From Verrucomicrobiota bacterium (lineage in GTDB: Bacteria; Verrucomicrobiota; Verrucomicrobiia; Limisphaerales; CAIMTB01): a stretch of DNA of 64,000 nucleotides. The stretch spans positions 6,465-70,464 of the forward strand of contig CAUJJW010000111.1 in the NCBI GenBank assembly GCA_963205105.1, given 5' to 3'. The notes under the pieces are model-generated. The model worked only from the letters and a program-made list of their open reading frames with translations, was not told where the DNA came from and did no database searches. How positions within the stretch are numbered: the first letter of the stretch is position 1; each line of letters begins with the position of its first letter. This document shows, piece after piece, positions 1 through 64,000 of this stretch. The position numbers were made by a program, and so were the translations under genes.

Positions 1-321
1 CTCCAAATCGCCCAGCAGATCGACAAAGACGCCGCCCACTTTCCAGTTCCGTGGGCCACCTTCCGCCTCGAGCCGACTCATGACCTCCTGCCTCTCCCGC
101 AGAGGCAGCATCCGCCCTTCGAATCGGCAGAGATCCACGTCCCCGGAGACATAGGCCCCCTCGGTGTAGAATTCGATGGCAGAGCCCCCGACCACCACCA
201 ACTCCATACCCCGATCTCGAAACACCGCGCTGCACAGGCCGGCAACTTCGAGATTTCGCACCGTCGGGTCCGACTCGGTTCGAATGGCCTGCAATGCTCT
301 CTGGACGGCTTCGGGCTCCAC
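1..321 (-). CDS. Nucleotidyltransferase-fold protein (partial; C-terminus lies beyond the left window edge)
   Basis: This frame is missing from the ORF track because it leaves the window at base 1. My minus-strand translation reads ...GVEPEAVQRALQAIRTESDPTVRNLEVAGLCSAVFRDRGMELVVVGGSAIEFYTEGAYVSGDVDLCRFEGRMLPLRERQEVMSRLEAEGGPRNWKVGGVFVDLLGDLE-. The segment hGGS-x13-DVDL fits the minimal NTase-fold signature. The GTG start at 321 is a guess; sequence upstream is repeat. Confidence 0.4.
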   Translation of the reverse strand, partial: MEPEAVQRALQAIRTESDPTVRNLEVAGLCSAVFRDRGMELVVVGGSAIEFYTEGAYVSGDVDLCRFEGRMLPLRERQEVMSRLEAEGGPRNWKVGGVFVDLLGDLE

Positions 322-374
322 GCCGGCATCCTGAAGAACTCCCCATCCGCGGACGAGCCCAACCTGGATCCAAC

Positions 375-929
375 CTCTCCATGAGCCTGCCCATGGAAGC
401 CATCGCGAGGGTTGAAACGGGCTCCCTCACCCCAACCCTCTCTCGGAGGGAGAGGGAGCCGCATATCCCGCACGGCGACATGCCGGAACTCGAGCCGTCC
501 GAGCCGTCGCGACCCGTTCCTGCCAACACCCGGCTCGACCCTTCGAAACCCGCGGCACATCGCCTCCTTCTCCCTCCGGGAGAAGGCCGGGATGAGGGCC
601 GCCCGCTCCACTCCTCGCGCCTCGGTTCATGGTCCCACTACGTGTCCAATTGATGGAAAACGTTCCTCTCCATGAACCGGTCGTCCGTAGCGGCGGGCGT
701 CCCGCCTGCCGTAGAGGGGGGCGTCTCGCCCCCCGGAATCCCCGGTTCAAGGCCCGTGAGCAGGTCGATTTCGAACAGGTGGCTCTCCATGAACCTCCCC
801 TCGTCATCGTCATCCCTCCGCCTCCCCTTCCGGGAATCCCTTCGGGATTGGAACCACGGGTTGCTTCCATCCCGGGTTCATGGCTCCAATACGTGCCCCC
901 ATTTCAGAAACAATCCCTACCCATGAAAT
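375..929 (+). repeat. Mosaic repeat island: RepB(+) 375-632, RepJ 624-680, RepA(+) 672-751, RepD 745-795, RepI 795-876, degenerate RepJ 868-929
   Basis: Each module recurs elsewhere in the window and is bounded by CCATGAACC / GGTTCATGG. The last module's CCCATGAA provides the ATG at 923. Confidence 0.85.
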
Positions 930-1738
930 CCCTCACTCGTTTCCTGGCAGGCGCCGCGGCCCTGCTGCTCGCCTCCTCCGCGTTCGCCGCCGATCTCACC
1001 TCCCAGCTCGGCATCCAAACCTGGACCCTGCGCAACTTGAACTTCGATCAGGTGGTCGAGTTCGCGAAGAAGCACGGGATCAAAAACCTTCAGATGATCG
1101 GGAACCACATGGACCCGAAGGCGCCACCCGCCGAGACCCTGCGCAAGAAGGCCGTCCTCGAAGCCGCCGGTTTGAAGGTCTACACCTTCGGCGTCGCCGG
1201 CACCTCCCTCGACAAGGAGGACAACCGCAAGCTGTTCGAATTCGCCAAGCTCCTCGGCATCCAGGTCATCGTGGTCGAACCCAACGATTACAAAATCTTC
1301 GATAACCTCGAGGAACTGGTGAAGGAGTACGACATCCGCATCGCCATTCACAACCACGGCATCCGCTCCTTGTACGGCAACCCGGCCGTGGTCCGCGCCC
1401 TGATCAAGCACCGCGACCCGCGCATCGGCGTCTGCATGGACGCCGGCTGGGTCACGTCCACCGGCATGGACCCGACCGACATCTTCAAGAAGTACGAAGG
1501 CCGCGTGTACGACATCCATCTGAAGGACAAACGCGTCGAGAAGACGGTGGGCGAGGACGTCTCCTTCGACACCCACATCGGCAAGGGCCAGGGCCGCCTC
1601 GAAACGCTGATGGCCGAGTTGAAGAAGACCAACTGGCCCGGCGTGCTGGCGATTGAAACGGACAGCCCGGAATTCGCGAAGGATCCGAACGAATTCGTGG
1701 CCGGCGCGAAGGCGTTCGTGGAACAGCACGGGAAGTGA
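923..1738 (+). CDS. Secreted sugar phosphate isomerase/epimerase (xylose-isomerase-like TIM barrel)
   Basis: Starts at an internal ATG of track ORF 629..1738; the first 98 codons of that ORF are repeat sequence. MKSLTRFLAGAAALLLASSAFA is a signal peptide. The body carries IQVIVVEPN, IRIAIHNHG, GVCMDAGW and LAIETD, typical of the xylose-isomerase-like/AP-endonuclease-2 TIM-barrel family. Confidence 0.8.
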   Translation: MKSLTRFLAGAAALLLASSAFAADLTSQLGIQTWTLRNLNFDQVVEFAKKHGIKNLQMIGNHMDPKAPPAETLRKKAVLEAAGLKVYTFGVAGTSLDKEDNRKLFEFAKLLGIQVIVVEPNDYKIFDNLEELVKEYDIRIAIHNHGIRSLYGNPAVVRALIKHRDPRIGVCMDAGWVTSTGMDPTDIFKKYEGRVYDIHLKDKRVEKTVGEDVSFDTHIGKGQGRLETLMAELKKTNWPGVLAIETDSPEFAKDPNEFVAGAKAFVEQHGK

Positions 1739-1744
1739 CGCGAC

Positions 1745-2189
1745 CGCGAGCGGGACGCCCGCTACGGAGGCACGGTGCATCGAGAGTCCCCACGATTCAC
1801 GAATCGCGCAATGGGACCATGAACCGAGGCGCGAGAAGTGGAGCGGGCGGCCCTCATCCCGGCCTTCTCCCGGAGGGAGAAGGAGACGATGCGCCGCGAG
1901 GTTTGCAGGGTTGAGGCAGGCGTTCGCTGGAACGAGTTGAGACGGCTCGGAAGAACGGAGTACAGGCATGTCCCCGAGGGCAGGACGCGACACCCTCTCC
2001 CTCCGGGAGAGGGCTGGGGTGAGGGAGCCCGTTTCAACCCTCGCGATTGCTGGCATGCAAAGGTTTATGGGTAGGAGCGTTTTCCAAATTCAGGACACGC
2101 ATCGGGCCCATGAACCGGGGATTCCGGGGGGCGAGACGCCCCCCTCTACGGCAGGCGGGACGCCCGCCGTTACGGACGCGCGGTTCATG
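1745..2189 (-). repeat. Mosaic repeat island: RepA fragment 1752-1768, RepJ-like, RepB(-) 1813-2070, RepJ(-) 2063-2116, RepA(-) 2109-2189
   Basis: Reverse-complement copies of the modules at 375-751, but in a different module order. The terminal tcATGAACCg (minus strand) contains the TGA stop of the pseudouridine synthase gene (2185-2187). Confidence 0.85.
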
Positions 2190-2925
2190 AAGCACCCCGC
2201 CCCAACTCCGCCACTTCACCCTGGGTCAACTTGCGGAACGCTCCTTTTGCCAGCGAACCCAGTTCCAGGTTTCCCACCCGTATCCGGATCAGCCGGAGCA
2301 CTTCCCATCCGAACGCTTCCACCAGTCGGCGGATATGCCGGTTGCGTCCTTCATCCAGCACGATCTCGACCCAGCAGTTCTTCTCGCCGGAGCGCAGCAG
2401 CGAGACCTGTCGCGCCGACAGCTTCTCGCCGTCCACGACCACCCCAGCCTCCAACAGACGCAACTGAGCCTCATCAAGCAAGGCGTTCACCTGGACGTGG
2501 TAGGTCTTGAGAATTTTCGACTCCGGATCGGTGATGACCGCCGCCCAAGCGGTGTCGTTGGTCACCAGCAGCAGACCTTCGCTGGCTCGGTCCAGGCGCC
2601 CTACCGCCGACACGTGCGGTGCGTCCACGCCCTTCAAGCACTCGTACACCGTCGCCCGGCCCTGCTCGTCCGAAGCGGTGGTCACCAGTCCGCGCGGTTT
2701 GTTGAGCATCAGGTAGACCTTGGTCGCGGCGGCGGCGGGTTTTCCATCGACCTCAATCCGATCGCGCCCCGGTCGCACCCGTTGTTCGGGGTCGCGGCAG
2801 ACCACGCCGTTCAGGCGGACCCGACCGGCCTCAATGCGACGCCACGCTTCGGCGCGTGAACACACCCCGAGTTTGGAAAGTTCCCGCGCCAGACCGTGCC
2901 CCGCGGATGCCGGATGAGATTCCAT
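2185..2925 (-). CDS. Pseudouridine synthase, RsuA/RluB/RluF family (S4 domain plus catalytic domain)
   Basis: Starts at internal ATG M61 of ORF 2185..3105; the upstream codons lie in palindromic RepG. It has an S4-like LSKLGVCSRAEAWRRIEAGRVRLNG, then KVYLMLNKPRGLVTT, then the catalytic-Asp motif VGRLDRASEGLLLVTND. Confidence 0.85.
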   Translation of the reverse strand: MESHPASAGHGLARELSKLGVCSRAEAWRRIEAGRVRLNGVVCRDPEQRVRPGRDRIEVDGKPAAAATKVYLMLNKPRGLVTTASDEQGRATVYECLKGVDAPHVSAVGRLDRASEGLLLVTNDTAWAAVITDPESKILKTYHVQVNALLDEAQLRLLEAGVVVDGEKLSARQVSLLRSGEKNCWVEIVLDEGRNRHIRRLVEAFGWEVLRLIRIRVGNLELGSLAKGAFRKLTQGEVAELGRGAS

Positions 2926-2985
2926 GCGAACCCCGCGATTCGGCCGGCAGATGTCCGGAATTGGCAACCGATTCCTCCGGGGCAC

Positions 2986-3147
2986 TATCTCCGAGTTGTG
3001 TATGGGAGATCCAAGAATCCGAGGGTTTTGGACAGGATTCACAGGATGAACAGGATGCTCAGGAACCCAAGGCGAACGGCATTTCGTCCTGTTCATCGTG
3101 TTCATCCTGTCGAAAAGAGGGCCGTGTCCTCCAACAACACGGAGATG
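2986..3147. mobile_element. RepG copy 1: ~160-nt full-length palindromic (MITE-like) element
   Basis: GACAGGATTCACAGGATGAACAGGATG...CCTGTTCATCGTGTTCATCCTGTC forms the inner hairpin. The outer arms are CTCCGAGTTGTG... and ...CAACAACACGGAG. A near-identical inverted copy lies at 45824-45987. Confidence 0.75.
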
Positions 3148-3230
3148 CGCCCTTCCTCCGGGAGGGTTGAGGAACCCGGCGGCAGGGTGAATCGCTTGAA
3201 CGGATAAGGCTTTGGTCTAGCCTGCCCCGA

Positions 3231-6200
3231 ATGTCGCTGTCACTACGTTGGCTTTATCCAACGGCATTCTGGTGTCTTCTGCTCTCCGGAGCCGCCGCCC
3301 TGGTCTATCAGGTCGCCTGGGCCAGGTACCTTGCCATTCTCCTGGGCAGCACCAGCTACGGCGTGGTGGCGGTGCTCGTCGCCTTCATGGGTGGACTCGC
3401 TCTCGGCAACGCCTGGCTCGGGCGTTACGCCGACCGACTGAAACGTCCCTTGTCCCTGTACGGCTGGCTGGAGATCGGCATCGCCGCCTACGGCATCTTT
3501 TTTCCCACCTACTTCGAATGGTGCCAGTCCGGGTACCTCAAACTGGCCAGCGCGCTCAACCCGGGAAGTCCCTGGCTGCTCGCGTTGAAGTTCGTCTTCA
3601 GCTTCGCCGCCATTTTGATTCCGGCCACGTTGATGGGCGGCACCCTGCCCGTGCTGACCCGGCTGGTGACTCGTTCCCTGGGCGAACTGCGCGGCCGGGT
3701 CGCCGGTCTCTACTTCGTCAACAGCCTCGGCGCCGTGCTGGGCGTGCTCATCGGTGATTTCTGGTGGATCCCGTCTCACGGCCTGGAAGTGACCCTTCTG
3801 GGAGCCGCCGCCCTCAACGCGCTGGTCGGCGTGCTCGCCCTGTTCGTTCATTCCGGCCTGCGCGAACTCGGCACCGCCTCCGACAGCCCCGAGCCGGTTC
3901 CGGCGACGGCCTCCGACGACGAGTCGTTCTCGCCCTTCGAACTGCGACTGGCCATTGCCGCGGCCGGCGTTTCCGGCTTCGTGGCGATGCTTTACGAAGT
4001 TGTTTGGACCCGACTCCTAGCGCTGGCGCTGGGCTCTTCGACCCACGCGTTTTCGATCATGCTGGTCACCTTCATCGCCGGCATCGCGACCGGGGCCTGG
4101 ATCGTGGGTCGCTGGCGGGGACTCCGACGGACCTTCGACGCCTTCGGTTGGGTGGAACTGGCCCTGGCGCTGACGCTCCTGGCCTCCATGTCGTTCTACC
4201 ATCTGCTGCCGTACGGCTTCTTCCGGCTGGGATACCTCGTGGCCCGCACGCCCGAGAACCATACGTTCTACCAGGGCCTTCAGTTCCTGGTGTGTTTCGG
4301 TGTCATGTTCGTCCCGGCCCTTTGCCTCGGCATGACGCTTCCCCTCGCCAGCCGGGTCGCCACCTCGGAACTCGCCCGCACCGGCCGCAGCGTGGGCGTC
4401 GTGTTCTCGGTCAATACCCTGGGCACCGTCCTGGGCGCCGCCTTGTCCGGGTTGGTCCTGCTCCCCTGGCTCGGTCTCGCCCCCACCCTGGCGTTCGGTC
4501 TCGCCCTCAACCTGGCCATCGCGCTGGTCGTGCTGTTCCGTCGCTCCAACTCCCTGCGCCGGCTCATGCTCGTCGCCACACCGGTGCTGGTCATCGGTTT
4601 GGTCGGCTTCGCCAGCGCGGTTCTCGATCCCAAATGGGACCGCGCCTTCGCCATGGGCTTGTGGCGCGTCCGCGGCGCACCGCCGTCCCTCAAGGAATTC
4701 GAGGCCAAGATCCAATCCCTTGATCTCCGTTACCACCGTGATGGCGCCGGCTCCACGGTCGCCGTCGCCGCCTCCAAACGCACGCCCACCGGTCCCGAAC
4801 ACATCGATCTCCGCGTGAACGGCAAGACCGACGCCAGCAGTCACGGCGATCTGCCCACCCAGTTGCTCTCCGGTCACATCCCCCTGCTCCTGCACACCAA
4901 CGTCCAGGACGCCCTCGTGGTCGGCATCGGCAGCGGCATCACCTGCGGCGCCATCCTCGCCCACCCGGATGTGCAACGCCTCGACATCGTCGAAATCTCA
5001 CCCGAGGTCTACGAGGCCGCGCGAACGCTATTCGCCCCTTACAACAACGGCGCCCTCGATCACCCCCGGTCCCGGGTCATCATCGACGACGCCAAGTCCT
5101 TCCTGAAGACCGCCAACCGCCAGTACGACGTCATCGTCACGGAACCTTCGAATCCCTGGATGGCCGGTGTCTCCGGGGTGTTCAGTCTCGAGTACTACGA
5201 AACCTGCCGCGCCAGCCTCAAACCCGGCGGCATCATCGCCCAGTGGGTGCAGGTCTACGAAACCGACGACACCGCCATCCGAACGGTCCTGGGCACCTTC
5301 GGCTCGGTATTCCCGAACTTCTCCGTGTGGCAAACGCTGCCCGGCGACCTGTTGCTGGTCGGCTCCATCCAACCCACCGCCAAGAATCTCGACCTCATCC
5401 AGCAGCGTTTCCTTCAGCCCGAAGTGTTCAAGGACCTCAACCGCGCGGACATCTTCAGCGTCACGGCTCTGCTCGGACTGCAGTTGGTCTCCGAAGAGAA
5501 CGGTTCGTTCCTCGTCCCGCCCGACACCATCCGTCACAGCGACTTCTTCCCGGTCCTGGAATACATTGCCGAACGCGCGTTCTTCGCCCGGGGCGAGACG
5601 CTGTTCCTCAACGATTTCGATGAACGCCTGTTGCGACGGCCGACCACGCTGCTGGGCCAGCTGTTGCAGCGCTCCCCGCTGACCACCAAGGACGCCCGAA
5701 CGGTGGTGCTGCTCCACTCGTCCGCCGATGTGCCCCATCCCAGCCTGGTGCGCTCCGTCCTGGCCCAATGGCGTACGCTGGAGCCCTCCGATCTGCTCCC
5801 GGTGGAGATGGCGGCCAAGATGGAGTTCCCACCGCCGAACTCGCTCATCCTCGCCCACGAAATGTCGCCGGCGCGGGAACTCATGTTCGCCAAGTTCGGA
5901 ACCGAACCCGAACCCCTGCGGATGTACTCGCGCTACCTCCAGAATTCCTACCGCCAGGCGCGCTCGGTGTTCTATCAGCCGCCGACCGACGAGCTCCGGA
6001 CCGTGCTCGAATTCCTGGCCGAGAAAGACGTCGTCCACCGAACCTCGCACCAGCTCCGTCTGGCCGAACTCGCCTGGGATCTGGGCGACGAACAGCGGTT
6101 CGTGGAACTGGCCTCCGCGGCCTTGCTGCATTCCGGCGAAGCCGGCACCACCGGCCGTTTCGACTTCGATTTCTCCGCGCCGGGACGTGTCATCTTCCTG

Positions 6201-6386
6201 CTCATTGAATCGCTCTGGCGCAAAGGTGCCGTCACCGACGCCCAATGGTGGTGCAACGCAGCCCGCCAAAGCGGTTACCTCGACCCGAAGAGCCGCTACT
6301 ACAGTCGCCGGCTGGAGATGGTGGTTCGCAAGGTCGAAGGTCCCGCCACCGCCACGGCGGCGGCGTCTGAAAGCCGGGGCGGCTGA
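3231..6386 (+). CDS. Fused polytopic membrane domain / spermidine-synthase-like aminopropyltransferase / C-terminal helical domain protein
   Basis: 1051 aa. The N-terminal ~450 aa contain many hydrophobic spans. The centre has a class-I methyltransferase-like spermidine synthase core (VVGIGSGITCGAIL, YDVIVTEPSNPWMAGVSGVFSLEYYE, GGIIAQWVQ). The last ~380 aa are helical. Confidence 0.8.
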   Translation: MSLSLRWLYPTAFWCLLLSGAAALVYQVAWARYLAILLGSTSYGVVAVLVAFMGGLALGNAWLGRYADRLKRPLSLYGWLEIGIAAYGIFFPTYFEWCQSGYLKLASALNPGSPWLLALKFVFSFAAILIPATLMGGTLPVLTRLVTRSLGELRGRVAGLYFVNSLGAVLGVLIGDFWWIPSHGLEVTLLGAAALNALVGVLALFVHSGLRELGTASDSPEPVPATASDDESFSPFELRLAIAAAGVSGFVAMLYEVVWTRLLALALGSSTHAFSIMLVTFIAGIATGAWIVGRWRGLRRTFDAFGWVELALALTLLASMSFYHLLPYGFFRLGYLVARTPENHTFYQGLQFLVCFGVMFVPALCLGMTLPLASRVATSELARTGRSVGVVFSVNTLGTVLGAALSGLVLLPWLGLAPTLAFGLALNLAIALVVLFRRSNSLRRLMLVATPVLVIGLVGFASAVLDPKWDRAFAMGLWRVRGAPPSLKEFEAKIQSLDLRYHRDGAGSTVAVAASKRTPTGPEHIDLRVNGKTDASSHGDLPTQLLSGHIPLLLHTNVQDALVVGIGSGITCGAILAHPDVQRLDIVEISPEVYEAARTLFAPYNNGALDHPRSRVIIDDAKSFLKTANRQYDVIVTEPSNPWMAGVSGVFSLEYYETCRASLKPGGIIAQWVQVYETDDTAIRTVLGTFGSVFPNFSVWQTLPGDLLLVGSIQPTAKNLDLIQQRFLQPEVFKDLNRADIFSVTALLGLQLVSEENGSFLVPPDTIRHSDFFPVLEYIAERAFFARGETLFLNDFDERLLRRPTTLLGQLLQRSPLTTKDARTVVLLHSSADVPHPSLVRSVLAQWRTLEPSDLLPVEMAAKMEFPPPNSLILAHEMSPARELMFAKFGTEPEPLRMYSRYLQNSYRQARSVFYQPPTDELRTVLEFLAEKDVVHRTSHQLRLAELAWDLGDEQRFVELASAALLHSGEAGTTGRFDFDFSAPGRVIFLLIESLWRKGAVTDAQWWCNAARQSGYLDPKSRYYSRRLEMVVRKVEGPATATAAASESRGG

Positions 6387-6392
6387 ATCCTG

Positions 6393-6424
6393 GGCTTGCC
6401 AGCTCCGGCAAGCCGGCTCATTTT
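6393..6424 (+). terminator. Possible intrinsic terminator after the spermidine-synthase-like gene
   Basis: Stem GGCTTGCC (6393-6400), loop AGCTCC, stem GGCAAGCC (6407-6414), then GGCTCATTTT. The T-tract is short and displaced, so this is a weak call. Confidence 0.4.
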
Positions 6425-6495
6425 CCGCATCAGTTTCCTGAACGTCCCAAGGTTTTCGTTCATCATCTGTTTCCTGCCCGGCCAGGTCCTGTCGC

Positions 6496-6885
6496 ATGCC
6501 GCAACCACTCGCCAACGCGCTGCCCGACCTCGCCCTCGAAGCGGTGGAGGTCCAACGCCAGTTGGATCAGGCCTGGCAGCTCGAGAGGAACCAGCTCCAC
6601 ACCGATTTCGCGTCATCGGGCCTCGCTCACTTCGATCTGGGAAAAGCCCTCGAGCATCGACTCCGCCCGCCGCGCCCATGGGTGAGTCGTTTCCACGTGG
6701 TGCTCCAGTCGGACGTGACCCGCGATGCCACCCGCGAAGGCGGTCTGGAAATTCGCCCCCTCAACGCCGGTTACCGGGCGCTGTTCGGCATCACCCGGCA
6801 AGCCCACTGCCGCATCGAACTCGAAATCCGCCAAAGTCCGGTGACACCTTCACTGCCGTTGACGCAGCCCCCTCCCGTCCACTAG
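6496..6885 (+). CDS. Hypothetical protein, orphan operon gene 1 (129 aa)
   Basis: ATG ORF with ordinary amino-acid composition. The overlapping ORF 6396..6944 is R/P-rich shadow. No domain recognised. N-terminal helix motif LALEAVEVQRQLDQAWQLERNQL, followed by beta-like VSRFHVVLQSDV. Confidence 0.6.
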   Translation: MPQPLANALPDLALEAVEVQRQLDQAWQLERNQLHTDFASSGLAHFDLGKALEHRLRPPRPWVSRFHVVLQSDVTRDATREGGLEIRPLNAGYRALFGITRQAHCRIELEIRQSPVTPSLPLTQPPPVH

Positions 6886-6916
6886 TTCTTCATCCTCCAA
6901 CCCCTCAAGACCTGCC

Positions 6917-7504
6917 ATGGCCTCCAAACTCATCAACGACCTGAACACCGTCGCAAACATCGTCGGCGGACTCGGCCTCAGCATCGCCGCCGCCCAACGG
7001 GCGATGAACCTCGATTACCTTGAGAGCCTGGAACGTCTCGCAGCTCTCGCCATCTCGCTGCAAAACAGCGGCGATGCCGCCAAACCGGTGACCAAGGAAC
7101 AGCGCGACTTCGCGGTCGCGCTGCTCGCGAAATTCGCACCCACCCGCTACCAGTACACCAAGACCACCTTGAAGGTCCGACTCGACCTCGCCCAAACCCG
7201 CAGTACCGGCATCACCGCCGGCCTTGGCGTGGGTGTCGGCGCCATTGCGTTGAATGCGTCCTTCGCCTACGCCTCCGGTTCGGAGTACCAGGCTGCCGCC
7301 GAGTGCACCACGGTCATCGATGCCACCAGCCCCGAGCTGGACGCCGCCCTGCTCACCGCCCTGACCACCCAGGCCGCCAGCGCCTCCGCAACCTCGCTCA
7401 CCCTCCCCGCCCGCGCCGCCCTGGACAAAAACACCGTCGACACCGCCTCGCGCATCATCGAGAAACTGTTCGGCACCACGCCCAAACCGATCACCGAATC
7501 CTGA
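6917..7504 (+). CDS. Hypothetical protein, orphan operon gene 2 (195 aa)
   Basis: Lies 31 nt after gene 1. Helix motif GLGLSIAAAQRAMNLDYLESLERL, then TTLKVRLDLAQT, then the Gly-rich hydrophobic stretch GITAGLGVGVGAIALNASFAYA. No domain recognised. Confidence 0.7.
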   Translation: MASKLINDLNTVANIVGGLGLSIAAAQRAMNLDYLESLERLAALAISLQNSGDAAKPVTKEQRDFAVALLAKFAPTRYQYTKTTLKVRLDLAQTRSTGITAGLGVGVGAIALNASFAYASGSEYQAAAECTTVIDATSPELDAALLTALTTQAASASATSLTLPARAALDKNTVDTASRIIEKLFGTTPKPITES

Positions 7505-7561
7505 GGCACACCGAACCCTGTGCTTCAAGCCTCCCGCTTCATCACCTCACTTTGATCGGCC

Positions 7562-8581
7562 ATGCCCTCCGACCCTCTGCCCCCTGATCGAGAAGAACTG
7601 AAGGATTTGGCCAAATCGCTCAGGGACAGCGCCAGGGATCTCCACACCAAGGCCAAGGCACTCTCGGAGGCGCTCGACGGGAAGCAGACCTGGGAGGAAA
7701 TCGAGAAGACCTTCCGCTCGGTACACGCCGAGCACACCCAACTGAGCGACGGCCTGGTGAAGATCAGTGACCAGCTTGGCGCCGGCATCCGCAACGAAGC
7801 GTCGTCCACCTTCGCCAATTTCCTCAGCGAAGTGGGTCGCGCCGCCATCGACACTCAGAAGAGCCTCGACCAGGCCAATCGCGCCGCGGTGGCCGCCAGC
7901 CTAGCCACCGGCGGCGTTCCCGTCGGCGTCTTTCAAATGCCCAAACTCCACGGGGAAATCCGATTTGCCCTGGAGAAGATCGATTCCAAGAAGGTCGGCC
8001 TGGTCTTCTACTCGAAGAAACAGGAGGAACAGCGGCTGAACGAACAATCGCTGTCCTTCGATATCCTGTCGGTTCCACCGCCACCTGAACTGCTCCAGTC
8101 CGTTCGCCGTTCCAATCCCGGCCTGAGCCTCGTGCTCTCACGTGAGCAGCGGAACGCCATCTTCGACCTGCTCGACGAGGTGAAGGAAGTTCTCGGGAAG
8201 GACGAAACACCCCAGCCTCCCAACCTGCTCGAGAAACATCGCGCCCTGCTGAAAGGAAGTCCCCAGGAACGCGACACCGTGATTCTCATCCCCTGGCGCG
8301 CGCCCGACGCTTCCTCCACTCCCATCGGCGATGCCCCGGACGGATTCGTCATCCTCTATGCGGCTCCTCCGATGGAAGGCGAGGATTGGTCGGTCGGCGT
8401 CTGGCAAATGGAGTTGGTGCCGAAACCCATCGCCCCATCTCCAACGCCATCCCCTTCGCCGACACCGCGGCTCCATATCCTCTGGCGTTTCGATGCGAAG
8501 GGAACCGCGTCGGAAAACGTGCTGCGCTTCAAGCAGTGGGTACGCCACCTCGGCGAACAGCAACGGCAGCTCCTGTTCTAG
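7562..8581 (+). CDS. Hypothetical protein, orphan operon gene 3 (339 aa)
   Basis: The N-terminal ~115 aa are charged and helical, looking like coiled coil (EELKDLAKSLRDSARDLHTKAKALSEAL...). It contains the motif EVGRAAIDTQKSLDQANRAAVAASL, then LHGEIRFALEKID. There is a PSPTPSPSPTP linker near the C-terminus. No domain recognised. Confidence 0.7.
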   Translation: MPSDPLPPDREELKDLAKSLRDSARDLHTKAKALSEALDGKQTWEEIEKTFRSVHAEHTQLSDGLVKISDQLGAGIRNEASSTFANFLSEVGRAAIDTQKSLDQANRAAVAASLATGGVPVGVFQMPKLHGEIRFALEKIDSKKVGLVFYSKKQEEQRLNEQSLSFDILSVPPPPELLQSVRRSNPGLSLVLSREQRNAIFDLLDEVKEVLGKDETPQPPNLLEKHRALLKGSPQERDTVILIPWRAPDASSTPIGDAPDGFVILYAAPPMEGEDWSVGVWQMELVPKPIAPSPTPSPSPTPRLHILWRFDAKGTASENVLRFKQWVRHLGEQQRQLLF

Positions 8582-8617
8582 CGGTCCGCCCTTCCGGGCC
8601 TTCTCCCGGTCCGCATC

Positions 8618-10213
8618 ATGGACCCGCTTTCCTCCCTCTCGAACCTGCCCCGGCTCGCCGCGGGCGTCGTTCTGGAGTGCGACGTCGCCCGACGCGAGCT
8701 CATCCGCGCCGGCATCCAAGCCTGGCAGGATTCAGACACCAGCCTTCCCACGATCCCCTGGCTCGGTCCGGTCCAACTCAGCTGGCGCTACTATCTCGCC
8801 TCCAAGAAACAACAGCTTCTGCTGTCGTTCCGGCGACGGCCCGAGCAAATCGACATCGCCCTCGACTCCAGCCTCCGGTTCCGGGTGGAACCCAGCCCTC
8901 TCCCCGTCCCGTCCCTGTCCGGTTCTTCGACGACGCCACCCGCCCCTGCTGAATCCGTGCCGCCCCTACCCGCGAACGGCGGTTCCGTAGCGGCGGGCGT
9001 CTCGCCTGCCGTAGAGGGGGGCGTCCCCCCCCCCGGAATCCCCTCCAGTTCAACACCTCCCAGTAAGACGTCGCCATCGTCCGCTCCTCCCATCAGCAGG
9101 CTCTCCTGGCCACAGTTCCTCGGGCCGTCCTCCCCGAACCTCGCCGTCTTCCATCTCCGACATCGATCCGACCGCCGACGACTCGAGCTCCCGATCCTCA
9201 AGGATGCCATTCACTTCCCGGCCGCACGTTTGTTCCAGGGCGACGACTCCATCCCGTTGCAGCAGGGCAACGCGTTGCTGCTGGAACCCTTGGTCGACTG
9301 GATTCAGACCATCGGTGCCTGGAAACGCGACCCCGACGCAAACTCCTCATGGCGGCCCCTAACTCCTCCGGCCGACCAGGAATCGCTGCCTGCCCGCCGC
9401 ATCCTGGCGTCGATCGTGGGGACGTATCAGGAAGCCTGCCAGGCCGCGGCCAACCGTTCCCCGGGCCCGCTCCCACCCCCGCCGGACGCCGTCGATCCGT
9501 TGCCTCACGGCCAAACCATCGCCGAGTTTACCGGCATGACCTGGCTTCGACTGCAAGCGGATGGCACCGCCATTGCGGAGAAAGGCTCCGACGACACCAC
9601 CACGCTGGAAATGCGCTACAACCTCGAACACGAAGACGGCCGTGACCGCCTCGACGTTCGACTGCAACCGCCCGACTTCCTGATCTCTGGCGACCTCCAC
9701 CGCCAGATCCTCAGCACCGTCGGCCAGGCCGCCCTGGATGCGAACTGGCACCGACCCAACGGACCCCTGGGCCGGGGCACCGGGGTCTCGGAGCAGGAAG
9801 TGCAAGACCTGTTCGCCCATGCCGACGCCACGGTCCTCCGCATTGAACGAAGGCGCGATCGCGACCGGGACCTGATCCTTCTCCGCGGCTCGCTCCAGGG
9901 CGTTCAGGTCTGGGTGGTCCTCACCGCTTGGCTGGCCGTTGGAAAACCGACCGACCGACAGCAGCCCAAGACCCGAACCCTGTTCGTCTCACCACCCCCC
10001 CCACCCGCTGGCCACCAAGGCCACGGCGGTCCCGATCTCGTCAACACGTTCGACAAGAACAACGACGCGATGACCTGCCTCTTCGTGGGTGAACGATTCA
10101 CCGACGACACCGTGGTTCCCGCCAGCGTCGCGAAGTCCTTCGGTCGGATCATGCTCGCCATGCATCGCTGGGGCGGGATCTGGCCGCCCACCGAAACCAT
10201 GTCCTCCCCATGA
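8618..10213 (+). CDS. Hypothetical protein, orphan operon gene 4 (531 aa), carrying an in-frame RepA insertion
   Basis: The N-terminus LAAGVVLECDVARRELIRAGIQAW followed by VQLSWRYYLASKK echoes genes 1-3. A Pro/Ser-rich linker includes repeat-encoded SVAAGVSPAVEGGVPPPGIP. The TGA stop lies inside the CATGAACC terminus of RepA copy 10209-10290. No catalytic or NTP-binding motifs seen. Confidence 0.7.
   Translation: MDPLSSLSNLPRLAAGVVLECDVARRELIRAGIQAWQDSDTSLPTIPWLGPVQLSWRYYLASKKQQLLLSFRRRPEQIDIALDSSLRFRVEPSPLPVPSLSGSSTTPPAPAESVPPLPANGGSVAAGVSPAVEGGVPPPGIPSSSTPPSKTSPSSAPPISRLSWPQFLGPSSPNLAVFHLRHRSDRRRLELPILKDAIHFPAARLFQGDDSIPLQQGNALLLEPLVDWIQTIGAWKRDPDANSSWRPLTPPADQESLPARRILASIVGTYQEACQAAANRSPGPLPPPPDAVDPLPHGQTIAEFTGMTWLRLQADGTAIAEKGSDDTTTLEMRYNLEHEDGRDRLDVRLQPPDFLISGDLHRQILSTVGQAALDANWHRPNGPLGRGTGVSEQEVQDLFAHADATVLRIERRRDRDRDLILLRGSLQGVQVWVVLTAWLAVGKPTDRQQPKTRTLFVSPPPPPAGHQGHGGPDLVNTFDKNNDAMTCLFVGERFTDDTVVPASVAKSFGRIMLAMHRWGGIWPPTETMSSP
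8981..9053 (+). repeat. RepA copy inside the CDS of orphan-operon gene 4 (in-frame)
   Basis: GGTTCCGTAGCGGCGGGCGTCTCGCCTGCCGTAGAGGGGGGCGTCCCCCCCCCCGGAATCCCC. It is translated as SVAAGVSPAVEGGVPPPGIP. Confidence 0.85.
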
Positions 10214-10334
10214 ACCGCGCCTCCGTAGCGGCGGGCGTCCCGCCTGCCGTAGAGGGGGGCGTCTCGCCCCCCGGAGTCCTCGGTTCACGGTCCCATTCTG
10301 TGTCCAAGATTTTGGAAACCTTGTCCTCCCCATG
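10209..10334 (+). repeat. RepA(+) 10209-10290 followed by RepJ 10282-10334
   Basis: CATGAACCGCGCCTCCGTAGCGGCGGGCGTCCCGCCTGCCGTAGAGGGGGGCGTCTCGCCCCCCGGAGTCCTCGGTTCACGG, then tcccattctGTGTCCAAgatTTTGGAAACcttgtcctcCCCATGA. Confidence 0.9.
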
Positions 10335-10790
10335 ATCTCCGCTCGACCCACCCTCCGCTGGATAGCCCGTGCCCTTTTTGAAGGCTGGTGCCTCCTCGGC
10401 AAGTTGCTGCGGCCCGCACGTCACGGTCGGGACCACGCCCGAGCTCCCCGCCCCGTGGTCACCCGGCCGGTGCCCGGCGTCGAGGTGCGGGTACGCCTCG
10501 ACCGGCGCGAAGCCACGACAGGAACTGAGGCTCGCTCCCCAATTGTCCCGCAAGCGTCCGCTTCGTCGAACGCGCTCATCGAAGGGAAGATGGAGGAAGC
10601 CTGGAAGAACGAGATGGCCAGAGCGGAAGAGCTCTTGCTGAACGGCGTTAGGATCCCGGACCCGAGCCTCATCCAGTCCACCGGGGCGGTGTTCCAGGGA
10701 GCCGTCACAGGCTCGACGGATGCCAGGCGGATCGCCTGGGTTTCGGTCAGGCCCGTCCAGGAACAGTCAGGAGGAGAGTCCGCTTCTTGA
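10332..10790 (+). CDS. Hypothetical protein (tentative fifth gene of the orphan operon)
   Basis: Internal ATG of ORF 10089..10790, placed exactly at the CCCCATGA end of a RepJ module. The C-terminal half (MEEAWKNEMARAEELLLNGVRIPDPSLIQSTGAVFQGAVTG) looks protein-like. It overlaps the convergent methyltransferase gene by 44 nt. Weak call. Confidence 0.3.
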   Translation: MISARPTLRWIARALFEGWCLLGKLLRPARHGRDHARAPRPVVTRPVPGVEVRVRLDRREATTGTEARSPIVPQASASSNALIEGKMEEAWKNEMARAEELLLNGVRIPDPSLIQSTGAVFQGAVTGSTDARRIAWVSVRPVQEQSGGESAS

Positions 10791-11490
10791 GGAACCGGAC
10801 ACCGGCGAAGAAGGCGACGGCAACACCCCAGGCGATGGCCCAAGGCACGTCCATGTGCAGGTAACGCTCGGCGGCAGAATCCGCGAGTGCCTCGAAAGCC
10901 ACGAACCCCGAGAAAATGGCGAACCAGTTGACGTACTCGCGGCTGAGGGCAAACCGGAATGAAAACGGGAGCTCAGGCCGCTTCCATCCTCGGAAGGAGG
11001 GCAGAAAGGCCGGCGTCTTGGCCGCCCACTCGCGGAAGGTGTCCCCAAATTTTCCCTCCAGGAAGGCTTCCTCCGCCAGGATCACTCGCTCGTGGTAGAT
11101 GCAAAAAATCAGCGCCACCGAGATCCAGAGCCACGGGGAAAGCGGCACGGCGGCCAAGCCCAGCCAACTGAGACAATTCCCCAGATAGAGCGGATTGCGC
11201 ACCAGCGAGTACATGCCATCGGTGTTGAGGCTGTCCGCCACCTGGTTTCTGCGGTTTCGCCCCGAGGTGCGGGGCGGCACATGCCCCACCGTCACAAAGC
11301 GGATCAACTGCCCGAGGAACGCCACGCCCATGCACGCCAACACCCACAATTCCTGCACATCGTGCCGGTGCATCGGGTAGCGATGGTTGAGAAACGCCAG
11401 AGGAACCACACCGAGGAGGATTGCCGGCAACCAGCTCCGGCGACGAAACAACACACGCCCACTGGCCTCCAGATGTTCTCTTAGCGTCAT
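10747..11490 (-). CDS. Isoprenylcysteine carboxyl methyltransferase (ICMT/PEMT)-family membrane methyltransferase
   Basis: Multi-TM protein with SLNTDGMYSLVRNPLYLGNCLSWLG and YHERVILAEEAFLEGKFGDTFREW, the C-terminal signature region of the ICMT/phospholipid methyltransferase family. The start is taken at MTLREH; the alternative is 11532. Confidence 0.8.
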   Translation of the reverse strand: MTLREHLEASGRVLFRRRSWLPAILLGVVPLAFLNHRYPMHRHDVQELWVLACMGVAFLGQLIRFVTVGHVPPRTSGRNRRNQVADSLNTDGMYSLVRNPLYLGNCLSWLGLAAVPLSPWLWISVALIFCIYHERVILAEEAFLEGKFGDTFREWAAKTPAFLPSFRGWKRPELPFSFRFALSREYVNWFAIFSGFVAFEALADSAAERYLHMDVPWAIAWGVAVAFFAGVRFLKKRTLLLTVPGRA

Positions 11491-11682
11491 AAGCTCTTCG
11501 TTTGAATTGGGGATTTTGCCCGGAATAAACAACTTCTGACAAGGTTCCGTTCGGTTCGTTCAAGATGCCCCACGCTTGCCGCATTCCTCCACTCTGGTAT
11601 CCACGCCAACATCATCACGCGATCCATCCCCTTTCTGATCGGCCTGTTCGCCTCGGCGACCGCCCTCCAGGCGGCATCCACG

Positions 11683-13131
11683 GTGGCGTGGCCGCAGTTC
11701 CGAGGCCCCAATGGCCAGGGTTTCGCACCCCACGCCCAACCTCCCCTCCAGTTCGGGCCCCACACGAATCTTGCCTGGCAGGTGCCCATCGACCCCGGCC
11801 ATTCGTCACCCGTCGTCTGGGAGTCCTCCATTTTCCTGACCACCTACCAGACCGGCCAACTCGCCGTCGTCGCCATCGAACGGGCCACCGGCGCGTCCCG
11901 CTGGCAGTGGTCCGTCCCCGCCGGCCCAATCGGCGATGTTCATTCGATCAGCAGTCCTGCCGCCCCTACTCCCGCGGCGGATGACTCCCAGGTGTTCGCC
12001 TACTTCGGCTCGTGGGGCCTCGTCGCCCTCACCCACGCCGGCAAGGAATCGTGGCGCCATCCCATGCCGCCGCCTCGGAACCGATACGGCATGGCCACTT
12101 CTCCCGTGCTCCACGGCACCAACGTCATCCTGGTCCTGGACGCCGATGACCTTCAGTCCCGCGTGGTCGCCTTCTCCAAGACCACGGGAACCATCGCCTG
12201 GCAGACCGAGCGCCCCGGCCAGCGCGCCAACTGGTCCACACCCGCCATCTGGTCCCCGGAAATCCCCAACGACCCGCAGCATCCCGAGCAACTGATCGTG
12301 CTCAGCGCCCTCCGTCTGGCGGCCTACGACGTCCGCACCGGCGGCGAACTGTGGTCCGTCGATGGTTTCCCTCAGGAGACCGTCTCGGTTCCCGCGGTGG
12401 GCCGGACGCTGGTGTTCGCCGGGGCGGCGGCCCTGGGCGGACGAGGCAACGAGACCTACGACGCGATGGGCTGGCAGCAGTTGAAGGCGTTCGATCGGAA
12501 TGGCGACGAACGCGTGCAGGCCGACGAAATTCCCGACGATTTCCGCATGGTGCTTCGACCCGACCTGCCCAAGGAACACCCGGGCTACGCCGTGCCCTTC
12601 GCCTTCAAACGGGGATTCAAGGGCAACGACCTCGATGCGGACGGCGCGCTGAGCGAGTCGGAATGGAACCAGAACGTGATCCGCTGGGAGGCGTCCAGCC
12701 GGCCGGTGCTCATGGCGATCGACCCGGGCACAGGTGCTTCCGCCCCGACCGAGCGGGTGGCGTGGAAAACCAACCGCGGGCTTCCCGAGATGCCTTCCAT
12801 CCTGCTGGAGCGGGAGCGCAATCGGCTGTACTTCGTGCGCGATGGCGGGCTGCTCACCTGCCTGGACGCCTCCACCGGACGGTCCATTTTCCAGGAGCGC
12901 ATCGGCGCGGCCGGCGGGTACGCCGCCTCACCCGTCGCCACCCCGGGCCACCTCTTCCTCACCTCCGCCGCCGGCGTCGTCACCGTGGTCGACACGCGCT
13001 CGGACGACTTTCGCGTCATTGCCCGAAATGATCTGCAGCAGTCCATCCACGCCACACCTGCGCTGGCAGGAAACGGGATCTATATCCGCACCGCCGGACG
13101 GCTGATGGCCTTCACCCAGCCGCGGTCCTAG
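11683..13131 (+). CDS. PQQ-like (BamB-like) beta-propeller repeat protein; true start probably upstream
   Basis: WPQFRGPNGQG...SSPVVWESSIFLTT, plus repeated propeller blades (AYDVRTGGELWS, LTCLDASTGRSIFQ, GIYIRTAGRLMAF). The track start is a GTG, but a signal-peptide-like sequence is encoded in-frame upstream. Confidence 0.75.
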   Translation: MAWPQFRGPNGQGFAPHAQPPLQFGPHTNLAWQVPIDPGHSSPVVWESSIFLTTYQTGQLAVVAIERATGASRWQWSVPAGPIGDVHSISSPAAPTPAADDSQVFAYFGSWGLVALTHAGKESWRHPMPPPRNRYGMATSPVLHGTNVILVLDADDLQSRVVAFSKTTGTIAWQTERPGQRANWSTPAIWSPEIPNDPQHPEQLIVLSALRLAAYDVRTGGELWSVDGFPQETVSVPAVGRTLVFAGAAALGGRGNETYDAMGWQQLKAFDRNGDERVQADEIPDDFRMVLRPDLPKEHPGYAVPFAFKRGFKGNDLDADGALSESEWNQNVIRWEASSRPVLMAIDPGTGASAPTERVAWKTNRGLPEMPSILLERERNRLYFVRDGGLLTCLDASTGRSIFQERIGAAGGYAASPVATPGHLFLTSAAGVVTVVDTRSDDFRVIARNDLQQSIHATPALAGNGIYIRTAGRLMAFTQPRS

Positions 13132-13165
13132 CTTTCCCACCCCGGGAGAACCAACCTTCGACGGC

Positions 13166-14905
13166 ATGCTGCTCCCGCCAGTCATCGAACGTGAACTGCG
13201 CGACGCCTCGCGGCGGCCTCTGACCTACTGGTCACGCCTCTTCGCGGGCACCCTCTGTTTGCTGGTGCTGACTCCGATCCTGTTGATGTTCGAAATCAGC
13301 GCCCGATTTGGCGGCCCGGGGATCCCTGTTACCCTACTCGGGCCGATCTTGTTCAACATGTTCGCTGCGTTGGCCTGCTTCACCGCGCTGGCGGCGGGCT
13401 GGTTTTTCGCCACCGATGCCCTTTCCCAGGAGCGTCGGGAAGGCACCCTTGAATTGCTCTTCCTGGCGCCGCTACGTCCGCGGGACGTTGTGCTCGGCAA
13501 ACTGGTCACGGTCACCTGGCGCGGCGCTCAATGGCTGCTCGCCGTCATTCCCCTGTTTGCTCTGCCCCTGCTGTTGGGAGGCGTCGGCGTCGACAACTTC
13601 CTTCACCTCAGTCTGCTGACGGCCAACACCCTGTTCTGGTCCGTTGCCTGCGGTCTTTGGGCCTCGGCGCGAAGCCGCGAAATCTTCGGTGCCCTGGTCA
13701 CCACCGCTCTCCTGCAATTGGCCCTGGTCTCCGTTCCTTTCCTCGTGGATCTGGGCCTCGCCGGCTTGGATCCGTCGAAGTTCACGGCGCAGGTGAGCCA
13801 CCTCAGCCCCGCCTTCACCTGGAGCAAGGGCTTCTCCCGCTCTTCCGCCGATTTCTGGCAAAGCCTGCTCCTCACCCATGCCGAGGGCTGGATTCTGCTC
13901 GCCCTCACCGTCCGCACCACGGCTCGACAGATTCGGGAAAACCCAACCGGCGCGGAACCCGGGTTCTTCTCGCGGCTCAATGGGTTCTGGAAATATGGCC
14001 GACCCAAGGCGCGAGCCGCGTTCCGCAAGCGCTTGATCGAATGTCATCCCGTCCGCTGGCTGGTGGAGCGTGAGCGTGGTCCCCTGCGATTTCTGGTGGC
14101 TCTGCCGCTGGTGATCACCGTCTCCGGTGTGGGGATGGGGTACGTCTTCGACCACGGCGCGTCGTACCTTCTCATCGGGAGCATCGCCGGGTTTTTGTTG
14201 TCGGTGAGCACCAACATCCTCCTGGCGCTGCAGGCCAGTCGCTTTCTGGTGGAGGCCCGCCGAACCGGCGCACTCGAACTGCTCCTGGTCAGTCCCCTGT
14301 CGACCCGTTCCATTCTCTCCGAACAGAGCCGCAGTCTGATGCGGACGTTCGCCGTTCCCGTGATCATCCTCCTGGCCATCCAGATCGCTCTCGTGGCCTA
14401 CCAGATATCGATGACCAGCACCCTGCCCGTCATGCCGGTCGTCGGACCCAATCAGCCCGGAGCCACTGCCGCGGCGGCCATGGCCGACATGGCCCGCTAC
14501 CAATGGCTGGGACTCATCGCCAACATGCTCGTCCAACTCACCGGGTTGGCCTCCGTCGCCTGGGTCGGCTTTTGGATGGGCATGACCTGCCGCCAAGCCT
14601 CCCTCGCCTTGTTCGCCACCCTGGCGTTGTCCAAGTTGCTACCCATGCTCTCCGCCAGTTTTCTACAGGCCACATTTCTCCCATATGTCCTGTCCCAGCG
14701 CCTGCCCGCCTGGTTCCCCTCGGTGGCTTCCGCCGCGGCGGGCATCGCGGTCAACCTCGGACTCGTCTTCTTCGCGCGCCATCAGTTGCTTCCGGACCTG
14801 CGCCGCATCGCCCTGGCCCCTTTCTCGATGGTCTGGCCCAACCTTCGCCGACCGAACGCCCGCCCCACATCCCTGCCACCATCTCCTCCCGTCTTGCAGC
14901 CCTGA
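13166..14905 (+). CDS. Polytopic membrane protein with duplicated ABC-2-type permease-like module
   Basis: About 12 hydrophobic spans. Two copies of the ABC-2 permease hallmark are present: SQERREGTLELLFLAPLRPRDVVLGK and EARRTGALELLLVSPLSTRSIL. No ATPase gene is adjacent. Confidence 0.65.
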   Translation: MLLPPVIERELRDASRRPLTYWSRLFAGTLCLLVLTPILLMFEISARFGGPGIPVTLLGPILFNMFAALACFTALAAGWFFATDALSQERREGTLELLFLAPLRPRDVVLGKLVTVTWRGAQWLLAVIPLFALPLLLGGVGVDNFLHLSLLTANTLFWSVACGLWASARSREIFGALVTTALLQLALVSVPFLVDLGLAGLDPSKFTAQVSHLSPAFTWSKGFSRSSADFWQSLLLTHAEGWILLALTVRTTARQIRENPTGAEPGFFSRLNGFWKYGRPKARAAFRKRLIECHPVRWLVERERGPLRFLVALPLVITVSGVGMGYVFDHGASYLLIGSIAGFLLSVSTNILLALQASRFLVEARRTGALELLLVSPLSTRSILSEQSRSLMRTFAVPVIILLAIQIALVAYQISMTSTLPVMPVVGPNQPGATAAAAMADMARYQWLGLIANMLVQLTGLASVAWVGFWMGMTCRQASLALFATLALSKLLPMLSASFLQATFLPYVLSQRLPAWFPSVASAAAGIAVNLGLVFFARHQLLPDLRRIALAPFSMVWPNLRRPNARPTSLPPSPPVLQP

Positions 14906-14976
14906 AACAGGGATCCCCGGGGGCGAGACGCCCCCCTCTACGGCAGGCGGGACGCCCGCCGCTACTGGCCGTCACT
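14901..14976 (-). repeat. RepA(-) wedged exactly between two convergent stop codons
   Basis: ccTGAaacagggatccccgggggcgagacgcccccctctacggcaggcgggacgcccgccgctactggccgTCA. The TGA at 14903-14905 (plus-strand gene) and the TCA at 14972-14974 (minus-strand gene stop) sit in the degenerate terminal motifs. Confidence 0.85.
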
Positions 14977-16888
14977 CGCGCAGATGCACGGGCCGATCGT
15001 CGCGGCGCTGCATCCAACGTTCCACAGCCTCGGTTGCCTGCTGCCCGTCCGGTTTCAACAACAGCGCCGACAAGGTTTCCGGAGGTCGAGGACGCGTCGC
15101 CCCCGTCCAGCGTCGTAGCGATGCTCCAACGGCAGACTCCCTCGCCGCCGCCCGCCCGGCGAAGTCGTAGGCAAGGTCGGAATACCCCGGGGACAGCCCG
15201 AGACTGCGGTGGGCAATGGCACGAACCGCGGCGTAAGGGTCGTTCAGCAATCGCGACAACAAGGGCGCCTGCCAGTCGTCACCGGTCAGGGACCGCGCTG
15301 GTTCCCACCCCAGATGCCACGCGGCGAGCGCCCGTTGCCCCGCATCGCCTGACAATAGATGACGCACGATCTCCGACGTTTCGCGCCTTTCCTCCGGAAG
15401 CGACGCCGCGGGATGGCCGTACCAGTCGGTGAGGCGTTCCGCCGTCCAGGCCAGCGAACGATCCTGGTGGCAGAGGTTGCAGGCATTGGGCCGCCCGGTG
15501 GCGAGGGTCGTTGCCACCCGGGGACTGTCGATCTGGTGTTGTCGCACGCCTTTCAACAGCGCGTAGGTGGTGTGCGGCATGTGGCAGTTGTAGCAGACGT
15601 CGCCCGATGATCCCGCAGCATGGTGGGAATGTGAGGGACCAAAACGCACCGCGTCATGGCAGCCGATGCAGGCCCGATTCCCGTCCATGCCGGTCTTCAG
15701 CTGATCATCGCGCTCCGCGTAGTCGTGGAGCGAATGACAGGTGAGGCAGGTCATTTCGCCCTTTTGGTAACAGGCGGTCTCCAGCAACCCGTTGAACTCG
15801 CGCCCGGCCACCCGGATCATGCCGTCGCTCCAGAAAAACTGTTCCAAAAGTTGAGGCGCCCGCTGCAGCACCCCGCGAAGCCAGGGTTGTTCCTGCAACC
15901 GCGACGGACGAAGGATGGGGGTGGTGCTCTCCAGATCGTCGCCGGGCCGGTAACGGAACCCGTTCTCAACCCAATCTTCCTTCGCATCGAACCACTTCAT
16001 CGCGTGACACTGCGCGCAGACGTGGGATTGGCGGGCCTTGTCCAGTTTCGCGGGCTGTACCACCGCCCAGTTGGTGGGCTTGGGAACCGTTGCATCGGCA
16101 GCGCGTGCGATCTGGAAAACCAGGGCCCGCGCCACATGCACTTCGCCCGGGCCATGGCACGCTTCACAGGCAATGCCCAACTCGCCCACCCGGGTATCGA
16201 AGGTCTCCTGTTCCTTGCGCGGTCGCGGCTGCCCGGCCGTCGAGTGACACCGGATGCAGGACATGTTCCAGGTCTCGACCGACGGTGGCGCGTGAGGGTC
16301 CCGAATGAAGACGTCGTGCCGCGGCGCCCAACGACGTTCCTGGATCAGCCAGGTGAACGGGAAACCGAGCTGAGCGTTGCCAAACCCGCCAGGCAGCCAG
16401 AAGACCTGCATGTGATGCGAACCCGTCACCAGCCCGATCCGGACATGCACCGGCCCCGGTTTGGCTCCCTCCGGCGCCGCCCGCCATTCCTCCAGGTCAT
16501 CGATCGCAACCCAGAACTCATTCCCCTCGCGACTGAGGGTGAAACGCTCCGCATCCGTCTCCAACACCACACCGTCGAAGTCCGCGACGATCGAGTTCGT
16601 GCCCGGCAACTGGGTCATCGACCGATGATACGACGCATGCCAGGAGGCGTGGGCGTCGGCGTGACACTTTCGACACGACTCCGAAGCCATGTAGCCCTCC
16701 GGACCTCCTTGTTGGGGCGGTTCACCCACCACCCGAAGGACTGTCGGAACCTGCTGCGGGGCCACGGCCGTCACCGATGGCCCAGGCGACGGGGATCGCG
16801 ACCCAGGTCCGTTGTCTCCGCAACCCACCAGAAACAAGGAGGCAACGATCGCAGCGTGCGCACGGATCGTTCGCAGAACTGGCATCAT
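14972..16888 (-). CDS. Octaheme c-type cytochrome lipoprotein with C-terminal HEAT-like repeats
   Basis: Start at internal MMPVLRTIRAHAAIVASLFLVGC (lipobox); upstream codons of ORF 14972..17278 are repeats. Eight CxxCH motifs: CRKCH, CIRCH, CEACH, CAQCH, CLTCH, CIGCH, CYNCH, CNLCH. The C-terminus (LLSGDAGQRALAAWHLG, LLNDPYAAVRAIAHRSLG) is HEAT-like. Confidence 0.8.
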   Translation of the reverse strand: MMPVLRTIRAHAAIVASLFLVGCGDNGPGSRSPSPGPSVTAVAPQQVPTVLRVVGEPPQQGGPEGYMASESCRKCHADAHASWHASYHRSMTQLPGTNSIVADFDGVVLETDAERFTLSREGNEFWVAIDDLEEWRAAPEGAKPGPVHVRIGLVTGSHHMQVFWLPGGFGNAQLGFPFTWLIQERRWAPRHDVFIRDPHAPPSVETWNMSCIRCHSTAGQPRPRKEQETFDTRVGELGIACEACHGPGEVHVARALVFQIARAADATVPKPTNWAVVQPAKLDKARQSHVCAQCHAMKWFDAKEDWVENGFRYRPGDDLESTTPILRPSRLQEQPWLRGVLQRAPQLLEQFFWSDGMIRVAGREFNGLLETACYQKGEMTCLTCHSLHDYAERDDQLKTGMDGNRACIGCHDAVRFGPSHSHHAAGSSGDVCYNCHMPHTTYALLKGVRQHQIDSPRVATTLATGRPNACNLCHQDRSLAWTAERLTDWYGHPAASLPEERRETSEIVRHLLSGDAGQRALAAWHLGWEPARSLTGDDWQAPLLSRLLNDPYAAVRAIAHRSLGLSPGYSDLAYDFAGRAAARESAVGASLRRWTGATRPRPPETLSALLLKPDGQQATEAVERWMQRRDDRPVHLRE

Positions 16889-17335
16889 GATTGCCCCTCC
16901 GGGGGTGGGGATTGTTGGACACGTATTGGGACCATGAACCGGGGCGCGAGAGGTGGAGCGGGCGGCCCTCATCCCGGCCTTCTCCCGGAGGGAGAAGGAG
17001 GATTGTCGCCGCGGGTTCCGGAGGGCCAGGCCGGCATTGGCTGAACCGAGTCGAGACGGCTCGCACGCATGGGCCTGGGGCGTGTTGCGGCAGGCGGAAA
17101 CACGACTCCCTCTCCCTCCGGGTGTGGGTTGGGGTGTGGGAGCCGGCTTCAACCCTCGCGATGGCTGGCATGGGAAGGTTGAGGAAGGGGCCCGCGGGCT
17201 GAACGAGCATAAGCCCATGGAACCAAATTTCTGATCGCCCCTCCGGGGCTTCAGGTTGTTCGCGGGCGTTGTCCCCACGGCTCACGCCGTGGGCTAAAGT
17301 TTTCCCGCCCCGTCCGGGGCTGGGGATTCAAGTCT
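16889..17335 (-). repeat. Mosaic repeat island: RepJ(-) 16889-16940, RepB(-) 16928-17185, RepFa 17225-17335
   Basis: The RepJ remnant (GTTGGACACGTATTGGGACCATGAACC) lies directly upstream of the cytochrome start codon at 16888. RepFa has hairpins GCCCCTCCGGGGC and CCCACGGCTCACGCCGTGGG. Confidence 0.8.
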
Positions 17336-17775
17336 CACCGCACCCGGCGGCTCTTCTTGAGCAATTCGATCGCTGCCTGGGCTTTGGGGTCACCCGCGTC
17401 CGCCGCCTGCATGAGTTGATCCTGCAAGACGGTCATCCGGCGGTTGTAATCCCAGCTCTGCTTGTCGTTTTGAATCGAGCCGCTCATCTGGAGCTTCAAC
17501 AGGGCGTCGGTCGCCGTGCCCCAATCCTTGGCCGCCACAGCCTGGTCACTGCCGCGGAGCGTGTCGTCGACGTTCATCGGCACGAGAGCCGCCTCGGTGG
17601 TGGATTCTTCCGCGGGGGCTTCCGTCGCCTCCGCGGTTTCTTCGGTCGGAGCGGGGGGCGGCGTGGCGGCAACTTCCTCCTCGGCCTCCTTGCTGCAACC
17701 ACCGGTGAACAAAGCCCCGGCCAGCAGGCAGGCGATCCAACCCAGGCGCGAAACGAGCCAGTACGAATGCTTCAT
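17335..17775 (-). CDS. Small lipoprotein, hypothetical
   Basis: Signal peptide plus lipobox LLAGALFTGGC, then an acidic Thr/Glu/Ala-rich linker and a helical C-terminal domain. It is the last gene of the minus-strand pseudopilin cluster. Confidence 0.6.
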   Translation of the reverse strand: MKHSYWLVSRLGWIACLLAGALFTGGCSKEAEEEVAATPPPAPTEETAEATEAPAEESTTEAALVPMNVDDTLRGSDQAVAAKDWGTATDALLKLQMSGSIQNDKQSWDYNRRMTVLQDQLMQAADAGDPKAQAAIELLKKSRRVR

Positions 17776-17840
17776 GGGGAACCCTTATCCAATCACCAAC
17801 ATCCTGTCAGGCAATCTGCCGGTAAGAACTCGTCGCGCGC

Positions 17841-18701
17841 TTACTGGGCACCACCCCTGGGATGGGTCGGGTCAGCCCACAGATCATTCGGCACATCCTT
17901 CAGCCCAGCCCCGCGACCGTCCACCCGACCCGCGAGTTCATAGAACTTCTTGTACTTGATGGCGAGAGCACTGCCCGAGATCAAACCCGCCGCGCCACTG
18001 CCCTTCACGTCAACACGCTCGTTCGGGGCAAATCCACCACCGTGCCGCTGGGAAATGCCTTCGTCGGGATTGCTCGAGCAATCGTTGAAGAAGAACGGCT
18101 TCATCTCATCGGCTTCCCACTGCAGGATCATGGTCGGCCGGAACGCCGTGATGCGATGGGTCAGCAGGCGGCTGTCCCAGCCAGCCAGGTTGCCAAAGCT
18201 GATCAACGAACCATTCCAGACGTAGCTGCTGATCTTTTGGTCGCGCTGCCGGAACTGGGACTTCTTCGAGCCCGTCTGTTCCACCCGATCTTTGGGACAG
18301 ATCAGGACCTGATGGGTTTGCAGGAAGGGAAACAGCTGACCGGTTTTGACCTTCTCAATCTGGTTCGAGAAATTGCGCTGGGTCGGAAGGAGGTCGCCCG
18401 CGGCGGTCGTCATGTTGGGGCCATGGGCCCAACTCTTGATGCCCAAGCCCCAGCCCGGCGACGGCATGTACTCGTCGTTGTCACCGGTGTACATGGTCAT
18501 CGCCAGCATGATCTGCTTGTTGTTGTTCAGATCCAACGTGAACTGCGCCTTGTCTTTCGCCTTGGAAAGCGCCGGCAGCAGCATGCTCGCGAGAATCGCG
18601 ATGATCGCGATGACGACGAGAAGCTCGATCAACGTGAAAGCCTTGTGCCGGAGCGCGGCTGCGGAGGCCGTATTGCCCGGAGTGATGGACTCAGTGCTCA
18701 T
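17841..18701 (-). CDS. Prepilin-type N-terminal cleavage/methylation domain protein (type II secretion pseudopilin-like)
   Basis: Canonical [31 protein letters not shown]-terminus. The body is of the DUF1559-like kind common in PVC genomes. Confidence 0.85.
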
Positions 18702-18895
18702 GGGTTTGCAGACTCAGGACCCACGCCGCAACCGAACCCAGCGGGAAACCCGCACCACTCCATGGTGAAGGCTTGGCCCAGGCTTTGGGACGCTTGCTGA
18801 CGGTGGAAACCGCCGTTTTCTAACACCCACCCCCAGAATGCGGAAGTGTGTCTTATCAGGCACACTTCTGGGCGCGATTTCCGCCCCTGCCCAAG

Positions 18896-19681
<786 letters not shown>

Positions 19682-19769
19682 GATGGAGGTGGTTGGAGGT
19701 TTTCTAACAGGGAACTGCATGGTTCCTAATAAATCCCGCCGCAGCGTGCAACGGGATTCTCCGCTTCCT

Positions 19770-21908
19770 TCAACGGAACCACTCCGCAACCTCAAGAATC
19801 TCAGCGTCCACCACGACCCGGTAAAAGCGTGTCGGGTCTGCAACGGCATCTCCGTCGAACACGTGGTTGTCCCAAATCACCGGCGCATCACCTTCGGCTC
19901 CGCTGGTCCGCTGAAGGTGCAATGAGCCCTCCTTGTCCTGAAATTGGAGCCAGTCGCGCCAGACCCTCGCATCGAGGCTGAACTGGATTCGCCCCGCACG
20001 TCCCCCAAGTCCCCACAGCACCAACTGCCGCGCTTTCGCCGGCACATGCGACGGAAAAAAGCTCTGGGATTCTTCCAACATCTCGAGCGCGCCTGAATGC
20101 ACATCTCCCAGTCCGTGCGTACGCGGCCGGTTCCATCGCGGCACTTGCGCCTCCCCGTCCTTGCCAGGAATCCGAAAATGCCATGGCTCACCCTCTTCCC
20201 AGTGGCTGGGATCGATTTCCCCTGCCAACTGGATCCAGGCCACGACTTCTTCGGATCCGTCCCTCCGCAGCACCCACACCTTGCCATCCGAATGAATCGT
20301 GCGCGAATTGACAGAGGTTCCGTCCTCAGCATCCAGGATCGGCGCCCGCACATCCTCAAGCCGTGATTGCCAGGGAGATCGAAGCCCCTGGACCCGCCAT
20401 CCACGATCGTTCTCCAGATAGCCATCGTCCGACCATCGGAACCGACCCAACCGAGTCATCCACACGATGCCCCGAACCGGATCCCGCACCAGAAACTGCC
20501 CCGGTCCGCCGATCGCCAATGAAGTCGGCAATGCGTCCCATTCAAGCCGGTGCTGCACGAATCGGGCCCGATGATTCAACCGTCTCACCGCTTCCTCATC
20601 CAGATACCGGGGGTCGGCATGATTCACCCAGATCGTGGTCCCGCTCTCGTAACCCAGGCTCTGACTTCCTGAGTCCGCAGCATGGGCTGACACCGGCTCG
20701 GCTTTCCAGAATGGCTCGGAAGCAGAAACCGATGTTCCAACACGCGCTGCGCGGTCGATCTTCAGGCGTCCCAAGCGAATCGTCACTCCTTCGTCGTTCA
20801 TCCCCAGCAGGTAACCGTGGTCATCGAGCACCACCGAAACCCACCCGGGACCCGATCTCCATCCGGACTCAGCATCATCCCATTGCTGGGGGACGCGAAG
20901 GTCGCGCACCCCGGGAAAAGGGGTGTCACTGAATCCCTGGACCCGGTACCCGCGCAGGTCTGTCACCAGCCATCCTTCCGAATCCAGCTTGAGCAGACCG
21001 CACCGCGTCAGATACCGCTCGTCACTTACCGGATCTCGAACCACCAGACATCCCGGTCCTTCCAAGGCCACAGAGAACCCAAAGGGTATCCAAACCGGAA
21101 TGGCATGCGAGTGGCCCAGTGCTGCGCGGTCGGAGAAACCCACCTTCAATCCCGGAGACGGCGCCTCCCATTCACCCGAACGCAACCAACCGGCTCCGCC
21201 TGCACCCGGCCGTTGCACCGGCGGCAAGCCCGTCTCGCCCTTGCCCGCCACGCGATACAACCTTTCCGAGAATCGTTCCAATCGCGTGCTCGAATCCGGC
21301 ATCGCCAGCGCGATCCGCGCAATGACTTCCTGCGTCCCATCCAGTCGTTCCCAAATCACTTCTCCATTCGGAGCCACCCACCCTTTCGATCCGTCCCACG
21401 TCCTGTTCAGTCGTTCCCAAATCACTTCGCCGTTCGCAGACACCCACCCTTTCGATCCGTCCCACGTCCTGTTCCCCGGCGGATTCCCAGGTTCCTGGTG
21501 CGTCAGAAAGAGCATCGTCCCACCAGAACTCACCACCACAGGCTCCAAGGTGACGCCATCTGCCCCAAACCCCATCAACAAACCACCGTCGAGCGACCTC
21601 AACCTTCCCTGCTCATCCAACCGAAAATCTCCCGAGCGAGTCAGGGCGTAGGCCCATTTCGCCGGTCCTTGCGCCTGAAGCACGAAGTATCCCGGCCCGT
21701 CGATCGCCAGACTCGAGCCATCCCCCGTCTTCCATACGGCACGGGCGGATCCCATCGCGCTTGCGGTCGTCCCACCACCCGGCACCGCACCCGGGACTGG
21801 CGAAACCGCCGCATGCAGCCCCAATGCCCACGACACCCCAGCAAACATTGCCGCGCAACACGCTTTCAAATGCCCCCCACCGGCAGGTTTTGCCCCACCT
21901 TCCTTCAT
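19770..21908 (-). CDS. Secreted protein with three tandem FlgE/FlgG-like (hook/rod core) modules
   Basis: Signal-like N-terminus [21 protein letters not shown]. Three copies of the G-x-G-[FY]-F...TR-x-G-x-F-x-x-D-x-x-G-x-L motif: [86 protein letters not shown]. There are also FlgG C-core-like segments: [23 protein letters not shown]...[15 protein letters not shown] and [13 protein letters not shown]...[16 protein letters not shown]. The N- and C-terminal axial (D0) heptad segments are absent. Confidence 0.7.
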
Positions 21909-21952
21909 ACGACGTACTTAGCAGATCCGGTGCCTGCGCCCGCCGAACCTCT

Positions 21953-22035
21953 CCTTGAACCGCGCCTCCGTAGCGGCGGGCTTCCCGCCTGCCGTAGAGG
22001 GGGGCGTCCCGCCCCACGGAGTCCCCGGTTCAGTA
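21953..22035 (+). repeat. RepA(+) in the divergent region between the FlgE-like gene and the kinase gene
   Basis: CCTTGAACCGCGCCTCCGTAGCGGCGGGCTTCCCGCCTGCCGTAGAGGGGGGCGTCCCGCCCCACGGAGTCCCCGGTTCAG. Confidence 0.85.
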
Positions 22036-22129
22036 GGCGCGCAGGTCATTCCTGAACACCGGCCTTCCCACGCGCTTTTTCCCACGATTCCCCGTAACAT
22101 CACCCAAGCCACGCGTCAGTTACCGGTCG

Positions 22130-25114
22130 ATGAGTGATTCCCACCGTCCCTGCGCCCGCTGCAACGCCCCGGTGCCCGCCAACGCACCCGAGGGCCTCTG
22201 CCCCCGTTGCCTGCTCCTCCGCGTCGCCGAACCCACCGATCCCGGCCTGCCCGATTCCGAACCCTCCCCCACCCCTACCCCTCCCTCCCTCGAAACCGTC
22301 GCCGCCGCCTTCCCTCAGCTGGAAGTCCTGGAGTTCATCGGCCAGGGCGGCATGGGCGTCGTCTACAAGGCCCGCCAGAAATCCCTCGGCCGCCTCGTCG
22401 CCCTGAAACTGCTCGCCCCTCACCGCGCCCATGACTCCGGCTTCGCCGCCCGCTTCGCCCAGGAAGCCCGCGCCCTCGCCGCCCTCAGCCACCCCCACAT
22501 CGTCACCATCCACGACTTCGGCCAAACCGACGGTTTCTACTTCCTCCTGATGGAATACGTGGACGGCGTGAATCTCCGCCAACTGCTGAAATCCCACCGT
22601 CTGTCCCCCGAGGAAGCCCTCGCCATCGTTCCGTCCCTCTGCGACGCCCTCCAATTCGCCCACGACCGCGGCATCGTCCATCGCGACATCAAACCCGAAA
22701 ACCTCCTGCTCGATCAGGCGGGCCGAGTGAAGATCGCCGACTTCGGCATCTCCCGCATGCTGGGAACCGACCCCACGTCGCCCAGTGTCGGCCCCGACGG
22801 CACCCAGGCCGCCGGCACTCCCGGCTACATGGCCCCCGAACAGAAGGCCGCTCCGCGGACCGCCGACAGTCGTGCCGACATCTATTCCCTCGGCGTTGTG
22901 TTCTACGAGATGCTCACCGGGGAACTGCCCGCCGACCTCCTCCAACCGCCCTCTCGAAAAGTTCAAATCGATGTCCGCCTGGACGCCATTGTCCTGCGCG
23001 CGTTGGAACAGGCCCCCGAACGCCGCTACCAGACCGCCAGCGAACTGCGGACCCAGATCGAAACGGTGGTCCACGGCCCGGAAACAGTTCCTTCGAGCTC
23101 AAGACCGGACAGCCAAGCATCCCCACCCCCCCAGCCGCCCACATCGATTTCGTCGATCCGAAGCGCACTGGATCGCGGACTTGCCAGTCCAGCGTTTCCA
23201 ATCCTCGCCCTGGCAGGTCCGGTGCTGTTGGTGTTGTTCCTCACCGCCCGCGGAGAGTCACCTCAGCCCCTGGCCCTCGCCGCAATGGTGGCCGGAGCTG
23301 TGCTGGCTGTTCTGGCAGGAAGGTTCCTGCTGGGTCTGCGACACCTGCGCCGTCCGAGCGCGGCCCGGCTGGGAGTGGGGTTGCTGGTCCTGCTCGTCGC
23401 TTCAGCGATCGGCGGCCTTCGAACCAGCCGCCTCCGAGCTCAGGACGCCCAACTCGAAGCTCTCATCGCGCAAGAGGCCGCCGCCGTGGGCGAGCAGGTA
23501 ACGCGGCGGAACTTCGAGGCGTCGAGCAGTCGCGAGGGCCTCGCTCTGTTGGAAGCTCCAGAGGCCGCGGACGCCACGGATGCGGAGCGTTCCGCACGCG
23601 CGAAAGTGTATCAGCAGCACGCCCAGCAGTACGCGGGCGCGAGCGAATCGCTCCGTCAGGCACTGGACCGACTGAGCGACATGGAGGAACACCGTTCGAC
23701 CCTGGGCTCGGCCAGTCCGTCGCGAAAGTTCCGCGCCTGGCTGCCGTGTCTGCCCCTCGTTCTGGGCGCCTTGGCCATCCTCCTGCGACGTCGGGGTGAT
23801 CACAGCTCCGATGCCCTGACCGCAGGTCGTTCATCCGCGCTTCGCGTGGACGCCCTTTGGATCGCAGGATCGCTCGTGATCGGTCTGCTCACGGCAACGC
23901 TGATCGACCGCGCGCATTCCCGGGACCCGGCCCAATTCGAATCGCACTTCATCCCACCCACCCGACCTTCCATCACCCATCTGGGCTGGTCCCCGGTCGC
24001 GGTCAGCAATCACGTGGTCCTCGTCGACCTCGAAACCGAGGTGGACCGCTACAGCGCCGAGGCCCGTTGGGCGTTCACCGGCCCGCGCCTTCCCGACGAC
24101 GTCGATTCCGCCTTCACCGACCCGCTGGAAGCCAAGCCACCCGGAATCTTGATGAAACCCCAGCAGCACTCCGGCAACTGGCCACGGACGCTCCTGCCTC
24201 CGGGTCGTCACATCACCCGCGTGGCCTTCGCCTTTCCCAATGCTCCACTCGCCGAGCAAGCCTTCAGCAACCTCACGGCTCGCGAGACCCGTCGCGTTGA
24301 ACCCACCGAGGACCTCGGCGCCACCCTGTTCCACATCTTCCGCCCGCTGGGCCAGGAGTACCGCGCCCTCCTCCGCATCTCCCAGGTGCTGCATTCTGGA
24401 AATCCCGAGTGGGTGAGCTTTTCCCGGTTTGGTACCTGGAACGAGAACGGTCTCTCCTTCACCTGGACGGTCCAGGCCGCGCGCCCCGGCACCCTGCAAC
24501 TCACCCTCGGCGAGGATCGATCGTCGGCTTGGATCCGCGAGCGCCGCGGGGATCTCATCGAATCCCAGATCCGACTCCAGCTGACCCCGATCGGCACCAA
24601 CCGCGTGCGTCTGACCCGGTCCATCAACAACTCCTACGGCACCCTTGAACAAACCGGCAATTACCGCGATCTCGCCGCCGAAATCCTCCGGACGGCCAAC
24701 AACGGCACCCGGTGCCAGCGGGGCGTAGAAACGGAGCTCTGCCGTTTCGAAGGCAAATCGATGGTGGCCCAGATGGTCGACACGCCCGCCGGTCCACCCC
24801 CGGCCACAAGTCCTGCACAGCCCCGAGTCAGCGGCAGCCGACCCAGCGTCTTTCTGCTCCTGCTCGTTGTTCTGGTGGTCTTCGGCGGCGCGGGATGCCT
24901 TGCTTTCCTGCTCTTCCGCCGGGCCAACCGCAATCGCCCGGGAAGCGTGCTCCTACCCATCCTGGTCATCCTCGGCATCCTGCTCCTTGCGCTGCTGGTG
25001 CTCCTCGGAGGTGCGGCCCTGCTGTTCATCGCCCACTCGCCATCGACTCCAGCACCCACGGTGCAAGTCGCTCACCACGCGCTGCCGTCGCCCGCCCACC
25101 GGCTTCATGTCTGA
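22130..25114 (+). CDS. Ser/Thr protein kinase with N-terminal Cys4 motif and long membrane-anchored C-terminal region
   Basis: CARCN...CPRC N-terminus. Hanks kinase motifs are present: GQGGMGVVYKA, LVALKLL, HRDIKPENLL, DFG, GTPGYMAPE. These are followed by several TM segments and a ~600-aa region I cannot assign. Confidence 0.9.
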   Translation: MSDSHRPCARCNAPVPANAPEGLCPRCLLLRVAEPTDPGLPDSEPSPTPTPPSLETVAAAFPQLEVLEFIGQGGMGVVYKARQKSLGRLVALKLLAPHRAHDSGFAARFAQEARALAALSHPHIVTIHDFGQTDGFYFLLMEYVDGVNLRQLLKSHRLSPEEALAIVPSLCDALQFAHDRGIVHRDIKPENLLLDQAGRVKIADFGISRMLGTDPTSPSVGPDGTQAAGTPGYMAPEQKAAPRTADSRADIYSLGVVFYEMLTGELPADLLQPPSRKVQIDVRLDAIVLRALEQAPERRYQTASELRTQIETVVHGPETVPSSSRPDSQASPPPQPPTSISSIRSALDRGLASPAFPILALAGPVLLVLFLTARGESPQPLALAAMVAGAVLAVLAGRFLLGLRHLRRPSAARLGVGLLVLLVASAIGGLRTSRLRAQDAQLEALIAQEAAAVGEQVTRRNFEASSSREGLALLEAPEAADATDAERSARAKVYQQHAQQYAGASESLRQALDRLSDMEEHRSTLGSASPSRKFRAWLPCLPLVLGALAILLRRRGDHSSDALTAGRSSALRVDALWIAGSLVIGLLTATLIDRAHSRDPAQFESHFIPPTRPSITHLGWSPVAVSNHVVLVDLETEVDRYSAEARWAFTGPRLPDDVDSAFTDPLEAKPPGILMKPQQHSGNWPRTLLPPGRHITRVAFAFPNAPLAEQAFSNLTARETRRVEPTEDLGATLFHIFRPLGQEYRALLRISQVLHSGNPEWVSFSRFGTWNENGLSFTWTVQAARPGTLQLTLGEDRSSAWIRERRGDLIESQIRLQLTPIGTNRVRLTRSINNSYGTLEQTGNYRDLAAEILRTANNGTRCQRGVETELCRFEGKSMVAQMVDTPAGPPPATSPAQPRVSGSRPSVFLLLLVVLVVFGGAGCLAFLLFRRANRNRPGSVLLPILVILGILLLALLVLLGGAALLFIAHSPSTPAPTVQVAHHALPSPAHRLHV

Positions 25115-25850
25115 ACCCCATCAGCTCGCCCGCGGCCCGGTGGTCTTTGCCACCACCCACTGGACCCGCGTGCTGGCCTCGCGCGGCCAGGCGCCCGAAG
25201 CCCAACAGGCGCTCAGCGACCTGTGCGCGACCTACTACGCCCCGGTGGTGGCCGTGCTTCGCGGCGAGTGTCGTTCCGACGATGAAGCCCGCGACCTCGC
25301 CCATGCCTTCTTCGAACGCATTCTCGAACGCCACGGCCTGGATGGCGCGGATCCGGCCCGCGGCCGCTTTCGCTCGTACCTGCTCGGAGCCCTGAAGCAT
25401 TTCCTGTCCAACCGCCGCCTGCACGCTCGTCGAACCAAACGCGGGGGCGATGCGCCCCATCAACCGCTCGAACCGTCTCCCGACCAACCCGACACGCTGT
25501 CCATCGCTGATACCTCCGGCTTGCCCGACGACGCGGTCTTCGATCGGGCCTGGGCGCTGAGTCTCTTGGAACGCGCCTTCGAAGTTCTGAAGCGTGAAGC
25601 GGCGCACAACGGCAACCCCCGGGAATTCGAGGTGCTGAAACCCTGGCTCACCGGCGACGGGGAAGGCGCGGAACGAACCCCATCAGACGCCGCCAAGGAA
25701 TTGGGCTGGAGCGACGGCGCCTTCCGGGTGGCCCTGCACCGGCTTCGTCGCCGATTCCGCGATGTCGTGAAAGGGGAGATCGCCGCCACCGTCGCCTCCC
25801 CCGACGACATCGCCGACGAACTGCGCCACCTCATCGCGGCACTCGCGTAA
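25107..25850 (+). CDS. ECF-type RNA polymerase sigma factor (kinase-associated, ECF43-like)
   Basis: Internal ATG MSEPHQ of ORF 24867..25850. TTHWTRVL...ALSDLCATYYAPVV...DEARDLAHAFFERILE...ADPARGRFRSYLLGALKHFLSNRR...KRGG is the pattern of kinase-linked ECF sigmas. The start overlaps the kinase stop (ATGTCTGA). Confidence 0.75.
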   Translation: MSEPHQLARGPVVFATTHWTRVLASRGQAPEAQQALSDLCATYYAPVVAVLRGECRSDDEARDLAHAFFERILERHGLDGADPARGRFRSYLLGALKHFLSNRRLHARRTKRGGDAPHQPLEPSPDQPDTLSIADTSGLPDDAVFDRAWALSLLERAFEVLKREAAHNGNPREFEVLKPWLTGDGEGAERTPSDAAKELGWSDGAFRVALHRLRRRFRDVVKGEIAATVASPDDIADELRHLIAALA

Positions 25851-25860
25851 GAAAAGTCGT

Positions 25861-26140
25861 CCCCGTAGCGGCGGGCGGGATGGCTGTCGCTACCAAGAGC
25901 CTGGCTGCTTCTTGGCCGTCGCGGAGCGACGAACGAAGGTAGCCGGGCCTTTCAAGGCCCGGATTCACGGTGCCTGCCAAGGCAGCGTCGCGGAGCGACG
26001 CTTGAATCCGTGTTGCCGCGTGGGTCTGGCGGCGCTCCATGCGCTGGAGTCAACCGTCGCTCCGCGACGGCGCCTCTTTGCTCAAATCCGTCCAGGCGTT
26101 GAAACGCCTGGCTACCTTGGATTGTCGCTCCGCGACACCG
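25861..26140. repeat. RepA fragment (25861-25880) plus RepH: four 13-nt palindromes at ~69-nt spacing with hairpin-rich spacers
   Basis: GTCGCGGAGCGAC at 25918 and 25987; GTCGCTCCGCGAC at 26056 and 26124 (spacing 69, 69, 68). The spacer of unit 1 (AAGGTAGCCGGGCCTTTCAAGGCCCGGA) is an inverted copy of the spacer of unit 3 (TCCAGGCGTTGAAACGCCTGGCTACCTT). Confidence 0.8.
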
Positions 26141-26250
26141 CCCGCCCCAACTTGGCGGCCGGTAAAAAGAGCCAAACTCCAGTTAGCGGCGGGCGTGCCA
26201 CCCCTCGCCACGTTCCGCGGATTGCATTTTGTCGAAAGGCAGCGCATGGC

Positions 26251-26886
26251 ATGGCGCGCATGCAGTTCCATCTGTTCGGCTTTCCGGTGCGCGTCGAGCT
26301 CTGGTTTGTGATCACATCGATCCTCCTGGGCGGCGGGCTGCGACCGAACGCCTTTTCCAGCGTCGCCAGCGTGGCGGGTATCGCCATCTGGGTGATTATC
26401 GTCTTCTTCTCGATCCTGGTTCACGAACTGGGCCATGCCAGCGTCGGCCGGAAGTACGGGGCGATGCCGGAGATCGTGCTGCATGCCTTCGGCGGAGCGG
26501 CCATCATGCACGGTTCGCGGTTCAATCGGCGCGAGGATCTGCTCACCACCGCCGCCGGTCCCGCCGCCAGCGTGGCCCTGGGAACGGTGGCGTTGCTGAC
26601 CTTGCGCTACGCGCCAAGCCCGTCCCCCGAAGTCACCGAGATGCTCGTTAACCTCGTCTGGATCAATTACTTCTGGACCATCATCAATCTCATGCCCGTT
26701 CAGCCCCTGGACGGCGGCCTGCTCCTCCGAACCAGCTTGGGCGACAAACGGCTTCACATCACCTGCGTCGTCGGTTTCGTCACCGCCTGCGTTCTCGCCA
26801 GCCTCGCCCTCCTCACCGGTCAGGTCTTTCTCACCCTGCTCATGGCCATGCTCGCCTTCGAAAACTGGCGCATGCGCCCCCGGTGA
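26251..26886 (+). CDS. M50-family (site-2 protease-like) membrane metalloprotease
   Basis: Internal ATG MARMQF of ORF 25912..26886; the upstream part is the RepH palindrome array. HExxH motif in ILVHELGHASVG, multiple TM segments, and NLMPVQPLDGG. Confidence 0.8.
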   Translation: MARMQFHLFGFPVRVELWFVITSILLGGGLRPNAFSSVASVAGIAIWVIIVFFSILVHELGHASVGRKYGAMPEIVLHAFGGAAIMHGSRFNRREDLLTTAAGPAASVALGTVALLTLRYAPSPSPEVTEMLVNLVWINYFWTIINLMPVQPLDGGLLLRTSLGDKRLHITCVVGFVTACVLASLALLTGQVFLTLLMAMLAFENWRMRPR

Positions 26887-26935
26887 TCCGCCATCACTCA
26901 CCCCCAGCCGCCCTTCGCCGCCCACCCGCCTCACC

Positions 26936-28030
26936 GTGCACCTGGCCCACCTTCGCCTGCGCGACTTCCGCAATTACGCGCGGCTCGACGTGGATTTCGG
27001 GCCTGGCTTTCACCTCGTGCTCGGCGACAACGCCCAAGGCAAGACCAACGTCCTGGAAGCCATTTACCTGCTCGCCACTCTCCGCTCCTTCCGCGGCGTC
27101 GGCGGCGCCCAAATGGTCCGCCACGGCGCCCGCGGCTATTTCGTAGGCGGCCGTCTCGTCGCCTCCACCGAGCACCAGCTCAAGATGTTCTGGTCGGCGG
27201 GCGAAAAAAAACTGTCGCTCGACGACCAGCCGGTGAAGCGCCTGACCGACTACTACGGCCGGATGCGTTGCGTCGTTTTTTGCACCGAGGACCTGCAATT
27301 GGTGAAGGGCACCGGCCGTATCCGACGCCGTTTCATTGACCTGCTGCTGGCCCAAACCCCCGGCAACTACCTCACCACACTCCAGCGGTATCTCAGCGCG
27401 CTCCAATCCCGGAACGCCCTGCTCAAGAAACCCGATCCGGACCCTGCGGTGATTGGACCGTTCACCCAGGAACTGATCACCGCCGGCAACCAACTCATGC
27501 AGGGGCGCCACGAGCTCGTACCCCGCCTCTCCGCCCTGGCCCGACTCGCCTACCGCCGCATCAGCAACGACGCCGAGGAACTGCGCATCACCTACGCGCC
27601 GTCGGTGAAGGGTGATTTTTCCGTCGAACTCGCCCAGTCGGCCGCCCGCGAACGCATGATGCGGGTGACCATGGTCGGCCCCCATCGGGATGAACTCCAC
27701 CTCCTGCTCAACGACAAACCCGCCGCCCAATATGCCAGTGAAGGCCAGAAACGTTCCCTGGCCATCGCCCTCAAAATGGCCCAGGCCGAATATCTGACCG
27801 GCCTCACTGGCACGCCACCCATCCTCCTCATCGACGATGTCATGGGCGAACTCGACGCCCGTCGTCGCGCCGGCCTGATGCCGCTGCTGGAACGGGCGGA
27901 ACACGCCCGCGGCCAGGTGTTCATGACTTGCACCCAGGAAAACTGGCCCCGGGAACTGGGACGCCGACTCCGCCGTTGGCAGGTGCACCAAGCCGTCCTG
28001 ACCGCCGGTCCCGAAACCCAACCGGCCTGA
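26936..28030 (+). CDS. recF: DNA replication and repair protein RecF
   Basis: MHLAHLRLRDFRNY..., Walker A GDNAQGKTNVLEA, signature ASEGQKRSLAIALKMA, Walker B PILLIDDVMGELD. Confidence 0.9.
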   Translation: MHLAHLRLRDFRNYARLDVDFGPGFHLVLGDNAQGKTNVLEAIYLLATLRSFRGVGGAQMVRHGARGYFVGGRLVASTEHQLKMFWSAGEKKLSLDDQPVKRLTDYYGRMRCVVFCTEDLQLVKGTGRIRRRFIDLLLAQTPGNYLTTLQRYLSALQSRNALLKKPDPDPAVIGPFTQELITAGNQLMQGRHELVPRLSALARLAYRRISNDAEELRITYAPSVKGDFSVELAQSAARERMMRVTMVGPHRDELHLLLNDKPAAQYASEGQKRSLAIALKMAQAEYLTGLTGTPPILLIDDVMGELDARRRAGLMPLLERAEHARGQVFMTCTQENWPRELGRRLRRWQVHQAVLTAGPETQPA

Positions 28031-28176
28031 CGACCGTCACCGATTCGACTACCCGTTGAGTCGCAAATCCTTCCGCCGGCCCGTTTTCCGCACCCGTCCA
28101 TGGCAACTACTACTTTTGGCCCGGCTGCATTCCATTGCTGGCGCCCCGGCACTTTCGGCTTATTCTGGCTCACCGC

Positions 28177-29187
28177 ATGAGTAATTCGGGCCCGGATCTA
28201 TTAACGACATTGCTCCGGGATGTCTCACGCTCGTTCTATCTGACGCTCCGACTGCTGCCCCGCGAAGTGCGGCCGCAGATCGGGCTGGCGTACTTGTTGG
28301 CCCGCGCCACCGACACCATCGCCGACACCGAAGTGGTGCCGCTGCACCAACGGCTCTCCGCCCTGGATCACCTCCGGAGCCGCATCCTGGGCCACTGTGA
28401 CACGCCCATCGACTTCTCAGGCCTGGCCGACAACCAGGCCCTGCCGGCGGAGCGAGCCCTTTTGGCGCGCATCGAGGAGGCCATCACCGTTTTGGGGACC
28501 CTCCCCTGCTTCGACCGCTGCTGCATCCGGGAAGTGGTTCAAACCATCACCAGCGGGCAGGAACTCGACCTCCAACGCTTCCACTCGGCGAAATCCCACC
28601 AGATCGTCTGCCTCACCAACGACGCCGAGTTGGACGACTACACCTTCCGTGTGGCGGGTTGCGTGGGCGGTTTTTGGACCCGCGTCTGCCGGTCGCACCT
28701 GTACCCCACCGCCCCCCTGGATCTGCCGGCCTACCTGGAGAACGCCGTCCGCTTCGGCAAGGGCCTGCAATGCGTCAACATCCTGCGGGACATCCCCGCC
28801 GATCTCGCCCGAGGCCGCTGCTATATCCCCGGTGAAGGACTGCGGGCCGCCGGACTGCAACCCTCCGACCTCACCCAACCCGAGGCCATGGATCGGTTCC
28901 GCAGTCTCTACCAGCAGCACCTGGAAACCGCGGCGGAACATCTGGCAGCCGGTTGGCGGTACACCTGTGCCACGCCCCGAAGTCAGTTACGGGTCCGCCT
29001 CGCCTGCGCCCTGCCGCTGCTCATCGGCGTCGAAACCCTCCGCATGCTCGGTCGGGGCAATGTTCTGGACGCCTCCCACCGCATCAAGATCCCGCGACGC
29101 CGCGTCCGCACGCTGCTCATGCAATCCCTCCTGCTGCACCCCTTCCCCCAGCGCTGGGAATCCTTGTTCCAACCGTTCCTGGGTTGA
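28177..29187 (+). CDS. Squalene/phytoene synthase family protein (HpnC/HpnD-like)
   Basis: LLRDVSRSFYLTLRLLP...AYLLARATDTIADT (first Asp-rich motif), ELDDYTFRVAGCVG, and NILRDIPADLARGRCYIP. Start taken at MSNSGPD. Confidence 0.75.
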   Translation: MSNSGPDLLTTLLRDVSRSFYLTLRLLPREVRPQIGLAYLLARATDTIADTEVVPLHQRLSALDHLRSRILGHCDTPIDFSGLADNQALPAERALLARIEEAITVLGTLPCFDRCCIREVVQTITSGQELDLQRFHSAKSHQIVCLTNDAELDDYTFRVAGCVGGFWTRVCRSHLYPTAPLDLPAYLENAVRFGKGLQCVNILRDIPADLARGRCYIPGEGLRAAGLQPSDLTQPEAMDRFRSLYQQHLETAAEHLAAGWRYTCATPRSQLRVRLACALPLLIGVETLRMLGRGNVLDASHRIKIPRRRVRTLLMQSLLLHPFPQRWESLFQPFLG

Positions 29188-29227
29188 ACCACGGTTCCAC
29201 CCTCAACCTTCAGCCGCCAGCGCCCAC

Positions 29228-30127
29228 TCACGCACCGCGCGGCGCACCTCGCCGGATCTCCTCCTCGTAGCCGGATCGGAAGTCGGGAAAACGCGGGGTC
29301 CATCCCAGCTCGCGTCGAATCCGCAACGCCACCACCCGTTTGTTGGTTCCCCCGCGCACCCTTCTTCCCGGAGCGGCCGATGACTCACCTGCAGTCAAGT
29401 TTTTCGTCCCCACGGGCGGCATTCCCAAACGTCCCGCCAGCCACCCATAGAACTCCGCTTCCGTGCACGGAGCGCCATCGCTGACGTTGTAGATCCGACC
29501 CGGCTTTCCCCGCTCCAACGCCGCGACGATCGCCGACACCAGATCATCGCAGTGAACCATGTTCATCCAGCGCGATCCGTCCCCCGACATCCGCGACTCC
29601 CCCCGCTCCATGGCTGCCAACCGATTCCGGCCCGGTCCGTAAATGCCGGCAATACGCAGCACCATGGCCGGGAACCCGCCCGGCACCGCGTCCAACAACA
29701 CGTCCTCCGCCTCGCGCAGAATGCGCCCCGTACCGCCCACGGCATCCGTCGACCCTTCTTCATCCACTTCGGATCCATCGTTCTGCGGGTAAACCCCGGT
29801 GCTGCCGGTGAACACCAACGCCTTCGGCGGCGCGGCACCGAGCCAACTCACCAGGTTCCGGGCGCCATCCCGGTAGACCGAACGATACGCCGCCTCGCCC
29901 CCATCCGCGGGAGCTACACAAGCGACCACCCAATCCCACCCCGACGGCAACCGTTTGAGTTCCTCCAGAATCGCCAGGTCCGCGTGAAGTGGTTCGATGC
30001 CCCGCTCGCGCATGGGCGCGGGATCGCCGCCCGGGCGTCGGATCCCGGCCACGACATGGCCGTCGTTCACGAGCCGGGCGCCGAGCTGCAACCCCACGTA
30101 ACCACATCCAGCAATCAATATTCTCAT
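29228..30127 (-). CDS. NAD(P)-dependent epimerase/dehydratase (extended SDR) family protein
   Basis: MRILIAGCGYVGLQLG Rossmann motif at the N-terminus, about 300 aa, and a fold-typical VHCDDLV segment. Confidence 0.75.
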   Translation of the reverse strand: MRILIAGCGYVGLQLGARLVNDGHVVAGIRRPGGDPAPMRERGIEPLHADLAILEELKRLPSGWDWVVACVAPADGGEAAYRSVYRDGARNLVSWLGAAPPKALVFTGSTGVYPQNDGSEVDEEGSTDAVGGTGRILREAEDVLLDAVPGGFPAMVLRIAGIYGPGRNRLAAMERGESRMSGDGSRWMNMVHCDDLVSAIVAALERGKPGRIYNVSDGAPCTEAEFYGWLAGRLGMPPVGTKNLTAGESSAAPGRRVRGGTNKRVVALRIRRELGWTPRFPDFRSGYEEEIRRGAPRGA

Positions 30128-30171
30128 ACCCAATGAACTCCCTTGCGCAGCATCCTTGCAGCTGCCGATAA

Positions 30172-30357
30172 GGACCGATTCCGATGCAGCTCACGCCAAG
30201 CTGGGAAGACGCCAAGAAGAACTGTCTTTGACAGCGGCCCGTACCCAGGAGGAATGGCAAACCGCAAGGTGTCCGCGGTTGGAATGCTCCCGATCCGGCA
30301 CTCTCATCATCTTCCTTGGCGTCTTTGCGTCTTTGCGTGAACCCCATCGATTTCATG
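30172..30357. mobile_element. RepC copy 1: MITE-like element with ~40-nt terminal inverted repeats
   Basis: Left arm GCTCACGCCAAGCTGGGAAGACGCCAAGAAG; right arm CTTCCTTGGCGTCTTTGCGTCTTTGCGTGAACCCCATCGATTTCAT. It overlaps the 3' end of the acyltransferase CDS. Confidence 0.75.
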
Positions 30358-31434
30358 CCCATGGCGCTGATCCAAAAACCGCCCTCGCCAGCGCAGCGCC
30401 GGCTGTTCCACCAGAAAATAACTCGCAGCCGCCAGAGCCACGGCCAGGGGAATGTTCCACGGGAGTTTCTGCCAGACATACAGCGGTTCCTTCGGGAGAA
30501 ACAACTGCTGCCAAAGGTAGAGGCTGTAGGAAATGCGTCCGACCCAGGCCACCGGCGCCCACTGAAACACCGCCAGAATCACCGCTGCCCGGCCTTCGAT
30601 CAGCACCTTGATGACCAGCGCAATCCCCAGCAGTTCGAGCGGAATGCGCGCGGGCAACAAAAAGCCCGGCAACGGAAGCACCAACGCCAGCGCCACCAAA
30701 AGCACTCCCGAGAGAAATGCCGCGTACCCGCGCCAACTTGGCCCCGACAGCAGTCGGCGAAACGGAGCTTCTCGCTGGGCCAGGGCGAGCAGCGCACCCA
30801 CCAGCAGGGCGTCGTACATCAGATCCGCCCGTGACCAGTTCAGGTTCTTCGCCTCAAAAAGCATCATGTTCGCCTGCCGCCACACCGGAGCGAACGCGCA
30901 CAATCCCAGAGTCACCCACAACCGCACCTTCCCCGGCACCCAAAACAACAGCAGCGGCCACAGCAGGTAAAACTGCTCCTCAATGGCCAGGCTCCAAAAA
31001 TGCGCCGTGTAATACGAACCGCCGGTGAGGTTCCGAAAAAAGAACAGGCACCCCAGCCCATCCCACACCGCGATTCCGAGCGGCATGAAGGGCGAAAGCA
31101 CCATCAGCCCACCCAGAAACAACAGCACCGGCGGCAGAATGCGAAACGCGCGGCGGATGTAGAAATCACGCAACGAAAACGCCCCGCGCCGTTGTTCTTC
31201 CTCCAGCAACAGCCAGGTGATGAGGAAGCCGCTCAGCACGAAGAACACCGTCACCCCATGCACGCCCCGGCTCGCGAAGCCACCCAACCACGCCGGAAAC
31301 GCCACCGAATACCCGGCATGCAGCAGCATCACCCACACCACCGCAAAAGCCCGCACCCCGTCCAACCCCGGCAGCCGGTGTCGTGTGGTCGCCGGCGAAC
31401 CGCTCGCAGGGGTTGGCGCTTCAGGCGCGGTCAC
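30307..31434 (-). CDS. Acyltransferase family 3 (membrane O-acyltransferase)
   Basis: LPGLDGVRAFAVVWVMLLHAGY, about 10 TM spans, and HFWSLAIEEQFYLLWP. The last ~16 codons (HEIDGVHAKTQRRQGR) and the stop codon lie in RepC copy 30172-30357. Confidence 0.8.
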   Translation of the reverse strand: MTAPEAPTPASGSPATTRHRLPGLDGVRAFAVVWVMLLHAGYSVAFPAWLGGFASRGVHGVTVFFVLSGFLITWLLLEEEQRRGAFSLRDFYIRRAFRILPPVLLFLGGLMVLSPFMPLGIAVWDGLGCLFFFRNLTGGSYYTAHFWSLAIEEQFYLLWPLLLFWVPGKVRLWVTLGLCAFAPVWRQANMMLFEAKNLNWSRADLMYDALLVGALLALAQREAPFRRLLSGPSWRGYAAFLSGVLLVALALVLPLPGFLLPARIPLELLGIALVIKVLIEGRAAVILAVFQWAPVAWVGRISYSLYLWQQLFLPKEPLYVWQKLPWNIPLAVALAAASYFLVEQPALRWRGRFLDQRHGHEIDGVHAKTQRRQGR

Positions 31435-31438
31435 AGGC

Positions 31439-32929
31439 TCATTTCGGCTCCAGCGTCAGAGGATCGCGCAGCGGCAGTTCCACCAGCGGACCGCGGGTCA
31501 GGTCTTCCAGCTTCACCGGATGGTCCGGGTGCCCTTTCAGAATTTCCTCCTTCTGCCCCACCGCCAGCACCACCAGACGGTCGGTCTGAAGCCATTTCGC
31601 CGCCATCCGCTGCACGTCTTCCCGGGTCACCGAACCAATCCGTCGCCGATAGTCGCGCCAGAATCCCGGGTCGCGCTCATAGCGGCCGCTGAATTCGTCG
31701 CTCGCAAATTGCCCCGCCACTTGCGCCTTGTTCGCAAAGCGCCGCGGAAAGGTGTCGATGAAGGAAGCCTTCGCCGTGGTCAGTTCATCCTCGGTCACCG
31801 GCTCGGTCGCGATCTTCCTCAGCTCCGACAGCACCAACTGGGTCGCGTACGCCACCGTCCGTGACTTGGTCTGGAAACTCGCCTGAAAGGCCCGTGCCAC
31901 CGTCATGCCCTCCGGGAACATCGAGCCCGCCGAGTAGGCCAGGCCTTCCTCGGACCGCACCCGGTTCATGATGCGCGAGGTGAACCCGCCGCCACCCAGG
32001 ATGTCGTTCATCACCGTCACGGGCAGGAAGTCGGGATGTTCCCGTCGCAGCCCCGGCAGCAGCAGGCTGACGCGCCCCTGATTCACATCCTTGTTCACGA
32101 TGTAGAATCCGGGCTTCGCAAAGTCGGTCTCCGCAGGAATCGGCGGCGCCTGTTCACCCGGGAACGGCCAATCCGCCAGCAGTTTCTCCAGCAGCGCCAC
32201 CATGTCCGCCCGTGCGAAATCCCCGCTCACCGCGATCACCATGTTGCGCGGGTGAAACCAGCGCCGGTGAAATGCCTCCAGGTCTCCGCGTCCGATCCCC
32301 TGAATGGAGGCCGCGGTCGGCAGCCGGTTCAACCAAGTGTTCGTCCCGTACGCCAACCGGTCGCGTTCGCGGTCCTCAATGTCCGCTGAATCGTCGTTGC
32401 GCTGCTTCAAGCCCTGCAGCGTCTGTTCCTTCGCCAGTGCCACCCGATTCTCCTGGAAGCGCGGCGTCGCCAGCACGTCGCGCAGCAACTGCATCCCGTC
32501 CGCGAGATCCTTCGAAAGCAGGTTCAGTCGAACCTGGCCCTGCGCCTCGCCAATGCCCGCGCTGAGCAGCGCCGCCAGAAAGTCCACCCGCTCATCCAGT
32601 TCCTCCGCGGTCCGTCCTCCCGCCCCGCCGCTGGCCAGCACGGAACCCGTCAGCGCCGCCAACCCCGCCTTGTCCGCCGGTTCCAAATACTGCCCGGTGC
32701 GCACCAGCACGGAAATGGTCACCAGCGGCAGTTCGCGGTCCTCGATCACGTACGCCACCGGCCCGGCTTTCAATTCGACCCGGTAAACCGCCGGGTCCGG
32801 CGGTTCATAGGTCAGCGCGGGAAACTTCAGTTTCTCCGGACGCTCGGGGATGTCCGCGGCGAACGACGACACCGCCAGCGTGGTGAGGGCGATGACGACG
32901 AAACGGAGGGCTTGGTGCAGGGAGAACAT
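31439..32929 (-). CDS. M16-family peptidase, non-catalytic (no HxxEH) partner subunit
   Basis: Internal ATG MFSLHQALRFVVIALTTLAVSSFA (signal peptide) of ORF 31439..33391; upstream codons are repeats. Insulinase-like body without a zinc motif. Paired with the adjacent catalytic M16 gene. Confidence 0.75.
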   Translation of the reverse strand: MFSLHQALRFVVIALTTLAVSSFAADIPERPEKLKFPALTYEPPDPAVYRVELKAGPVAYVIEDRELPLVTISVLVRTGQYLEPADKAGLAALTGSVLASGGAGGRTAEELDERVDFLAALLSAGIGEAQGQVRLNLLSKDLADGMQLLRDVLATPRFQENRVALAKEQTLQGLKQRNDDSADIEDRERDRLAYGTNTWLNRLPTAASIQGIGRGDLEAFHRRWFHPRNMVIAVSGDFARADMVALLEKLLADWPFPGEQAPPIPAETDFAKPGFYIVNKDVNQGRVSLLLPGLRREHPDFLPVTVMNDILGGGGFTSRIMNRVRSEEGLAYSAGSMFPEGMTVARAFQASFQTKSRTVAYATQLVLSELRKIATEPVTEDELTTAKASFIDTFPRRFANKAQVAGQFASDEFSGRYERDPGFWRDYRRRIGSVTREDVQRMAAKWLQTDRLVVLAVGQKEEILKGHPDHPVKLEDLTRGPLVELPLRDPLTLEPK

Positions 32930-32954
32930 CCGGTTCGCGGGCCAGGAATTGGCA

Positions 32955-33350
32955 GGGAATCCGGGGGGCGAGACGCCCCCCTCTACGGCAGGCGGGACGC
33001 CCGCCGCTACGGACGAACCGTTCCGGTGAAGGCCCGGAGGGCCGAAAGAACGGAAGCCCATGGCGTTAGCCATGGGTGGCGAGTTGAATGGTGTTTCGAG
33101 CCCCGGAGGGGCGACAGAACCGCCCGCGTTGGGGTTACTTTCGGGGTAACCGACGACGCTCAGCCCTGACCCTTCCTTTCTGATCGCCCCTCCGGGGCTT
33201 TGGGCTTCCCTCAGGCCTTGTCCCCACGGCTCACGCCGTGGGCTAGGGTTCTCCCGCCCCGTCCGGGGCTGGGGAATCGATCGGCTCACTGGTGATGCAC
33301 CGTCGGGGAATCCGGGGGGTGGGGGAGCCTGTTTCAACCCTCGCGAGGGC
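32955..33350 (-). repeat. Composite RepA(-) 32955-33022, RepFb 33035-33125, RepFa 33181-33285, RepB fragment 33315-33350
   Basis: The same A-Fb-Fa order occurs at 50649-50940, and inverted at 54695-55015. Here it lies between the two cistrons of the M16 peptidase pair. Confidence 0.85.
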
Positions 33351-33417
33351 TTCGGGCGATCTTGTGCCGCGGCTTTGGAAAAGAGGAACATGGTGGTGTT
33401 GAGCTCGATGCGTTGCG

Positions 33418-35238
33418 TTATTTGCCACCCAGTTCAGCCAGGCGTGCCTCGACCTTTTTACGCAGGATTTTCTGGAATTGCTGACGTTTGGGATCGCCCC
33501 CAGCGCCTTGGGATTCCAACTGGGCCAGCATCGCCTTCAATCGTGCGGCATCGGTCTCCTGCCGGAGCATGCCCATCACCTGGCGAATAACCGGCAACTG
33601 GTCCGGCCCCAACCCAGCCAGGTCCGGGTCCTCGGAAGCACCGCTTCCCGAGGCCTTGCGGGTGTACGTCGCCACCGCGCGATTCACCGGAGTGAAATAG
33701 GTCTCCACCACCCTTCGGACATCGGCCGCCGTCACCGCCTGAATCTTCGCCCCGGCCGCGTTCACTTCGCGCCAATCCCCGCTGCCTTCCTCCGACATCA
33801 ACTGGATCAGGATGCGCATGTTCGACACCAGCTTCCGGTACTCGGCGGCAGCGAACGCGTTCTTCACCTTCTGCAATTCCAGGTCGGGCACTTCCTCCTT
33901 CTTCAGCCGCTCCAGTTCCTCATCGATCGCGGCTTCGACATCTGCGGGGGTTTTCCCATCGCGGGCTTCACCACCCAGATTGAACAGGCCCGCCCATCGA
34001 CGATGCTCCGATCGCGCAAAGACGTCGGAAGCCACTTCCCGGCCCACCACCAGTCCCTTGTAGAGACGGCCGGTGCGTCCCTCCAACAACTGGGCCAGCA
34101 CATCCAGGGCGTAGGCGTCCCGGTGTCCGGCCGGTACCGTGTGGTAGTTGATGTCCACCTGCGGATTGGCCTCCGCCTCGGCGTTCATCCGTTTCTCGGC
34201 CTGCTGCGCCGGTTCGGTGGTCAGGACTTCCGGTACGGGTTGGTCCCCGGCCGGGATGCGTCCGAAATAGCGCTCGATCAGCGGCAGGCTCGTGTCTGCC
34301 TTCAGATCCCCCACCAGCACCAGGGTGATATTCCGCGGCGCATAATAGGTGGCGTAGAATTGGTCCGCATCCGACTTGGTGATCGCGGGAATGTCCGAGG
34401 CCCACCCGATGACCGGCCAATGATACGGGTGCGCCTCCCAGAACATCGACTGAAGGGTCTCCTCAAACTTGCCCAGCGGCGTCGATTCCGTGCGCATCCG
34501 ACGTTCCTCGAACACCACGTCGCGTTCGGCATAGAACTCCCGGAACACCGGCCGCAACAGCCGCTCGCTTTCCATCCAGCACCAGAGTTCCAGTTTGTTG
34601 GCGGGAACGGTGATGAAGTAGGCGGTGAGATCGTAGCTCGTGAACGCGTTCATGCCCGATCCGCCCTGGGTCGTGTAAATCCGGTCGAACTCGTTCTTCA
34701 CCAGCAACGCGCGCTGTTCGTCGATCAGCTTGCGGAATTGAGCCTCCAGTTCCCGGTACTTCGGCGTCTGGTTCTCCAGCTTGGTCGGATCGTCGATCTC
34801 GCCCCGCCGCCACGCCGCACGCACCAACCGTTCTTCCGCGCGCATCGCCTCCCGCACCCGCTCCTGTTCCTCGATGATCGCCAGGTCGCGGGTGGCGTCC
34901 TGGGTGCCGATGGTTGGAGTCCCCTTGAACAGCATGTGCTCGAAGAGATGGGCGATGCCGGTGATCCCCGGGCGCTCGTTCGCACTGCCGACCCGGACCA
35001 CGAACCCGGCCGAGATGGAAGGTTCGTCGTGTCGCTCGACGAACAGAACCTTGAAGCCGTTGGCCAGGGTCTTCTCGATCACCGGCACCTGCTGCGCCCA
35101 CGCACCTAACGTGGCCAGCCAACCGGCGAACAGTGCCAACGCTGCCCAACCCGGCGTCGATCGACGGAACTGTCCCTTCAGAACGGTCTGTCTTGTTTCT
35201 CGGTGCCTCGGTGCCTCGGTGGTGAGAACTCGGTTCAT
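33418..35238 (-). CDS. M16-family zinc peptidase (insulinase/pitrilysin-like), catalytic subunit
   Basis: Internal ATG of ORF 33418..35799, located in a CTCCATGAACC repeat terminus. Signal region WAALALFAGWLATLGAWAQ. Zinc motif HxxEH in GIAHLFEHMLFKGT, with the downstream E of EERRMRTE. Confidence 0.85.
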   Translation of the reverse strand: MNRVLTTEAPRHRETRQTVLKGQFRRSTPGWAALALFAGWLATLGAWAQQVPVIEKTLANGFKVLFVERHDEPSISAGFVVRVGSANERPGITGIAHLFEHMLFKGTPTIGTQDATRDLAIIEEQERVREAMRAEERLVRAAWRRGEIDDPTKLENQTPKYRELEAQFRKLIDEQRALLVKNEFDRIYTTQGGSGMNAFTSYDLTAYFITVPANKLELWCWMESERLLRPVFREFYAERDVVFEERRMRTESTPLGKFEETLQSMFWEAHPYHWPVIGWASDIPAITKSDADQFYATYYAPRNITLVLVGDLKADTSLPLIERYFGRIPAGDQPVPEVLTTEPAQQAEKRMNAEAEANPQVDINYHTVPAGHRDAYALDVLAQLLEGRTGRLYKGLVVGREVASDVFARSEHRRWAGLFNLGGEARDGKTPADVEAAIDEELERLKKEEVPDLELQKVKNAFAAAEYRKLVSNMRILIQLMSEEGSGDWREVNAAGAKIQAVTAADVRRVVETYFTPVNRAVATYTRKASGSGASEDPDLAGLGPDQLPVIRQVMGMLRQETDAARLKAMLAQLESQGAGGDPKRQQFQKILRKKVEARLAELGGK

Positions 35239-35729
35239 GGAGAGCCAACTGTTCGAAATCGACCTGCTCACGGCCCTTGAACCGGGGATTCCGGGGGGCG
35301 AGACGCCCCCCTCTACGGCAGGCGGGACGCCCGCCGCTACAGAGGCACGGTTCATGGAGAGCCACCTGTTCGAAATCGACCTGCTCACGGCCCTTGAACC
35401 GCGAAATTGTAAGTCGTTGGAAATCAACGAAACGATTTCACGGTTCATGGAGAGGAACGTTTTCCAAAAATTGGACACGTATGGGGACCATGAACCGTGG
35501 AGCGAGCGGCCCTCATCCCGGCCTTCTCCCGGTGGGAGAAGGAGAATATTTTCCGCGGGTGTCGGAGGGTGGAGAAGGGGGTTGGCTGGAGCGAGTCGAG
35601 ACGGCTCGGTCGGCTGGAGTTCCGGCATGTCGCCGTGCGGGATCTGCGGCTCCCTCTCCCTCCGGGAGAGGCCTGGGGTGAGGGGGCCGGTTTCAACCCT
35701 CGCGATGGCCGGCATGGGAAGGTTCATGG
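35230..35729 (-). repeat. Mosaic repeat island: RepD(-) 35232-35283, RepA(-) 35276-35356, RepD(-) 35349-35400, RepE(-) 35393-35450, RepJ(-) 35442-35496, RepB(-) 35488-35729
   Basis: Six modules in a row, each separated by GGTTCATGG or CCTTGAACC junctions. The first junction contains the M16 start codon (35238). Confidence 0.9.
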
Positions 35730-35862
35730 AGAGTGGGCGGTTTGATTCCAAACAGGCAGTTCCCCCAGTTGCCGTCGCTCGGCTCATTCCTGATTGCACG
35801 GGCTCGAACTTGGCGGATTCCAGGGCCCGGTCAACGCGACAACTGACCTGCGCCGCCTTCCA

Positions 35863-36056
35863 GTGAAACCGATCCGGATGAACTCACGCCAAGGCGCAAA
35901 GACGCAAAGACGCAAAGAGGCGAACGAGCACAAGGACTTCCACGACGTGGTTCCACGAATCCAAAGGCTTTGGGCGGTTGAGAGATTTCCGCTCCGGCCT
36001 TTTCGTGTCTTACCTTTGCGTCTTCGCGGCTTTGCGTGAACCCCATCGATTCGATC
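35863..36056. mobile_element. RepC copy 2 (MITE-like, TIR element)
   Basis: GTGAAACCGATCCGGATGAACTCACGCCAAGGCGCAAAGACGCAAAGACGCAAAGAGG ... CCTTTGCGTCTTCGCGGCTTTGCGTGAACCCCATCGATTCGATC. Confidence 0.75.
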
Positions 36057-36069
36057 TGAAAAACATCGC

Positions 36070-38211
36070 CTACGGTTTCAGGTACTCCTTGAGCCACCCG
36101 AAGACCGTCGCATGCCAGAGTTCGCTGTTCTGCGGCTTCAACACCCAGTGCCCTTCATCCGGGAAATACAGGAATTTCGAGGGAATCCCCTTCCGCTGAA
36201 GCACCGTGAACAGGTCGATGCCCTGGGCCACCGGCACCCGGAAATCGAGTTCGTTGTGAATCACCAGGTTCGGTGTCTTGAACTTCGCCGCCAACCGATG
36301 CGGGGAATACCGGCTGAATTCGGGGTTTTCCCACGGAATCCCGTGGTCCCATTCGTCAAACCACAGTTCCTCCGTCGTCCCGTACATGGTGTCGAAGTTG
36401 TACACCCCGCAGTGCGTCACCAGCGTCTTGAACTTGTCCGTGTTCCCCTGGAACCAGTTCATCGTGTAACCGCCATACGACGCTCCCGCCGCCGCCATCC
36501 GCGTCGTGTCCACGTACGCCTGCTTCTCCAGCCACGCCACACACGCCATCAAGTCGACGTACACTTTCCCGCCCCAATCCCCGGAGATTTCATCGGTGAA
36601 TTTCTGGCCAAATCCCGTCGAGCCCCGCGCATTCGGCATCGCCACAACGTACCCCTGCGCCGCCCAAAGCTGCGGGTTCCAGCGCGTCGACCAGGCATCC
36701 AGGGACGCGCTCTGCGGCCCGCCGTGCACCCAGAAGACCAACGGCACTCGCTTCGACCCGTCGTGTCCCGGCGGCTTCAGAATCCACATCTGCACCGGCG
36801 TTCCGTCCGCCCCCGGAACAGTCACCGATTCCGGTGCTGGCAGTTCCAACGTCTCCAGCAACGCCGCGTTGAGCCGCGTCAACGCCACCGTCTCGCCCCC
36901 CGCCAGGGGCACCCGAAAGAGCTCCGCCGGCCGTCGCATGGTCGATTGGGAAAAGATCACCGAAACGCCATCCGCCAGGATGCTCGACTCCCCGCACGCC
37001 CCACGGCCCATGACCAAGGCCGGCGTTCCACCCTCCCTCGGCAACCGCCACAGCGCCTGCATTCCTTCATGCTGCGCTTCCAACAGCAGGGTCTGCCCAT
37101 CCGGCGACCACGCCAAACCGTCCACCGAACGATCCCAGTCAGGGGTCAACGCCCGGGTCGCCCCCGTTTCACGGTTCAGCAGCATCACCTGCCAGCGGTC
37201 CGCCTCGAACCCCGCCCGGGTCTGCGCCCGATACGCCAGCCACTTCCCATCCTGAGAAAAACGCGGGCAACTGTCCGCCGCCGGGTTCCGCGTGATCTGC
37301 CGACGTTCGCCCCCTGCCAGTTTCACCGCCCAAAGGTCGTGGTCCGTCTTCCACGCTTCCTCGCGCGCCGGCGTCGGTGTCGCCGTGTGCACCAACTCCG
37401 CGCCATCCGGGGAAAAGGCAAATTCATCGCCCGCCACGAACGTGCTGGAGGTCGGAACCGCATCCCGATCCCCCGGCGTCAGATTGCGCGGTTCGCCGGA
37501 TGCAGCGCCGTCCTTCACCGGCACCACGAACAGATGCTGGCGCTTGCCGTCCACCCACGAATCCCAATGGCGATAGAGCAGTTGCGTGATGACCCGGGCC
37601 TTGACCTTGCTCTTTTCGCGCGCTTCCAGCTTTTCGCGATTCAGTTTCTCCGCCTCCGCGAAGGGTTTGTCCGAGAACTCCGGAAACACCGCGGAAACAA
37701 ACGCGATATGGCGGCCGTCCGGCGACCACACCGGCTGGTTGGCTTCCGTCGACAGTTGCGTGACCGACCGCGCTTCGCCGCCATCCACCCGCATCGTGTA
37801 GATCTGAAAACTCCCGTCCCGGTTCGATTCGAACGCCAGCCACTTCGAGTCCGGCGACCACGTGGGATGCCGGTCGTGCTTGGGCGAGCGCGTCAGTTGC
37901 CTGGGTTCCCCTCCCGCCGACGACACCACCCAGACGTCGGAGTTGACCGAGTTCGCCTCGCGATCAGGAACACCCACCACGTAGGCCACCCATTTTCCGT
38001 CCGGCGACGCCACGGGCTCCGACAGGCGCTTGCAGGCCAGCAGATCGTCGAACGTCATCGGACGAGGTGCGGCCGTGGCGATGGTGGAAGTCGCGAGAAG
38101 GGCCGCGACCGCCGTTCCGCCCCAAGCCCGACGCCAGTCCTGGAAGCAACTGTCCGTCGAACCCGCCGGTAGAGGTTCGAGTCGCCGTCCGCCGTCATCC
38201 TGCGATCGCAT
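36070..38211 (-). CDS. S9-family serine peptidase (prolyl oligopeptidase/DPP-like) with N-terminal TolB-like beta-propeller
   Basis: WD40-like propeller repeats (SPDGKWVAYV, WSPDSKWLAFES, WSPDGRHIAFVS...). C-terminal alpha/beta hydrolase with nucleophile motif GASYGGY and ...DEGHW. Start at MRSQDD is uncertain. Confidence 0.85.
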   Translation of the reverse strand: MRSQDDGGRRLEPLPAGSTDSCFQDWRRAWGGTAVAALLATSTIATAAPRPMTFDDLLACKRLSEPVASPDGKWVAYVVGVPDREANSVNSDVWVVSSAGGEPRQLTRSPKHDRHPTWSPDSKWLAFESNRDGSFQIYTMRVDGGEARSVTQLSTEANQPVWSPDGRHIAFVSAVFPEFSDKPFAEAEKLNREKLEAREKSKVKARVITQLLYRHWDSWVDGKRQHLFVVPVKDGAASGEPRNLTPGDRDAVPTSSTFVAGDEFAFSPDGAELVHTATPTPAREEAWKTDHDLWAVKLAGGERRQITRNPAADSCPRFSQDGKWLAYRAQTRAGFEADRWQVMLLNRETGATRALTPDWDRSVDGLAWSPDGQTLLLEAQHEGMQALWRLPREGGTPALVMGRGACGESSILADGVSVIFSQSTMRRPAELFRVPLAGGETVALTRLNAALLETLELPAPESVTVPGADGTPVQMWILKPPGHDGSKRVPLVFWVHGGPQSASLDAWSTRWNPQLWAAQGYVVAMPNARGSTGFGQKFTDEISGDWGGKVYVDLMACVAWLEKQAYVDTTRMAAAGASYGGYTMNWFQGNTDKFKTLVTHCGVYNFDTMYGTTEELWFDEWDHGIPWENPEFSRYSPHRLAAKFKTPNLVIHNELDFRVPVAQGIDLFTVLQRKGIPSKFLYFPDEGHWVLKPQNSELWHATVFGWLKEYLKP

Positions 38212-38335
38212 GACGGACGTTAGGCAATCCGGGAGAGGGGGACAACCCCGTGAACGTCTCCTCCCTGCGCTATTGGCAGATGCCTCCTCCAGGGCCACTG
38301 TCTCCGTCATTCCCAGACCCCGCGCTCCCTTGCCC

Positions 38336-39577
38336 ATGAGCCTTTCCCGACGTGCTTTCTTGGCCGGCGCCGCGACGACCACCGCCGCGGCAGCCTTGGC
38401 GGCCACAGCTCCCGCCGCGCCTCCCATCACCCCGGACCGCTCCATGAAGTCCGTCACCATCGCCCGCATCGAAACCTTCCCCCTGCTGTATCCCGTCATC
38501 GGACGTTTCAAGTTCTTCGAACGCTCCGATGGTCGGCCCGGAGGTCGCGCCGCGGTCCTGGTCAAGATCACCGCCAGCGATGGCACCGTCGGCTGGGGCC
38601 AAAGCGTGCCCATCCCCAAGTGGAGTTACGAAACCATCGAAACTGTCACTTCCACCCTCCAGCGCTACCTGATTCCCGAGTTGCTCGGGCGCGATCCCTT
38701 CGACACCGCCGGCCTCCACGCCGCGATGAATGGCGCCATTGCCCCGTCCTTCTCCACCGGCCAACCGATCTGTAAAGCCGGTCTCGACCTCGCATTGTTC
38801 GATCTCACCGGCCGACTGCTCCACCAATCCGCCTCCCAACGCTGGGGTAAAAAGGGCCGCACCCAACTCACCCTCAGCTGGACGCTCAACCCCAAAACCC
38901 TCGACGACGTCGAAGGCCTCGTCGCCCAGGGGCACGCACGTGGGTACCGCCATTTCAACGTCAAGGTCGCGCCCGATCCCAAGTTCGACATCGAACTCTG
39001 TCGATTGGTCAAGCGCCTGGTCCCCGACGGATTCCTCTGGGCCGACGCCAATGGCGGTTACGACGAAGCCACCGCCCTCGCCGTCGCTCCCAAGCTCGCC
39101 GACCTCGGGGTTCCCGTGCTGGAACAACCCCTCCCTGCCAATCGCCTCACTGGGTACCGGCGTCTCAAACAACTCGGCGCACTGCCCATCCTCATGGACG
39201 AAGGCATCGTGTCGTCGGTGGAACTCGAGGAGTTCATCCAACTGGGATTGCTGGATGGTGTGGCCATGAAACCCGCCCGCTGCGGTGGCATTACCGAGGC
39301 CAAACGCCAGATCGAGAAAGTGCTTGATGCCGGCCTGATGTTCCTCGGCAGCGGGCTCACCGATCCGGACTTGTCCCTCGCCGCTTCCCTGGCGCTCTAC
39401 GGCGCCTATGACCTGAAGTACCCGGCCGCCCTGAACGGCCCCCAGTTCCTGCAGGGATCGCTTCTCCGCCAACCGTTCGTGGTGAAGAACGGTGAACTCG
39501 AAGTTCCGGACGCTCCCGGTTTGGGCGTCGACGTCGATGAATCCAAAATCGCCAGCCTCATCGCCAAGGATGTTTAG
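38336..39577 (+). CDS. Enolase-superfamily enzyme (mandelate racemase/muconate lactonizing/dipeptide epimerase-like) with Tat-type signal
   Basis: Internal ATG MSLSRRAFLAGAATTTAAAALA (twin-arginine motif). The body VLVKITASDGTVGWGQ..., KVAPDP, WADANGGY, LEQPL, PILMDE fits the enolase-superfamily capping and barrel domains. Confidence 0.8.
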   Translation: MSLSRRAFLAGAATTTAAAALAATAPAAPPITPDRSMKSVTIARIETFPLLYPVIGRFKFFERSDGRPGGRAAVLVKITASDGTVGWGQSVPIPKWSYETIETVTSTLQRYLIPELLGRDPFDTAGLHAAMNGAIAPSFSTGQPICKAGLDLALFDLTGRLLHQSASQRWGKKGRTQLTLSWTLNPKTLDDVEGLVAQGHARGYRHFNVKVAPDPKFDIELCRLVKRLVPDGFLWADANGGYDEATALAVAPKLADLGVPVLEQPLPANRLTGYRRLKQLGALPILMDEGIVSSVELEEFIQLGLLDGVAMKPARCGGITEAKRQIEKVLDAGLMFLGSGLTDPDLSLAASLALYGAYDLKYPAALNGPQFLQGSLLRQPFVVKNGELEVPDAPGLGVDVDESKIASLIAKDV

Positions 39578-39585
39578 GAGCCCCC

Positions 39586-41661
39586 ATGAAACTGCCCTTC
39601 CCAGCCCTGATCGCTCTCGTTCTTGCTATCAGCCATGCCTCGCCTGGCGCCGAACAGCGACCCGAAATCACCGTGCCGTCATCGACCGAGACGTTGCATC
39701 TCCGACTGCCGGTCGAATCCGGGACCGGCACGGAACGTTCGTCGGGATTGATGGACCTCGTGGAGTTGGGCGTCGATGACACCCGCCTGCGGACCCGTCG
39801 TGTTCCCGCCATCGGCGCGGAGGGGCTCCCGATCACCAACCGTTTCGAATGGGCTGTCACGGTTCCGCCGCGAACCAACGCCTCATCCACGCGCCGATTC
39901 CGCCTCGAAAGCCCCGATGCCCAGGGTGCGGTCAGCTCGTTTCGATTCGCCAGCATCGATCCGCAATCCCTCGGCCTGTACGAACGCAACCAGCCCGTCT
40001 TCGTCTACCGTCACGGCGTCATTCGGCGCGATGGCGTGCCCGCCGACCGCGCCCGCAGCACCTACCTGCATCCATTGTACGGGCTCGATGGGGAGGTGTT
40101 GACCGACGATTTCCCAGCCGACCACCACCATCATCGCGGGCTCTTCTGGGCCTGGCCGCACGTGGGCGTCGGCGGCAAGAACTACGATCTCTGGGCCTTG
40201 AACGGGGTCGAACAACGTTTTGAGCGCTGGCTGCACCGCCCCGAAACCTCCGTCGCAGCGGCGGTGCTCGGCGTCGAGAACGGCTGGTACGTCGGCGACC
40301 GCAAGATCATGACGGAACGCCTCTGGTTCACCGTGCACCCGGCCACCGACACGCACCGGGCGATCGATCTCGATGCCTATTGGATTCCCACCACCGAACC
40401 GGTGAGCCTCGCCGGGGCCGAGGGCAAAAGTTACGGCGGCCTCACCCTGCGTTACGCCCCGCGCCAAAACACCGTCATCACCACCCCGCTGGGCAACGGT
40501 ACCAATGACCTCTACATCACCCGGCTGCCCTGGGCCGATCTGTCCGCGACATTCGAAGGCGCCCCCCAGCCTTCCGGCGCCGCGCTGTTCATCGCCCCGG
40601 ATCATCCGGATTTCCCGCCCACCTGGCTGACCCGCCATTACGGCGTGCTGTGCCTCGGCTGGCCCGGCGTCGAAGCCCGCACTTTCGAACCTGGCGTTCC
40701 CGTGCGCTGCCGTTACCGCACCTGGATTCACCGCGGCAACGTCACCCCCACCCAACTGGCCGCCGCCTACGCCTCCTACACCAACGGCCTCACCGCCGAC
40801 TGGACCCAGCCTGACTCCGGACAACCTCGCCTCAAGGCTCAACTCGAGCGCGATCACGTTCGCGTGCTCGTCGATGGCCGGCTGTTCACCGACTACCTCT
40901 ATTCCAAAGACACCAAACTTCCCCACTTCCATCCCCTGGTCGGCCCGCGCTCCGGCCAGAGCATCACGGTGAAGGAAGCCACGCCGTACCCCCACCATGC
41001 CTCGCTCTGGTTCGGCTGCGACCGCGTCAATGGCGGCAATTACTGGCAGGAAGGACTCGATCGCGGCCGCATCCGGTCCGAGAAGGTCCGCATCCTCGAT
41101 GACGGCACCACTTCCGGGACCGTCGTCATCGAGCAAGGGTGCCTTTGGGAACGTCCCGGCGCGGACGCTCCGTTCACCGACCTTCGCACCATCCGAATCA
41201 CCGCACCTTCCGCGACCCGTCGGGTGATCGATTTCGATATTCTCCTGACGGCCCTCACCGACGTGCGGGTGGAGAAATCGAATCACTCGCTGTTCGCCGC
41301 CCGGATGGCTCCGGACCTTGCCGTCACGGGCGGTGGACGTTTGATCAACTCGGCCGGAGATGCGGGCGAGAAAGCGACCTTCGGCAAAACCGCCGCCTGG
41401 ATGGATGCCCGTGGAAAGCGAGTGGGCGACATCGTGGAAGGACTGACCCTGTACCCGCATCCCAACAATCCCGACCATCCCGTTCCCTGGTTCACCCGGG
41501 ATTACGGCTTTCTCTCCCCCACCTCCCTGAACTGGTTGGAGGATGGTGAGATTCGCTTTGAGAAGGGCGAAACCATCCGTCTGCAATACCGGGTCGTCCT
41601 CCACGCCGACAACCCGTCCAACGAGGAACTCGACCGCCTGGGCTTCGCCCCCTCTCCATGA
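39586..41661 (+). CDS. Secreted protein with two PmoA-family (DUF6807-like) domains
   Basis: Signal peptide MKLPFPALIALVLAISHASPGAE. The first domain contains HHHHRGLFWAWPHVGVGG..DLWAL. The second contains LPHFHPLVGP...PYPHHASLWFGCDRVNGGNYWQE. The TGA stop lies inside the CTCCATGAACC terminus of RepE. Confidence 0.7.
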   Translation: MKLPFPALIALVLAISHASPGAEQRPEITVPSSTETLHLRLPVESGTGTERSSGLMDLVELGVDDTRLRTRRVPAIGAEGLPITNRFEWAVTVPPRTNASSTRRFRLESPDAQGAVSSFRFASIDPQSLGLYERNQPVFVYRHGVIRRDGVPADRARSTYLHPLYGLDGEVLTDDFPADHHHHRGLFWAWPHVGVGGKNYDLWALNGVEQRFERWLHRPETSVAAAVLGVENGWYVGDRKIMTERLWFTVHPATDTHRAIDLDAYWIPTTEPVSLAGAEGKSYGGLTLRYAPRQNTVITTPLGNGTNDLYITRLPWADLSATFEGAPQPSGAALFIAPDHPDFPPTWLTRHYGVLCLGWPGVEARTFEPGVPVRCRYRTWIHRGNVTPTQLAAAYASYTNGLTADWTQPDSGQPRLKAQLERDHVRVLVDGRLFTDYLYSKDTKLPHFHPLVGPRSGQSITVKEATPYPHHASLWFGCDRVNGGNYWQEGLDRGRIRSEKVRILDDGTTSGTVVIEQGCLWERPGADAPFTDLRTIRITAPSATRRVIDFDILLTALTDVRVEKSNHSLFAARMAPDLAVTGGGRLINSAGDAGEKATFGKTAAWMDARGKRVGDIVEGLTLYPHPNNPDHPVPWFTRDYGFLSPTSLNWLEDGEIRFEKGETIRLQYRVVLHADNPSNEELDRLGFAPSP

Positions 41662-42110
41662 ACCGTGAAATCGTTTCGTTGATTTCCAACGACTTACAAT
41701 TTCGCGGTTCAAGGGCCGTGAGCAGGTCGATTTCGAACAGGTGGCTCTCCATGAACCTACCCTCCCCTCGTCATCGTACTCCTACTCCTAATCGTAATCC
41801 CCCCGCCTCCCCAGGTTCATGGCCCGTGAGCATGGCGCCTGCGCCAACGCCGCTCTCGATGAACCTTTCCAGACAAGCCATCGCGAGGGTTGAACAGGGC
41901 TCCCTCACCCCAACCCTCTCCCGGGGGGAGAGGGAGTCGCGTCCTGCCCTCGGGCACATGCCTGTACCCCGTTCTTCCGAGCAGTCTCAACTCGTTCCAG
42001 CGAACCCTTGGATCAACCCTCCAAAACCCGCGGCGACGATTCTCCTTCTCCCACCGGGAGAAGGCCGGGATGAGGGCCGCCCGCTCCACTCCTCGCGCCT
42101 CGGTTCATGA
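41653..42110 (+). repeat. Mosaic repeat island: RepE(+) 41653-41712, RepD(+) 41706-41757, RepI 41750-41822, RepD fragment, RepB(+) 41855-42110
   Basis: Forward-orientation counterparts of the modules at 35230-35729 and 795-876. It starts at the stop codon of the PmoA-like gene. Confidence 0.9.
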
Positions 42111-42138
42111 TCGCCATCCATGTCTCATGCCTCAATAG

Positions 42139-43440
42139 ATGCCCCTCTCCATGAAACGTCGCGATTTTCTTTCTGCCTTGGCTCTGGGTTCGATCGCCCT
42201 CCCCACAGGCTGCTCCCAAACCCGACACCGATCCGCCTCCCCGGTCGCCCGTCTCTTCTTCACGTCCGCCGGCAAGACCTGCGTGATCCACGCGGATGGC
42301 TCCGGGTTTCGCACGCTTGAATTCAACGTTCCCAACCAGGCCACCTGGCAGCCCGGCGGCTTTTTCTCTGACGGCCGACGCGTCCTCTTCCTGAGCATGG
42401 AACCACGTCGCGACGGCCCAGGCCGGCCCTTCGAGGAGTTCTACACCCAGACCCCCACCCACCTGTGGGTGCATGACCTCGACTCCGGTTCTCTCGAGGA
42501 AGTCGCCACCCGCGATCGGCTGGCGGTCTTTGTCACACCCCAGTTGTTGCTCAACGACCACCGGCTGCTGGTCCAGGTCGTGCGGAACAAGGTCGGCCAG
42601 GTGTTCAGCATGGCCCTCGACGGAAGTGACGCCCGCGAATTCACCCAGGCCGGCGAAGGTCTGCCCTACGGCTTCAGCCTCAGCCCCGATGGACAACGCG
42701 TCGCCTTCCACCTCGCCGGCCCGCGCGGGTACGGCATCTGGATTTCGAACGCCGACGGCTCCCAGCGAACCCTCGTCGCGGAACATCCCGAGCGCCTGTA
42801 CTTCGGTCCGAGTTGGTCGCCCGACGGTCAGTGGCTCGCCTATCAGGATTGCCGGTACCGACAGGATCCAGGTCACGATTGGTCCGATCTCTGGATCGCC
42901 CGCCCGGATGGAACCGAGGCGCGGCAACTCACGGAAGGTCAGGCCCTGTGGTTCGGGGCCACTTACGGAAATCCCACTCACCGCGGCGGCGGATCCAACG
43001 TACCCTCCTGGACCGCCGATGGAGGCATCCTGGTCTCCCGACGCTTGCCCGATTCGCGCGTTGCCTGGGAGTTCCAGGCCCAACGACCGGACACCGACCA
43101 CTTCAACCGCGATTGGAAACCCGAGCAGGCGCAGGGCGGCACCGAGGTCTGCCGCATTGATCCCAAGGACGGCTCGGTTCGGCGCCTCACCCGATCGAAC
43201 CCGCCGGTGTGGGACTTCCGCGGCGTGGAGTCACCGGATGCCCGGTGGATCGCCTTCTGCCGGGCCGCCACCGGCGAATCCCCCAGCCTCTGGGTGCTCG
43301 ACACCGCGACCGGCGAGGAACGACGGCTCAGCCAGGGATTGGACGAGCGCGGCGCCGATCATCCCCGCTGGGTGCCCAATGTCGCCTCCACAGAAGCTCC
43401 AGCCAGGCGACGGAGTCGGCCCGGCATCACCGGAGCTTGA
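42139..43440 (+). CDS. TolB-like WD40 beta-propeller protein with Tat/lipoprotein signal
   Basis: MPLSMKRRDFLSALALGSIALPTGCS, and repeated propeller blades (SPDGQRVAFH, WSPDGQWLAYQD, SPDARWIAFC). An alternative start is at 42151. Confidence 0.75.
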   Translation: MPLSMKRRDFLSALALGSIALPTGCSQTRHRSASPVARLFFTSAGKTCVIHADGSGFRTLEFNVPNQATWQPGGFFSDGRRVLFLSMEPRRDGPGRPFEEFYTQTPTHLWVHDLDSGSLEEVATRDRLAVFVTPQLLLNDHRLLVQVVRNKVGQVFSMALDGSDAREFTQAGEGLPYGFSLSPDGQRVAFHLAGPRGYGIWISNADGSQRTLVAEHPERLYFGPSWSPDGQWLAYQDCRYRQDPGHDWSDLWIARPDGTEARQLTEGQALWFGATYGNPTHRGGGSNVPSWTADGGILVSRRLPDSRVAWEFQAQRPDTDHFNRDWKPEQAQGGTEVCRIDPKDGSVRRLTRSNPPVWDFRGVESPDARWIAFCRAATGESPSLWVLDTATGEERRLSQGLDERGADHPRWVPNVASTEAPARRRSRPGITGA

Positions 43441-45334
43441 TCTCCTTCAACTTCGACTGTTCCGCGCCGAACGGTCCTGGGTTCGGCACCCGGGATCGTC
43501 GTTCGTTGCCAAAGAAATCCCGGTCGATCGTCAGCGGCGAACCATCCGCGTTCTCGTAACCCACCCCCGGAGTCTTCGCCTTCCCCAACAACGACGTGGT
43601 CACGGGTACCGTCTTCGCCTCCCGTAACTGGTCACCCCAGTCCACCCGCAGCTTCACCCCATCCGCGGACACATTGAGCACGAAGGGGTCCGGACCTTGT
43701 GGCACCACCACGGCCCCGGGTTCCTTCGCGCCGGGCCTCGCCGCACGGAAGTAGATATTGCCCGACGCCAAGGTGGGCAGTTCCCGAAAGTCGTACACCC
43801 AGAGTCCGTGGCCTCCCTGCCACTCCGGGTCCTTCGTCTCCCGTCCGTCGCGAACTCCCGCATCCTCGCCGCGCCCCACAAAGATATTGTTCACAAAGCG
43901 ATTGTCCCCGCCCCGGATCGTCGCCAATCCCGCCACGGTCGTGGAGTGTGCTGGATGGAACGGGGTTTCACGGCTGGGCTCGGGTCGGCTGATGATTTTG
44001 CCCGCGAACAGATTGTGCGCGTAAGCCCCGCCCTCGGACATGTCCAGCAGGCTGACCGGGGACAGGAACAGATTGTTGTCGACCATGAACGGGCCGTGGT
44101 TCACCTCGACGAACAGGTCCTGGCCGCTGTTGTCATGGAAGAGATTTCCCGACACCCGCGTTCCCTGCGCCATCCAATCGAGCCAGAGCCCGAGGCAGGT
44201 GTGGTGGATGTGGTTGCCTTGAATCACCGAATCGATGGCCGCGTGGAACTTGATGCCCGCCATCTCAGCTCCCGTGAACAGGCGCCGTACGTGGATGTCA
44301 TGGATGACATTGCCCGTCACCGTGCTGAAGGCCGCGCCCAGACTGCCGACGATGCCCGCCTGTTCGCAGTGGGAGATGGTGTTGTTGCGCACCACGTGGT
44401 GGCCGATGGTGTCGCGGTTCCAGCCTCGTTCCAGCGCGCGTTCGATCGTCTTCACGTAACCCTCCGCCGAATTCGCCGAGGTGTTGTCCCAGCGATCCCC
44501 ATGCTTGCCGAGAGCGATCCCGGAACAGATCGAGTGGCTGATGACGTTGTCCTCGATGATCCAGCCCTTGCTCCAATGCGTGCCGATCAGGCCCTTCTGC
44601 TCCGCGGTCGGCGGCGCCCAGGGTGTGGCGGCATGTCGCAGGGTGAAGCCGCGCACCGTCAGGAAATTCCGTCCCGGTTGATCCGGGTAGAAGACGGTCT
44701 GCCGAACGTTGATCTCCACCCGCCGTTCGGTCGGGTTCACCCCGGGAAAGCGCGCCCAGATCGTGGTGTTCGTCGCCTCGACAGCGGCAAACCAGAGCTT
44801 GGCCTTGGGCGCTGCAGCGTCGCCACCCGGCGCGAACACATCCTCCTTCTTCGCCGCCTCGCTCAACCACTCACCGTCCAAGTACACCGCCCCGGTGTGA
44901 TGTTCGCGCCCCTTGCCTTCAAACCAGTCGCCCCGGATCCGGTCGTTGTAAGGGTTGAAGCTCCCAAAGAACGTGTTGGGCAAGGTCACCGACCAGACGT
45001 CGTCCGCCACCGTCACCCAGTGTTTGACCACCTCCGATCCCAGGATTTCCACCGTCTCGCCTTTCGCGGCCTGGTAGGTGATGCGGCGCTGATCGGAGTC
45101 GCCGCCCCGTAGCGGATTCACCCGCTCACGGTAGGTCCCTGCACGCACGGTGATGACATCCCCGGGTTGGGCGAGTTCAGCGGCGCGCTGGATGGAGCGC
45201 AACGGTTCGTCCCGGGTGCCTCGACGCGTGTCATCGCCGCGCGTGTCGACGAAGAATTCGGCACCGGGGACAGGGCAAGCGGCCCACACGATTCCCGATG
45301 CCAAGACCAAGCCCAGCCAGGATTGAAGGTTCAT
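43427..45334 (-). CDS. Secreted right-handed parallel beta-helix repeat protein (pectate-lyase-fold)
   Basis: Internal ATG MNLQSWLGLVLASGIVWA of ORF 43427..45742, located in an ATGAACC repeat terminus. LRSIQRAAELAQPGDVITVRAGTYRE plus repeated NNxIxH/GN beta-helix turns (VRNNTISHCEQAGI, VTGNVIHD, IQGNHIHH, VSGNLFHDN). Confidence 0.75.
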   Translation of the reverse strand: MNLQSWLGLVLASGIVWAACPVPGAEFFVDTRGDDTRRGTRDEPLRSIQRAAELAQPGDVITVRAGTYRERVNPLRGGDSDQRRITYQAAKGETVEILGSEVVKHWVTVADDVWSVTLPNTFFGSFNPYNDRIRGDWFEGKGREHHTGAVYLDGEWLSEAAKKEDVFAPGGDAAAPKAKLWFAAVEATNTTIWARFPGVNPTERRVEINVRQTVFYPDQPGRNFLTVRGFTLRHAATPWAPPTAEQKGLIGTHWSKGWIIEDNVISHSICSGIALGKHGDRWDNTSANSAEGYVKTIERALERGWNRDTIGHHVVRNNTISHCEQAGIVGSLGAAFSTVTGNVIHDIHVRRLFTGAEMAGIKFHAAIDSVIQGNHIHHTCLGLWLDWMAQGTRVSGNLFHDNSGQDLFVEVNHGPFMVDNNLFLSPVSLLDMSEGGAYAHNLFAGKIISRPEPSRETPFHPAHSTTVAGLATIRGGDNRFVNNIFVGRGEDAGVRDGRETKDPEWQGGHGLWVYDFRELPTLASGNIYFRAARPGAKEPGAVVVPQGPDPFVLNVSADGVKLRVDWGDQLREAKTVPVTTSLLGKAKTPGVGYENADGSPLTIDRDFFGNERRSRVPNPGPFGAEQSKLKEIKLR

Positions 45335-45742
45335 AAAAGGGAACGATTTCCAACCATGGGACACGTCTCGGGACCATGAACCGCGACGCGAGGAGTGCAG
45401 CGGGCGGCCCTCATCCCGGCCTTCTCCCGGAGGGAGAAGGAGAATAGGCGCCGCGGATTTCGGAAGGTCGTGCCATGCGTTGGCGGCAGCGAGTCGAGTC
45501 GGCTCGTTCGGCGGGACTTCTGGCAGGTCGCCACGCGGCATGCGCGACACCCTCTCCCCCCGGGAGAGGGGCGGGGTGAGGGAGCCCGGTTCAACCCTCG
45601 CGATGGCTTCCATGGGAAGGTTCACGGAAAGCCACCTGTTCGAAATCGACCTGCTCACGGACCTTGAACGGGGGATTCCGGGGGGCGGGACGCCCCCCTC
45701 TACGGCAGGCGGGACGCCCGCCGCTACGGATGGAAAGTTCAT
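45334..45742 (-). repeat. Mosaic repeat island: RepJ(-) 45334-45382, RepB(-) 45370-45627, RepD(-) 45619-45668, RepA(-) 45664-45740
   Basis: GGTTCATaaaagggaacgatTTCCAAccaTGGGACACgtctcgggaCCATGAACC, then a RepB copy, and so on. The outermost ATGAACC (minus strand) is the beta-helix gene's start. Confidence 0.9.
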
Positions 45743-45823
45743 GGAGTGATTCGCCTGATCAGTCGCGAGTCACGGCCTGCGCGCAAAAGAATTGTGGGGA
45801 GCCACGCTGCCGCGGGACGCACC

Positions 45824-45987
45824 ATCTCCGTGTCGTCGGAGGACACAGCCCTCTATTGGACAGGATGAACACGATGAACAGGATGAAATGCCGTTCCGCT
45901 TGGGTTCCTGAGCATCCTGTTCATCGTGTGCATCCTGTCCAAAACCCTCTGATACTTGGAGATCTCCCATCCACAACACGGAGATAC
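45824..45987. mobile_element. RepG copy 2 (palindromic MITE-like element)
   Basis: GGACAGGATGAACACGATGAACAGGATGAAATGCCGTTCCGCTTGGGTTCCTGAGCATCCTGTTCATCGTGTGCATCCTGTCC with outer arms. It is the reverse complement of copy 1 at 2986-3147. Confidence 0.75.
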
Positions 45988-46011
45988 GCCCCGCTGCCGC
46001 TGTCTTCGCGG

Positions 46012-46197
46012 ACCGATTCAGTTGGATCTCACGCGAAGACGCAAAGACGCCAAGAAGGACCGTCCGCGACAGAGGCTCGCGCCCAGAAGGATTTGTGAGC
46101 CCGAAGGTGTGGGTGATTGGGAGGTTCGTGATCCCTCGATTTTGTGGCTTTCCTTGGCGTCTTTGCGTCTTGGCGTGAACTCGATCGATTTCAACGG
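46012..46197. mobile_element. RepC copy 3 (MITE-like, TIR element)
   Basis: CCGATTCAGTTGGATCTCACGCGAAGACGCAAAGACGCCAAGAAGG ... CTTTCCTTGGCGTCTTTGCGTCTTGGCGTGAACTCGATCGATTTCAACGG. Confidence 0.8.
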
Positions 46198-46278
46198 AAT
46201 CGCTCTCCTTAGGATCTCCTCGAATCCCGGGCCAACCGAACCCAGGATGCTCCCGCGCACCCCCAACGCAGCGCCGCC

Positions 46279-49188
46279 ATGAACACCGATCGCCGAATCT
46301 GGGCTGGCAACCGCATCGCCCTTCCGGGCTTCCTGGTCCTCGCTCTCCTGGTCTTCTGGACGGCATCGTTCAACGCCATTTCACGGCAGTCCCTCCCCCT
46401 GGCCGGCACGTGGCGCTTCTCCCTGGACCCCTCCGACGAGGGCCTGCGGGAACAGTGGTTCACCCGTCGTCTTGATGGTCAGGTGCGCCTCCCAGGATCC
46501 CTGCCCCAGCAGGGCATCGGGGATCCTGTGACCACCAACACCACCTGGACCGGTGGCATCGTGGATCGTTCCTGGTTCACCGCCCCCGAATTCGAACCCT
46601 ACCGCATCCCAGGTTCCGTGAAGGTCCCGTTCTGGTTGCAGCCGGAAACCGTCTACACCGGCGCCGCCTGGTACCAGCGCGACATCGATATCCCGGCCGG
46701 TTGGGAAGGCCGCCGCGTCGTGCTATTCCTGGAGCGCCCGCATTGGGAAACCCAGGTCTGGGTCGATGACCAACTCGCCGGCGCCGTCGACACCCTCGGC
46801 ACACCTCACGAACACGATCTCGGCCCCCTGTATCCCGGTCGCCACCAACTCACCGTCCGCGTGGACAACCGCCGGATCGTCGATATTGGCGAGAACTCCC
46901 ACTCCATCTCCGACCACACCCAGGGCAACTGGAACGGCATCGTCGGACGCATCGAACTCCAGTCCACGCCACCGGTCTGGCTGGACGAAGTGAACGTCTA
47001 CCCGGACCTCGCCGCGAAAGGCGTCCTCGTCCGCTGGCGGGTGGGCAACACCACCGGACTGCGCGCCCCGGTCACGCTCACTTGCGCCGTCCGATTCAAG
47101 AACCCTCCGGGACGCGAAGTGGCCATCCGCAAGAACCTGGAATTCGAGTTCGGACCCGGCGGTGGAAGTGGTTCCACCGAACTCTACCTCGACCGCTGGG
47201 CTCGGCCCTGGGACGAGTTCGATCCCCAGCTGTACGTCGTCCGCGTGGAACTGCGCACCACCGACGGCCTGGTGGACCGCCGTGAGGTGCCGGTTGGTCT
47301 GCGCGACATCAAGGCCGAGGGAACCCAGTTCACCCTCAACGGCCGGCCGCTCTTCCTCCGTGGCACCCTGGAGTGCTCCATCTTCCCACGCACCGGCCAC
47401 CCACCGGTCGACGTCGAATCCTGGCGCCAAGTCATTCGCGCTGCCCAGGCGCATGGACTGAACCATCTGCGCTTCCACTCCCATTGTCCGCCGGAAGCCG
47501 CCTTCGAAGCCGCCGACGAACTCGGCATGTACCTCCAGGTCGAAGCCTCCATCTGGGCCAACCAATCCACCACCCTGGGCGATGGCAAACCCGTCGACTC
47601 CTGGGTCTATGCCGAGACCGAACGCATCCTCCGGACCTATGGCAACCACCCGTCCTTCATCCTGATGACGTCCGGCAACGAACCCGGTGGCCCGCGCCAT
47701 GCCGAGTTCCTCAGCCAGTGGGTGGAACACTTCAAAACCCGGGACACGCGACGTCTGTGGTCTTCCGCGTCCGGCTGGCCGCAACTCCCGGTGAACCAAT
47801 GGCACTCGTCCCCCGATCCACGCGTTCAAGGTTGGGGCGAAGGCCTCAACTCCCGCATCAACGGGAAGCCTCCCGAAACCCTGACCGACTACCGCGCCTA
47901 CATCGCCGCCCGCCCCGTCCCCGTGGTGAGTCACGAAATCGGACAGTGGTGCGTCTACCCCAACTTCGAGGAGATGCGGAAATACACCGGCTACTTGAAG
48001 CCCCGGAATTTCGAGATCTTCCAGCAAACCCTCGCCGCCCACGGACTCAGCCATCTCGCCCGCCCGTTCCTCCTGGCCTCGGGCCGACTGCAAACCCTGT
48101 GCTACAAGGAAGACATCGAGTCCGCCCTGCGCACCCCAGGCATGGCCGGGTTTCAGTTGCTGGATCTCCACGATTTCCCGGGACAAGGCACCGCCCTCGT
48201 CGGAGTCCTGGATCCGTTCTGGGAAAGCAAAGGGTACGTCTCCGCTTCCGAGTTCCGCCGTTTCTGCGGCCCTACCGTCCCTCTCGCCCGACTGCCCCAA
48301 CGGGTCTTCACCCAGGACCAACGACTCGAAGCCGACGTCGATGTCGCCCACTTCGGTCCCCAGCCCATCACCCAGCGCAAAGCCACCTGGACGCTGCTCG
48401 ATGACCGCGGCTTCACGGTGAAGCGCGGAGCATTCGACGCCATTGACCTTCCCACCGGGCAGCTCACCCGACTGGGCCGCGTGGAAGCCGACCTCACGCA
48501 AGTCCCCGCCCCCGCCCGCTACCGGCTGGTCGTGAACGTCGCCGGCCGCCCGGCCATCGAGAACGACTGGGACCTCTGGGTCTACACACCCAACCCTCCC
48601 ACCACTCCGCCCGCCAACCTGCGCGTGGTTTCCCAACTCGACGCCGATGCCGCCAACGCGTTGGAAAACGGGGAACGCGTGCTCTGGCTCATTCCACCTG
48701 CCCAGGTCCGGCCCGATCCACAACGCGGCCCGGTGGCTCTCGGGTTCTCCAGCATCTTCCGGAACACGGCCTGGACCGGCGGCCAGGCCCCCCACACCCT
48801 CGGCATTCTCTGCGATCCCAGGCACCCGGCGCTCAGTTACTTCCCGACCGAAACCCACAGCAACTGGCAGAGGTGGTACGTGGTCCGCCACGCCGGCGCC
48901 CTGATCCTGGATGAACTTCCGGCCAACCTCGAACCCACCGTGCGCGTGATCGACGACTGGGTCACCGCCCGCCGACTCGCCCTCGCCTTCGAAGCCCGGG
49001 TGGGAGCCGGCAAATTGTTCGTCTGCTCGGTCGATCTGAACACCGAGGCCGGTCTCGACCCGGTCCGACGCCAGTTCCGCACGAGCCTGCTGAACTACCT
49101 GGGCAGCGACCGCTTCCAGCCGCAGACCACTCTCAGCCTGGAAGAAGTGCGATCCCTGGCGAAACCCGACACGTCCGCCCAGCGGTGA
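46279..49188 (+). CDS. Glycoside hydrolase family 2-like protein
   Basis: Signal/anchor IALPGFLVLALLVFWTASFNA. GH2 sugar-binding region (WRFSLDP...AAWYQRDIDIP..VVLFLERPHWETQVWVDD), then TIM-barrel region (GLNHLRFHSHCPPEAAFEAADELGMYL, TSGNEPGG). Confidence 0.8.
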   Translation: MNTDRRIWAGNRIALPGFLVLALLVFWTASFNAISRQSLPLAGTWRFSLDPSDEGLREQWFTRRLDGQVRLPGSLPQQGIGDPVTTNTTWTGGIVDRSWFTAPEFEPYRIPGSVKVPFWLQPETVYTGAAWYQRDIDIPAGWEGRRVVLFLERPHWETQVWVDDQLAGAVDTLGTPHEHDLGPLYPGRHQLTVRVDNRRIVDIGENSHSISDHTQGNWNGIVGRIELQSTPPVWLDEVNVYPDLAAKGVLVRWRVGNTTGLRAPVTLTCAVRFKNPPGREVAIRKNLEFEFGPGGGSGSTELYLDRWARPWDEFDPQLYVVRVELRTTDGLVDRREVPVGLRDIKAEGTQFTLNGRPLFLRGTLECSIFPRTGHPPVDVESWRQVIRAAQAHGLNHLRFHSHCPPEAAFEAADELGMYLQVEASIWANQSTTLGDGKPVDSWVYAETERILRTYGNHPSFILMTSGNEPGGPRHAEFLSQWVEHFKTRDTRRLWSSASGWPQLPVNQWHSSPDPRVQGWGEGLNSRINGKPPETLTDYRAYIAARPVPVVSHEIGQWCVYPNFEEMRKYTGYLKPRNFEIFQQTLAAHGLSHLARPFLLASGRLQTLCYKEDIESALRTPGMAGFQLLDLHDFPGQGTALVGVLDPFWESKGYVSASEFRRFCGPTVPLARLPQRVFTQDQRLEADVDVAHFGPQPITQRKATWTLLDDRGFTVKRGAFDAIDLPTGQLTRLGRVEADLTQVPAPARYRLVVNVAGRPAIENDWDLWVYTPNPPTTPPANLRVVSQLDADAANALENGERVLWLIPPAQVRPDPQRGPVALGFSSIFRNTAWTGGQAPHTLGILCDPRHPALSYFPTETHSNWQRWYVVRHAGALILDELPANLEPTVRVIDDWVTARRLALAFEARVGAGKLFVCSVDLNTEAGLDPVRRQFRTSLLNYLGSDRFQPQTTLSLEEVRSLAKPDTSAQR

Positions 49189-49220
49189 ACCGGCAAAACA
49201 AGATTCTTTCCGTCAACTCC

Positions 49221-50654
49221 ATGAACCTCCTGCCGCAACACATCGCCGGATTCTTGGTTGTCCTCGCAACGTCCCAACTCGCGCTGGCCCCCGAGTCACA
49301 CGGCGCGGATGCCGAAGACGGGTTTCGGCCCATCTTCGACGGCCGCTCCCTGGCCGGCTGGGAAACCCCGGAGGGCCGTTACTGGACCATCGAGGACGGC
49401 GCCATCACCGGTCGCATCACCCCGGAGCAGCCGTGCACCATCAACCAGTACCTGGTCTGGACCGGCGGCGAACTGGCCGATTTTGAACTCAAACTAAAAT
49501 CCCGCCTGAACGGCCAGGGCGGCATCAACAACGGCTTTCAGTTCCGCAGCCGGCTGCTCCCCGACCACGACGTCTGCGGCTACCAGGTCGACAACAACCT
49601 CCAAACCCCCTGGCTGGTCCGCCTCTACGATGAGTTCGGACGCCACACCCTCGCCATGCGCGGGGAACGCGCCGCGTTCAACGCCCTGAACCAACGCACC
49701 GCCTCCCCGCTCCCCGAATCGGCCGGAACCGCATGGTTCAAGTTGGAGGAATGGCACGAGTACCACCTCGTCTGCCGCGGTTCCCGAATCTCCCTGCACG
49801 TCGATGGACGTCTCGCGGCTGAGGTCGACGACCACGACCCGCACCGTGCCGAGGCCCAGGGCATTCTCGCGCTCCAGCTTCACAGCGGTCCGCCCACCGT
49901 CGTGCAGTTCAAGGACATCCGGCTCAAGATCCTGAAACCGGCCGCCTCGCCGACTCCTCCGCCAACAGTCTCGCCCGCCCTGGAACGTCTCCAACAGGAA
50001 GCAGTGGCCTGGTGGTCGCTCGACACCGGTGGCCACGGGGCCAAACCACCGCTCCGCCACATTCCCGGGTGGGACCAGTTCGAACTCAACGTTCGCCCGT
50101 CCGGACCCGGCGCCCGCGCCAACACCAAAATTGTCACCCTCGACGGAGCCCACTTCGAAACTGAACCCTCGTTCCCCCTGACCTCCGGCCCCTTCACGGT
50201 CTTCATCCGCGCGTTTCAACCGAAAGGCCCTTGGAACGCCGCCCTGCTTGCGAAACCAGGCCAGGACGGCACCGCCGGATTGCGATGGTTCTTCGATGAC
50301 CTTCCCGAGACCCCCGGCCCCGACCTGGTCCTTGAGCTCGGCGGACCCGCTGGAAAAGCCAGCGTCCACGCGCCGCTGATGTCGACGAACCCGGCCGCTT
50401 GGATGGACTTGGTGGCCCGTTGCGACGGCAGAACGCTGGCGCTGTTCATCGACGGTGAACGCCGGGCTTCAGCCGAAGGGTCGGGGTCCTGGAACAGTTC
50501 CGGTCAACCGCTGCTGCTGGCCGCGGAGCGTCAAGGCGATCGGGTGGTGCGGCACGTTCGCGGCGAGATGGAGACCACAGCGGTCTGGTCCCGGGCGTTG
50601 AGCGACGAGGAGATCCGGACCCTGACTCAACCGGCACGCGGTGAAGGACCATGA
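49221..50654 (+). CDS. DUF1080 (3-keto-disaccharide hydrolase-like) plus LamG/concanavalin-like domain protein
   Basis: Start MNLLPQHIAGFLVVLATSQLALA (signal peptide) at a CTCCATGAACC motif. FRPIFDGRSLAGWE...WTIEDGAITG...LQLHSGPPTVVQFKDIRLK is the DUF1080 pattern. The C-terminal half is LamG-like. Confidence 0.75.
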   Translation: MNLLPQHIAGFLVVLATSQLALAPESHGADAEDGFRPIFDGRSLAGWETPEGRYWTIEDGAITGRITPEQPCTINQYLVWTGGELADFELKLKSRLNGQGGINNGFQFRSRLLPDHDVCGYQVDNNLQTPWLVRLYDEFGRHTLAMRGERAAFNALNQRTASPLPESAGTAWFKLEEWHEYHLVCRGSRISLHVDGRLAAEVDDHDPHRAEAQGILALQLHSGPPTVVQFKDIRLKILKPAASPTPPPTVSPALERLQQEAVAWWSLDTGGHGAKPPLRHIPGWDQFELNVRPSGPGARANTKIVTLDGAHFETEPSFPLTSGPFTVFIRAFQPKGPWNAALLAKPGQDGTAGLRWFFDDLPETPGPDLVLELGGPAGKASVHAPLMSTNPAAWMDLVARCDGRTLALFIDGERRASAEGSGSWNSSGQPLLLAAERQGDRVVRHVRGEMETTAVWSRALSDEEIRTLTQPARGEGP

Positions 50655-50940
50655 ATGGGGGACTCCGGGGGGCGAGACGCCCCCCTCTACGGCAGGCGGG
50701 ACGCCCGCCGCTACGGAGGCCCGGAGGGCCGAAAGAACGGAAGCCCATGGCGTGAGCCATGGGTCGGAAGTCGAAATGGATTTCGAGCCCCGGAGGGGCG
50801 ACAGAACCGACCGCGTTGAGGTTGGTTTTTAGGGAAAGTCACGACATTCGGCCCTCTCCCTGCATTCCTGATCGCCCCTCCAGGGCTTTGGGATTCCCGC
50901 AGGCGCAGTCCCCAGGACTCACCGCCCCCTCGCCCAAACC
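50649..50940 (-). repeat. Composite RepA(-) 50649-50716, RepFb 50717-50810, RepFa 50868-50935
   Basis: The terminal ccATGAAtgg contains the TGA stop (50652-50654) of the DUF1080/LamG gene. RepFb hairpins are GGCCCGGAGGGCC and CCCATGGCGTGAGCCATGGG. Confidence 0.85.
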
Positions 50941-50992
50941 CCGCCCACGAAAAGTGGCGCCGACCCCCATCCAAGGCCATAAGTGAGGCCCC

Positions 50993-51745
50993 ATGGGCCG
51001 CCCAACGGAACACACACCTCCCTCCAGCCAGTCCCCGGCGCCCCCGCCTCCCTTCTCAACCACCACCCCCCACGACGAACCCGTGGTCCTCGCCTCCAAC
51101 GTGGAGAAGGCCTACGAGGGCCGCCCAGTCCTCCGAGGCGTTTCCGTCTCGGTCAGGGCCGGAGAACGCGTGGCCTTGATCGGTCCTTCCGGCAGCGGCA
51201 AGACCACCCTGCTCAACTGCCTCGGGGGTGTCGACCGCCCCGACCAGGGTTCCATCCGCATCCGCCAGGAGTCGCTGGAGACTCTCGACAGCGCCGGCTT
51301 GGCTCGCCTTCGACGATTCCATGTCGGGACGGTGTTCCAGTTCTTCCACCTTCTTCCCACCCTCAACGCCTTCGAAAATGTCGAACTTCCCCTCCAACTG
51401 ATCGGCGTTCCCCCCGCCGAACGCGAGGAGCGCGTGAACCGTCTGCTCACCCGGGTCAAGGTCGAGCATCGCGCCCACGCACGACCCGCACAGTTGTCGG
51501 GAGGTGAACAACAACGGATCGCCATCGCCCGAGCCCTGGTCCACCGGCCCGCCGTGCTGCTCGCCGACGAACCCACCGGCAATCTCGATTCCGTCAATGG
51601 CGCCAATGTGCTCGCCCTCCTGCGCGAACTCACCGACGAAACCGGCACTGCTCTCGTCCTGGTCACCCACAGCCCCGAAGCCACCGCCATCTGCCACCGG
51701 GTGGTCGCCCTCCGCGACGGATGCGTCGTCGACTCCCCTCACTGA
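50993..51745 (+). CDS. ABC transporter ATP-binding protein (MacB/LolD/AttE-like)
   Basis: Walker A GPSGSGKTTLLN, Q-loop, signature LSGGEQQRIAIARAL, Walker B VLLADEPTGNLD, H-loop VTHS. Confidence 0.9.
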   Translation: MGRPTEHTPPSSQSPAPPPPFSTTTPHDEPVVLASNVEKAYEGRPVLRGVSVSVRAGERVALIGPSGSGKTTLLNCLGGVDRPDQGSIRIRQESLETLDSAGLARLRRFHVGTVFQFFHLLPTLNAFENVELPLQLIGVPPAEREERVNRLLTRVKVEHRAHARPAQLSGGEQQRIAIARALVHRPAVLLADEPTGNLDSVNGANVLALLRELTDETGTALVLVTHSPEATAICHRVVALRDGCVVDSPH

Positions 51746-51756
51746 GTCCAGTCCGG

Positions 51757-54495
51757 ATGAATCCCTTCGCCCATCTCGGACTCCTCTGGCGCCGCTTCAC
51801 CCTGCGCCATTGGAAGGACACACCCGGACAGACCTTCCTGCTGGTCCTGATTCTCGCGCTCGGCATCGCGGTTTACTTCTCCATCCGCCTCGCCAACCGC
51901 GCCGCCACCGCCAGCTTCCTGCACTTCACCGACCTGGTGACCGCCGAGAGCGACTGGCTGATCCAGGCCCCCGCCGGCGACCTCCCCGAGTCCGTGCTCG
52001 CCGAACTGCGATCCCGCCTCGACGGCGCTCCAGTCCACCTGGTGCCCATCGTGGAATCCACCGCCACCGCCCCGCCCAAGGGCGAACCGGAAACCATCGG
52101 CAGCCGTCCCACCTTCCGCCTGCTCGGCGTGGATCTCATCGGCATCCAAAACATCGCCCGTGATGAAGCCGAACGTTCCCCGGACTGGTTCGGCCCGGGA
52201 AACAAAGCAGCCCCTTCCACGACCGACGTCCCATCCGTCCCATCGGTCCCATCTTCCCACACCAACGCCACCCCTGACTCAGAATCTCGGTTCTGGACTG
52301 TTCTGCGCGACCCCACCTCCGTCTTTATCAGCGACGCGCTCGCGCGCCGTGACGGTCTGGCGGCCGGCAGTCGTCTGCCTCTCATTCTCAACGAAACCAT
52401 CGTCCCGCTCACCGTGGCCGGCGTCATCCCAGCTCTCCCCGGCCAACCTGCCGCACCCCCCGAGTTGTTGGTCATGGACCTGCCCGCCTTGCAGCATTGG
52501 ACCGGAAGAACCGGACTCCTCACCCGCCTTGAATTCCGGGTGGAACCCGGCCCCAACGCGGAAGGACGCCGAAGCCAACTGCGGGACGACTTGGAAACCT
52601 GGGGACGATCCACCCATTCCACCGACGCCGCACGTTGGCTGGTCCGATCACCCTCGGAACGTCGCGACGCCGGCGCCGTCATGACCCGGGCGTTTCGCCT
52701 CAACCTCACCATTCTCTCCCTCCTGGCCTTGCTCGTCGGCATGTACCTGGTGGTCCAGGCCCTCGATGGCGCCGTGGTCCGTCGGCGTGCAGAAATTGGC
52801 GTACTCCGCTCGCTAGGCGTCGAGGCGGCCACCCTGCGACGCGCCTGGCTGCTCGAAGCGGGCGTGGTCGGTGTGCTGGGCGGTCTGCTCGGCGTGCTCC
52901 TCGGCTGGGCCGGCGCCCAAGCCTCCGTCCGGCTCGTCGGAAAAACCGTCAACGCCCTCTACTACGCCACCAGCGCCGATTCCGCCGCACTTACCCCGGG
53001 GGAACTCGCCGGCGCCCTCGTCCTGTCCGTGACCTCCGCCTTGCTCGCCGGTTGGTGGCCTGCCCGCGTCGCCGCCAACGTGCCCCCCGCCCAGCTGCTC
53101 GCCCGACACGCCCAATCCGCACCCGCCGCCTGGGCCCTCCAACATCCCTTTCTCGGCCTTGGCCTGATCCTGGCCGGAATCGCCTGCGCCATGCTCCCTC
53201 CGCTGCGCTTCGACGGCGGTGTCCGGTTTCCCGCCGGCGGCTACGCCGCCGCCGTGCTCTGGATCGCCGGCGCCGGTATCCTCGGCAGCCGCGCTTTGTC
53301 CGGCGCCGCACGCGTGCTTCGACCGCTCGGACGTCATGCCGCCGTGTGGCGCTTGGGCATCAGCCCCTTGATCACCCCGTCCGGCCGTCACGTGCTCGCC
53401 ACCGCCGGCCTGATCTGCGCCGTCGCCATGACCGCCGGCATGGTCATTCTCGTCGGAAGCTTCGACCGCACCATGCGCGGGTGGATCGAACGAACGTTCC
53501 AGGCCGACCTGTACGTCTCGAGCGCCGGCGCCCAAAGCGCTTCCACCGACAACCGCCTTTCCCCGGCCACCTGGAAGGCACTCATCGAAGACCCGGCCGT
53601 CGCCGACGCCAATGTGCTCCACGGCATTGAAGTGCTGCTCCCGGGCGGCACCACCATTCTTGCCGCTGGCGATCTCGGGTTCCTGCGTCGACGCGTCCAA
53701 CTCGCTTGGGTCGAGAAACCCACCGACCTGAATGCCGCCTTCGCAGCCGCTCCCCTGGCGGATGGCCAACCAGTCTCCGCCCTGGTCAGCGAAAGCTTCT
53801 CGGAACGGTTCCAACAGCACCGTGGCGACCTGGTGAACCTGCCCACACCGTCGGGCAGCAAAAGCGTTCGCATCGCCGGGGTGTTCGCCGATTACGGCAA
53901 CGAACGCGGCTCCCTGGTCATTGACCGTGGCCTGTTCGTGGAGTGGTTCAAGACCGACCTGGCGGCGAGTGTCATCGTCTCATTGCGCGACCCGGCGCAG
54001 GCGGAGGCCGTTCGGTCGGCGTGGCTGGCGAAGCACCCGGGGCTTCAGATCCTGACCAACGGCCATCTGCGCACGGAGGTGTTGCGGATCTTCCGTCAGA
54101 CGTTCTCGATCACCTACGCCCTCGAAGCCATCGGACTGACCGTGGCGGTGTTGGGCCTGGGCATGACCCTGGCGAGTGTGCTGATCGAACGACGGGCGGA
54201 CTGGACCACGCTGAGGGCGCTGGGCTTGCGACCGGAAGAACTGGCCCGGGTGGCGGCGATTGAAGGCCTGGTGGTCGCCGCGGCGGGTCTCCTGGTGGGA
54301 CTCGCGGTTTCCAGCGCCTTGGGATGGCTGTTGATCCGGGTCATCAACAAACAAACCTTCGGGTGGACCTTGGAGTTTGCCGCGCCGATGGGCCCGCTGG
54401 TGCTTCTGGCGTTGCTCGTGTTGGCGGGCGCCACCTCGGTGAGTTATGCCGTCGGTCGCTGGGGCGCTCAATTGCCCGCGGACCGCGAGGAATGA
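51757..54495 (+). CDS. ABC transporter permease with two FtsX-like domains (MacB/AttF-G-like)
   Basis: Start MNPFAHLGLLWRRF. Two blocks of four TM segments, each preceded by a large extracytoplasmic region. Has the typical FtsX-domain loops (GVLRSLGVEAATL, LRALGLRPEEL). Confidence 0.85.
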   Translation: MNPFAHLGLLWRRFTLRHWKDTPGQTFLLVLILALGIAVYFSIRLANRAATASFLHFTDLVTAESDWLIQAPAGDLPESVLAELRSRLDGAPVHLVPIVESTATAPPKGEPETIGSRPTFRLLGVDLIGIQNIARDEAERSPDWFGPGNKAAPSTTDVPSVPSVPSSHTNATPDSESRFWTVLRDPTSVFISDALARRDGLAAGSRLPLILNETIVPLTVAGVIPALPGQPAAPPELLVMDLPALQHWTGRTGLLTRLEFRVEPGPNAEGRRSQLRDDLETWGRSTHSTDAARWLVRSPSERRDAGAVMTRAFRLNLTILSLLALLVGMYLVVQALDGAVVRRRAEIGVLRSLGVEAATLRRAWLLEAGVVGVLGGLLGVLLGWAGAQASVRLVGKTVNALYYATSADSAALTPGELAGALVLSVTSALLAGWWPARVAANVPPAQLLARHAQSAPAAWALQHPFLGLGLILAGIACAMLPPLRFDGGVRFPAGGYAAAVLWIAGAGILGSRALSGAARVLRPLGRHAAVWRLGISPLITPSGRHVLATAGLICAVAMTAGMVILVGSFDRTMRGWIERTFQADLYVSSAGAQSASTDNRLSPATWKALIEDPAVADANVLHGIEVLLPGGTTILAAGDLGFLRRRVQLAWVEKPTDLNAAFAAAPLADGQPVSALVSESFSERFQQHRGDLVNLPTPSGSKSVRIAGVFADYGNERGSLVIDRGLFVEWFKTDLAASVIVSLRDPAQAEAVRSAWLAKHPGLQILTNGHLRTEVLRIFRQTFSITYALEAIGLTVAVLGLGMTLASVLIERRADWTTLRALGLRPEELARVAAIEGLVVAAAGLLVGLAVSSALGWLLIRVINKQTFGWTLEFAAPMGPLVLLALLVLAGATSVSYAVGRWGAQLPADREE

Positions 54496-54496
54496 A

Positions 54497-55352
54497 CGCG
54501 ACCATGAACAGCGAACGGGGATTGGCGAATCGCGAATCGCGAAAAGCGGGCTCCTCCGTAGCGGCGGGCGTCCCGCCTGCCGTAGAGGGGGGCGTCTCGC
54601 CCCCCGGAATTCCAGGTTCATGGTTCCTAAGCGCGAGTTGTCATTCGTGGATGCCCCACAGGAACACCATCTTTTCGCCAGCCACGGAGTGGCGCCAGAA
54701 CCCTAGCCCACGGCGTGAGCCGTGGGTGCCACGTGAAGAATGGATTCAGCCCCGGACGGGGCGATCAGAATCCCCCGATCGGGGCTCCACCCCATCCAAC
54801 CTCCCGGTGACGCGTTGCTATGTGGCGTTTCTGGCCGCCCCTCCGGGGCTCCATTTCCCACGGCACGCCCGACCCATGGCTGACGACATGGGCTTCCGTT
54901 CTTTCGGCCCTCCGGGCCTCGCAGATCACCCCTTCTCCATCAACCTGGCCTTCGTAGCGGCGGGCGTCCCGCCTGCCGTAGAGGGGGGCGTCTCGCCCCC
55001 CGGATTCCCCCAGGATTTACGATCGGTGAGCAGGTCGGTTTCTAACAGCGCGCTGATCATCAACCTTCCCATGCAAGCGATCGCGAGGGTTGAAAACAGC
55101 TCCCTCACCCCAACCCTCTCCCGGCGGGAGAGGGAGTCGCGTTTCACCCGCCACAGCTGCCCACATGGCCATGCGTCCGAGCCGTCCCGACTCGTTCCAG
55201 CCAACCCCAGGCTCAACCCTCCTGGAACCGCGGCGCATGTTCTCCTTCTCCCTCCGGGAGAAGGCCGGGATGAGGGCCGCCCGCTCCACTCCTCGCGCCA
55301 CGGTTCACGGTCCCCTGGTGTGTCCCCATGTTGGCAAACATCGCGCCCCATG
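54497..55352. repeat. ~850-nt repeat island: RepA(+) 54553-54625, RepFa(-) 54700-54790, RepFb(-) 54830-54925, RepA(+) 54950-55015, RepD-like 55020-55062, RepB(+) 55056-55310, RepJ 55302-55352
   Basis: All modules match copies elsewhere in the window. The island separates the FtsX permease gene from the AttH-like gene. The final CCCCATGAACC supplies the AttH-like start codon (55350). Confidence 0.85.
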
Positions 55353-56657
55353 AACCCGATACCCCAAATCTTCCTGCTCTCGTTCCTGCTCGCCCTGATT
55401 CCCTGGACCTCCGCCTTCGCTGCGGCCCCGTTCGCCGAACCCACCCCGGAGTCACCCCTCGCTCTCCGTACCCCGGACGGATTCGCCGTGCCCCAACCCG
55501 GTCGGGTTTTCCGGTTCCCGGAGGATCACGGCAGCCACCCGGAGTTCCGCATCGAGTGGTGGTACATCACCGGCCATCTGTGGAACGGCGCCAGCAACCG
55601 GTTCGGTTTCCAGTCGACCTTCTTCCGCACCGCCGGCCCGCCACCCGCCTCTACCAGCCAAGGGCTTCCCATGAACCTGCCTTCCGTAGCGGCGGGCGTC
55701 CCGCCTGCCGTAGAGGGGGGCGTCTCGCCCCCCGAATTGCCCGGTTCAAGGGCCGTGAGCCGGTCGGTTTCGAACAGGGAACTCTCCAGGAGCAGCGCGT
55801 TTGGAACCGATCAGCTGTTCCTGTCCCATTTCGCCCTGCTCGACGTGGGCACGGGACGTTTCCGCCACCAGGAACGCCTGAACCGCGAGGGATGGTCCGC
55901 CGGCGCTTCCGTCTCCAACCTGAACGTCTGGAATGGCGGAGGTTCGCTGGAACTCACCAACAGCCAGGAAGGCGTTCAACTCCGCTTGCGCAGCCACCTC
56001 CGCGCCGAAGCGTCGTGGGATTTGAAGCTCACCCCCACCAAACCCTTGGTGGTCTTCGGGACCAACGGCGTCTCGCGCAAAGGCGCCACCGACACCGCCG
56101 CCAGTCATTACCTCACCTTCCCGCGCCTCCACATTGATGGACTCCTGGAGATCGATGGCGCCAGCCGTCCCGTTCACGGCATTGCCTGGATGGATCACGA
56201 ATTCAGCAGTAGCCAGCTCGCTCCCGACCAGACCGGCTGGGATTGGGCCGCCATTCAATTGCATGACGGACGCGAGATCATGACCTACCGCATGCGGCGC
56301 AAGGACGGTTCCACCGATCCGTTCTCCACCCTGGCCTGGGTCGAACGCGACGGGCGCATCACCCACCTGTCCTCCACCCAGTTCACGCTGGAACCCCGGT
56401 CCCGCTGGAAAAGCCCGCGCTCCGGTGGCGAATACCCACAAGGGTTGACCCTCCGATCCCGTGACCCGGCCACCGGCGCTCCCGTCACATTTCAACTCGT
56501 GCCCCTCGCCGCCGACCAGGAATTGCCCGGATCCATCGGCGAGGTGCCCTATTGGGAAGGCGCCTGCCGGGTTCTCGACCCTGCAGGAACCGAAGTCGGA
56601 TCGGCCTTCGTCGAACTCACAGGTTATGCCGGGGATCTCGCCGGTCGGCTGCGCTGA
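55350..56657 (+). CDS. AttH/CrtC-like lipocalin-fold protein (hydroxyneurosporene-synthase family), carrying an in-frame repeat insertion
   Basis: Internal ATG MNPIPQIFLLSFLLALIPWTSAFA of ORF 54324..56657, located in a CCCCATGAACC repeat terminus. FPEDHGSHPEFRIEWWYITGHL and WMDHEFSS are AttH-family hallmarks. Residues ~107-147 are encoded by RepA+RepD. Confidence 0.75.
   Translation: MNPIPQIFLLSFLLALIPWTSAFAAAPFAEPTPESPLALRTPDGFAVPQPGRVFRFPEDHGSHPEFRIEWWYITGHLWNGASNRFGFQSTFFRTAGPPPASTSQGLPMNLPSVAAGVPPAVEGGVSPPELPGSRAVSRSVSNRELSRSSAFGTDQLFLSHFALLDVGTGRFRHQERLNREGWSAGASVSNLNVWNGGGSLELTNSQEGVQLRLRSHLRAEASWDLKLTPTKPLVVFGTNGVSRKGATDTAASHYLTFPRLHIDGLLEIDGASRPVHGIAWMDHEFSSSQLAPDQTGWDWAAIQLHDGREIMTYRMRRKDGSTDPFSTLAWVERDGRITHLSSTQFTLEPRSRWKSPRSGGEYPQGLTLRSRDPATGAPVTFQLVPLAADQELPGSIGEVPYWEGACRVLDPAGTEVGSAFVELTGYAGDLAGRLR
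55667..55790 (+). repeat. RepA+RepD inserted in-frame inside the AttH-like CDS
   Basis: tcCCATGAACCtgccttCCGTAGCGGCGGGCGTCCCGCCTGCCGTAGAGGGGGGCGTCTCGCCCCCCGAATTGCCCGGTTCAAGGGCCGTGAGCCGGTCGGTTTCGAACAGGGAACTCTCCAGG. It is translated as PMNLPSVAAGVPPAVEGGVSPPELPGSRAVSRSVSNRELSR. Confidence 0.85.
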
Positions 56658-56764
56658 ATCCGTCGTAGCCAATGTTTGAATCCGGTTCCGGACCCCGATA
56701 TACCAGCGACCGTTCAACCGCTCGCCCCCGCGCCTTTCCCGCGCCCGCCGAGCTCGTCCACGCC

Positions 56765-57757
56765 ATGAAAACGCTGAATCAGAAACTCATCCTCACCGGA
56801 ATCGTCGCCTCCTCCCTTTTCCTGCCCGCCCAGGCGGCCGTCGACTTCACCAAAGACGTCGTCCCGATCCTGCGCACCCATTGCATTGAATGCCATGGCC
56901 CCGACAAACAGAAGGGCAAGCTCCGCCTCGACACCAAGGCCGACCTGCTGAAGGGCGGCAAGAATGGCGAAATCGTCAAAGCCGGCGACGCTGCCGCCAG
57001 CGAACTCCATAAACGCGTTGTTCTCCCCAAAGGCGACGACGACCGCATGCCCCCCGAGGGTGAAGGTCTCTCCGCGGAACAAGCCGCCGTCCTGAAGGCC
57101 TGGATCACCGAAGGCGCCAACTGGCCCGATGGTATCGCCATCCAGGTCGCCTCCTCCGCCCCCGCCACCCCCGCGGTCACTCCGGCCGGCCCCGTTAAAC
57201 CCGCGGTGCCCGCCCCGGTCTTGCCCAAGGATTTTCAACCGACGCCCGCCGAAACCGCCGCTCTCGCCACCCTCGCCAAGAACGGCATCGAGGTCCGCGC
57301 CGTGGCCCAGAACTCCCCCTGGCGCGAAGTCAACCTCCGCCCCCAGGGCGCCAGCATCACCGATGCCTCCGTCGCTCCACTCAAGGACGTCACCAGCCTG
57401 ATCGAATTGCGCCTCGGCGGAACCAAGATCACCGACGCCAGCCTCCCCTTGGTCAAATCACTGCCCCACCTTCAGGTGCTCGGCCTGGAACTCACCGGAG
57501 TCACCGACGCCGGCATCGCCAACCTCGCCGGCCTTTCCAATCTCACCTCGCTGAACCTCTACAACACCGCGGTCACGGATGCCGCGCTTGTCCATCTCCA
57601 CGGCATGAAGCACCTCCGCAACGTCTACCTCTGGCAGACCAAGGTGACGGCGGAAGGCACCCAAAAGCTCCAGGAAGCCCTGCCCGGCCTGAACATCAAT
57701 ACCGGCATCGTCTTCACCGCCGTCTCCACCAACGCCCCCGCTGAGGCCAAAAAATAG
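56765..57757 (+). CDS. Planctomycete cytochrome C (PSCyt1) domain plus leucine-rich-repeat protein
   Basis: Signal peptide MKTLNQKLILTGIVASSLFLPAQA. FTKDVVPILRTHCIECHGPDKQKGKLRLD with downstream MPPEG is the PSCyt1 pattern. The C-terminus has LRRs (LxLxxTxVTDAGLxxL). Confidence 0.8.
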   Translation: MKTLNQKLILTGIVASSLFLPAQAAVDFTKDVVPILRTHCIECHGPDKQKGKLRLDTKADLLKGGKNGEIVKAGDAAASELHKRVVLPKGDDDRMPPEGEGLSAEQAAVLKAWITEGANWPDGIAIQVASSAPATPAVTPAGPVKPAVPAPVLPKDFQPTPAETAALATLAKNGIEVRAVAQNSPWREVNLRPQGASITDASVAPLKDVTSLIELRLGGTKITDASLPLVKSLPHLQVLGLELTGVTDAGIANLAGLSNLTSLNLYNTAVTDAALVHLHGMKHLRNVYLWQTKVTAEGTQKLQEALPGLNINTGIVFTAVSTNAPAEAKK

Positions 57758-57789
57758 GCGCCCGCCCGCCACGCCCCGCGGACAACTCG

Positions 57790-58152
57790 CGCATGGGGTC
57801 GAGGAATCGAACAGCGACGCGTGGAACCGAGGCCCGAAGGGCCGAAATGGCGGCCCTCATCCCAGCCTTCTCCCGGAGGGAGAAGGAGACGATGCTCCGC
57901 GGGTCTCGAAGGGCCAAGCCGGACGTTGGCTGGTGCGATTCGCAACGGCTCGAACGGATGGGGTTCAGGCATGTCACCGAGGCCAGGACGCGACACCCTC
58001 TCCCCCCGGGAGAGGGCCGGGGTGAGGGAGCCCATTTCAACCCTCGCGATGGCTGGCATGGGAGGATTCATGTGCAGCCACCTGTTCGGAATCGACATGC
58101 TCACCGACCATCAGCTGGGGATCCCGGGGGGCGGGACGCCCGCCGCTACAAA
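57790..58152 (-). repeat. Mosaic repeat island: RepFb fragment, truncated RepB(-) 57845-58072, RepD(-) 58064-58112, half RepA(-) 58120-58152
   Basis: Contains GAGGCCCGAAGGGCCGAAA, then a RepB copy lacking its terminus, then GGATTCATGTGCAGCCACCTGTTCGGAATCGACATGCTCACCGACC, then GGGGGGCGGGACGCCCGCCGCTAC (a single hairpin only). Confidence 0.8.
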
Positions 58153-58213
58153 ACCACCCCTTCTTCCCCATTCGCCATTCGCTAGCCCCCGTTCCCACCG
58201 CTTCCGCCCCGCC

Positions 58214-61200
58214 ATGAAACCTTACGCGCCCGCCCTGTTCCTCCTGCTCGGCCTCGCCCTCGGTCCGCTGCTCGCCGCTCAGGCCGCTGACCCAGTCCCC
58301 CTCAACACCCGCTCCCGGGTGCCGTCCCCCACCCAGCCCGACCAAATCCAAATCGTCGAGAAACCCGTGCTCTGGGACCCCGCCCGGACCGCCGTCGTCG
58401 TGTGCGACATGTGGGACAAACACCACTGCCCCGACGCCACCGAGCGGGTCGGGGAAATGGCCCCCCGCATGAACGACGTGCTCAAGTCCGCGCGCGACAA
58501 AGGCATGTTCATCATCCATTGCCCCAGCGACACCCTCCGCTTCTACGAAAACCATCCCGGCCGAAAACTCGCCCAGGCCGCACCCAAGGTCGAACCCCGC
58601 GTCCCCCTTCAAGGCTGGTGCTCCGTCGATGCCACCAAGGAAGCCCCACTGCCCATCGACGACTCCGATGGCGGCTGCGACGGCTGCCCCGAATGCCCCG
58701 GTTATGGCGCGTGGACCCGCCAGCATCCCGCATTGGAGATCCAGGACGGCGACGCCATCACCGACTCCGCCGAGGCCTACTACCTCATGCGGGAGCGCGG
58801 CATCACCAACGTCATCGTCATGGGCGTGCACATCAACATGTGCGTGCTCGGTCGCCCCTTCGCCATCCGTCAGATGGTCGCCCAAGGCCAGAACGTGGTC
58901 CTGATGCGGGACATGACCGACTCGATGTACAACCACCGGAAACGCCCTTACGTCTCCCACTTCCGCGGCACCGGCCTCGTCATCGAACACATCGAACGTT
59001 ACTGGTGCCCCAGCATCACCAGCGCCGATTTCCTCGGCGGCCAACCTTTCCGCTTCCGCGACGACGTCCCCAAGCGCATCGCCGTCGTCATCGGCGAAAA
59101 CGAATACCGCACCCACGAAACCTTGCCGAAGTTCATTCAAGATGAACTCGCCTGGCGCGGCTTCGAAATCTCGTACGTCCAGTCGTCGCCCAAGGACGGC
59201 GATCCTGAGTTCGCCAACATCGAAGCCCTCCGCAACGCCGACCTGGTGCTGGTGAGCGTCCGCCGACGCACCCCTCCCCAGGCGATGCTCGACCTGCTCC
59301 GAGCCCATGTCGCCGCCGGTAAAGCCGTCGTCGGCATTCGCACCGCCAGCCATGCCTTCGATGCAAAACCCGCCGATGCCCAACACGCCGCGTGGCCCAC
59401 CTTCGATGTCGATGTGCTCGGAGCCAAATACGGCGGTCATTACGGCAACAAACCACCCAGCGGGCCCCACACGATCGTCAGCATGGTCCGGTCCAACGCC
59501 TCCCACCTGGTCCTGACCGGCGTGCCCACCGGCGACCTGCGCGTGACCTCTCACCTCTACAAATATGCTTCGCCCGCGGAATCCACGGTTCCCCTGCTCA
59601 CCGGCCGCATCGAAGGCGGCGACGCCGTGGAACCCGTCGCCTGGGTCAACACCGCCGCCGACCGCCGCGCGTTCTACACGTCCCTGGGCAATCCCGAGGA
59701 CTTCGCGTTGCCCGCCTTCCGACGCCTTCTGCTGAACGGGATTCTCTGGTGCCTGCACGAGCCTCCGCCCCCCGCCGACGCGGTGGTGTTCGCCGACCCG
59801 GCAAAACCCGCGGCGTCCATGCCCGCCCCGCCAGCTCCAGCGGCGCCTTCTGCTCCAGCACCCTCCGCGCCGCCCGCGCCCGCCCGCGTCGCCGCACCAC
59901 CTGCGACCCTGGATCTTCCCCAGGAAGCCAAGGCTCCCGCGTTGAGTCCCGCCGAAGCCGCCACCCGGTTTCACGTGGCCGACGATCTCGCCTGGGAATC
60001 CGTGCTCGCCGAACCCGAGATCACCCAACCGGTGTTCCTCAACTTCGACGAACGCGGCCGCATGTGGGTGGTGGAGTACCGCCAATACCCCTGGCCGGCC
60101 GGTCTCAAGATGGTCAGTCGCGACAGCGTCTGGCGGGCCGTCTACGACCGCGTGCCACCCGCGCCGCCCCACCATTTCAAGGGCGCCGATCGCATCAGCA
60201 TTCATGAGGACACCGACGGCGACGGCCCCTTCGACCGGCACAAGACCTTTCTCGACGGCTTGAGCATCGTCACCGCGGTGGAGCGGGGTCGCGGCGGCGT
60301 GTGGGTGCTGAACCCGCCGTACCTGCTCTTCTACCGCGACGCGAACCACGACGACGTTCCCGACGGCGACCCGGAGGTTCGGCTTTCCGGGTTCGGTCTC
60401 GAAGACACCCACAGCGTGGCCAATTCCCTTCGTTGGGGGCCCGACGGTTGGCTGTACGGCGCGCAGGGCAGCACGGTCACGGGGAACATCCTGGTCCACG
60501 GCACCGACGGCCAGCCGCTGAATCCGAAGCCCTTCTATTCGCAAGGCCAGAACATCTGGCGCTACCACCCTGACCGACGTCTGTACGAAGTGTTCTCCGA
60601 AGGCGGCGGCAATGCGTTTGGCGTCGAGATCGACGACCAGGGACGCATCTTCTCCGGACACAACGGCGGTGACACGCGCGGCTTCCATTACCTGCAAGGC
60701 GCCTACCTTCAGAAAGGCTTCGAGAAACACGGTCCACTCTCGAATCCGTACGCGTTCGGTTACTTCCCCCCGATGCCCCACCCCGGGGTCCCCCGCTTCA
60801 CCCACAACTTCGTGATCTACACCCACGGCGCACTGCCCGCGCGCTACCACGGCCGGTTGTTCGGTGTGGAACCCATCCAGGGACGCCTCGTGGAGAGCGA
60901 AATCACCGCGGACCAATCGTCGTTCCGCACCCGTGATGTAACACGCCCGGTCACCAGCGACGACCGCTGGTTCCGGCCGGTTGACATCAAGGTGGGTCCC
61001 GACGGCGCGCTCTATGTCTGCGACTGGTACGACCAACAGGTGAACCACTACCGCAATCATGAAGGCAACATCGACACCTCCAACGGCCGCATCTACCGGC
61101 TCAAGGCCAAAGACTCACCAGCCGCCCGAACGGAAGATCTGTCGCGCCTGACCACCGCCGAACTGCTCCCAAAGCTCAACCATCCCAATCGGTGGACCCG

Positions 61201-62974
61201 ACAGACTGCCCTGCGCCTGCTCGGGGATCGTCGTGACCCGGCCGCTATTCCCGCCCTGTCCGCCTCACTTTCCTCAAACCACACGTCCGTAGCGGCGCGC
61301 GTCCCGCCTGCCGGCGAGGGGAGCGTCTCGCCCCCCGGATCCCAGTCCCGTGTTGGCTCTCCCACTCAATTCGCCCTGGAGAGCTTGTGGGCGTTGCACC
61401 TGTCCGGTGGATGGACCGATTCCATAGCGCTCCAGGCTCTCGATCATTCTGACCCGTTCGTGCGCACCTGGACGGTGCGTCTCCTGGGTGACGAACGGCG
61501 TGTTTCCCCCGGTATCGCCACCCGCCTGGCTGCCCTGGCCGCCACCGAGCCCAACCTCGAAGCCCGCAACCAACTCGCCGCCACCGCCAAACGACTGCCC
61601 GCCCGCGAAGGACTGGCGATCGTCCAGGCCCTCGCTTCGCGGGACGAAGACGTCGCCGACAACCGCATGCCCCTGCTCTTGTGGTGGGCGATCGAAGCCC
61701 AGTGCAATGACCACCGGGACAACGTGCTCGCACTCTTCGCCGACCCCGCCTTCTGGAGCCGGCCGCTCGTGGAATCCCATCTCCTGGATCGGACCATGCG
61801 CCGCTTCGCCCAGTCGGGCACACGCCGGGATCTCCTGACCTGTTCCCAACTCTTCGCCCTCTCGCCCACACCGACTCATAGCCGCCGCCTCATGATGGGC
61901 TTCGAAACAGCCTTTAAGGGACGCGCCCTCACCGGTTTCCCCGTGGAACTCGTCCAGGCCATGGCCCGACACCAGGTTGGCTCCGCGGCCTTTGCCCTCC
62001 GCCAAGGTGACCCCCGCGCCATCCGCAGGGCCCTGCAGGTGGTCGCCGACGAAACCGCGCCGCGCAACGAACGCCTCGAATTCTTCGGCGTCATGAGTGA
62101 GGTCAAGGTGCCCGGCGCGGTTCCCGTCCTGACCAAGGCCTACCGCGGCGTGGTGAAGGACGACGGCCTGCGCAAGGCCATCCTCTCCGCCTTCCAGAAC
62201 CAGGACGACCCCGCCATCGCGGAAGTGGTGCTGGGGGTGTACGCCGCGCTGGGCAAGGAGGCATTGCCCACCGCCCAGACCTTGCTGGCCAGCCGACCTG
62301 CTTGGGCGCTGCGATTCGTTCAGGCCCTCCAACCCAAAGGCTCGTCGTGGGCTCTGCCCGGGATCCGGCGCGACTCCATCCCACCCAGCATCGTTCGCAA
62401 ATTGAAACAGCACCGCGACCCCGAACTCCTGCGACTTGCTGAAGCGACCTGGCCCAACACCGGTTCCCCCACCACCGCCGAGATGGAGAAGAAGATCCAG
62501 CAGTTTGCCGGCATCCTACGCGCCGACTCGGGCGATCCGTATGCGGGTCGAACTCTCTTCCAGAACGCCTGCGGCTCCTGCCACAAGCTCTTCGGACAAG
62601 GCGCCGAAGTGGGACCCGATCTGACGGTTCACGACCGCGCCAACCTTGAGTCCATGCTGCTCGCGATCGTCCATCCCAGTGCGGAGATCCGCGAAGGTTT
62701 CGAGAATCACTCGATCGAAACCCGGGACGGCCGTTCCCTCTCGGGCTTCCTCGTGGAACAGGACGATCGGATCATCGTCCTCCGCGGTCTCGACAACCAG
62801 AACACCACCCTGGCCCGCGCCGATCTGGAGGAACTCAGCGTCTCGGGATTGTCCCTGATGCCGGAGGGCTTGCTCGACAGTCTCGACGCCCAACAGGTCC
62901 GCGATCTGTTCGCCTACCTGCGCAGCACCCAGCCACTCGTCGGCGACCCACCCCGGCGCGCCGCGACGCGCTAA
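58214..62974 (+). CDS. Giant multidomain protein: isochorismatase-like, ThuA-like, membrane-bound-dehydrogenase-like beta-propeller, HEAT repeats and cytochrome c (PVC-type heme-binding CxxCH protein)
   Basis: Internal ATG MKPYAPALFLLLGLALGPLLAAQA of ORF 57821..62974. Domain order follows. VVVCDMWDKHHCP...VIVMGVHINMCVLGRPF is cysteine-hydrolase/isochorismatase-like. KRIAVVIGENEYRTHETLP is ThuA-like. DDLAWESVLAEPEITQPVFLNFDERGRMWVVEY is dehydrogenase-like. HEAT repeats come next. The C-terminal segment is CGSCHKLFGQGAEVGPDL. Confidence 0.8.
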   Translation: MKPYAPALFLLLGLALGPLLAAQAADPVPLNTRSRVPSPTQPDQIQIVEKPVLWDPARTAVVVCDMWDKHHCPDATERVGEMAPRMNDVLKSARDKGMFIIHCPSDTLRFYENHPGRKLAQAAPKVEPRVPLQGWCSVDATKEAPLPIDDSDGGCDGCPECPGYGAWTRQHPALEIQDGDAITDSAEAYYLMRERGITNVIVMGVHINMCVLGRPFAIRQMVAQGQNVVLMRDMTDSMYNHRKRPYVSHFRGTGLVIEHIERYWCPSITSADFLGGQPFRFRDDVPKRIAVVIGENEYRTHETLPKFIQDELAWRGFEISYVQSSPKDGDPEFANIEALRNADLVLVSVRRRTPPQAMLDLLRAHVAAGKAVVGIRTASHAFDAKPADAQHAAWPTFDVDVLGAKYGGHYGNKPPSGPHTIVSMVRSNASHLVLTGVPTGDLRVTSHLYKYASPAESTVPLLTGRIEGGDAVEPVAWVNTAADRRAFYTSLGNPEDFALPAFRRLLLNGILWCLHEPPPPADAVVFADPAKPAASMPAPPAPAAPSAPAPSAPPAPARVAAPPATLDLPQEAKAPALSPAEAATRFHVADDLAWESVLAEPEITQPVFLNFDERGRMWVVEYRQYPWPAGLKMVSRDSVWRAVYDRVPPAPPHHFKGADRISIHEDTDGDGPFDRHKTFLDGLSIVTAVERGRGGVWVLNPPYLLFYRDANHDDVPDGDPEVRLSGFGLEDTHSVANSLRWGPDGWLYGAQGSTVTGNILVHGTDGQPLNPKPFYSQGQNIWRYHPDRRLYEVFSEGGGNAFGVEIDDQGRIFSGHNGGDTRGFHYLQGAYLQKGFEKHGPLSNPYAFGYFPPMPHPGVPRFTHNFVIYTHGALPARYHGRLFGVEPIQGRLVESEITADQSSFRTRDVTRPVTSDDRWFRPVDIKVGPDGALYVCDWYDQQVNHYRNHEGNIDTSNGRIYRLKAKDSPAARTEDLSRLTTAELLPKLNHPNRWTRQTALRLLGDRRDPAAIPALSASLSSNHTSVAARVPPAGEGSVSPPGSQSRVGSPTQFALESLWALHLSGGWTDSIALQALDHSDPFVRTWTVRLLGDERRVSPGIATRLAALAATEPNLEARNQLAATAKRLPAREGLAIVQALASRDEDVADNRMPLLLWWAIEAQCNDHRDNVLALFADPAFWSRPLVESHLLDRTMRRFAQSGTRRDLLTCSQLFALSPTPTHSRRLMMGFETAFKGRALTGFPVELVQAMARHQVGSAAFALRQGDPRAIRRALQVVADETAPRNERLEFFGVMSEVKVPGAVPVLTKAYRGVVKDDGLRKAILSAFQNQDDPAIAEVVLGVYAALGKEALPTAQTLLASRPAWALRFVQALQPKGSSWALPGIRRDSIPPSIVRKLKQHRDPELLRLAEATWPNTGSPTTAEMEKKIQQFAGILRADSGDPYAGRTLFQNACGSCHKLFGQGAEVGPDLTVHDRANLESMLLAIVHPSAEIREGFENHSIETRDGRSLSGFLVEQDDRIIVLRGLDNQNTTLARADLEELSVSGLSLMPEGLLDSLDAQQVRDLFAYLRSTQPLVGDPPRRAATR
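61285..61345 (+). repeat. Degenerate RepA inside the giant CDS (in-frame, in the HEAT-repeat region)
   Basis: GTCCGTAGCGGCGCGCGTCCCGCCTGCCGGCGAGGGGAGCGTCTCGCCCCCCGGATCCC, translated as SVAARVPPAGEGSVSPPGS. Confidence 0.75.
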
Positions 62975-62979
62975 GCGGA

Positions 62980-63378
62980 TCGATTCAGATGAAATCGATG
63001 GAGTTCACGCCAAGACGCTGAGACGCAAAGAAAAGCCCCAAAAGGGCAGGATTGGGACCTTCCAGGCACCCAAACCTTTTGGTTCGCGGACACTCACAGG
63101 TGCAGTGCTCATTTTCGCCCGGTCCTTCTTGGCGTCTTCGCGTCTTTGCGTGAGACCCATCTGAATCGGTCCGTTGGCTAAGCCGGACCGACTCAGTTGA
63201 AATCGATAGGGTTCACGCCAAGACTCAAAGACGCCAAGAAAAGTCATAAACAGGACGGGATTGTGAACCTTCCAGGCACCCACACCCTTGGGTTCGCAAA
63301 TCCTTCCGGACGCGAACCTCTTTCGCAGACGGTCCTTCTTGGCATCTTTGCGTCTTCGCGTGAAATCCAACTGAATCG
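62980..63378. mobile_element. RepC copies 4 and 5 in direct tandem (62980-63169 and 63191-63378)
   Basis: Both copies start with CGATTCAG/ACTCAG-TGAAATCGAT-GG-GTTCACGCCAAGAC... and end with ...CTTCTTGGC-TCTT-GCGTCTT-GCGTGA...CTGAATCG. They share the central core CCTTCCAGGCACCCA. Confidence 0.8.
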
Positions 63379-63708
63379 TTCCGTATAGGCTCGGCACCCC
63401 GGTCTCCGCCCATCGCCGGCAGGTGGCGCGAGGAGCCTTGCCCCCGGCGGTGTCTTTTTGCCATCGTCCGCGCGCTGCAACACACCCCAGGCAGGGTGAA
63501 ATGCCGCGATTCAGTCCAAGGAAGCAGGTTTACCCAACGGCTGGAAACACCCCGGCGAGCGACCCTCCATCTGTCGCAGGACGGAGGGCATGCACCCCCA
63601 GCGGGGAGGGAACAATCGCATTCCGACCGCGTGAATCCGCTCAGACTTTAGGAGAATCATCCGATAGGAACGGGAGACTCGACGCTCCTGCGGGCCTTGC
63701 GTGCGCCA

Positions 63709-64000
63709 ATGCTGATCCAGGAAGCCAGAAGGCAGTTGCTGAAGTTCAGGGCTTACCTGCCCTGGCTGCGTGCCCGTCATCGAAGGGAAACGATGGTCGG
63801 GCCTCTGGGTCATTGGGAAGGACTGCGCGCCTATCAGCTCAACGCCCTGACCCGGAATGGACTGCTTCCCGAACATCGACTGCTCGACATTGGCTGCGGT
63901 CCTCTTCAGGGAGGTATCGCGTTCATTCAGTACCTGAATCCCCATGGGTACACAGGCCTGGACCTCGACTCCCGCAAGCTTAGTGAGGCCTACCGCCAAG
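63709..64000 (+). CDS. Class I SAM-dependent methyltransferase (partial; continues beyond the right window edge)
   Basis: This frame is not in the ORF track because it has no stop in the window. My translation from ATG 63709 reads MLIQEARRQLLKFRAYLPWLRARHRRETMVGPLGHWEGLRAYQLNALTRNGLLPEHRLLDIGCGPLQGGIAFIQYLNPHGYTGLDLDSRKLSEAYRQ. LLDIGCGPLQGG is SAM-binding motif I. An in-frame stop lies at 63649-63651. Confidence 0.6.
   Translation, partial: MLIQEARRQLLKFRAYLPWLRARHRRETMVGPLGHWEGLRAYQLNALTRNGLLPEHRLLDIGCGPLQGGIAFIQYLNPHGYTGLDLDSRKLSEAYRQ

Follow-up and report, generated by a model that had tools for sequence, protein, structure and literature searches.

The stretch of DNA analyzed here (64,000 nt, hereafter “the window”), from a Limisphaerales-like verrucomicrobium, carries GH2, DUF1080/LamG, DUF6807 (“PmoA-like”), M16, AttH/CrtC-like, beta-helix, pseudouridine synthase, and ABC-2 genes, identities that had been proposed from the sequence and are confirmed by Pfam. 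Between these genes, and in places inside them, lie mosaic repeats assembled from several modules, among them hairpin doublets of the GTAG REP type. The modules follow the order core-X-inverted core-Y-core, where X is either RepA, the GTAG-type REP hairpin doublet, or another module of 40–290 bp (D, E, F, or G), and Y is a short linker (B or C). There are at least eight module types, and arrays hold different modules in alternating orientation rather than head-to-tail copies of one unit. X modules are bounded by inverted repeats (CCWTGAACC...GGTTCAWGG). RepA consists of two hairpins, GGCGGG-cgt-CCCGCC and GGGGGGCG-tct-CGCCCCCC, and CCGTAG precedes both hairpins in every copy; the element found in one relative, L002, has the form GTAG...CTAC. 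The 20-mer core of RepA has 13 exact copies in the 64 kb, three of them intragenic. Folded as single-stranded DNA, RepA has a dG of −29.3 (z −4.4) and the L002 REPIN a z of −9.0, with the hairpins closed by the cores. A search of Rfam matched only the Acido-Lenti-1 motif, in another module, and scans of the arrays found no sigma-70 promoters. The reverse strand of module C carries a GGAAC-N17-CGT(C/A) pattern that resembles ECF promoters.

The junction core is 13 bp long (CTCTCC-ATGA-ACC), and the 9-mer described in the original prediction is its center, i.e., the motif spans 9–13 bases. There are 21 exact matches to CCATGAACC/GGTTCATGG on the two strands of the window, compared with 0.80 expected, and none of 100 shuffles reaches 21. 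Allowing up to one mismatch, CCATGAACC has 57 matches, compared with 18.9 expected; the original estimate of more than 25 sites therefore holds once near-matches are included, but not for exact matches. As had been claimed, the matches lie at module ends, in alternating orientation, and bound nearly every module. A core ATG or TGA forms the boundary of at least 11 genes.

Array 1 (375..929, plus strand) comprises modules D (reverse complement), C, RepA, B, F, and C′, with cores at 624(−), 670, 744(−), 787, and 875(−), and ends on the native start of a TIM-barrel gene (CCCATGAAA, ATG 923). Array 2 (1740..2192) lies between the convergent stops of the TIM-barrel gene (1736–1738) and the pseudouridine synthase gene (2185–2187, minus strand, in tCATGAACC). 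A RepA copy in frame in gene 8618–10213 (8966..9050, plus strand) corresponds to about 33 aa missing in the L020 orthologue. The same gene ends at a [RepA][C] unit (10208..10335, plus strand) inserted into a native ATGA stop/start overlap; TGA 10211–10213, inside an exact core, is supplied or retained by the left core, and ATG 10332 is retained by the right CCCATGAtc. Further along, a reverse-oriented RepA (14899..14976, minus strand) fills the gap exactly between convergent stops 14903–14905 and 14972–14974, as originally described. A truncated module C with module D (16915..17191) is found upstream of a multihaem cytochrome gene (minus strand). A solo RepA (21949..22036, plus strand), with CTCTCCtTGAACC on its left and GGTTCA on its right, sits in a divergent intergenic region, and a composite element (32953..33353) contains RepA (reverse complement), an Acido-Lenti-1-containing module, and others, its left side having no core. 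The M16 array (35231..35733, minus strand) reads core-B-RepA-core-B-E-core-C-D-core on the minus strand, with the M16 ATG (35238) in the terminal core.

In the second half of the window, an array on the plus strand (41652..42157) runs from the DUF6807 stop (41659–41661, inside an exact core) to the PD40 start at 42151 (CTCTCCATGAAAC). A C-D-B-RepA array (45328..45746, minus strand) places the beta-helix/GH120-like ATG (45334, minus strand) in ttATGAACC at the end of module C; its other end at 45746, like the solo RepA at 21949, carries a core away from any gene boundary. The GH2 start (ATG 46279) lies in a lone core-like CCATGAACa (46277..46285, plus strand) with no repeat module attached. Likewise, the native GH2 stop (49186–49188, cgGTGAACC) and a lone exact core with the DUF1080/LamG ATG (49221) are both outside repeats (49183..49227, plus strand) and both conserved in L001. 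The DUF1080 stop (50652–50654, in CCATGAAtg) is followed by a 266-nt insert made of a reverse-complement RepA and an Acido-Lenti-1 module (50648..50921 with the stop, minus strand). Between the FtsX-like and AttH-like genes, an array (54490..55356, plus strand) begins at the FtsX-like stop (54493–54495, gaATGAACg) and ends with ATG 55350 in the core that closes module C. Inside the AttH-like gene is an in-frame RepA+B unit (55665..55791, plus strand) of 37 aa; PDB 2ICH lacks it, as do 12 of 13 homologues. In 57816..58220 (plus strand), a spacer of 54 nt separates a D-B-half RepA array from CCATGAAAC, the native and core-like start (ATG 58214) of a ThuA/DUF7133 giant gene; in L002, module C abuts the orthologous start. 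The giant gene holds an in-frame RepA of its own (61268..61346, plus strand), 27 aa long and absent from L002.

The coincidence of the core with start and stop codons has a simple component that the original prediction missed: the core resembles the start context of the clade. Among 63 repeat-free starts in relatives, the native consensus is ccATGAAcc, which is the core, position by position (−2 C,.51; −1 C,.46; +4 A,.51; +5 A,.37; +6 C,.49; +7 C,.38). With about 50% at each, the flanking positions carry little information, so the match may partly reflect C-richness of the coding strand and an A-rich second codon. A general preference for TGAACC as stop context is weakly indicated at best (5 of 85 stops in relatives, compared with about 2.4 expected). 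Since the core equals the native start consensus, most boundary coincidences are native codons beside which units integrated in register, and the boundaries at 49221, 46279, 923, and 49186 are plain native ones.

This bears directly on the gene boundaries listed in the original prediction. The stops at 10211–10213, 41659–41661, 50652–50654, and 2185–2187 and the starts at 55350, 35238 (minus strand), and 45334 do lie in the core as described; the starts at 42151, 46279, 39586, 38336, and 58214, also on the core, had been overlooked. The sequence at stop 14903–14905 (CCcTGAAaC) is a degenerate RepA end, and the stop is at its native position: both convergent stops around this RepA occupy native positions in L019 and L020, and the ABC-2 stop in L019 has a core-like TGAAC. 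The sequences named for 49186–49188 and 49221 are correct, the latter an exact core, but neither adjoins a repeat, and both are unchanged in L001. What had been taken for degenerate copies at 923 (CCCATGAAA) and 10332 (CCCATGATC) are native contexts, also found in relatives that have no insertion. That plain native boundaries would turn up had been named beforehand as a refuting outcome; for the genes at 49221, 46279, 923, and 49186 it does refute repeat-borne codons, yet it is precisely what targeting of such boundaries predicts. Each of the two readings first offered, targeting of ATGA-type boundaries and repeat-borne codons, is right for a subset of boundaries.

Comparison with relatives gives three clean filled/empty pairs (n = 3, the DUF1080 pair having no core on its right side), each with a core-like sequence at the insertion point. 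The empty sites are of three kinds: a native ATGA overlap (CCCATGATC), a native stop (CCGTGAAC), and a single core inside an array. First, the site of the window's 122-nt [RepA][C] unit, which stands between two CCCCATGA copies, is in L020 a bare ATGA overlap of 4 nt. Second, L001 has a bare stop, GGACCGTGAAC followed by AGACCCC, where the window carries the 266-nt insert (50656–50921) directly after CCATGAA. Third, L019 has an extra [G][C″] unit between two CTCTCCATGAACC copies where the window has the single core at 787. Other junctions also vary. After the DUF6807 stop, L003 shares the core but carries a different module; after the FtsX stop, the modules in L001 differ from those in the window; and the FtsX-like/AttH-like junction is TGAtATG in L002 and an 855-nt array in the window. 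Overall, array content differs between the window and L001, L003, L019, and L020, and units have been gained, lost, or swapped at the core among relatives that are 91–97% identical. In L002 and L004 the core flanks different REP/REPIN families, and it recurs in other metagenome lineages. A 20-mer from module B has 13 metagenome matches, of which those in L007, L009, L014, and L016 are chance matches in unrelated genes, and L012, L013, and L018 duplicate L010 and L011.

Three boundaries are repeat-borne as judged from sequence comparison: the starts of the AttH-like and M16 genes and the stop of the pseudouridine synthase gene. The native AttH start in L001 aligns to ATC in the window, leaving the end of module C as the sole usable ATG. 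The first ~18 codons of the M16 gene are repeat module, with no other in-frame start before the signal peptide. Compared with L020 and L022, the pseudouridine synthase gene has had its native TAG-terminated tail replaced and stops at the core TGA. Repeat-borne codons thus appear to serve some genes now, after the native codon was lost or replaced; for the ATGs, the position of the signal peptide is the single ground on which use in vivo is deduced.

Arrays are kept translationally transparent. Spacings between cores of the same orientation are multiples of three in 34 of 51 cases, and 27 of 138 stops overall fall in the ATG frame, figures that count copies of the same few modules and so represent a small effective sample. 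No stops lie in that frame in the three largest sense arrays (0/17, 0/12, and 0/8), and array stops concentrate in the TGA frame. On the sense strand, the ORFs that core ATGs open either continue in frame into the gene downstream or terminate in an ATGA on its start codon. In the M16 array, the four minus-strand core ATGs all share the frame of M16 (0/12 stops), the frame of the beta-helix gene is open through 45328..45746 (0/8), and the frame from ATG 54492 is open for 286 codons. Relays take several forms: the ORFs opened by core ATGs 672 and 789 stop at TGA 924–926, overlapping ATG 923; a 41-codon ORF bridges 10210–10335; and ATGA overlaps connect 41658 to 42107 to 42151. Relay or in-frame ORFs are seen in the window and independently in L002, L019, L017, and L001. 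Half of the arrays do not relay but share the frame of the gene that follows (AttH, M16, and beta-helix). Not all units are multiples of three: several in L010 and L015 are not, nor is the 292-nt array from 41857 to 42149. This transparency may result from selection, either against upstream ORFs that are out of frame or for preserved coupling or anti-polarity.

The explanation that probably fits these observations best is that units integrate at core-like gene boundaries and keep a working stop and start there. New units enter at pre-existing core-like sequences, leaving a core on both sides, as the three filled/empty pairs show. In native DNA, such sequences are mostly gene boundaries, and because the core is the start context and contains the ATGA overlap of tightly packed genes, units insert exactly at boundaries. 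The upstream gene then keeps a TGA and the downstream gene an ATG. At some genes, to judge by comparison, the native codon was later lost or replaced, and the repeat-borne codon probably took over. Because the REP hairpins are of the GTAG type, the leading candidate for a catalyst is a RAYT- or IS200/IS605-like single-strand transposase that would insert beside a specific target. We found no transposase or recombinase gene in the window or any fetched locus, no Y1_Tnp matches among called genes of the fetched loci or 20 scanned window proteins, and no full-length parent IS with the same termini in about 300 kb (window plus loci). The small number of clean filled/empty pairs, the cores at 21949 and 45746, and the units whose lengths are not multiples of three also count against the explanation.

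Other transposition models were considered. A classical transposon that duplicates a 4-bp CATG does not fit, since a single core serves adjacent modules and the fixed sequence duplicated in filled/empty pairs is seven bases or longer. A TNA duplication of the IS5 type was likewise rejected, as the flanks form inverted rather than direct repeats. A likeness to the GTTC/CTTG targeting of IS91-type elements is probably a coincidence of sequence. A stronger version of integration at boundaries, which we put forward tentatively, is a “boundary-safe” cassette: a recombinase or HUH transposase would integrate REP units at CC-ATGA-ACC and regenerate both codons, with units that are multiples of three and open in the ATG frame, for ribosome relay.

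A rather unlikely alternative dispenses with a targeting enzyme. The motif would simply be native context, and arrays would spread and be reshuffled by gene conversion between cores or by microhomology-driven template switching, in which a donor unit between two cores elsewhere is copied at a fork or break in a native CCATGA. Identity of the core with the native start consensus suits this model, as do the direct core repeats that bound units, the single in-register copy at empty sites, the swapping of modules at the same core between near-identical genomes, and the lack of a nearby transposase in the fetched loci. However, 7 to 13 bases are short for efficient recombination, yet turnover is high at 91–97% identity. 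The X modules are canonical GTAG REPs/REPINs, which elsewhere depend on RAYTs (PMC3733652), and the DUF1080 insert has no second core on which to switch back.

We consider it unlikely that insertion was random and that selection then spared only elements preserving a stop and a start at tight junctions. Junctions in relatives are very tight (L020, ATGA; L002, TGAtATG), so few insertions would be tolerable, and the in-frame intragenic copies indicate strong filtering. Against this, random insertion predicts a native core plus two element cores; two copies are seen, in register with the native one. The same core also occurs beside units where such selection is not at work, namely within arrays and in a divergent intergenic region. 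Moreover, native sites agree with the core at 7 of 9 positions; for random positions this is unlikely, at an estimated 0.3% or so per site.

A mainly regulatory core, with paired inverted cores forming hairpins that govern initiation, termination, or mRNA stability, is very improbable. Here, position would be selected for function: module C closes on the start codon, and RepA comes right after stops. The consensus module C does fold with the AUG in a 9-bp closing stem (dG −21.5, z −5.0; L002 copy, z −3.7), module C is about 90% conserved between lineages with genes about 80% identical, and REPs near stops are commonly reported (PMC3733652). However, for gene-adjacent copies of module C in the window, folding is not more stable than that of shuffled sequences (z −0.35 to −0.6), so start-codon sequestration by its hairpin is unsupported for those copies. 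Presence or absence varies among close relatives that retain the gene, and conservation is limited to the palindromes, with no covariation seen. Lastly, an ORF-calling artefact, in which spurious long frames in 65% GC DNA cross repeats and mimic boundaries, is hardly credible, for although open frames do extend through arrays and one L001 gene call (10374) starts inside module D, the stop codons are unambiguous, with four in cores, no in-frame start codon lies between 55350 or 35238 and the respective signal peptide, and orthologues confirm the boundaries.

Among known systems, these boundary-coincident core repeats are a variant of the REP/BIME, NIME, MIRU, and RPE kinds. GTAG-tagged REPs, REPINs, and BIMEs have been described previously (Di Nocera et al. 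2013, PMC3733652; Bertels and Rainey 2011, PMC3116915), including REP termini that supply stop codons and REPs embedded in fixed target palindromes; REPs inside ORFs are most numerous in the verrucomicrobium Opitutus terrae (PMC3733652). RepA shares with them a stem-loop palindrome, a terminal GTAG, and many, mostly extragenic, copies. It comprises two GTAG-plus-hairpin units, reaches high copy number, and adjoins the 3′ ends of convergent and co-directional genes, and the L002 lineage has an inverted REP pair (REPIN). Unlike GTAG REPs, the codon here comes from the ATGA of a separate 9–13-bp core, not from the TAG of GTAG; the core also flanks non-REP modules, supplies starts, and matches the native start consensus; and no RAYT gene was seen in the window or fetched loci. 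X modules have terminal inverted repeats as MITEs do, but their flanking repeat is always the same core rather than a fixed-length duplication of variable sequence, and one insert has no right copy.

In NIMEs, dRS3 repeats flank RS elements, with the junction ATTCCC-N8-GGGAAT, on which a site-specific recombinase has been proposed to act; the authors state that no genus other than Neisseria had been seen to carry NIMEs (Bentley et al. 2007, PMC1797815). The arrays here likewise have a short inverted-repeat junction between many unrelated modules of 20–300 bp, at syntenic positions with strain-variable content. They are an architectural analogue only: the junction is CTCTCCATGAACC rather than that of dRS3, and coincidence of dRS3 with start/stop codons or phasing is not reported. 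Rickettsia palindromic elements are described as in-frame palindromic repeats in intact protein-coding genes (Ogata et al. 2002, as summarized in PMC3733652). The three in-frame insertions here similarly add 27–37 aa that orthologues lack to genes that are otherwise intact, but most copies are intergenic and joined by the start/stop core.

The bridging ORFs have a parallel in mycobacteria. ORF 10210–10335, the 41658-42107-42151 and 672/789-to-923 relays, the ORF at 13486 in L002, and relays in L019 behave like mycobacterial interspersed repetitive units (MIRUs; Supply et al. 1997), which are reportedly intergenic repeats in operons whose small ORFs overlap the upstream stop and the downstream start. 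MIRUs are tandem copies of one 40–100-bp unit, whereas the repeats here are mosaics with hairpin modules and inverted cores, and in half of the arrays (AttH, M16, and beta-helix among them) the frame joins that of the downstream gene rather than overlapping its start. IS200/IS605 elements and RAYTs transpose as single strands next to a fixed target, bear hairpins, and make no classical variable target duplication. The DUF1080 insert, after TGAA, fits insertion immediately 3′ of a constant short sequence. The conserved flank here differs in being longer than the usual 4–5 nt and present on both sides, inverted or direct, and no transposase gene accompanies it in the window or fetched loci.

For the organism, these arrangements mean that a repeat family could colonize 4-nt gene overlaps, the tightest sites of a compact genome, without breaking either gene, the junction itself being a stop/start overlap. 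Long open frames through arrays mislead gene callers in these Verrucomicrobiota; the RepA+B peptide occurs in 21 representative proteins of a public library, the majority shorter than 270 aa and probably the product of gene calls across arrays. The findings place NIME-like mosaics in a lineage other than Neisseria and MIRU-like ORF bridging in one outside the mycobacteria, and the defined 13-bp core provides a handle for finding the recombinase. Several secreted enzymes appear to owe their start codon or C-terminal end to a repeat. If the “boundary-safe” cassette is real, such elements would rewrite the N- and C-termini of secreted proteins over time, and they may even have shaped the start-codon context of the clade.

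The core, a junction motif of 9–13 bases (CTCTCC-ATGA-ACC), is strongly enriched in the window, with 21 exact matches to CCATGAACC and its complement versus 0.8 expected, a number that none of 100 shuffled sequences came near; with one mismatch permitted, there are 57 matches versus 18.9 expected. By self-comparison, repeats make up ~5 kb of the window and form 16 blocks. The core matches sit at the ends of the repeat modules, with alternating orientation and a single core copy common to adjacent modules, and the conserved block around the core extends further on one side (CTCTCCATGAACC). Modules are of two kinds. X modules, flanked by CCWTGAACC and GGTTCAWGG, comprise RepA (two GTAG-plus-hairpin REPs), D (~280 nt), E (41 nt), F, and G. 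Y modules, flanked by GGTTCAWGG and CTCTCCATGAACC, comprise B, C, and a C variant. The recurring unit is core-X-inverted core-Y-core, e.g., RepA+B (117 nt), E+B (93 nt), and D+C (279–291 nt). When folded as single-stranded DNA, RepA gives a pair of hairpins that the cores close (z −4.4).

Several other features of the modules were observed. The inverted core inside every RepA+B or E+B unit of the window (744, 35275, 35392, 41706, and 55743) is CCTTGAACC, without an ATG, and other lineages (L006, L010, L011, and L015) have CCATGAACC at this position. This points to a single master copy that spread recently, or to an out-of-frame ATG that was removed. Read on its reverse strand, module C has the pattern GGAAC-N17-CGT(C/A) (35450–35496, 45334–45382, and 2070–2116), resembling an ECF sigma promoter that would be directed into module D. 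The Rfam Acido-Lenti-1 RNA motif (RF01687) has four minus-strand matches above the gathering score (25917–25962, 33030–33076, 50717–50763, and 54680–54726), three of them within a repeated module that is longer than the motif and accompanies RepA, which suggests that in this lineage the “sRNA” motif belongs to a mobile repeat. A separate repeat family has paired arms, cacgccaagacgcaaagacg ... ttggcgtctttgcgtctttgcgtgaac (30157–30356, 35880–36051, 45995–46212, and 62970–63384, the last a 210-nt tandem pair), and differs in copy number between the window and locus L001. A hairpin repeat of ACAGGATGAACA-type 9-mers occurs at 2978–3147 and 45823–45993; the copy upstream of a spermidine-synthase-like gene is not present in a 95% relative (L019).

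The original prediction was that the ATG and TGA of the core serve as start and stop codons. Its coordinates were correct and its gene names were borne out, although no repeat is attached to the stop of GH2 (49186) or to the start of DUF1080 (49221), and the contexts at 923 and 10332 are native. Five more starts (38336, 39586, 42151, 46279, and 58214) lie on a core-like 9-mer. The association of the motif with gene boundaries is real and non-random. Among 63 called starts in relatives, chosen because the 150 nt upstream of them lack any motif-like sequence, the majority base is C at −3 (.44), −2 (.51), and −1 (.46), A at +4 (.51) and +5 (.37), and C at +6 (.49) and +7 (.38), i.e., ccATGAAcc. 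Among start dipeptides, MN ranks second (13–14%) in two sets of verrucomicrobial homologues. In coupled genes, stop and start codons overlap in ATGA as standard (PMC6728339). Boundaries are also kept in relatives: the TIM-barrel start CCATGAAATCC in the repeat-poor L022, and the DUF1080 start and GH2 stop in L001. Because of the native majority and these kept boundaries, the core amounts to an idealised native start. Native gene boundaries are the natural source of target sites for the units.

By protein searches, the window belongs to the Verrucomicrobiota, close to Limisphaerales/Pedosphaera-like MAGs. Syntenic loci from a graded series of relatives were compared with the window: L001 (93–97% nucleotide identity), L003 (96% amino acid), L019 (95% amino acid), L020 and L021 (91% amino acid), L002 (about 80% nucleotide), L022 (79% amino acid), and L004 and L005 (about 70% amino acid). 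Several further lineages proved to share these modules and this core when metagenomes were scanned with a 20-mer of module B. In L020, orthologues of the genes at 8618–10213 and 10332–10790 share an ATGA overlap (aatCCCATGAtctcc); exactly in its place, the window has a 122-nt [RepA][C] unit, with ccCCATGAacc on the left and ccCCATGAtct on the right, i.e., one additional core copy, in register. The DUF1080 stop is bare in L001 (GGACCGTGAAC followed by AGACCCC); in the window, it reads CCATGAA, then a 266-nt insert, then CAAACCCC. The window has one CTCTCCATGAACC copy versus two in L019, which flank an additional [G][C''] unit. Downstream of an identical DUF6807 stop core, L003 has RepA and the window E+B, and between the FtsX stop and AttH the modules differ between the window and L001, L002 having TGAtATG only. 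The stops on either side of RepA at 14899–14976 (ABC-2 and cytochrome) are at native positions; at the ABC-2 stop, L019 reads TGAAC. Therefore, new units enter at pre-existing core-like sequence, and array turnover is fast and occurs at the core.

The window and L020 share a 5.2-kb block (6344–11551) that L019 lacks; its five genes, “orphan gene 4” among them, are of unknown function. L001 has a PIN toxin/antitoxin pair (1449–2185; compare window 49192–49204) directly 3′ of the GH2 stop TGAACC, and L002 has a PIN_3/ParD pair (11308–11975) between GTAG hairpins downstream of AttH; small gene cassettes and the repeats seem to share intergenic spots. Two adjacent minus-strand paralogues share a prepilin-type N-terminal segment (18546–18638 and 19523–19615), typical of verrucomicrobial and planctomycete pseudopilins.

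For AttH, M16, and pseudouridine synthase, relatives distinguish repeat-borne from native codons. The AttH start ATG of L001 aligns to ATC in the window, where six additional N-terminal codons begin at the ATG of module C's closing core, immediately followed by the signal peptide. The first ~18 codons of M16 consist of module G's left arm, and L019 shows this module as a full hairpin; no other in-frame ATG, GTG, or TTG lies upstream of the signal peptide. Pseudouridine synthase stops at the TGA of a RepA terminus in the window and L019, and at a TAG seven to eight residues further on in L020 and L022. Thus, both proposals of the original prediction were partly right: targeting of boundaries, from the filled and empty sites, and repeat-borne codons, from these three genes.

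Copies also lie within genes. RepA+B adds 37 residues within the CrtC/AttH lipocalin domain; the window and its 93% relative alone have this insert, which is not found in 12 other homologues or in PDB 2ICH. A RepA copy accounts for 27 extra residues of the giant ThuA/DUF7133 protein versus L002, and another for about 33 of gene 8618–10213 versus L020. In all three, the reading frame splits the core as CC-ATG-AAC-C. A 1.84-billion library has the RepA+B peptide in 21 representative proteins, chiefly short ORFs.

Arrays, i.e., runs of modules joined by cores, are phased. Copies are not independent, so the counts are indicative: spacing is a multiple of three for 34/51 consecutive same-orientation cores versus only 5/58 opposite-orientation spacings; core ATGs of one array-strand share a frame in 8/9 cases; and stops in the core-ATG frame number only 27/138 (0/17 on strands into AttH, 0/12 into M16, and 0/8 into the beta-helix gene), with stops concentrated in the core TGA frame. 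The ORF from core ATG 10210 (41 codons) ends in a TGA overlapping ATG 10332; that from 41658 runs 150 codons to the ATGA at 42107–42110, then 15 codons to a TGA overlapping ATG 42151; single ORFs from 672 and 789 (84 and 45 codons) end in the TGA overlapping ATG 923; and that from 54492, overlapping the FtsX stop, enters AttH in frame after 286 codons. In the M16 and beta-helix arrays, too, the frame is that of the gene. The pattern recurs in L019, L017, and L001, and in L002, with a different REP family, ORFs from 13486 and 13624 terminate on the giant-gene ATG. ORFs from gene-averted cores span only 10–67 codons and end anywhere. The harmful phase, an upstream ORF overlapping the gene out of frame, was seen in 0/8 gene-proximal arrays.

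In MIRUs, ORFs overlap the stop and start codons on either side. GTAG REPs in Verrucomicrobia, REPs <20 bp from 3′ gene ends, TAG stops supplied by REP termini, ORF-internal REPs, and fixed palindromes with embedded REPs are on record (PMC3733652), and NIME arrays, for which a junction repeat is described and a recombinase proposed, were stated to be unknown outside Neisseria (PMC1797815). A literature text search for the core sequence returned unrelated primer-like matches only. Insertion of units into gene overlaps, phasing of arrays, and a junction core that both forms an ATGA stop/start overlap and matches the native start consensus appear to be undescribed.

The locus comparisons show that units are gained, lost, and exchanged under the direction of the core, that native targets are core-like, and that boundary codons are either preserved or replaced. 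The catalyst may be a RAYT/IS200-IS605-like enzyme, because of the GTAG hairpins and insertion immediately 3′ of a fixed sequence; none of the loci examined showed a transposase gene, and template switching between cores, driven by microhomology, is a competing explanation to be taken seriously. Selection may keep the arrays translatable, either to prevent interference from upstream ORFs or to maintain coupling and evade polarity.

Follow-up and report, generated by a model that had tools for sequence, protein, structure and literature searches.

One copy of an interspersed, GTAG-tagged palindromic repeat is read in frame inside an AttH-like gene in the 64-kb stretch of verrucomicrobial DNA analysed here, which we call the window. 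The segment is an insertion of a repeat unit into a loop of variable length, and it is very probably a selfish-DNA passenger that a functional gene of the AttH family tolerates. It offers a datable REP-type selfish element inside an enzyme-like, apparently secreted protein: an outgroup has the empty site, a sister genome has the insert too, and purifying selection after the insertion can be measured.

The host gene and its neighborhood

The likely host CDS, 55350-56657, matches 2 Pfam families, PF07143 (CrtC N-terminal lipocalin) at E = 1.7e-41 and PF17186 (Lipocalin_9) at E = 1.1e-36, and has an N-terminus resembling a signal peptide. The PF07143 match comes in 2 stretches, and it is the insert that splits them. 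The protein has more than 5000 homologues. Its structure model matches PDB ID: 2ICH, a "putative AttH" from Nitrosomonas europaea, with E = 4.8e-28 and a TM-score of 0.93 on the target. The pair of Pfam families, the 2ICH-like fold, and the place of the gene 3' of an ABC ATPase gene and an FtsX/MacB permease gene identify it as a member of the AttH/CrtC-lipocalin group. The same gene order is found in 2 relatives, the contigs L001 and L002; the ATPase and permease genes form the conserved, att-type operon in which the host gene sits.

The start codon of the AttH-like gene falls within a repeat terminus, CCCCATGAACC, whose terminus motif covers 55346-55356. Two more copies of the repeat core lie between the permease gene and the AttH-like gene (Table 1). 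A 777-aa ORF starting at 54324 was rejected as an artefact; it exists because the AttH frame happens to stay open across these 2 intergenic copies.

Table 1. Positions of the host gene, the insert and its parts, and related repeat copies in the window
Feature	Position	Strand	Remarks
ABC ATPase gene (50993-51745) and FtsX/MacB permease gene (51721-54495)	50993..54495	+	Pfam; upstream of AttH
Two intergenic core copies (54558-54606 and 54954-55002)	54537..55069	+	Permease-AttH intergenic region; AttH frame free of stops
AttH-like/CrtC-lipocalin CDS, host gene	55350..56657	+	435 aa plus stop; Pfam, homologues, fold match to 2ICH
In-frame insert, one composite A+D repeat unit	55669..55794	+	126 nt = 42 codons; gap-free alignment to intergenic A+D copies
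5' terminal 9-mer of module A, CCATGAACC	55669..55677	+	Intact
REP dimer core, two tandem GTAG-tagged hairpins	55686..55734	+	Zero mismatches to the family consensus
Central 9-mer GGTTCAAGG, inverted copy of the terminus	55743..55751	+	Common to modules A and D
Module D	55743..55794	+	Repeat families D8/D9; degenerate terminus at the 3' end
Second in-frame copy, NHTSVAARVPPAGEGSVSPPGSQSRVG, about 27 codons, consisting of module A alone	61268..61357	+	Repeat family D3; in a ThuA/DUF7133/HEAT/cytochrome c protein
Third in-frame copy, GSVAAGVSPAVEGGVPPPGIPSS	8966..9037	+	3-mismatch core match; low-complexity linker of ORF 8618-10213

The inserted unit

The reading frame is open across 55667-55790, with FQSTFFR on the upstream side and QLFLSHFALLD on the downstream side. 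Codons 107-147 of the gene (nt 55668-55790) encode PMNLPSVAAGVPPAVEGGVSPPELPGSRAVSRSVSNRELSR, and the insert-encoded peptide in this frame is rich in Gly, Ala, Pro, Val, and Ser. The segment aligns gap-free over its full length to intergenic A+D copies, both those of the window and those on unrelated contigs. An earlier note on this DNA, made from the sequence alone, had reported a complete RepA+RepD unit read in frame inside the AttH-like CDS, and the ORF, its translation, and the gap-free alignment to repeat copies confirm it. The extent needed correction, from 55667-55790 and about 41 codons to the 126 nt and 42 codons of Table 1. The unit is complete, with an intact 5' terminus; its 3' terminus at 55786-55794 is a degenerate CCAGGAGCA with 3 mismatches to the consensus CCATGAACC.

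Module A of the insert runs over 55669-55751 (83 nt). The first hairpin of its core is GTAG followed by CGGCGGGCG-TCC-CGCCTGCC(G) at 55686-55709, and the second is GTAG followed by AGGGGGGCG-TCT-CGCCCCCC(G) at 55710-55734.

The earlier note had also pointed to the ORF staying open. It does, but by itself this says little, since the length of the unit is a multiple of 3 and stops are missing from 4 of its 6 frames, and the same frame runs open through the intergenic copies as well. Intergenic copies share the length of 126 nt, so a length divisible by 3 is a property of the element and not a product of selection on the copy inside the CDS. With that length and that share of stop-free frames, read-through in frame is automatic.

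We infer that the insert is translated. The peptide LPGSRAVSRSVSNRE is part of the insert-encoded stretch, and a tryptic peptide across the insert would have about 41 residues. When the 41-residue peptide encoded by the repeat was searched against a protein database, the only hits were 2 short hypothetical proteins; the search missed even P0001, the homologue described below that carries the insert, so it is uninformative as a census.

Position and age of the insertion

An alignment of 121 AttH homologues, together with the structure model, was used to place the insert. Only 2 of the 121 contain it, the window protein and P0001, which is the closest relative of the window protein at 94% identity and comes from a separate metagenome assembly. 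Between the conserved segments FFRTAGP and AFGxDQLFL, the window protein has 52 residues, and P0001 carries the same insert between them. The corresponding stretch measures 13-15 residues in the next relatives, P0002 and P0003 (78-79% identity), 15 in P0004 (72% identity), and about 6 at the insert position in PDB ID: 2ICH (30% identity). The comparison with homologues thereby delimits the insertion that the earlier note had proposed to delimit in this way. An unrelated homologue, P0092, has a loop that is 16 residues longer at the same position, and therefore the position tolerates a change of length.

The AlphaFold model of the protein with its insert, built on 121 sequences, has a mean pLDDT of 87.3, falling to about 50 over residues ~101-150, which are located between strands 83-95 and 155-165. 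The insert is predicted to be disordered. The suggestion that it forms an extra surface loop agrees with the model in that a low-confidence segment is set between confident strands; the surface exposure itself would follow from the low pLDDT and from the length variability of the loop.

P0001 is encoded on L001, a 57-kb JGI metagenome contig that was independently assembled and has the same gene order. Codon alignments comparing the window, L001, and L002 at the insert place the L001 insert at the identical codon, and it has substitutions of its own. Hence, the insertion is older than the split of the genomes represented by the window and L001.

Selection on the host gene and on the insert

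Rates were estimated by the Nei-Gojobori method between the window and L001. The conserved parts of the gene, 339 codons, give dS 0.236, dN 0.019, and dN/dS 0.078, and the residues that are invariant in the family have all been kept in the insert-bearing gene. Purifying selection has acted strongly on the host gene ever since it gained the insert. The earlier note considered the gene probably still functional, and the intact family motifs and the low dN/dS over the 339 codons point the same way. The 41 codons compared for the insert give dS 0.12, dN 0.06, and dN/dS about 0.5, from 4 synonymous and 5 non-synonymous changes, and at the protein level the insert is far less constrained than the gene that carries it.

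At the nucleotide level, the 49-nt core differs at 1 position between the window and L001, despite a dS of 0.24, which is fewer changes than the synonymous divergence predicts, and both hairpin stems are unchanged. Selection on the hairpins and gene conversion among copies are both possible sources of this near-identity, with counts too small to choose between them.

The repeat family

The 49-nt core, GTAGCGGCGGGCGTCCCGCCTGCCGTAGAGGGGGGCGTCTCGCCCCCCG, has 13 copies at up to 3 mismatches in the window, against 0.00 expected from shuffles, and a fourteenth, more diverged copy is found at 61268-61339. Eleven of the 14 are outside verified CDS. The core is always seen as a dimer. GTAG before both palindromes is invariant in an alignment of 8 sequences and is present in 12 of the 13 core matches, the remaining one having GTAA. 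The hairpin stems are 10 bp and 8 bp, with loops of 3 nt, TCC and TCT. The DNA fold of the core has these 2 hairpins at −21.9 kcal/mol (z = −4.9; 0 of 200 shuffles fold as well), and the centroid structure of the RNA has both of them too. A 141-nt RNA fold spanning the whole insert is no better than shuffles (z = −1.0). The family thus has the hallmarks of GTAG-tagged REPs, namely a short stem-loop palindrome with GTAG at one end, occurring as interspersed, mostly intergenic dimers in high copy number.

Module A is 83 nt long and is bracketed, in 12 copies, by CCATGAACC and the inverted copy GGTTCATGG / GGTTCAWGG, an arrangement of terminal inverted repeats as in a MITE. After module A come further modules (D, D', and others), ending in another CCATGAACC. 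The combination A+D measures 126 nt from terminus to terminus in 7 complete copies, none of which is in the AttH gene, and copies on unrelated metagenome contigs have the same lengths of 83 nt for A and 126 nt for A+D. An extended terminus motif, CTCCATGAACC, is found 18 times in the window with at most 1 mismatch, against 1.55 expected.

The family is dynamic, with presence/absence differences between close relatives. The repeat clusters at window positions 50656-50934 and 55009-55367 are missing from L001, and one empty site already holds CCGTGAAC. Of the 9 core copies whose direction can be scored, 8 lie in the sense orientation relative to local transcription.

No Rfam family covers the repeat proper, and the sole match is to Acido-Lenti-1, located beside some of the copies. 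Scanning 185,579 species-representative genomes for an exact 45-mer gave 1 hit, on a contig labelled as a Dermatophilaceae MAG, and a metagenome scan gave 11 short contigs, most of which end in the repeat. A full-text literature search for the core and terminus strings found only unrelated primer sequences. Pfam identified no Y1_Tnp/RAYT or other transposase among about 45 ORFs scanned in the 64-kb window, and no target-site duplication is visible at the junctions of the AttH insert, of the cluster at 50656-50934, or of the insert of P0006, described below. Mobilization could have been the work of a tyrosine transposase of the RAYT type, or have come about through recombination at the 9-mers.

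Other in-frame copies and inserts

Two more copies in the window are read in frame (Table 1). The copy at 61268-61357 is just downstream of the HEAT_2 match of its host protein; the L001 orthologue has it in common with the window, and it is absent from the L002 orthologue. The copy at 8966-9037 is in an ORF that has a coding GC3 pattern, save across the repeat, and that belongs to a family with 79 homologues; in the distant ones, ~45 residues are missing at the position of the repeat. Both of these copies are decaying, with mutations in stems and in GTAG. Some peptidase M16 ORFs also run across core copies; they were considered as further cases and rejected, as their repeats precede both the first residue of the domain and the probable true start.

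All 3 in-CDS copies are read in the same frame, encoding the small-residue, proline-rich pattern SVAAGVxPAVEGGVxPPG, and the Arg/Cys-rich alternative frame is unused in the 3. With three cases, the use of a single frame is suggestive. The frame that the in-CDS copies use is that of SVAAGVPPAVEGGVSPP.

An AttH orthologue from another genome, P0006, has a 46-residue in-frame insert in a different loop and with a different payload. The DNA of this insert is bounded by CCCATGAACC ... CGGTTCATGG ... CCCATGAATC; it is an element bounded by CCATGAACC.

Origin of the insert and alternative explanations

The course of events that we favor begins with a single 126-nt composite of a lineage-specific interspersed family, made of module A, which is a head-to-tail GTAG-REP dimer bracketed by 9-mers, and of module D. 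This unit landed in the gene of a presumably secreted protein of the AttH family, in the part that encodes the loop joining beta-strands 2 and 3 of the N-terminal lipocalin-like domain, a loop whose length varies naturally. The frame was preserved automatically, the unit being 3n long and lacking stops in 4 of 6 frames. The protein keeps its fold and, presumably, its function, and gains a 42-residue peptide predicted to be disordered. The insertion dates from the time between the divergence of the P0002 and P0003 lineages and the later split of the window and L001 genomes, and it has been carried since, presumably as a neutral passenger.

The principal competitor is that the insert has been exapted and is kept by selection, either as a functional loop peptide or as mRNA hairpins that regulate translation or mRNA stability in the att operon. 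Retention of the insert in 2 lineages at dS about 0.24 would suit this, as would the unchanged hairpin stems with 1 difference in the 49-nt core, the one reading frame of all 3 in-CDS copies, and the sense direction of 8 of the 9 scorable core copies. Still, we regard exaptation as unlikely: the insert has a dN/dS of about 0.5 against 0.08 elsewhere in the gene, the 2 other in-CDS copies are decaying, with mutated stems and GTAG tags, disorder is predicted for the peptide, shuffles fold about as well as the 141-nt RNA (z = −1.0), and the conservation of the core can be accounted for by gene conversion among many genomic copies. More improbable again is a decaying pseudogene in which the ORF is open merely because a GC-rich repeat brings no stops. 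The openness of the unit in 4 of 6 frames, and of the same frame across the 2 upstream intergenic copies to give the 777-aa ORF, are what one would expect of that reading, but it has to contend with a dN/dS of 0.078 over 339 codons since the insert-bearing lineages diverged, with the retention of every family-invariant residue, and with the conserved operon context.

Two further readings have next to no chance of being right. One is a misassembly that put a repeat copy into the AttH gene. Repeats do break short-read assemblies, and most of the metagenome hits end at a copy; however, L001, a 57-kb contig assembled independently from another sample, has this insert at the identical codon and with substitutions of its own, which argues against an assembly artefact, and both junctions are in frame with colinear flanks. 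The other would make the segment an ancestral loop, lost elsewhere, from which the interspersed copies derived, and it is just as implausible: the 2 carriers among the 121 homologues are each other's closest relatives in the set, and the segment matches the consensus of a mainly intergenic family that is found in unrelated contexts on other contigs. A tolerated selfish passenger in a variable loop of a functional gene accordingly stays the explanation that we prefer.

Relation to known repeat systems

The GTAG and CGTC superfamilies of REPs were defined by Di Nocera et al. (2013; BMC Genomics 14:522, PMC3733652), who reported GTAG REPs in the PVC superphylum and described GTAG REPs inside genes, with the largest numbers in Opitutus terrae (Verrucomicrobia), a species named 70 times in their Additional file 3. 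[quoted passage not shown] REPs are thought to be mobilized by RAYT tyrosine transposases (PMC3733652). The statement of the earlier note that in-frame colonization of this kind was not known to be described for PVC bacteria is contradicted by this report.

The family in the window resembles the GTAG REPs of O. terrae in being made of short, G+C-rich, imperfect palindromes with GTAG before each, in its high copy number, mainly intergenic location, and dimer organization, in having a minority of copies that are read in frame in genes whose function is known and that contribute 20-30 residues or more to the product, and in its host phylum. Even the peptides are similar, GTAG-19 of O. terrae encoding GTGVPPV (PMC3733652) and the AttH insert encoding AGVPPAV. 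In contrast to those REPs, the dimer here is a fixed head-to-tail heterodimer without a spacer, and it is embedded in 83-nt and 126-nt modules with CCATGAACC/GGTTCAWGG 9-mers and combined with D, D', and others; moreover, no RAYT was found in the 64-kb window, and the exact sequence has the single genome hit given above and no literature hit. What is new appears to be limited to the particular sequence family, the head-to-tail arrangement of the dimer, and its embedding in cassettes bounded by 9-mers. The insert opens neither a new mechanism nor a new class of system. It does show that intragenic REPs, previously seen in O. terrae, also occur in a further verrucomicrobial lineage and can take the form of a composite unit of 42 codons.

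The earlier note had likened the insert to the Rickettsia palindromic elements (RPE), and at the level of behavior the analogy is apt. In both, selfish palindromic repeats are found in frame in unrelated protein-coding genes, with host proteins that are apparently functional, and here 42 codons have been accepted in a low-pLDDT, variable loop, a position that the fold would tolerate, in a gene with a dN/dS of 0.078. The RPE work of Ogata et al. is cited in PMC3733652 as references 13, 14, and 49, and that paper assigns R. conorii RPE-4 and RPE-6 to CGTC families. The sequence family and the host therefore differ, RPE-4 and RPE-6 being CGTC-tagged and the present repeats GTAG-tagged, and the present family is mainly intergenic, unlike RPE. 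We treat the insert as a functional analogue of RPE, not a member, set apart by host phylum and type of tag.

Mosaics of the MITE/BIME type (Correia/NEMIS, ERIC, and the BIMEs of E. coli) are comparable in that they too have short terminal inverted repeats and no coding capacity, are modular mosaics of motifs, cluster where genes begin or end, and differ in presence between close relatives. They differ in that the inverted termini here are no longer than about 9-13 nt and enclose a REP dimer as payload; no target-site duplication is visible at the three junctions named above, and no partner transposase was found in the 64-kb window. A bolder interpretation, which we put forward tentatively and think the less probable one, is that the cassettes bounded by CCATGAACC/GGTTCATGG are an undescribed class of modular mosaic element in Verrucomicrobiota of the Limisphaerales type. 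Such elements would have swappable payloads and would integrate at CCATGAAC-like sequences, including those at gene starts, where the ATG of a cassette would become the start codon. They would recurrently remodel proteins by way of loops, linkers, and N-termini, and a filter would leave the in-CDS copies in one orientation and one frame. In that interpretation, the payloads may be the GTAG-REP head-to-tail dimer, module D or D', the payload of P0006, and the Acido-Lenti-1-like hairpins.

For annotation, repeats that are open in most frames are a source of spurious N-terminal extensions, very long fused ORFs, and broken assemblies.

In-frame copies of the repeat

The REP-dimer module is read through in frame at two places in addition to the AttH-like gene, as listed in the table. 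The copy in the large ThuA/DUF7133/HEAT/cytochrome c protein is present in the orthologue on L001, an independently assembled 57-kb metagenome contig, and is absent from the orthologue on L002, a relative's contig with the same gene order around AttH. Its stem and its GTAG are mutated in the window, so this copy is decaying. Also of note is how the large protein is organized: its isochorismatase/ThuA part and its DUF7133/HEAT/cytochrome c part form a single ORF in the window (57821-62974) and in L001, and are 2 separate genes of 574 and 983 aa in L002 (13755-18459).

The third copy lies in a protein that has no Pfam matches and for which there are 79 homologues, the distant ones being about 45 residues shorter at the position of the repeat. 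Its reading frame is that of both other in-CDS copies.

An AttH orthologue from another verrucomicrobial metagenome-assembled genome (P0006, GCA_038325245.1; L017 1642-1827) has 46 extra residues, inserted in frame, in a loop other than the one affected in the window. The DNA of that insert is bounded by CCCATGAACC ... CGGTTCATGG ... CCCATGAATC, with an internal payload that differs from that of the AttH insert in the window. The P0006 insert is independent of the one in the window.

Coordinates of in-frame copies, Acido-Lenti-1 matches, and spurious ORFs in the window
Feature	Position	Strand	Description
Second in-frame REP-dimer module copy	61268-61357		~27 codons, NHTSVAARVPPAGEGSVSPPGSQSRVG; in 1,6xx-aa ThuA/DUF7133/HEAT/cytochrome c protein
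Third in-frame copy	8966-9037		GSVAAGVSPAVEGGVPPPGIPSS; low-complexity linker of 531-aa protein, ORF 8618-10213
Acido-Lenti-1 match	25917-25962	minus	Rfam RF01687
Acido-Lenti-1 match	33030-33076	minus	Rfam RF01687
Acido-Lenti-1 match	50717-50763	minus	Rfam RF01687
Acido-Lenti-1 match	54680-54726	minus	Rfam RF01687
Spurious 777-aa ORF	54324-56657		spans two intergenic core copies and continues into AttH
Spurious N-terminal extension of large protein	57821-58200		via repeats, MAGMGGFMCSHLFGIDMLTDHQLGIPGGGTPAATK...; ThuA/DUF7133/HEAT/cytochrome c protein

Gene starts and spurious extensions

Repeat termini of the form C(T/C)CCATGAACC also coincide with gene starts. The ATG of the one at 55346-55356 is the AttH start codon at 55350, and the ATG of the one at 49217-49227 is the start of a 3-keto-disaccharide hydrolase gene at 49221, in agreement with the JGI call in L001. 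The AttH start lies in a 360-bp repeat cluster (55009-55367) that L001 does not have, and which in the window has taken the place of the signal peptide's initial residues in AttH (MNPIPQIFLLSF... versus MFRLIFLL...). The repeats also give rise to spurious ORF extensions, and the JGI gene call in L001 (10374) took in such a repeat-derived N-terminal extension of the large protein, the true start of which is likely MKPYAPALFLLLGLALG.

Clusters, orientation, and Acido-Lenti-1

A 280-bp cluster at 50656-50934, containing an antisense core copy, an Acido-Lenti-1 match, and other modules, is likewise missing from L001 (3631-3645). The empty site there reads GGACCGTGAAC|AGACCCC, and since it already has a terminus-like 8-mer, this suggests either that certain targets are preferred or that the 9-mer is a site of recombination. 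Nine core copies could be scored for orientation, being either inside a CDS or between a unidirectional gene pair, and the GTAG strand is the sense strand of local transcription in 8 of them, an orientation bias to which the sole exception is the copy at 50666-50714, the one that L001 lacks.

The 4 matches to the Acido-Lenti-1 RNA motif are above the gathering score, at 38 to 41 bits. Because at least 3 of them are within or adjoining repeat clusters, Acido-Lenti-1 may in this genome be a module of the mosaic repeats and not a stand-alone sRNA gene.

Among species-representative genomes, the only exact match to the core is a complete A+D unit at L005 1794-1927, on a 670-kb contig (JBAOHL010000003.1) from a metagenome-assembled genome labelled Dermatophilaceae (Actinomycetota). 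The 8-kb L005 stretch has 65% G+C, similar to the window.

Other differences and repeats

A PIN-toxin/antitoxin pair at L001 1448-2186 is missing from the syntenic point of the window (49191-49205), and a different PIN_3/ParD pair is found in L002 (11308-11975), just downstream of its AttH gene. An unrelated palindromic repeat, family D12, has ACAGGATGAACAGGATG-type 9-nt units flanking a central hairpin and occurs in 2 copies of opposite orientation, at 3032-3110 and 45860-45938.
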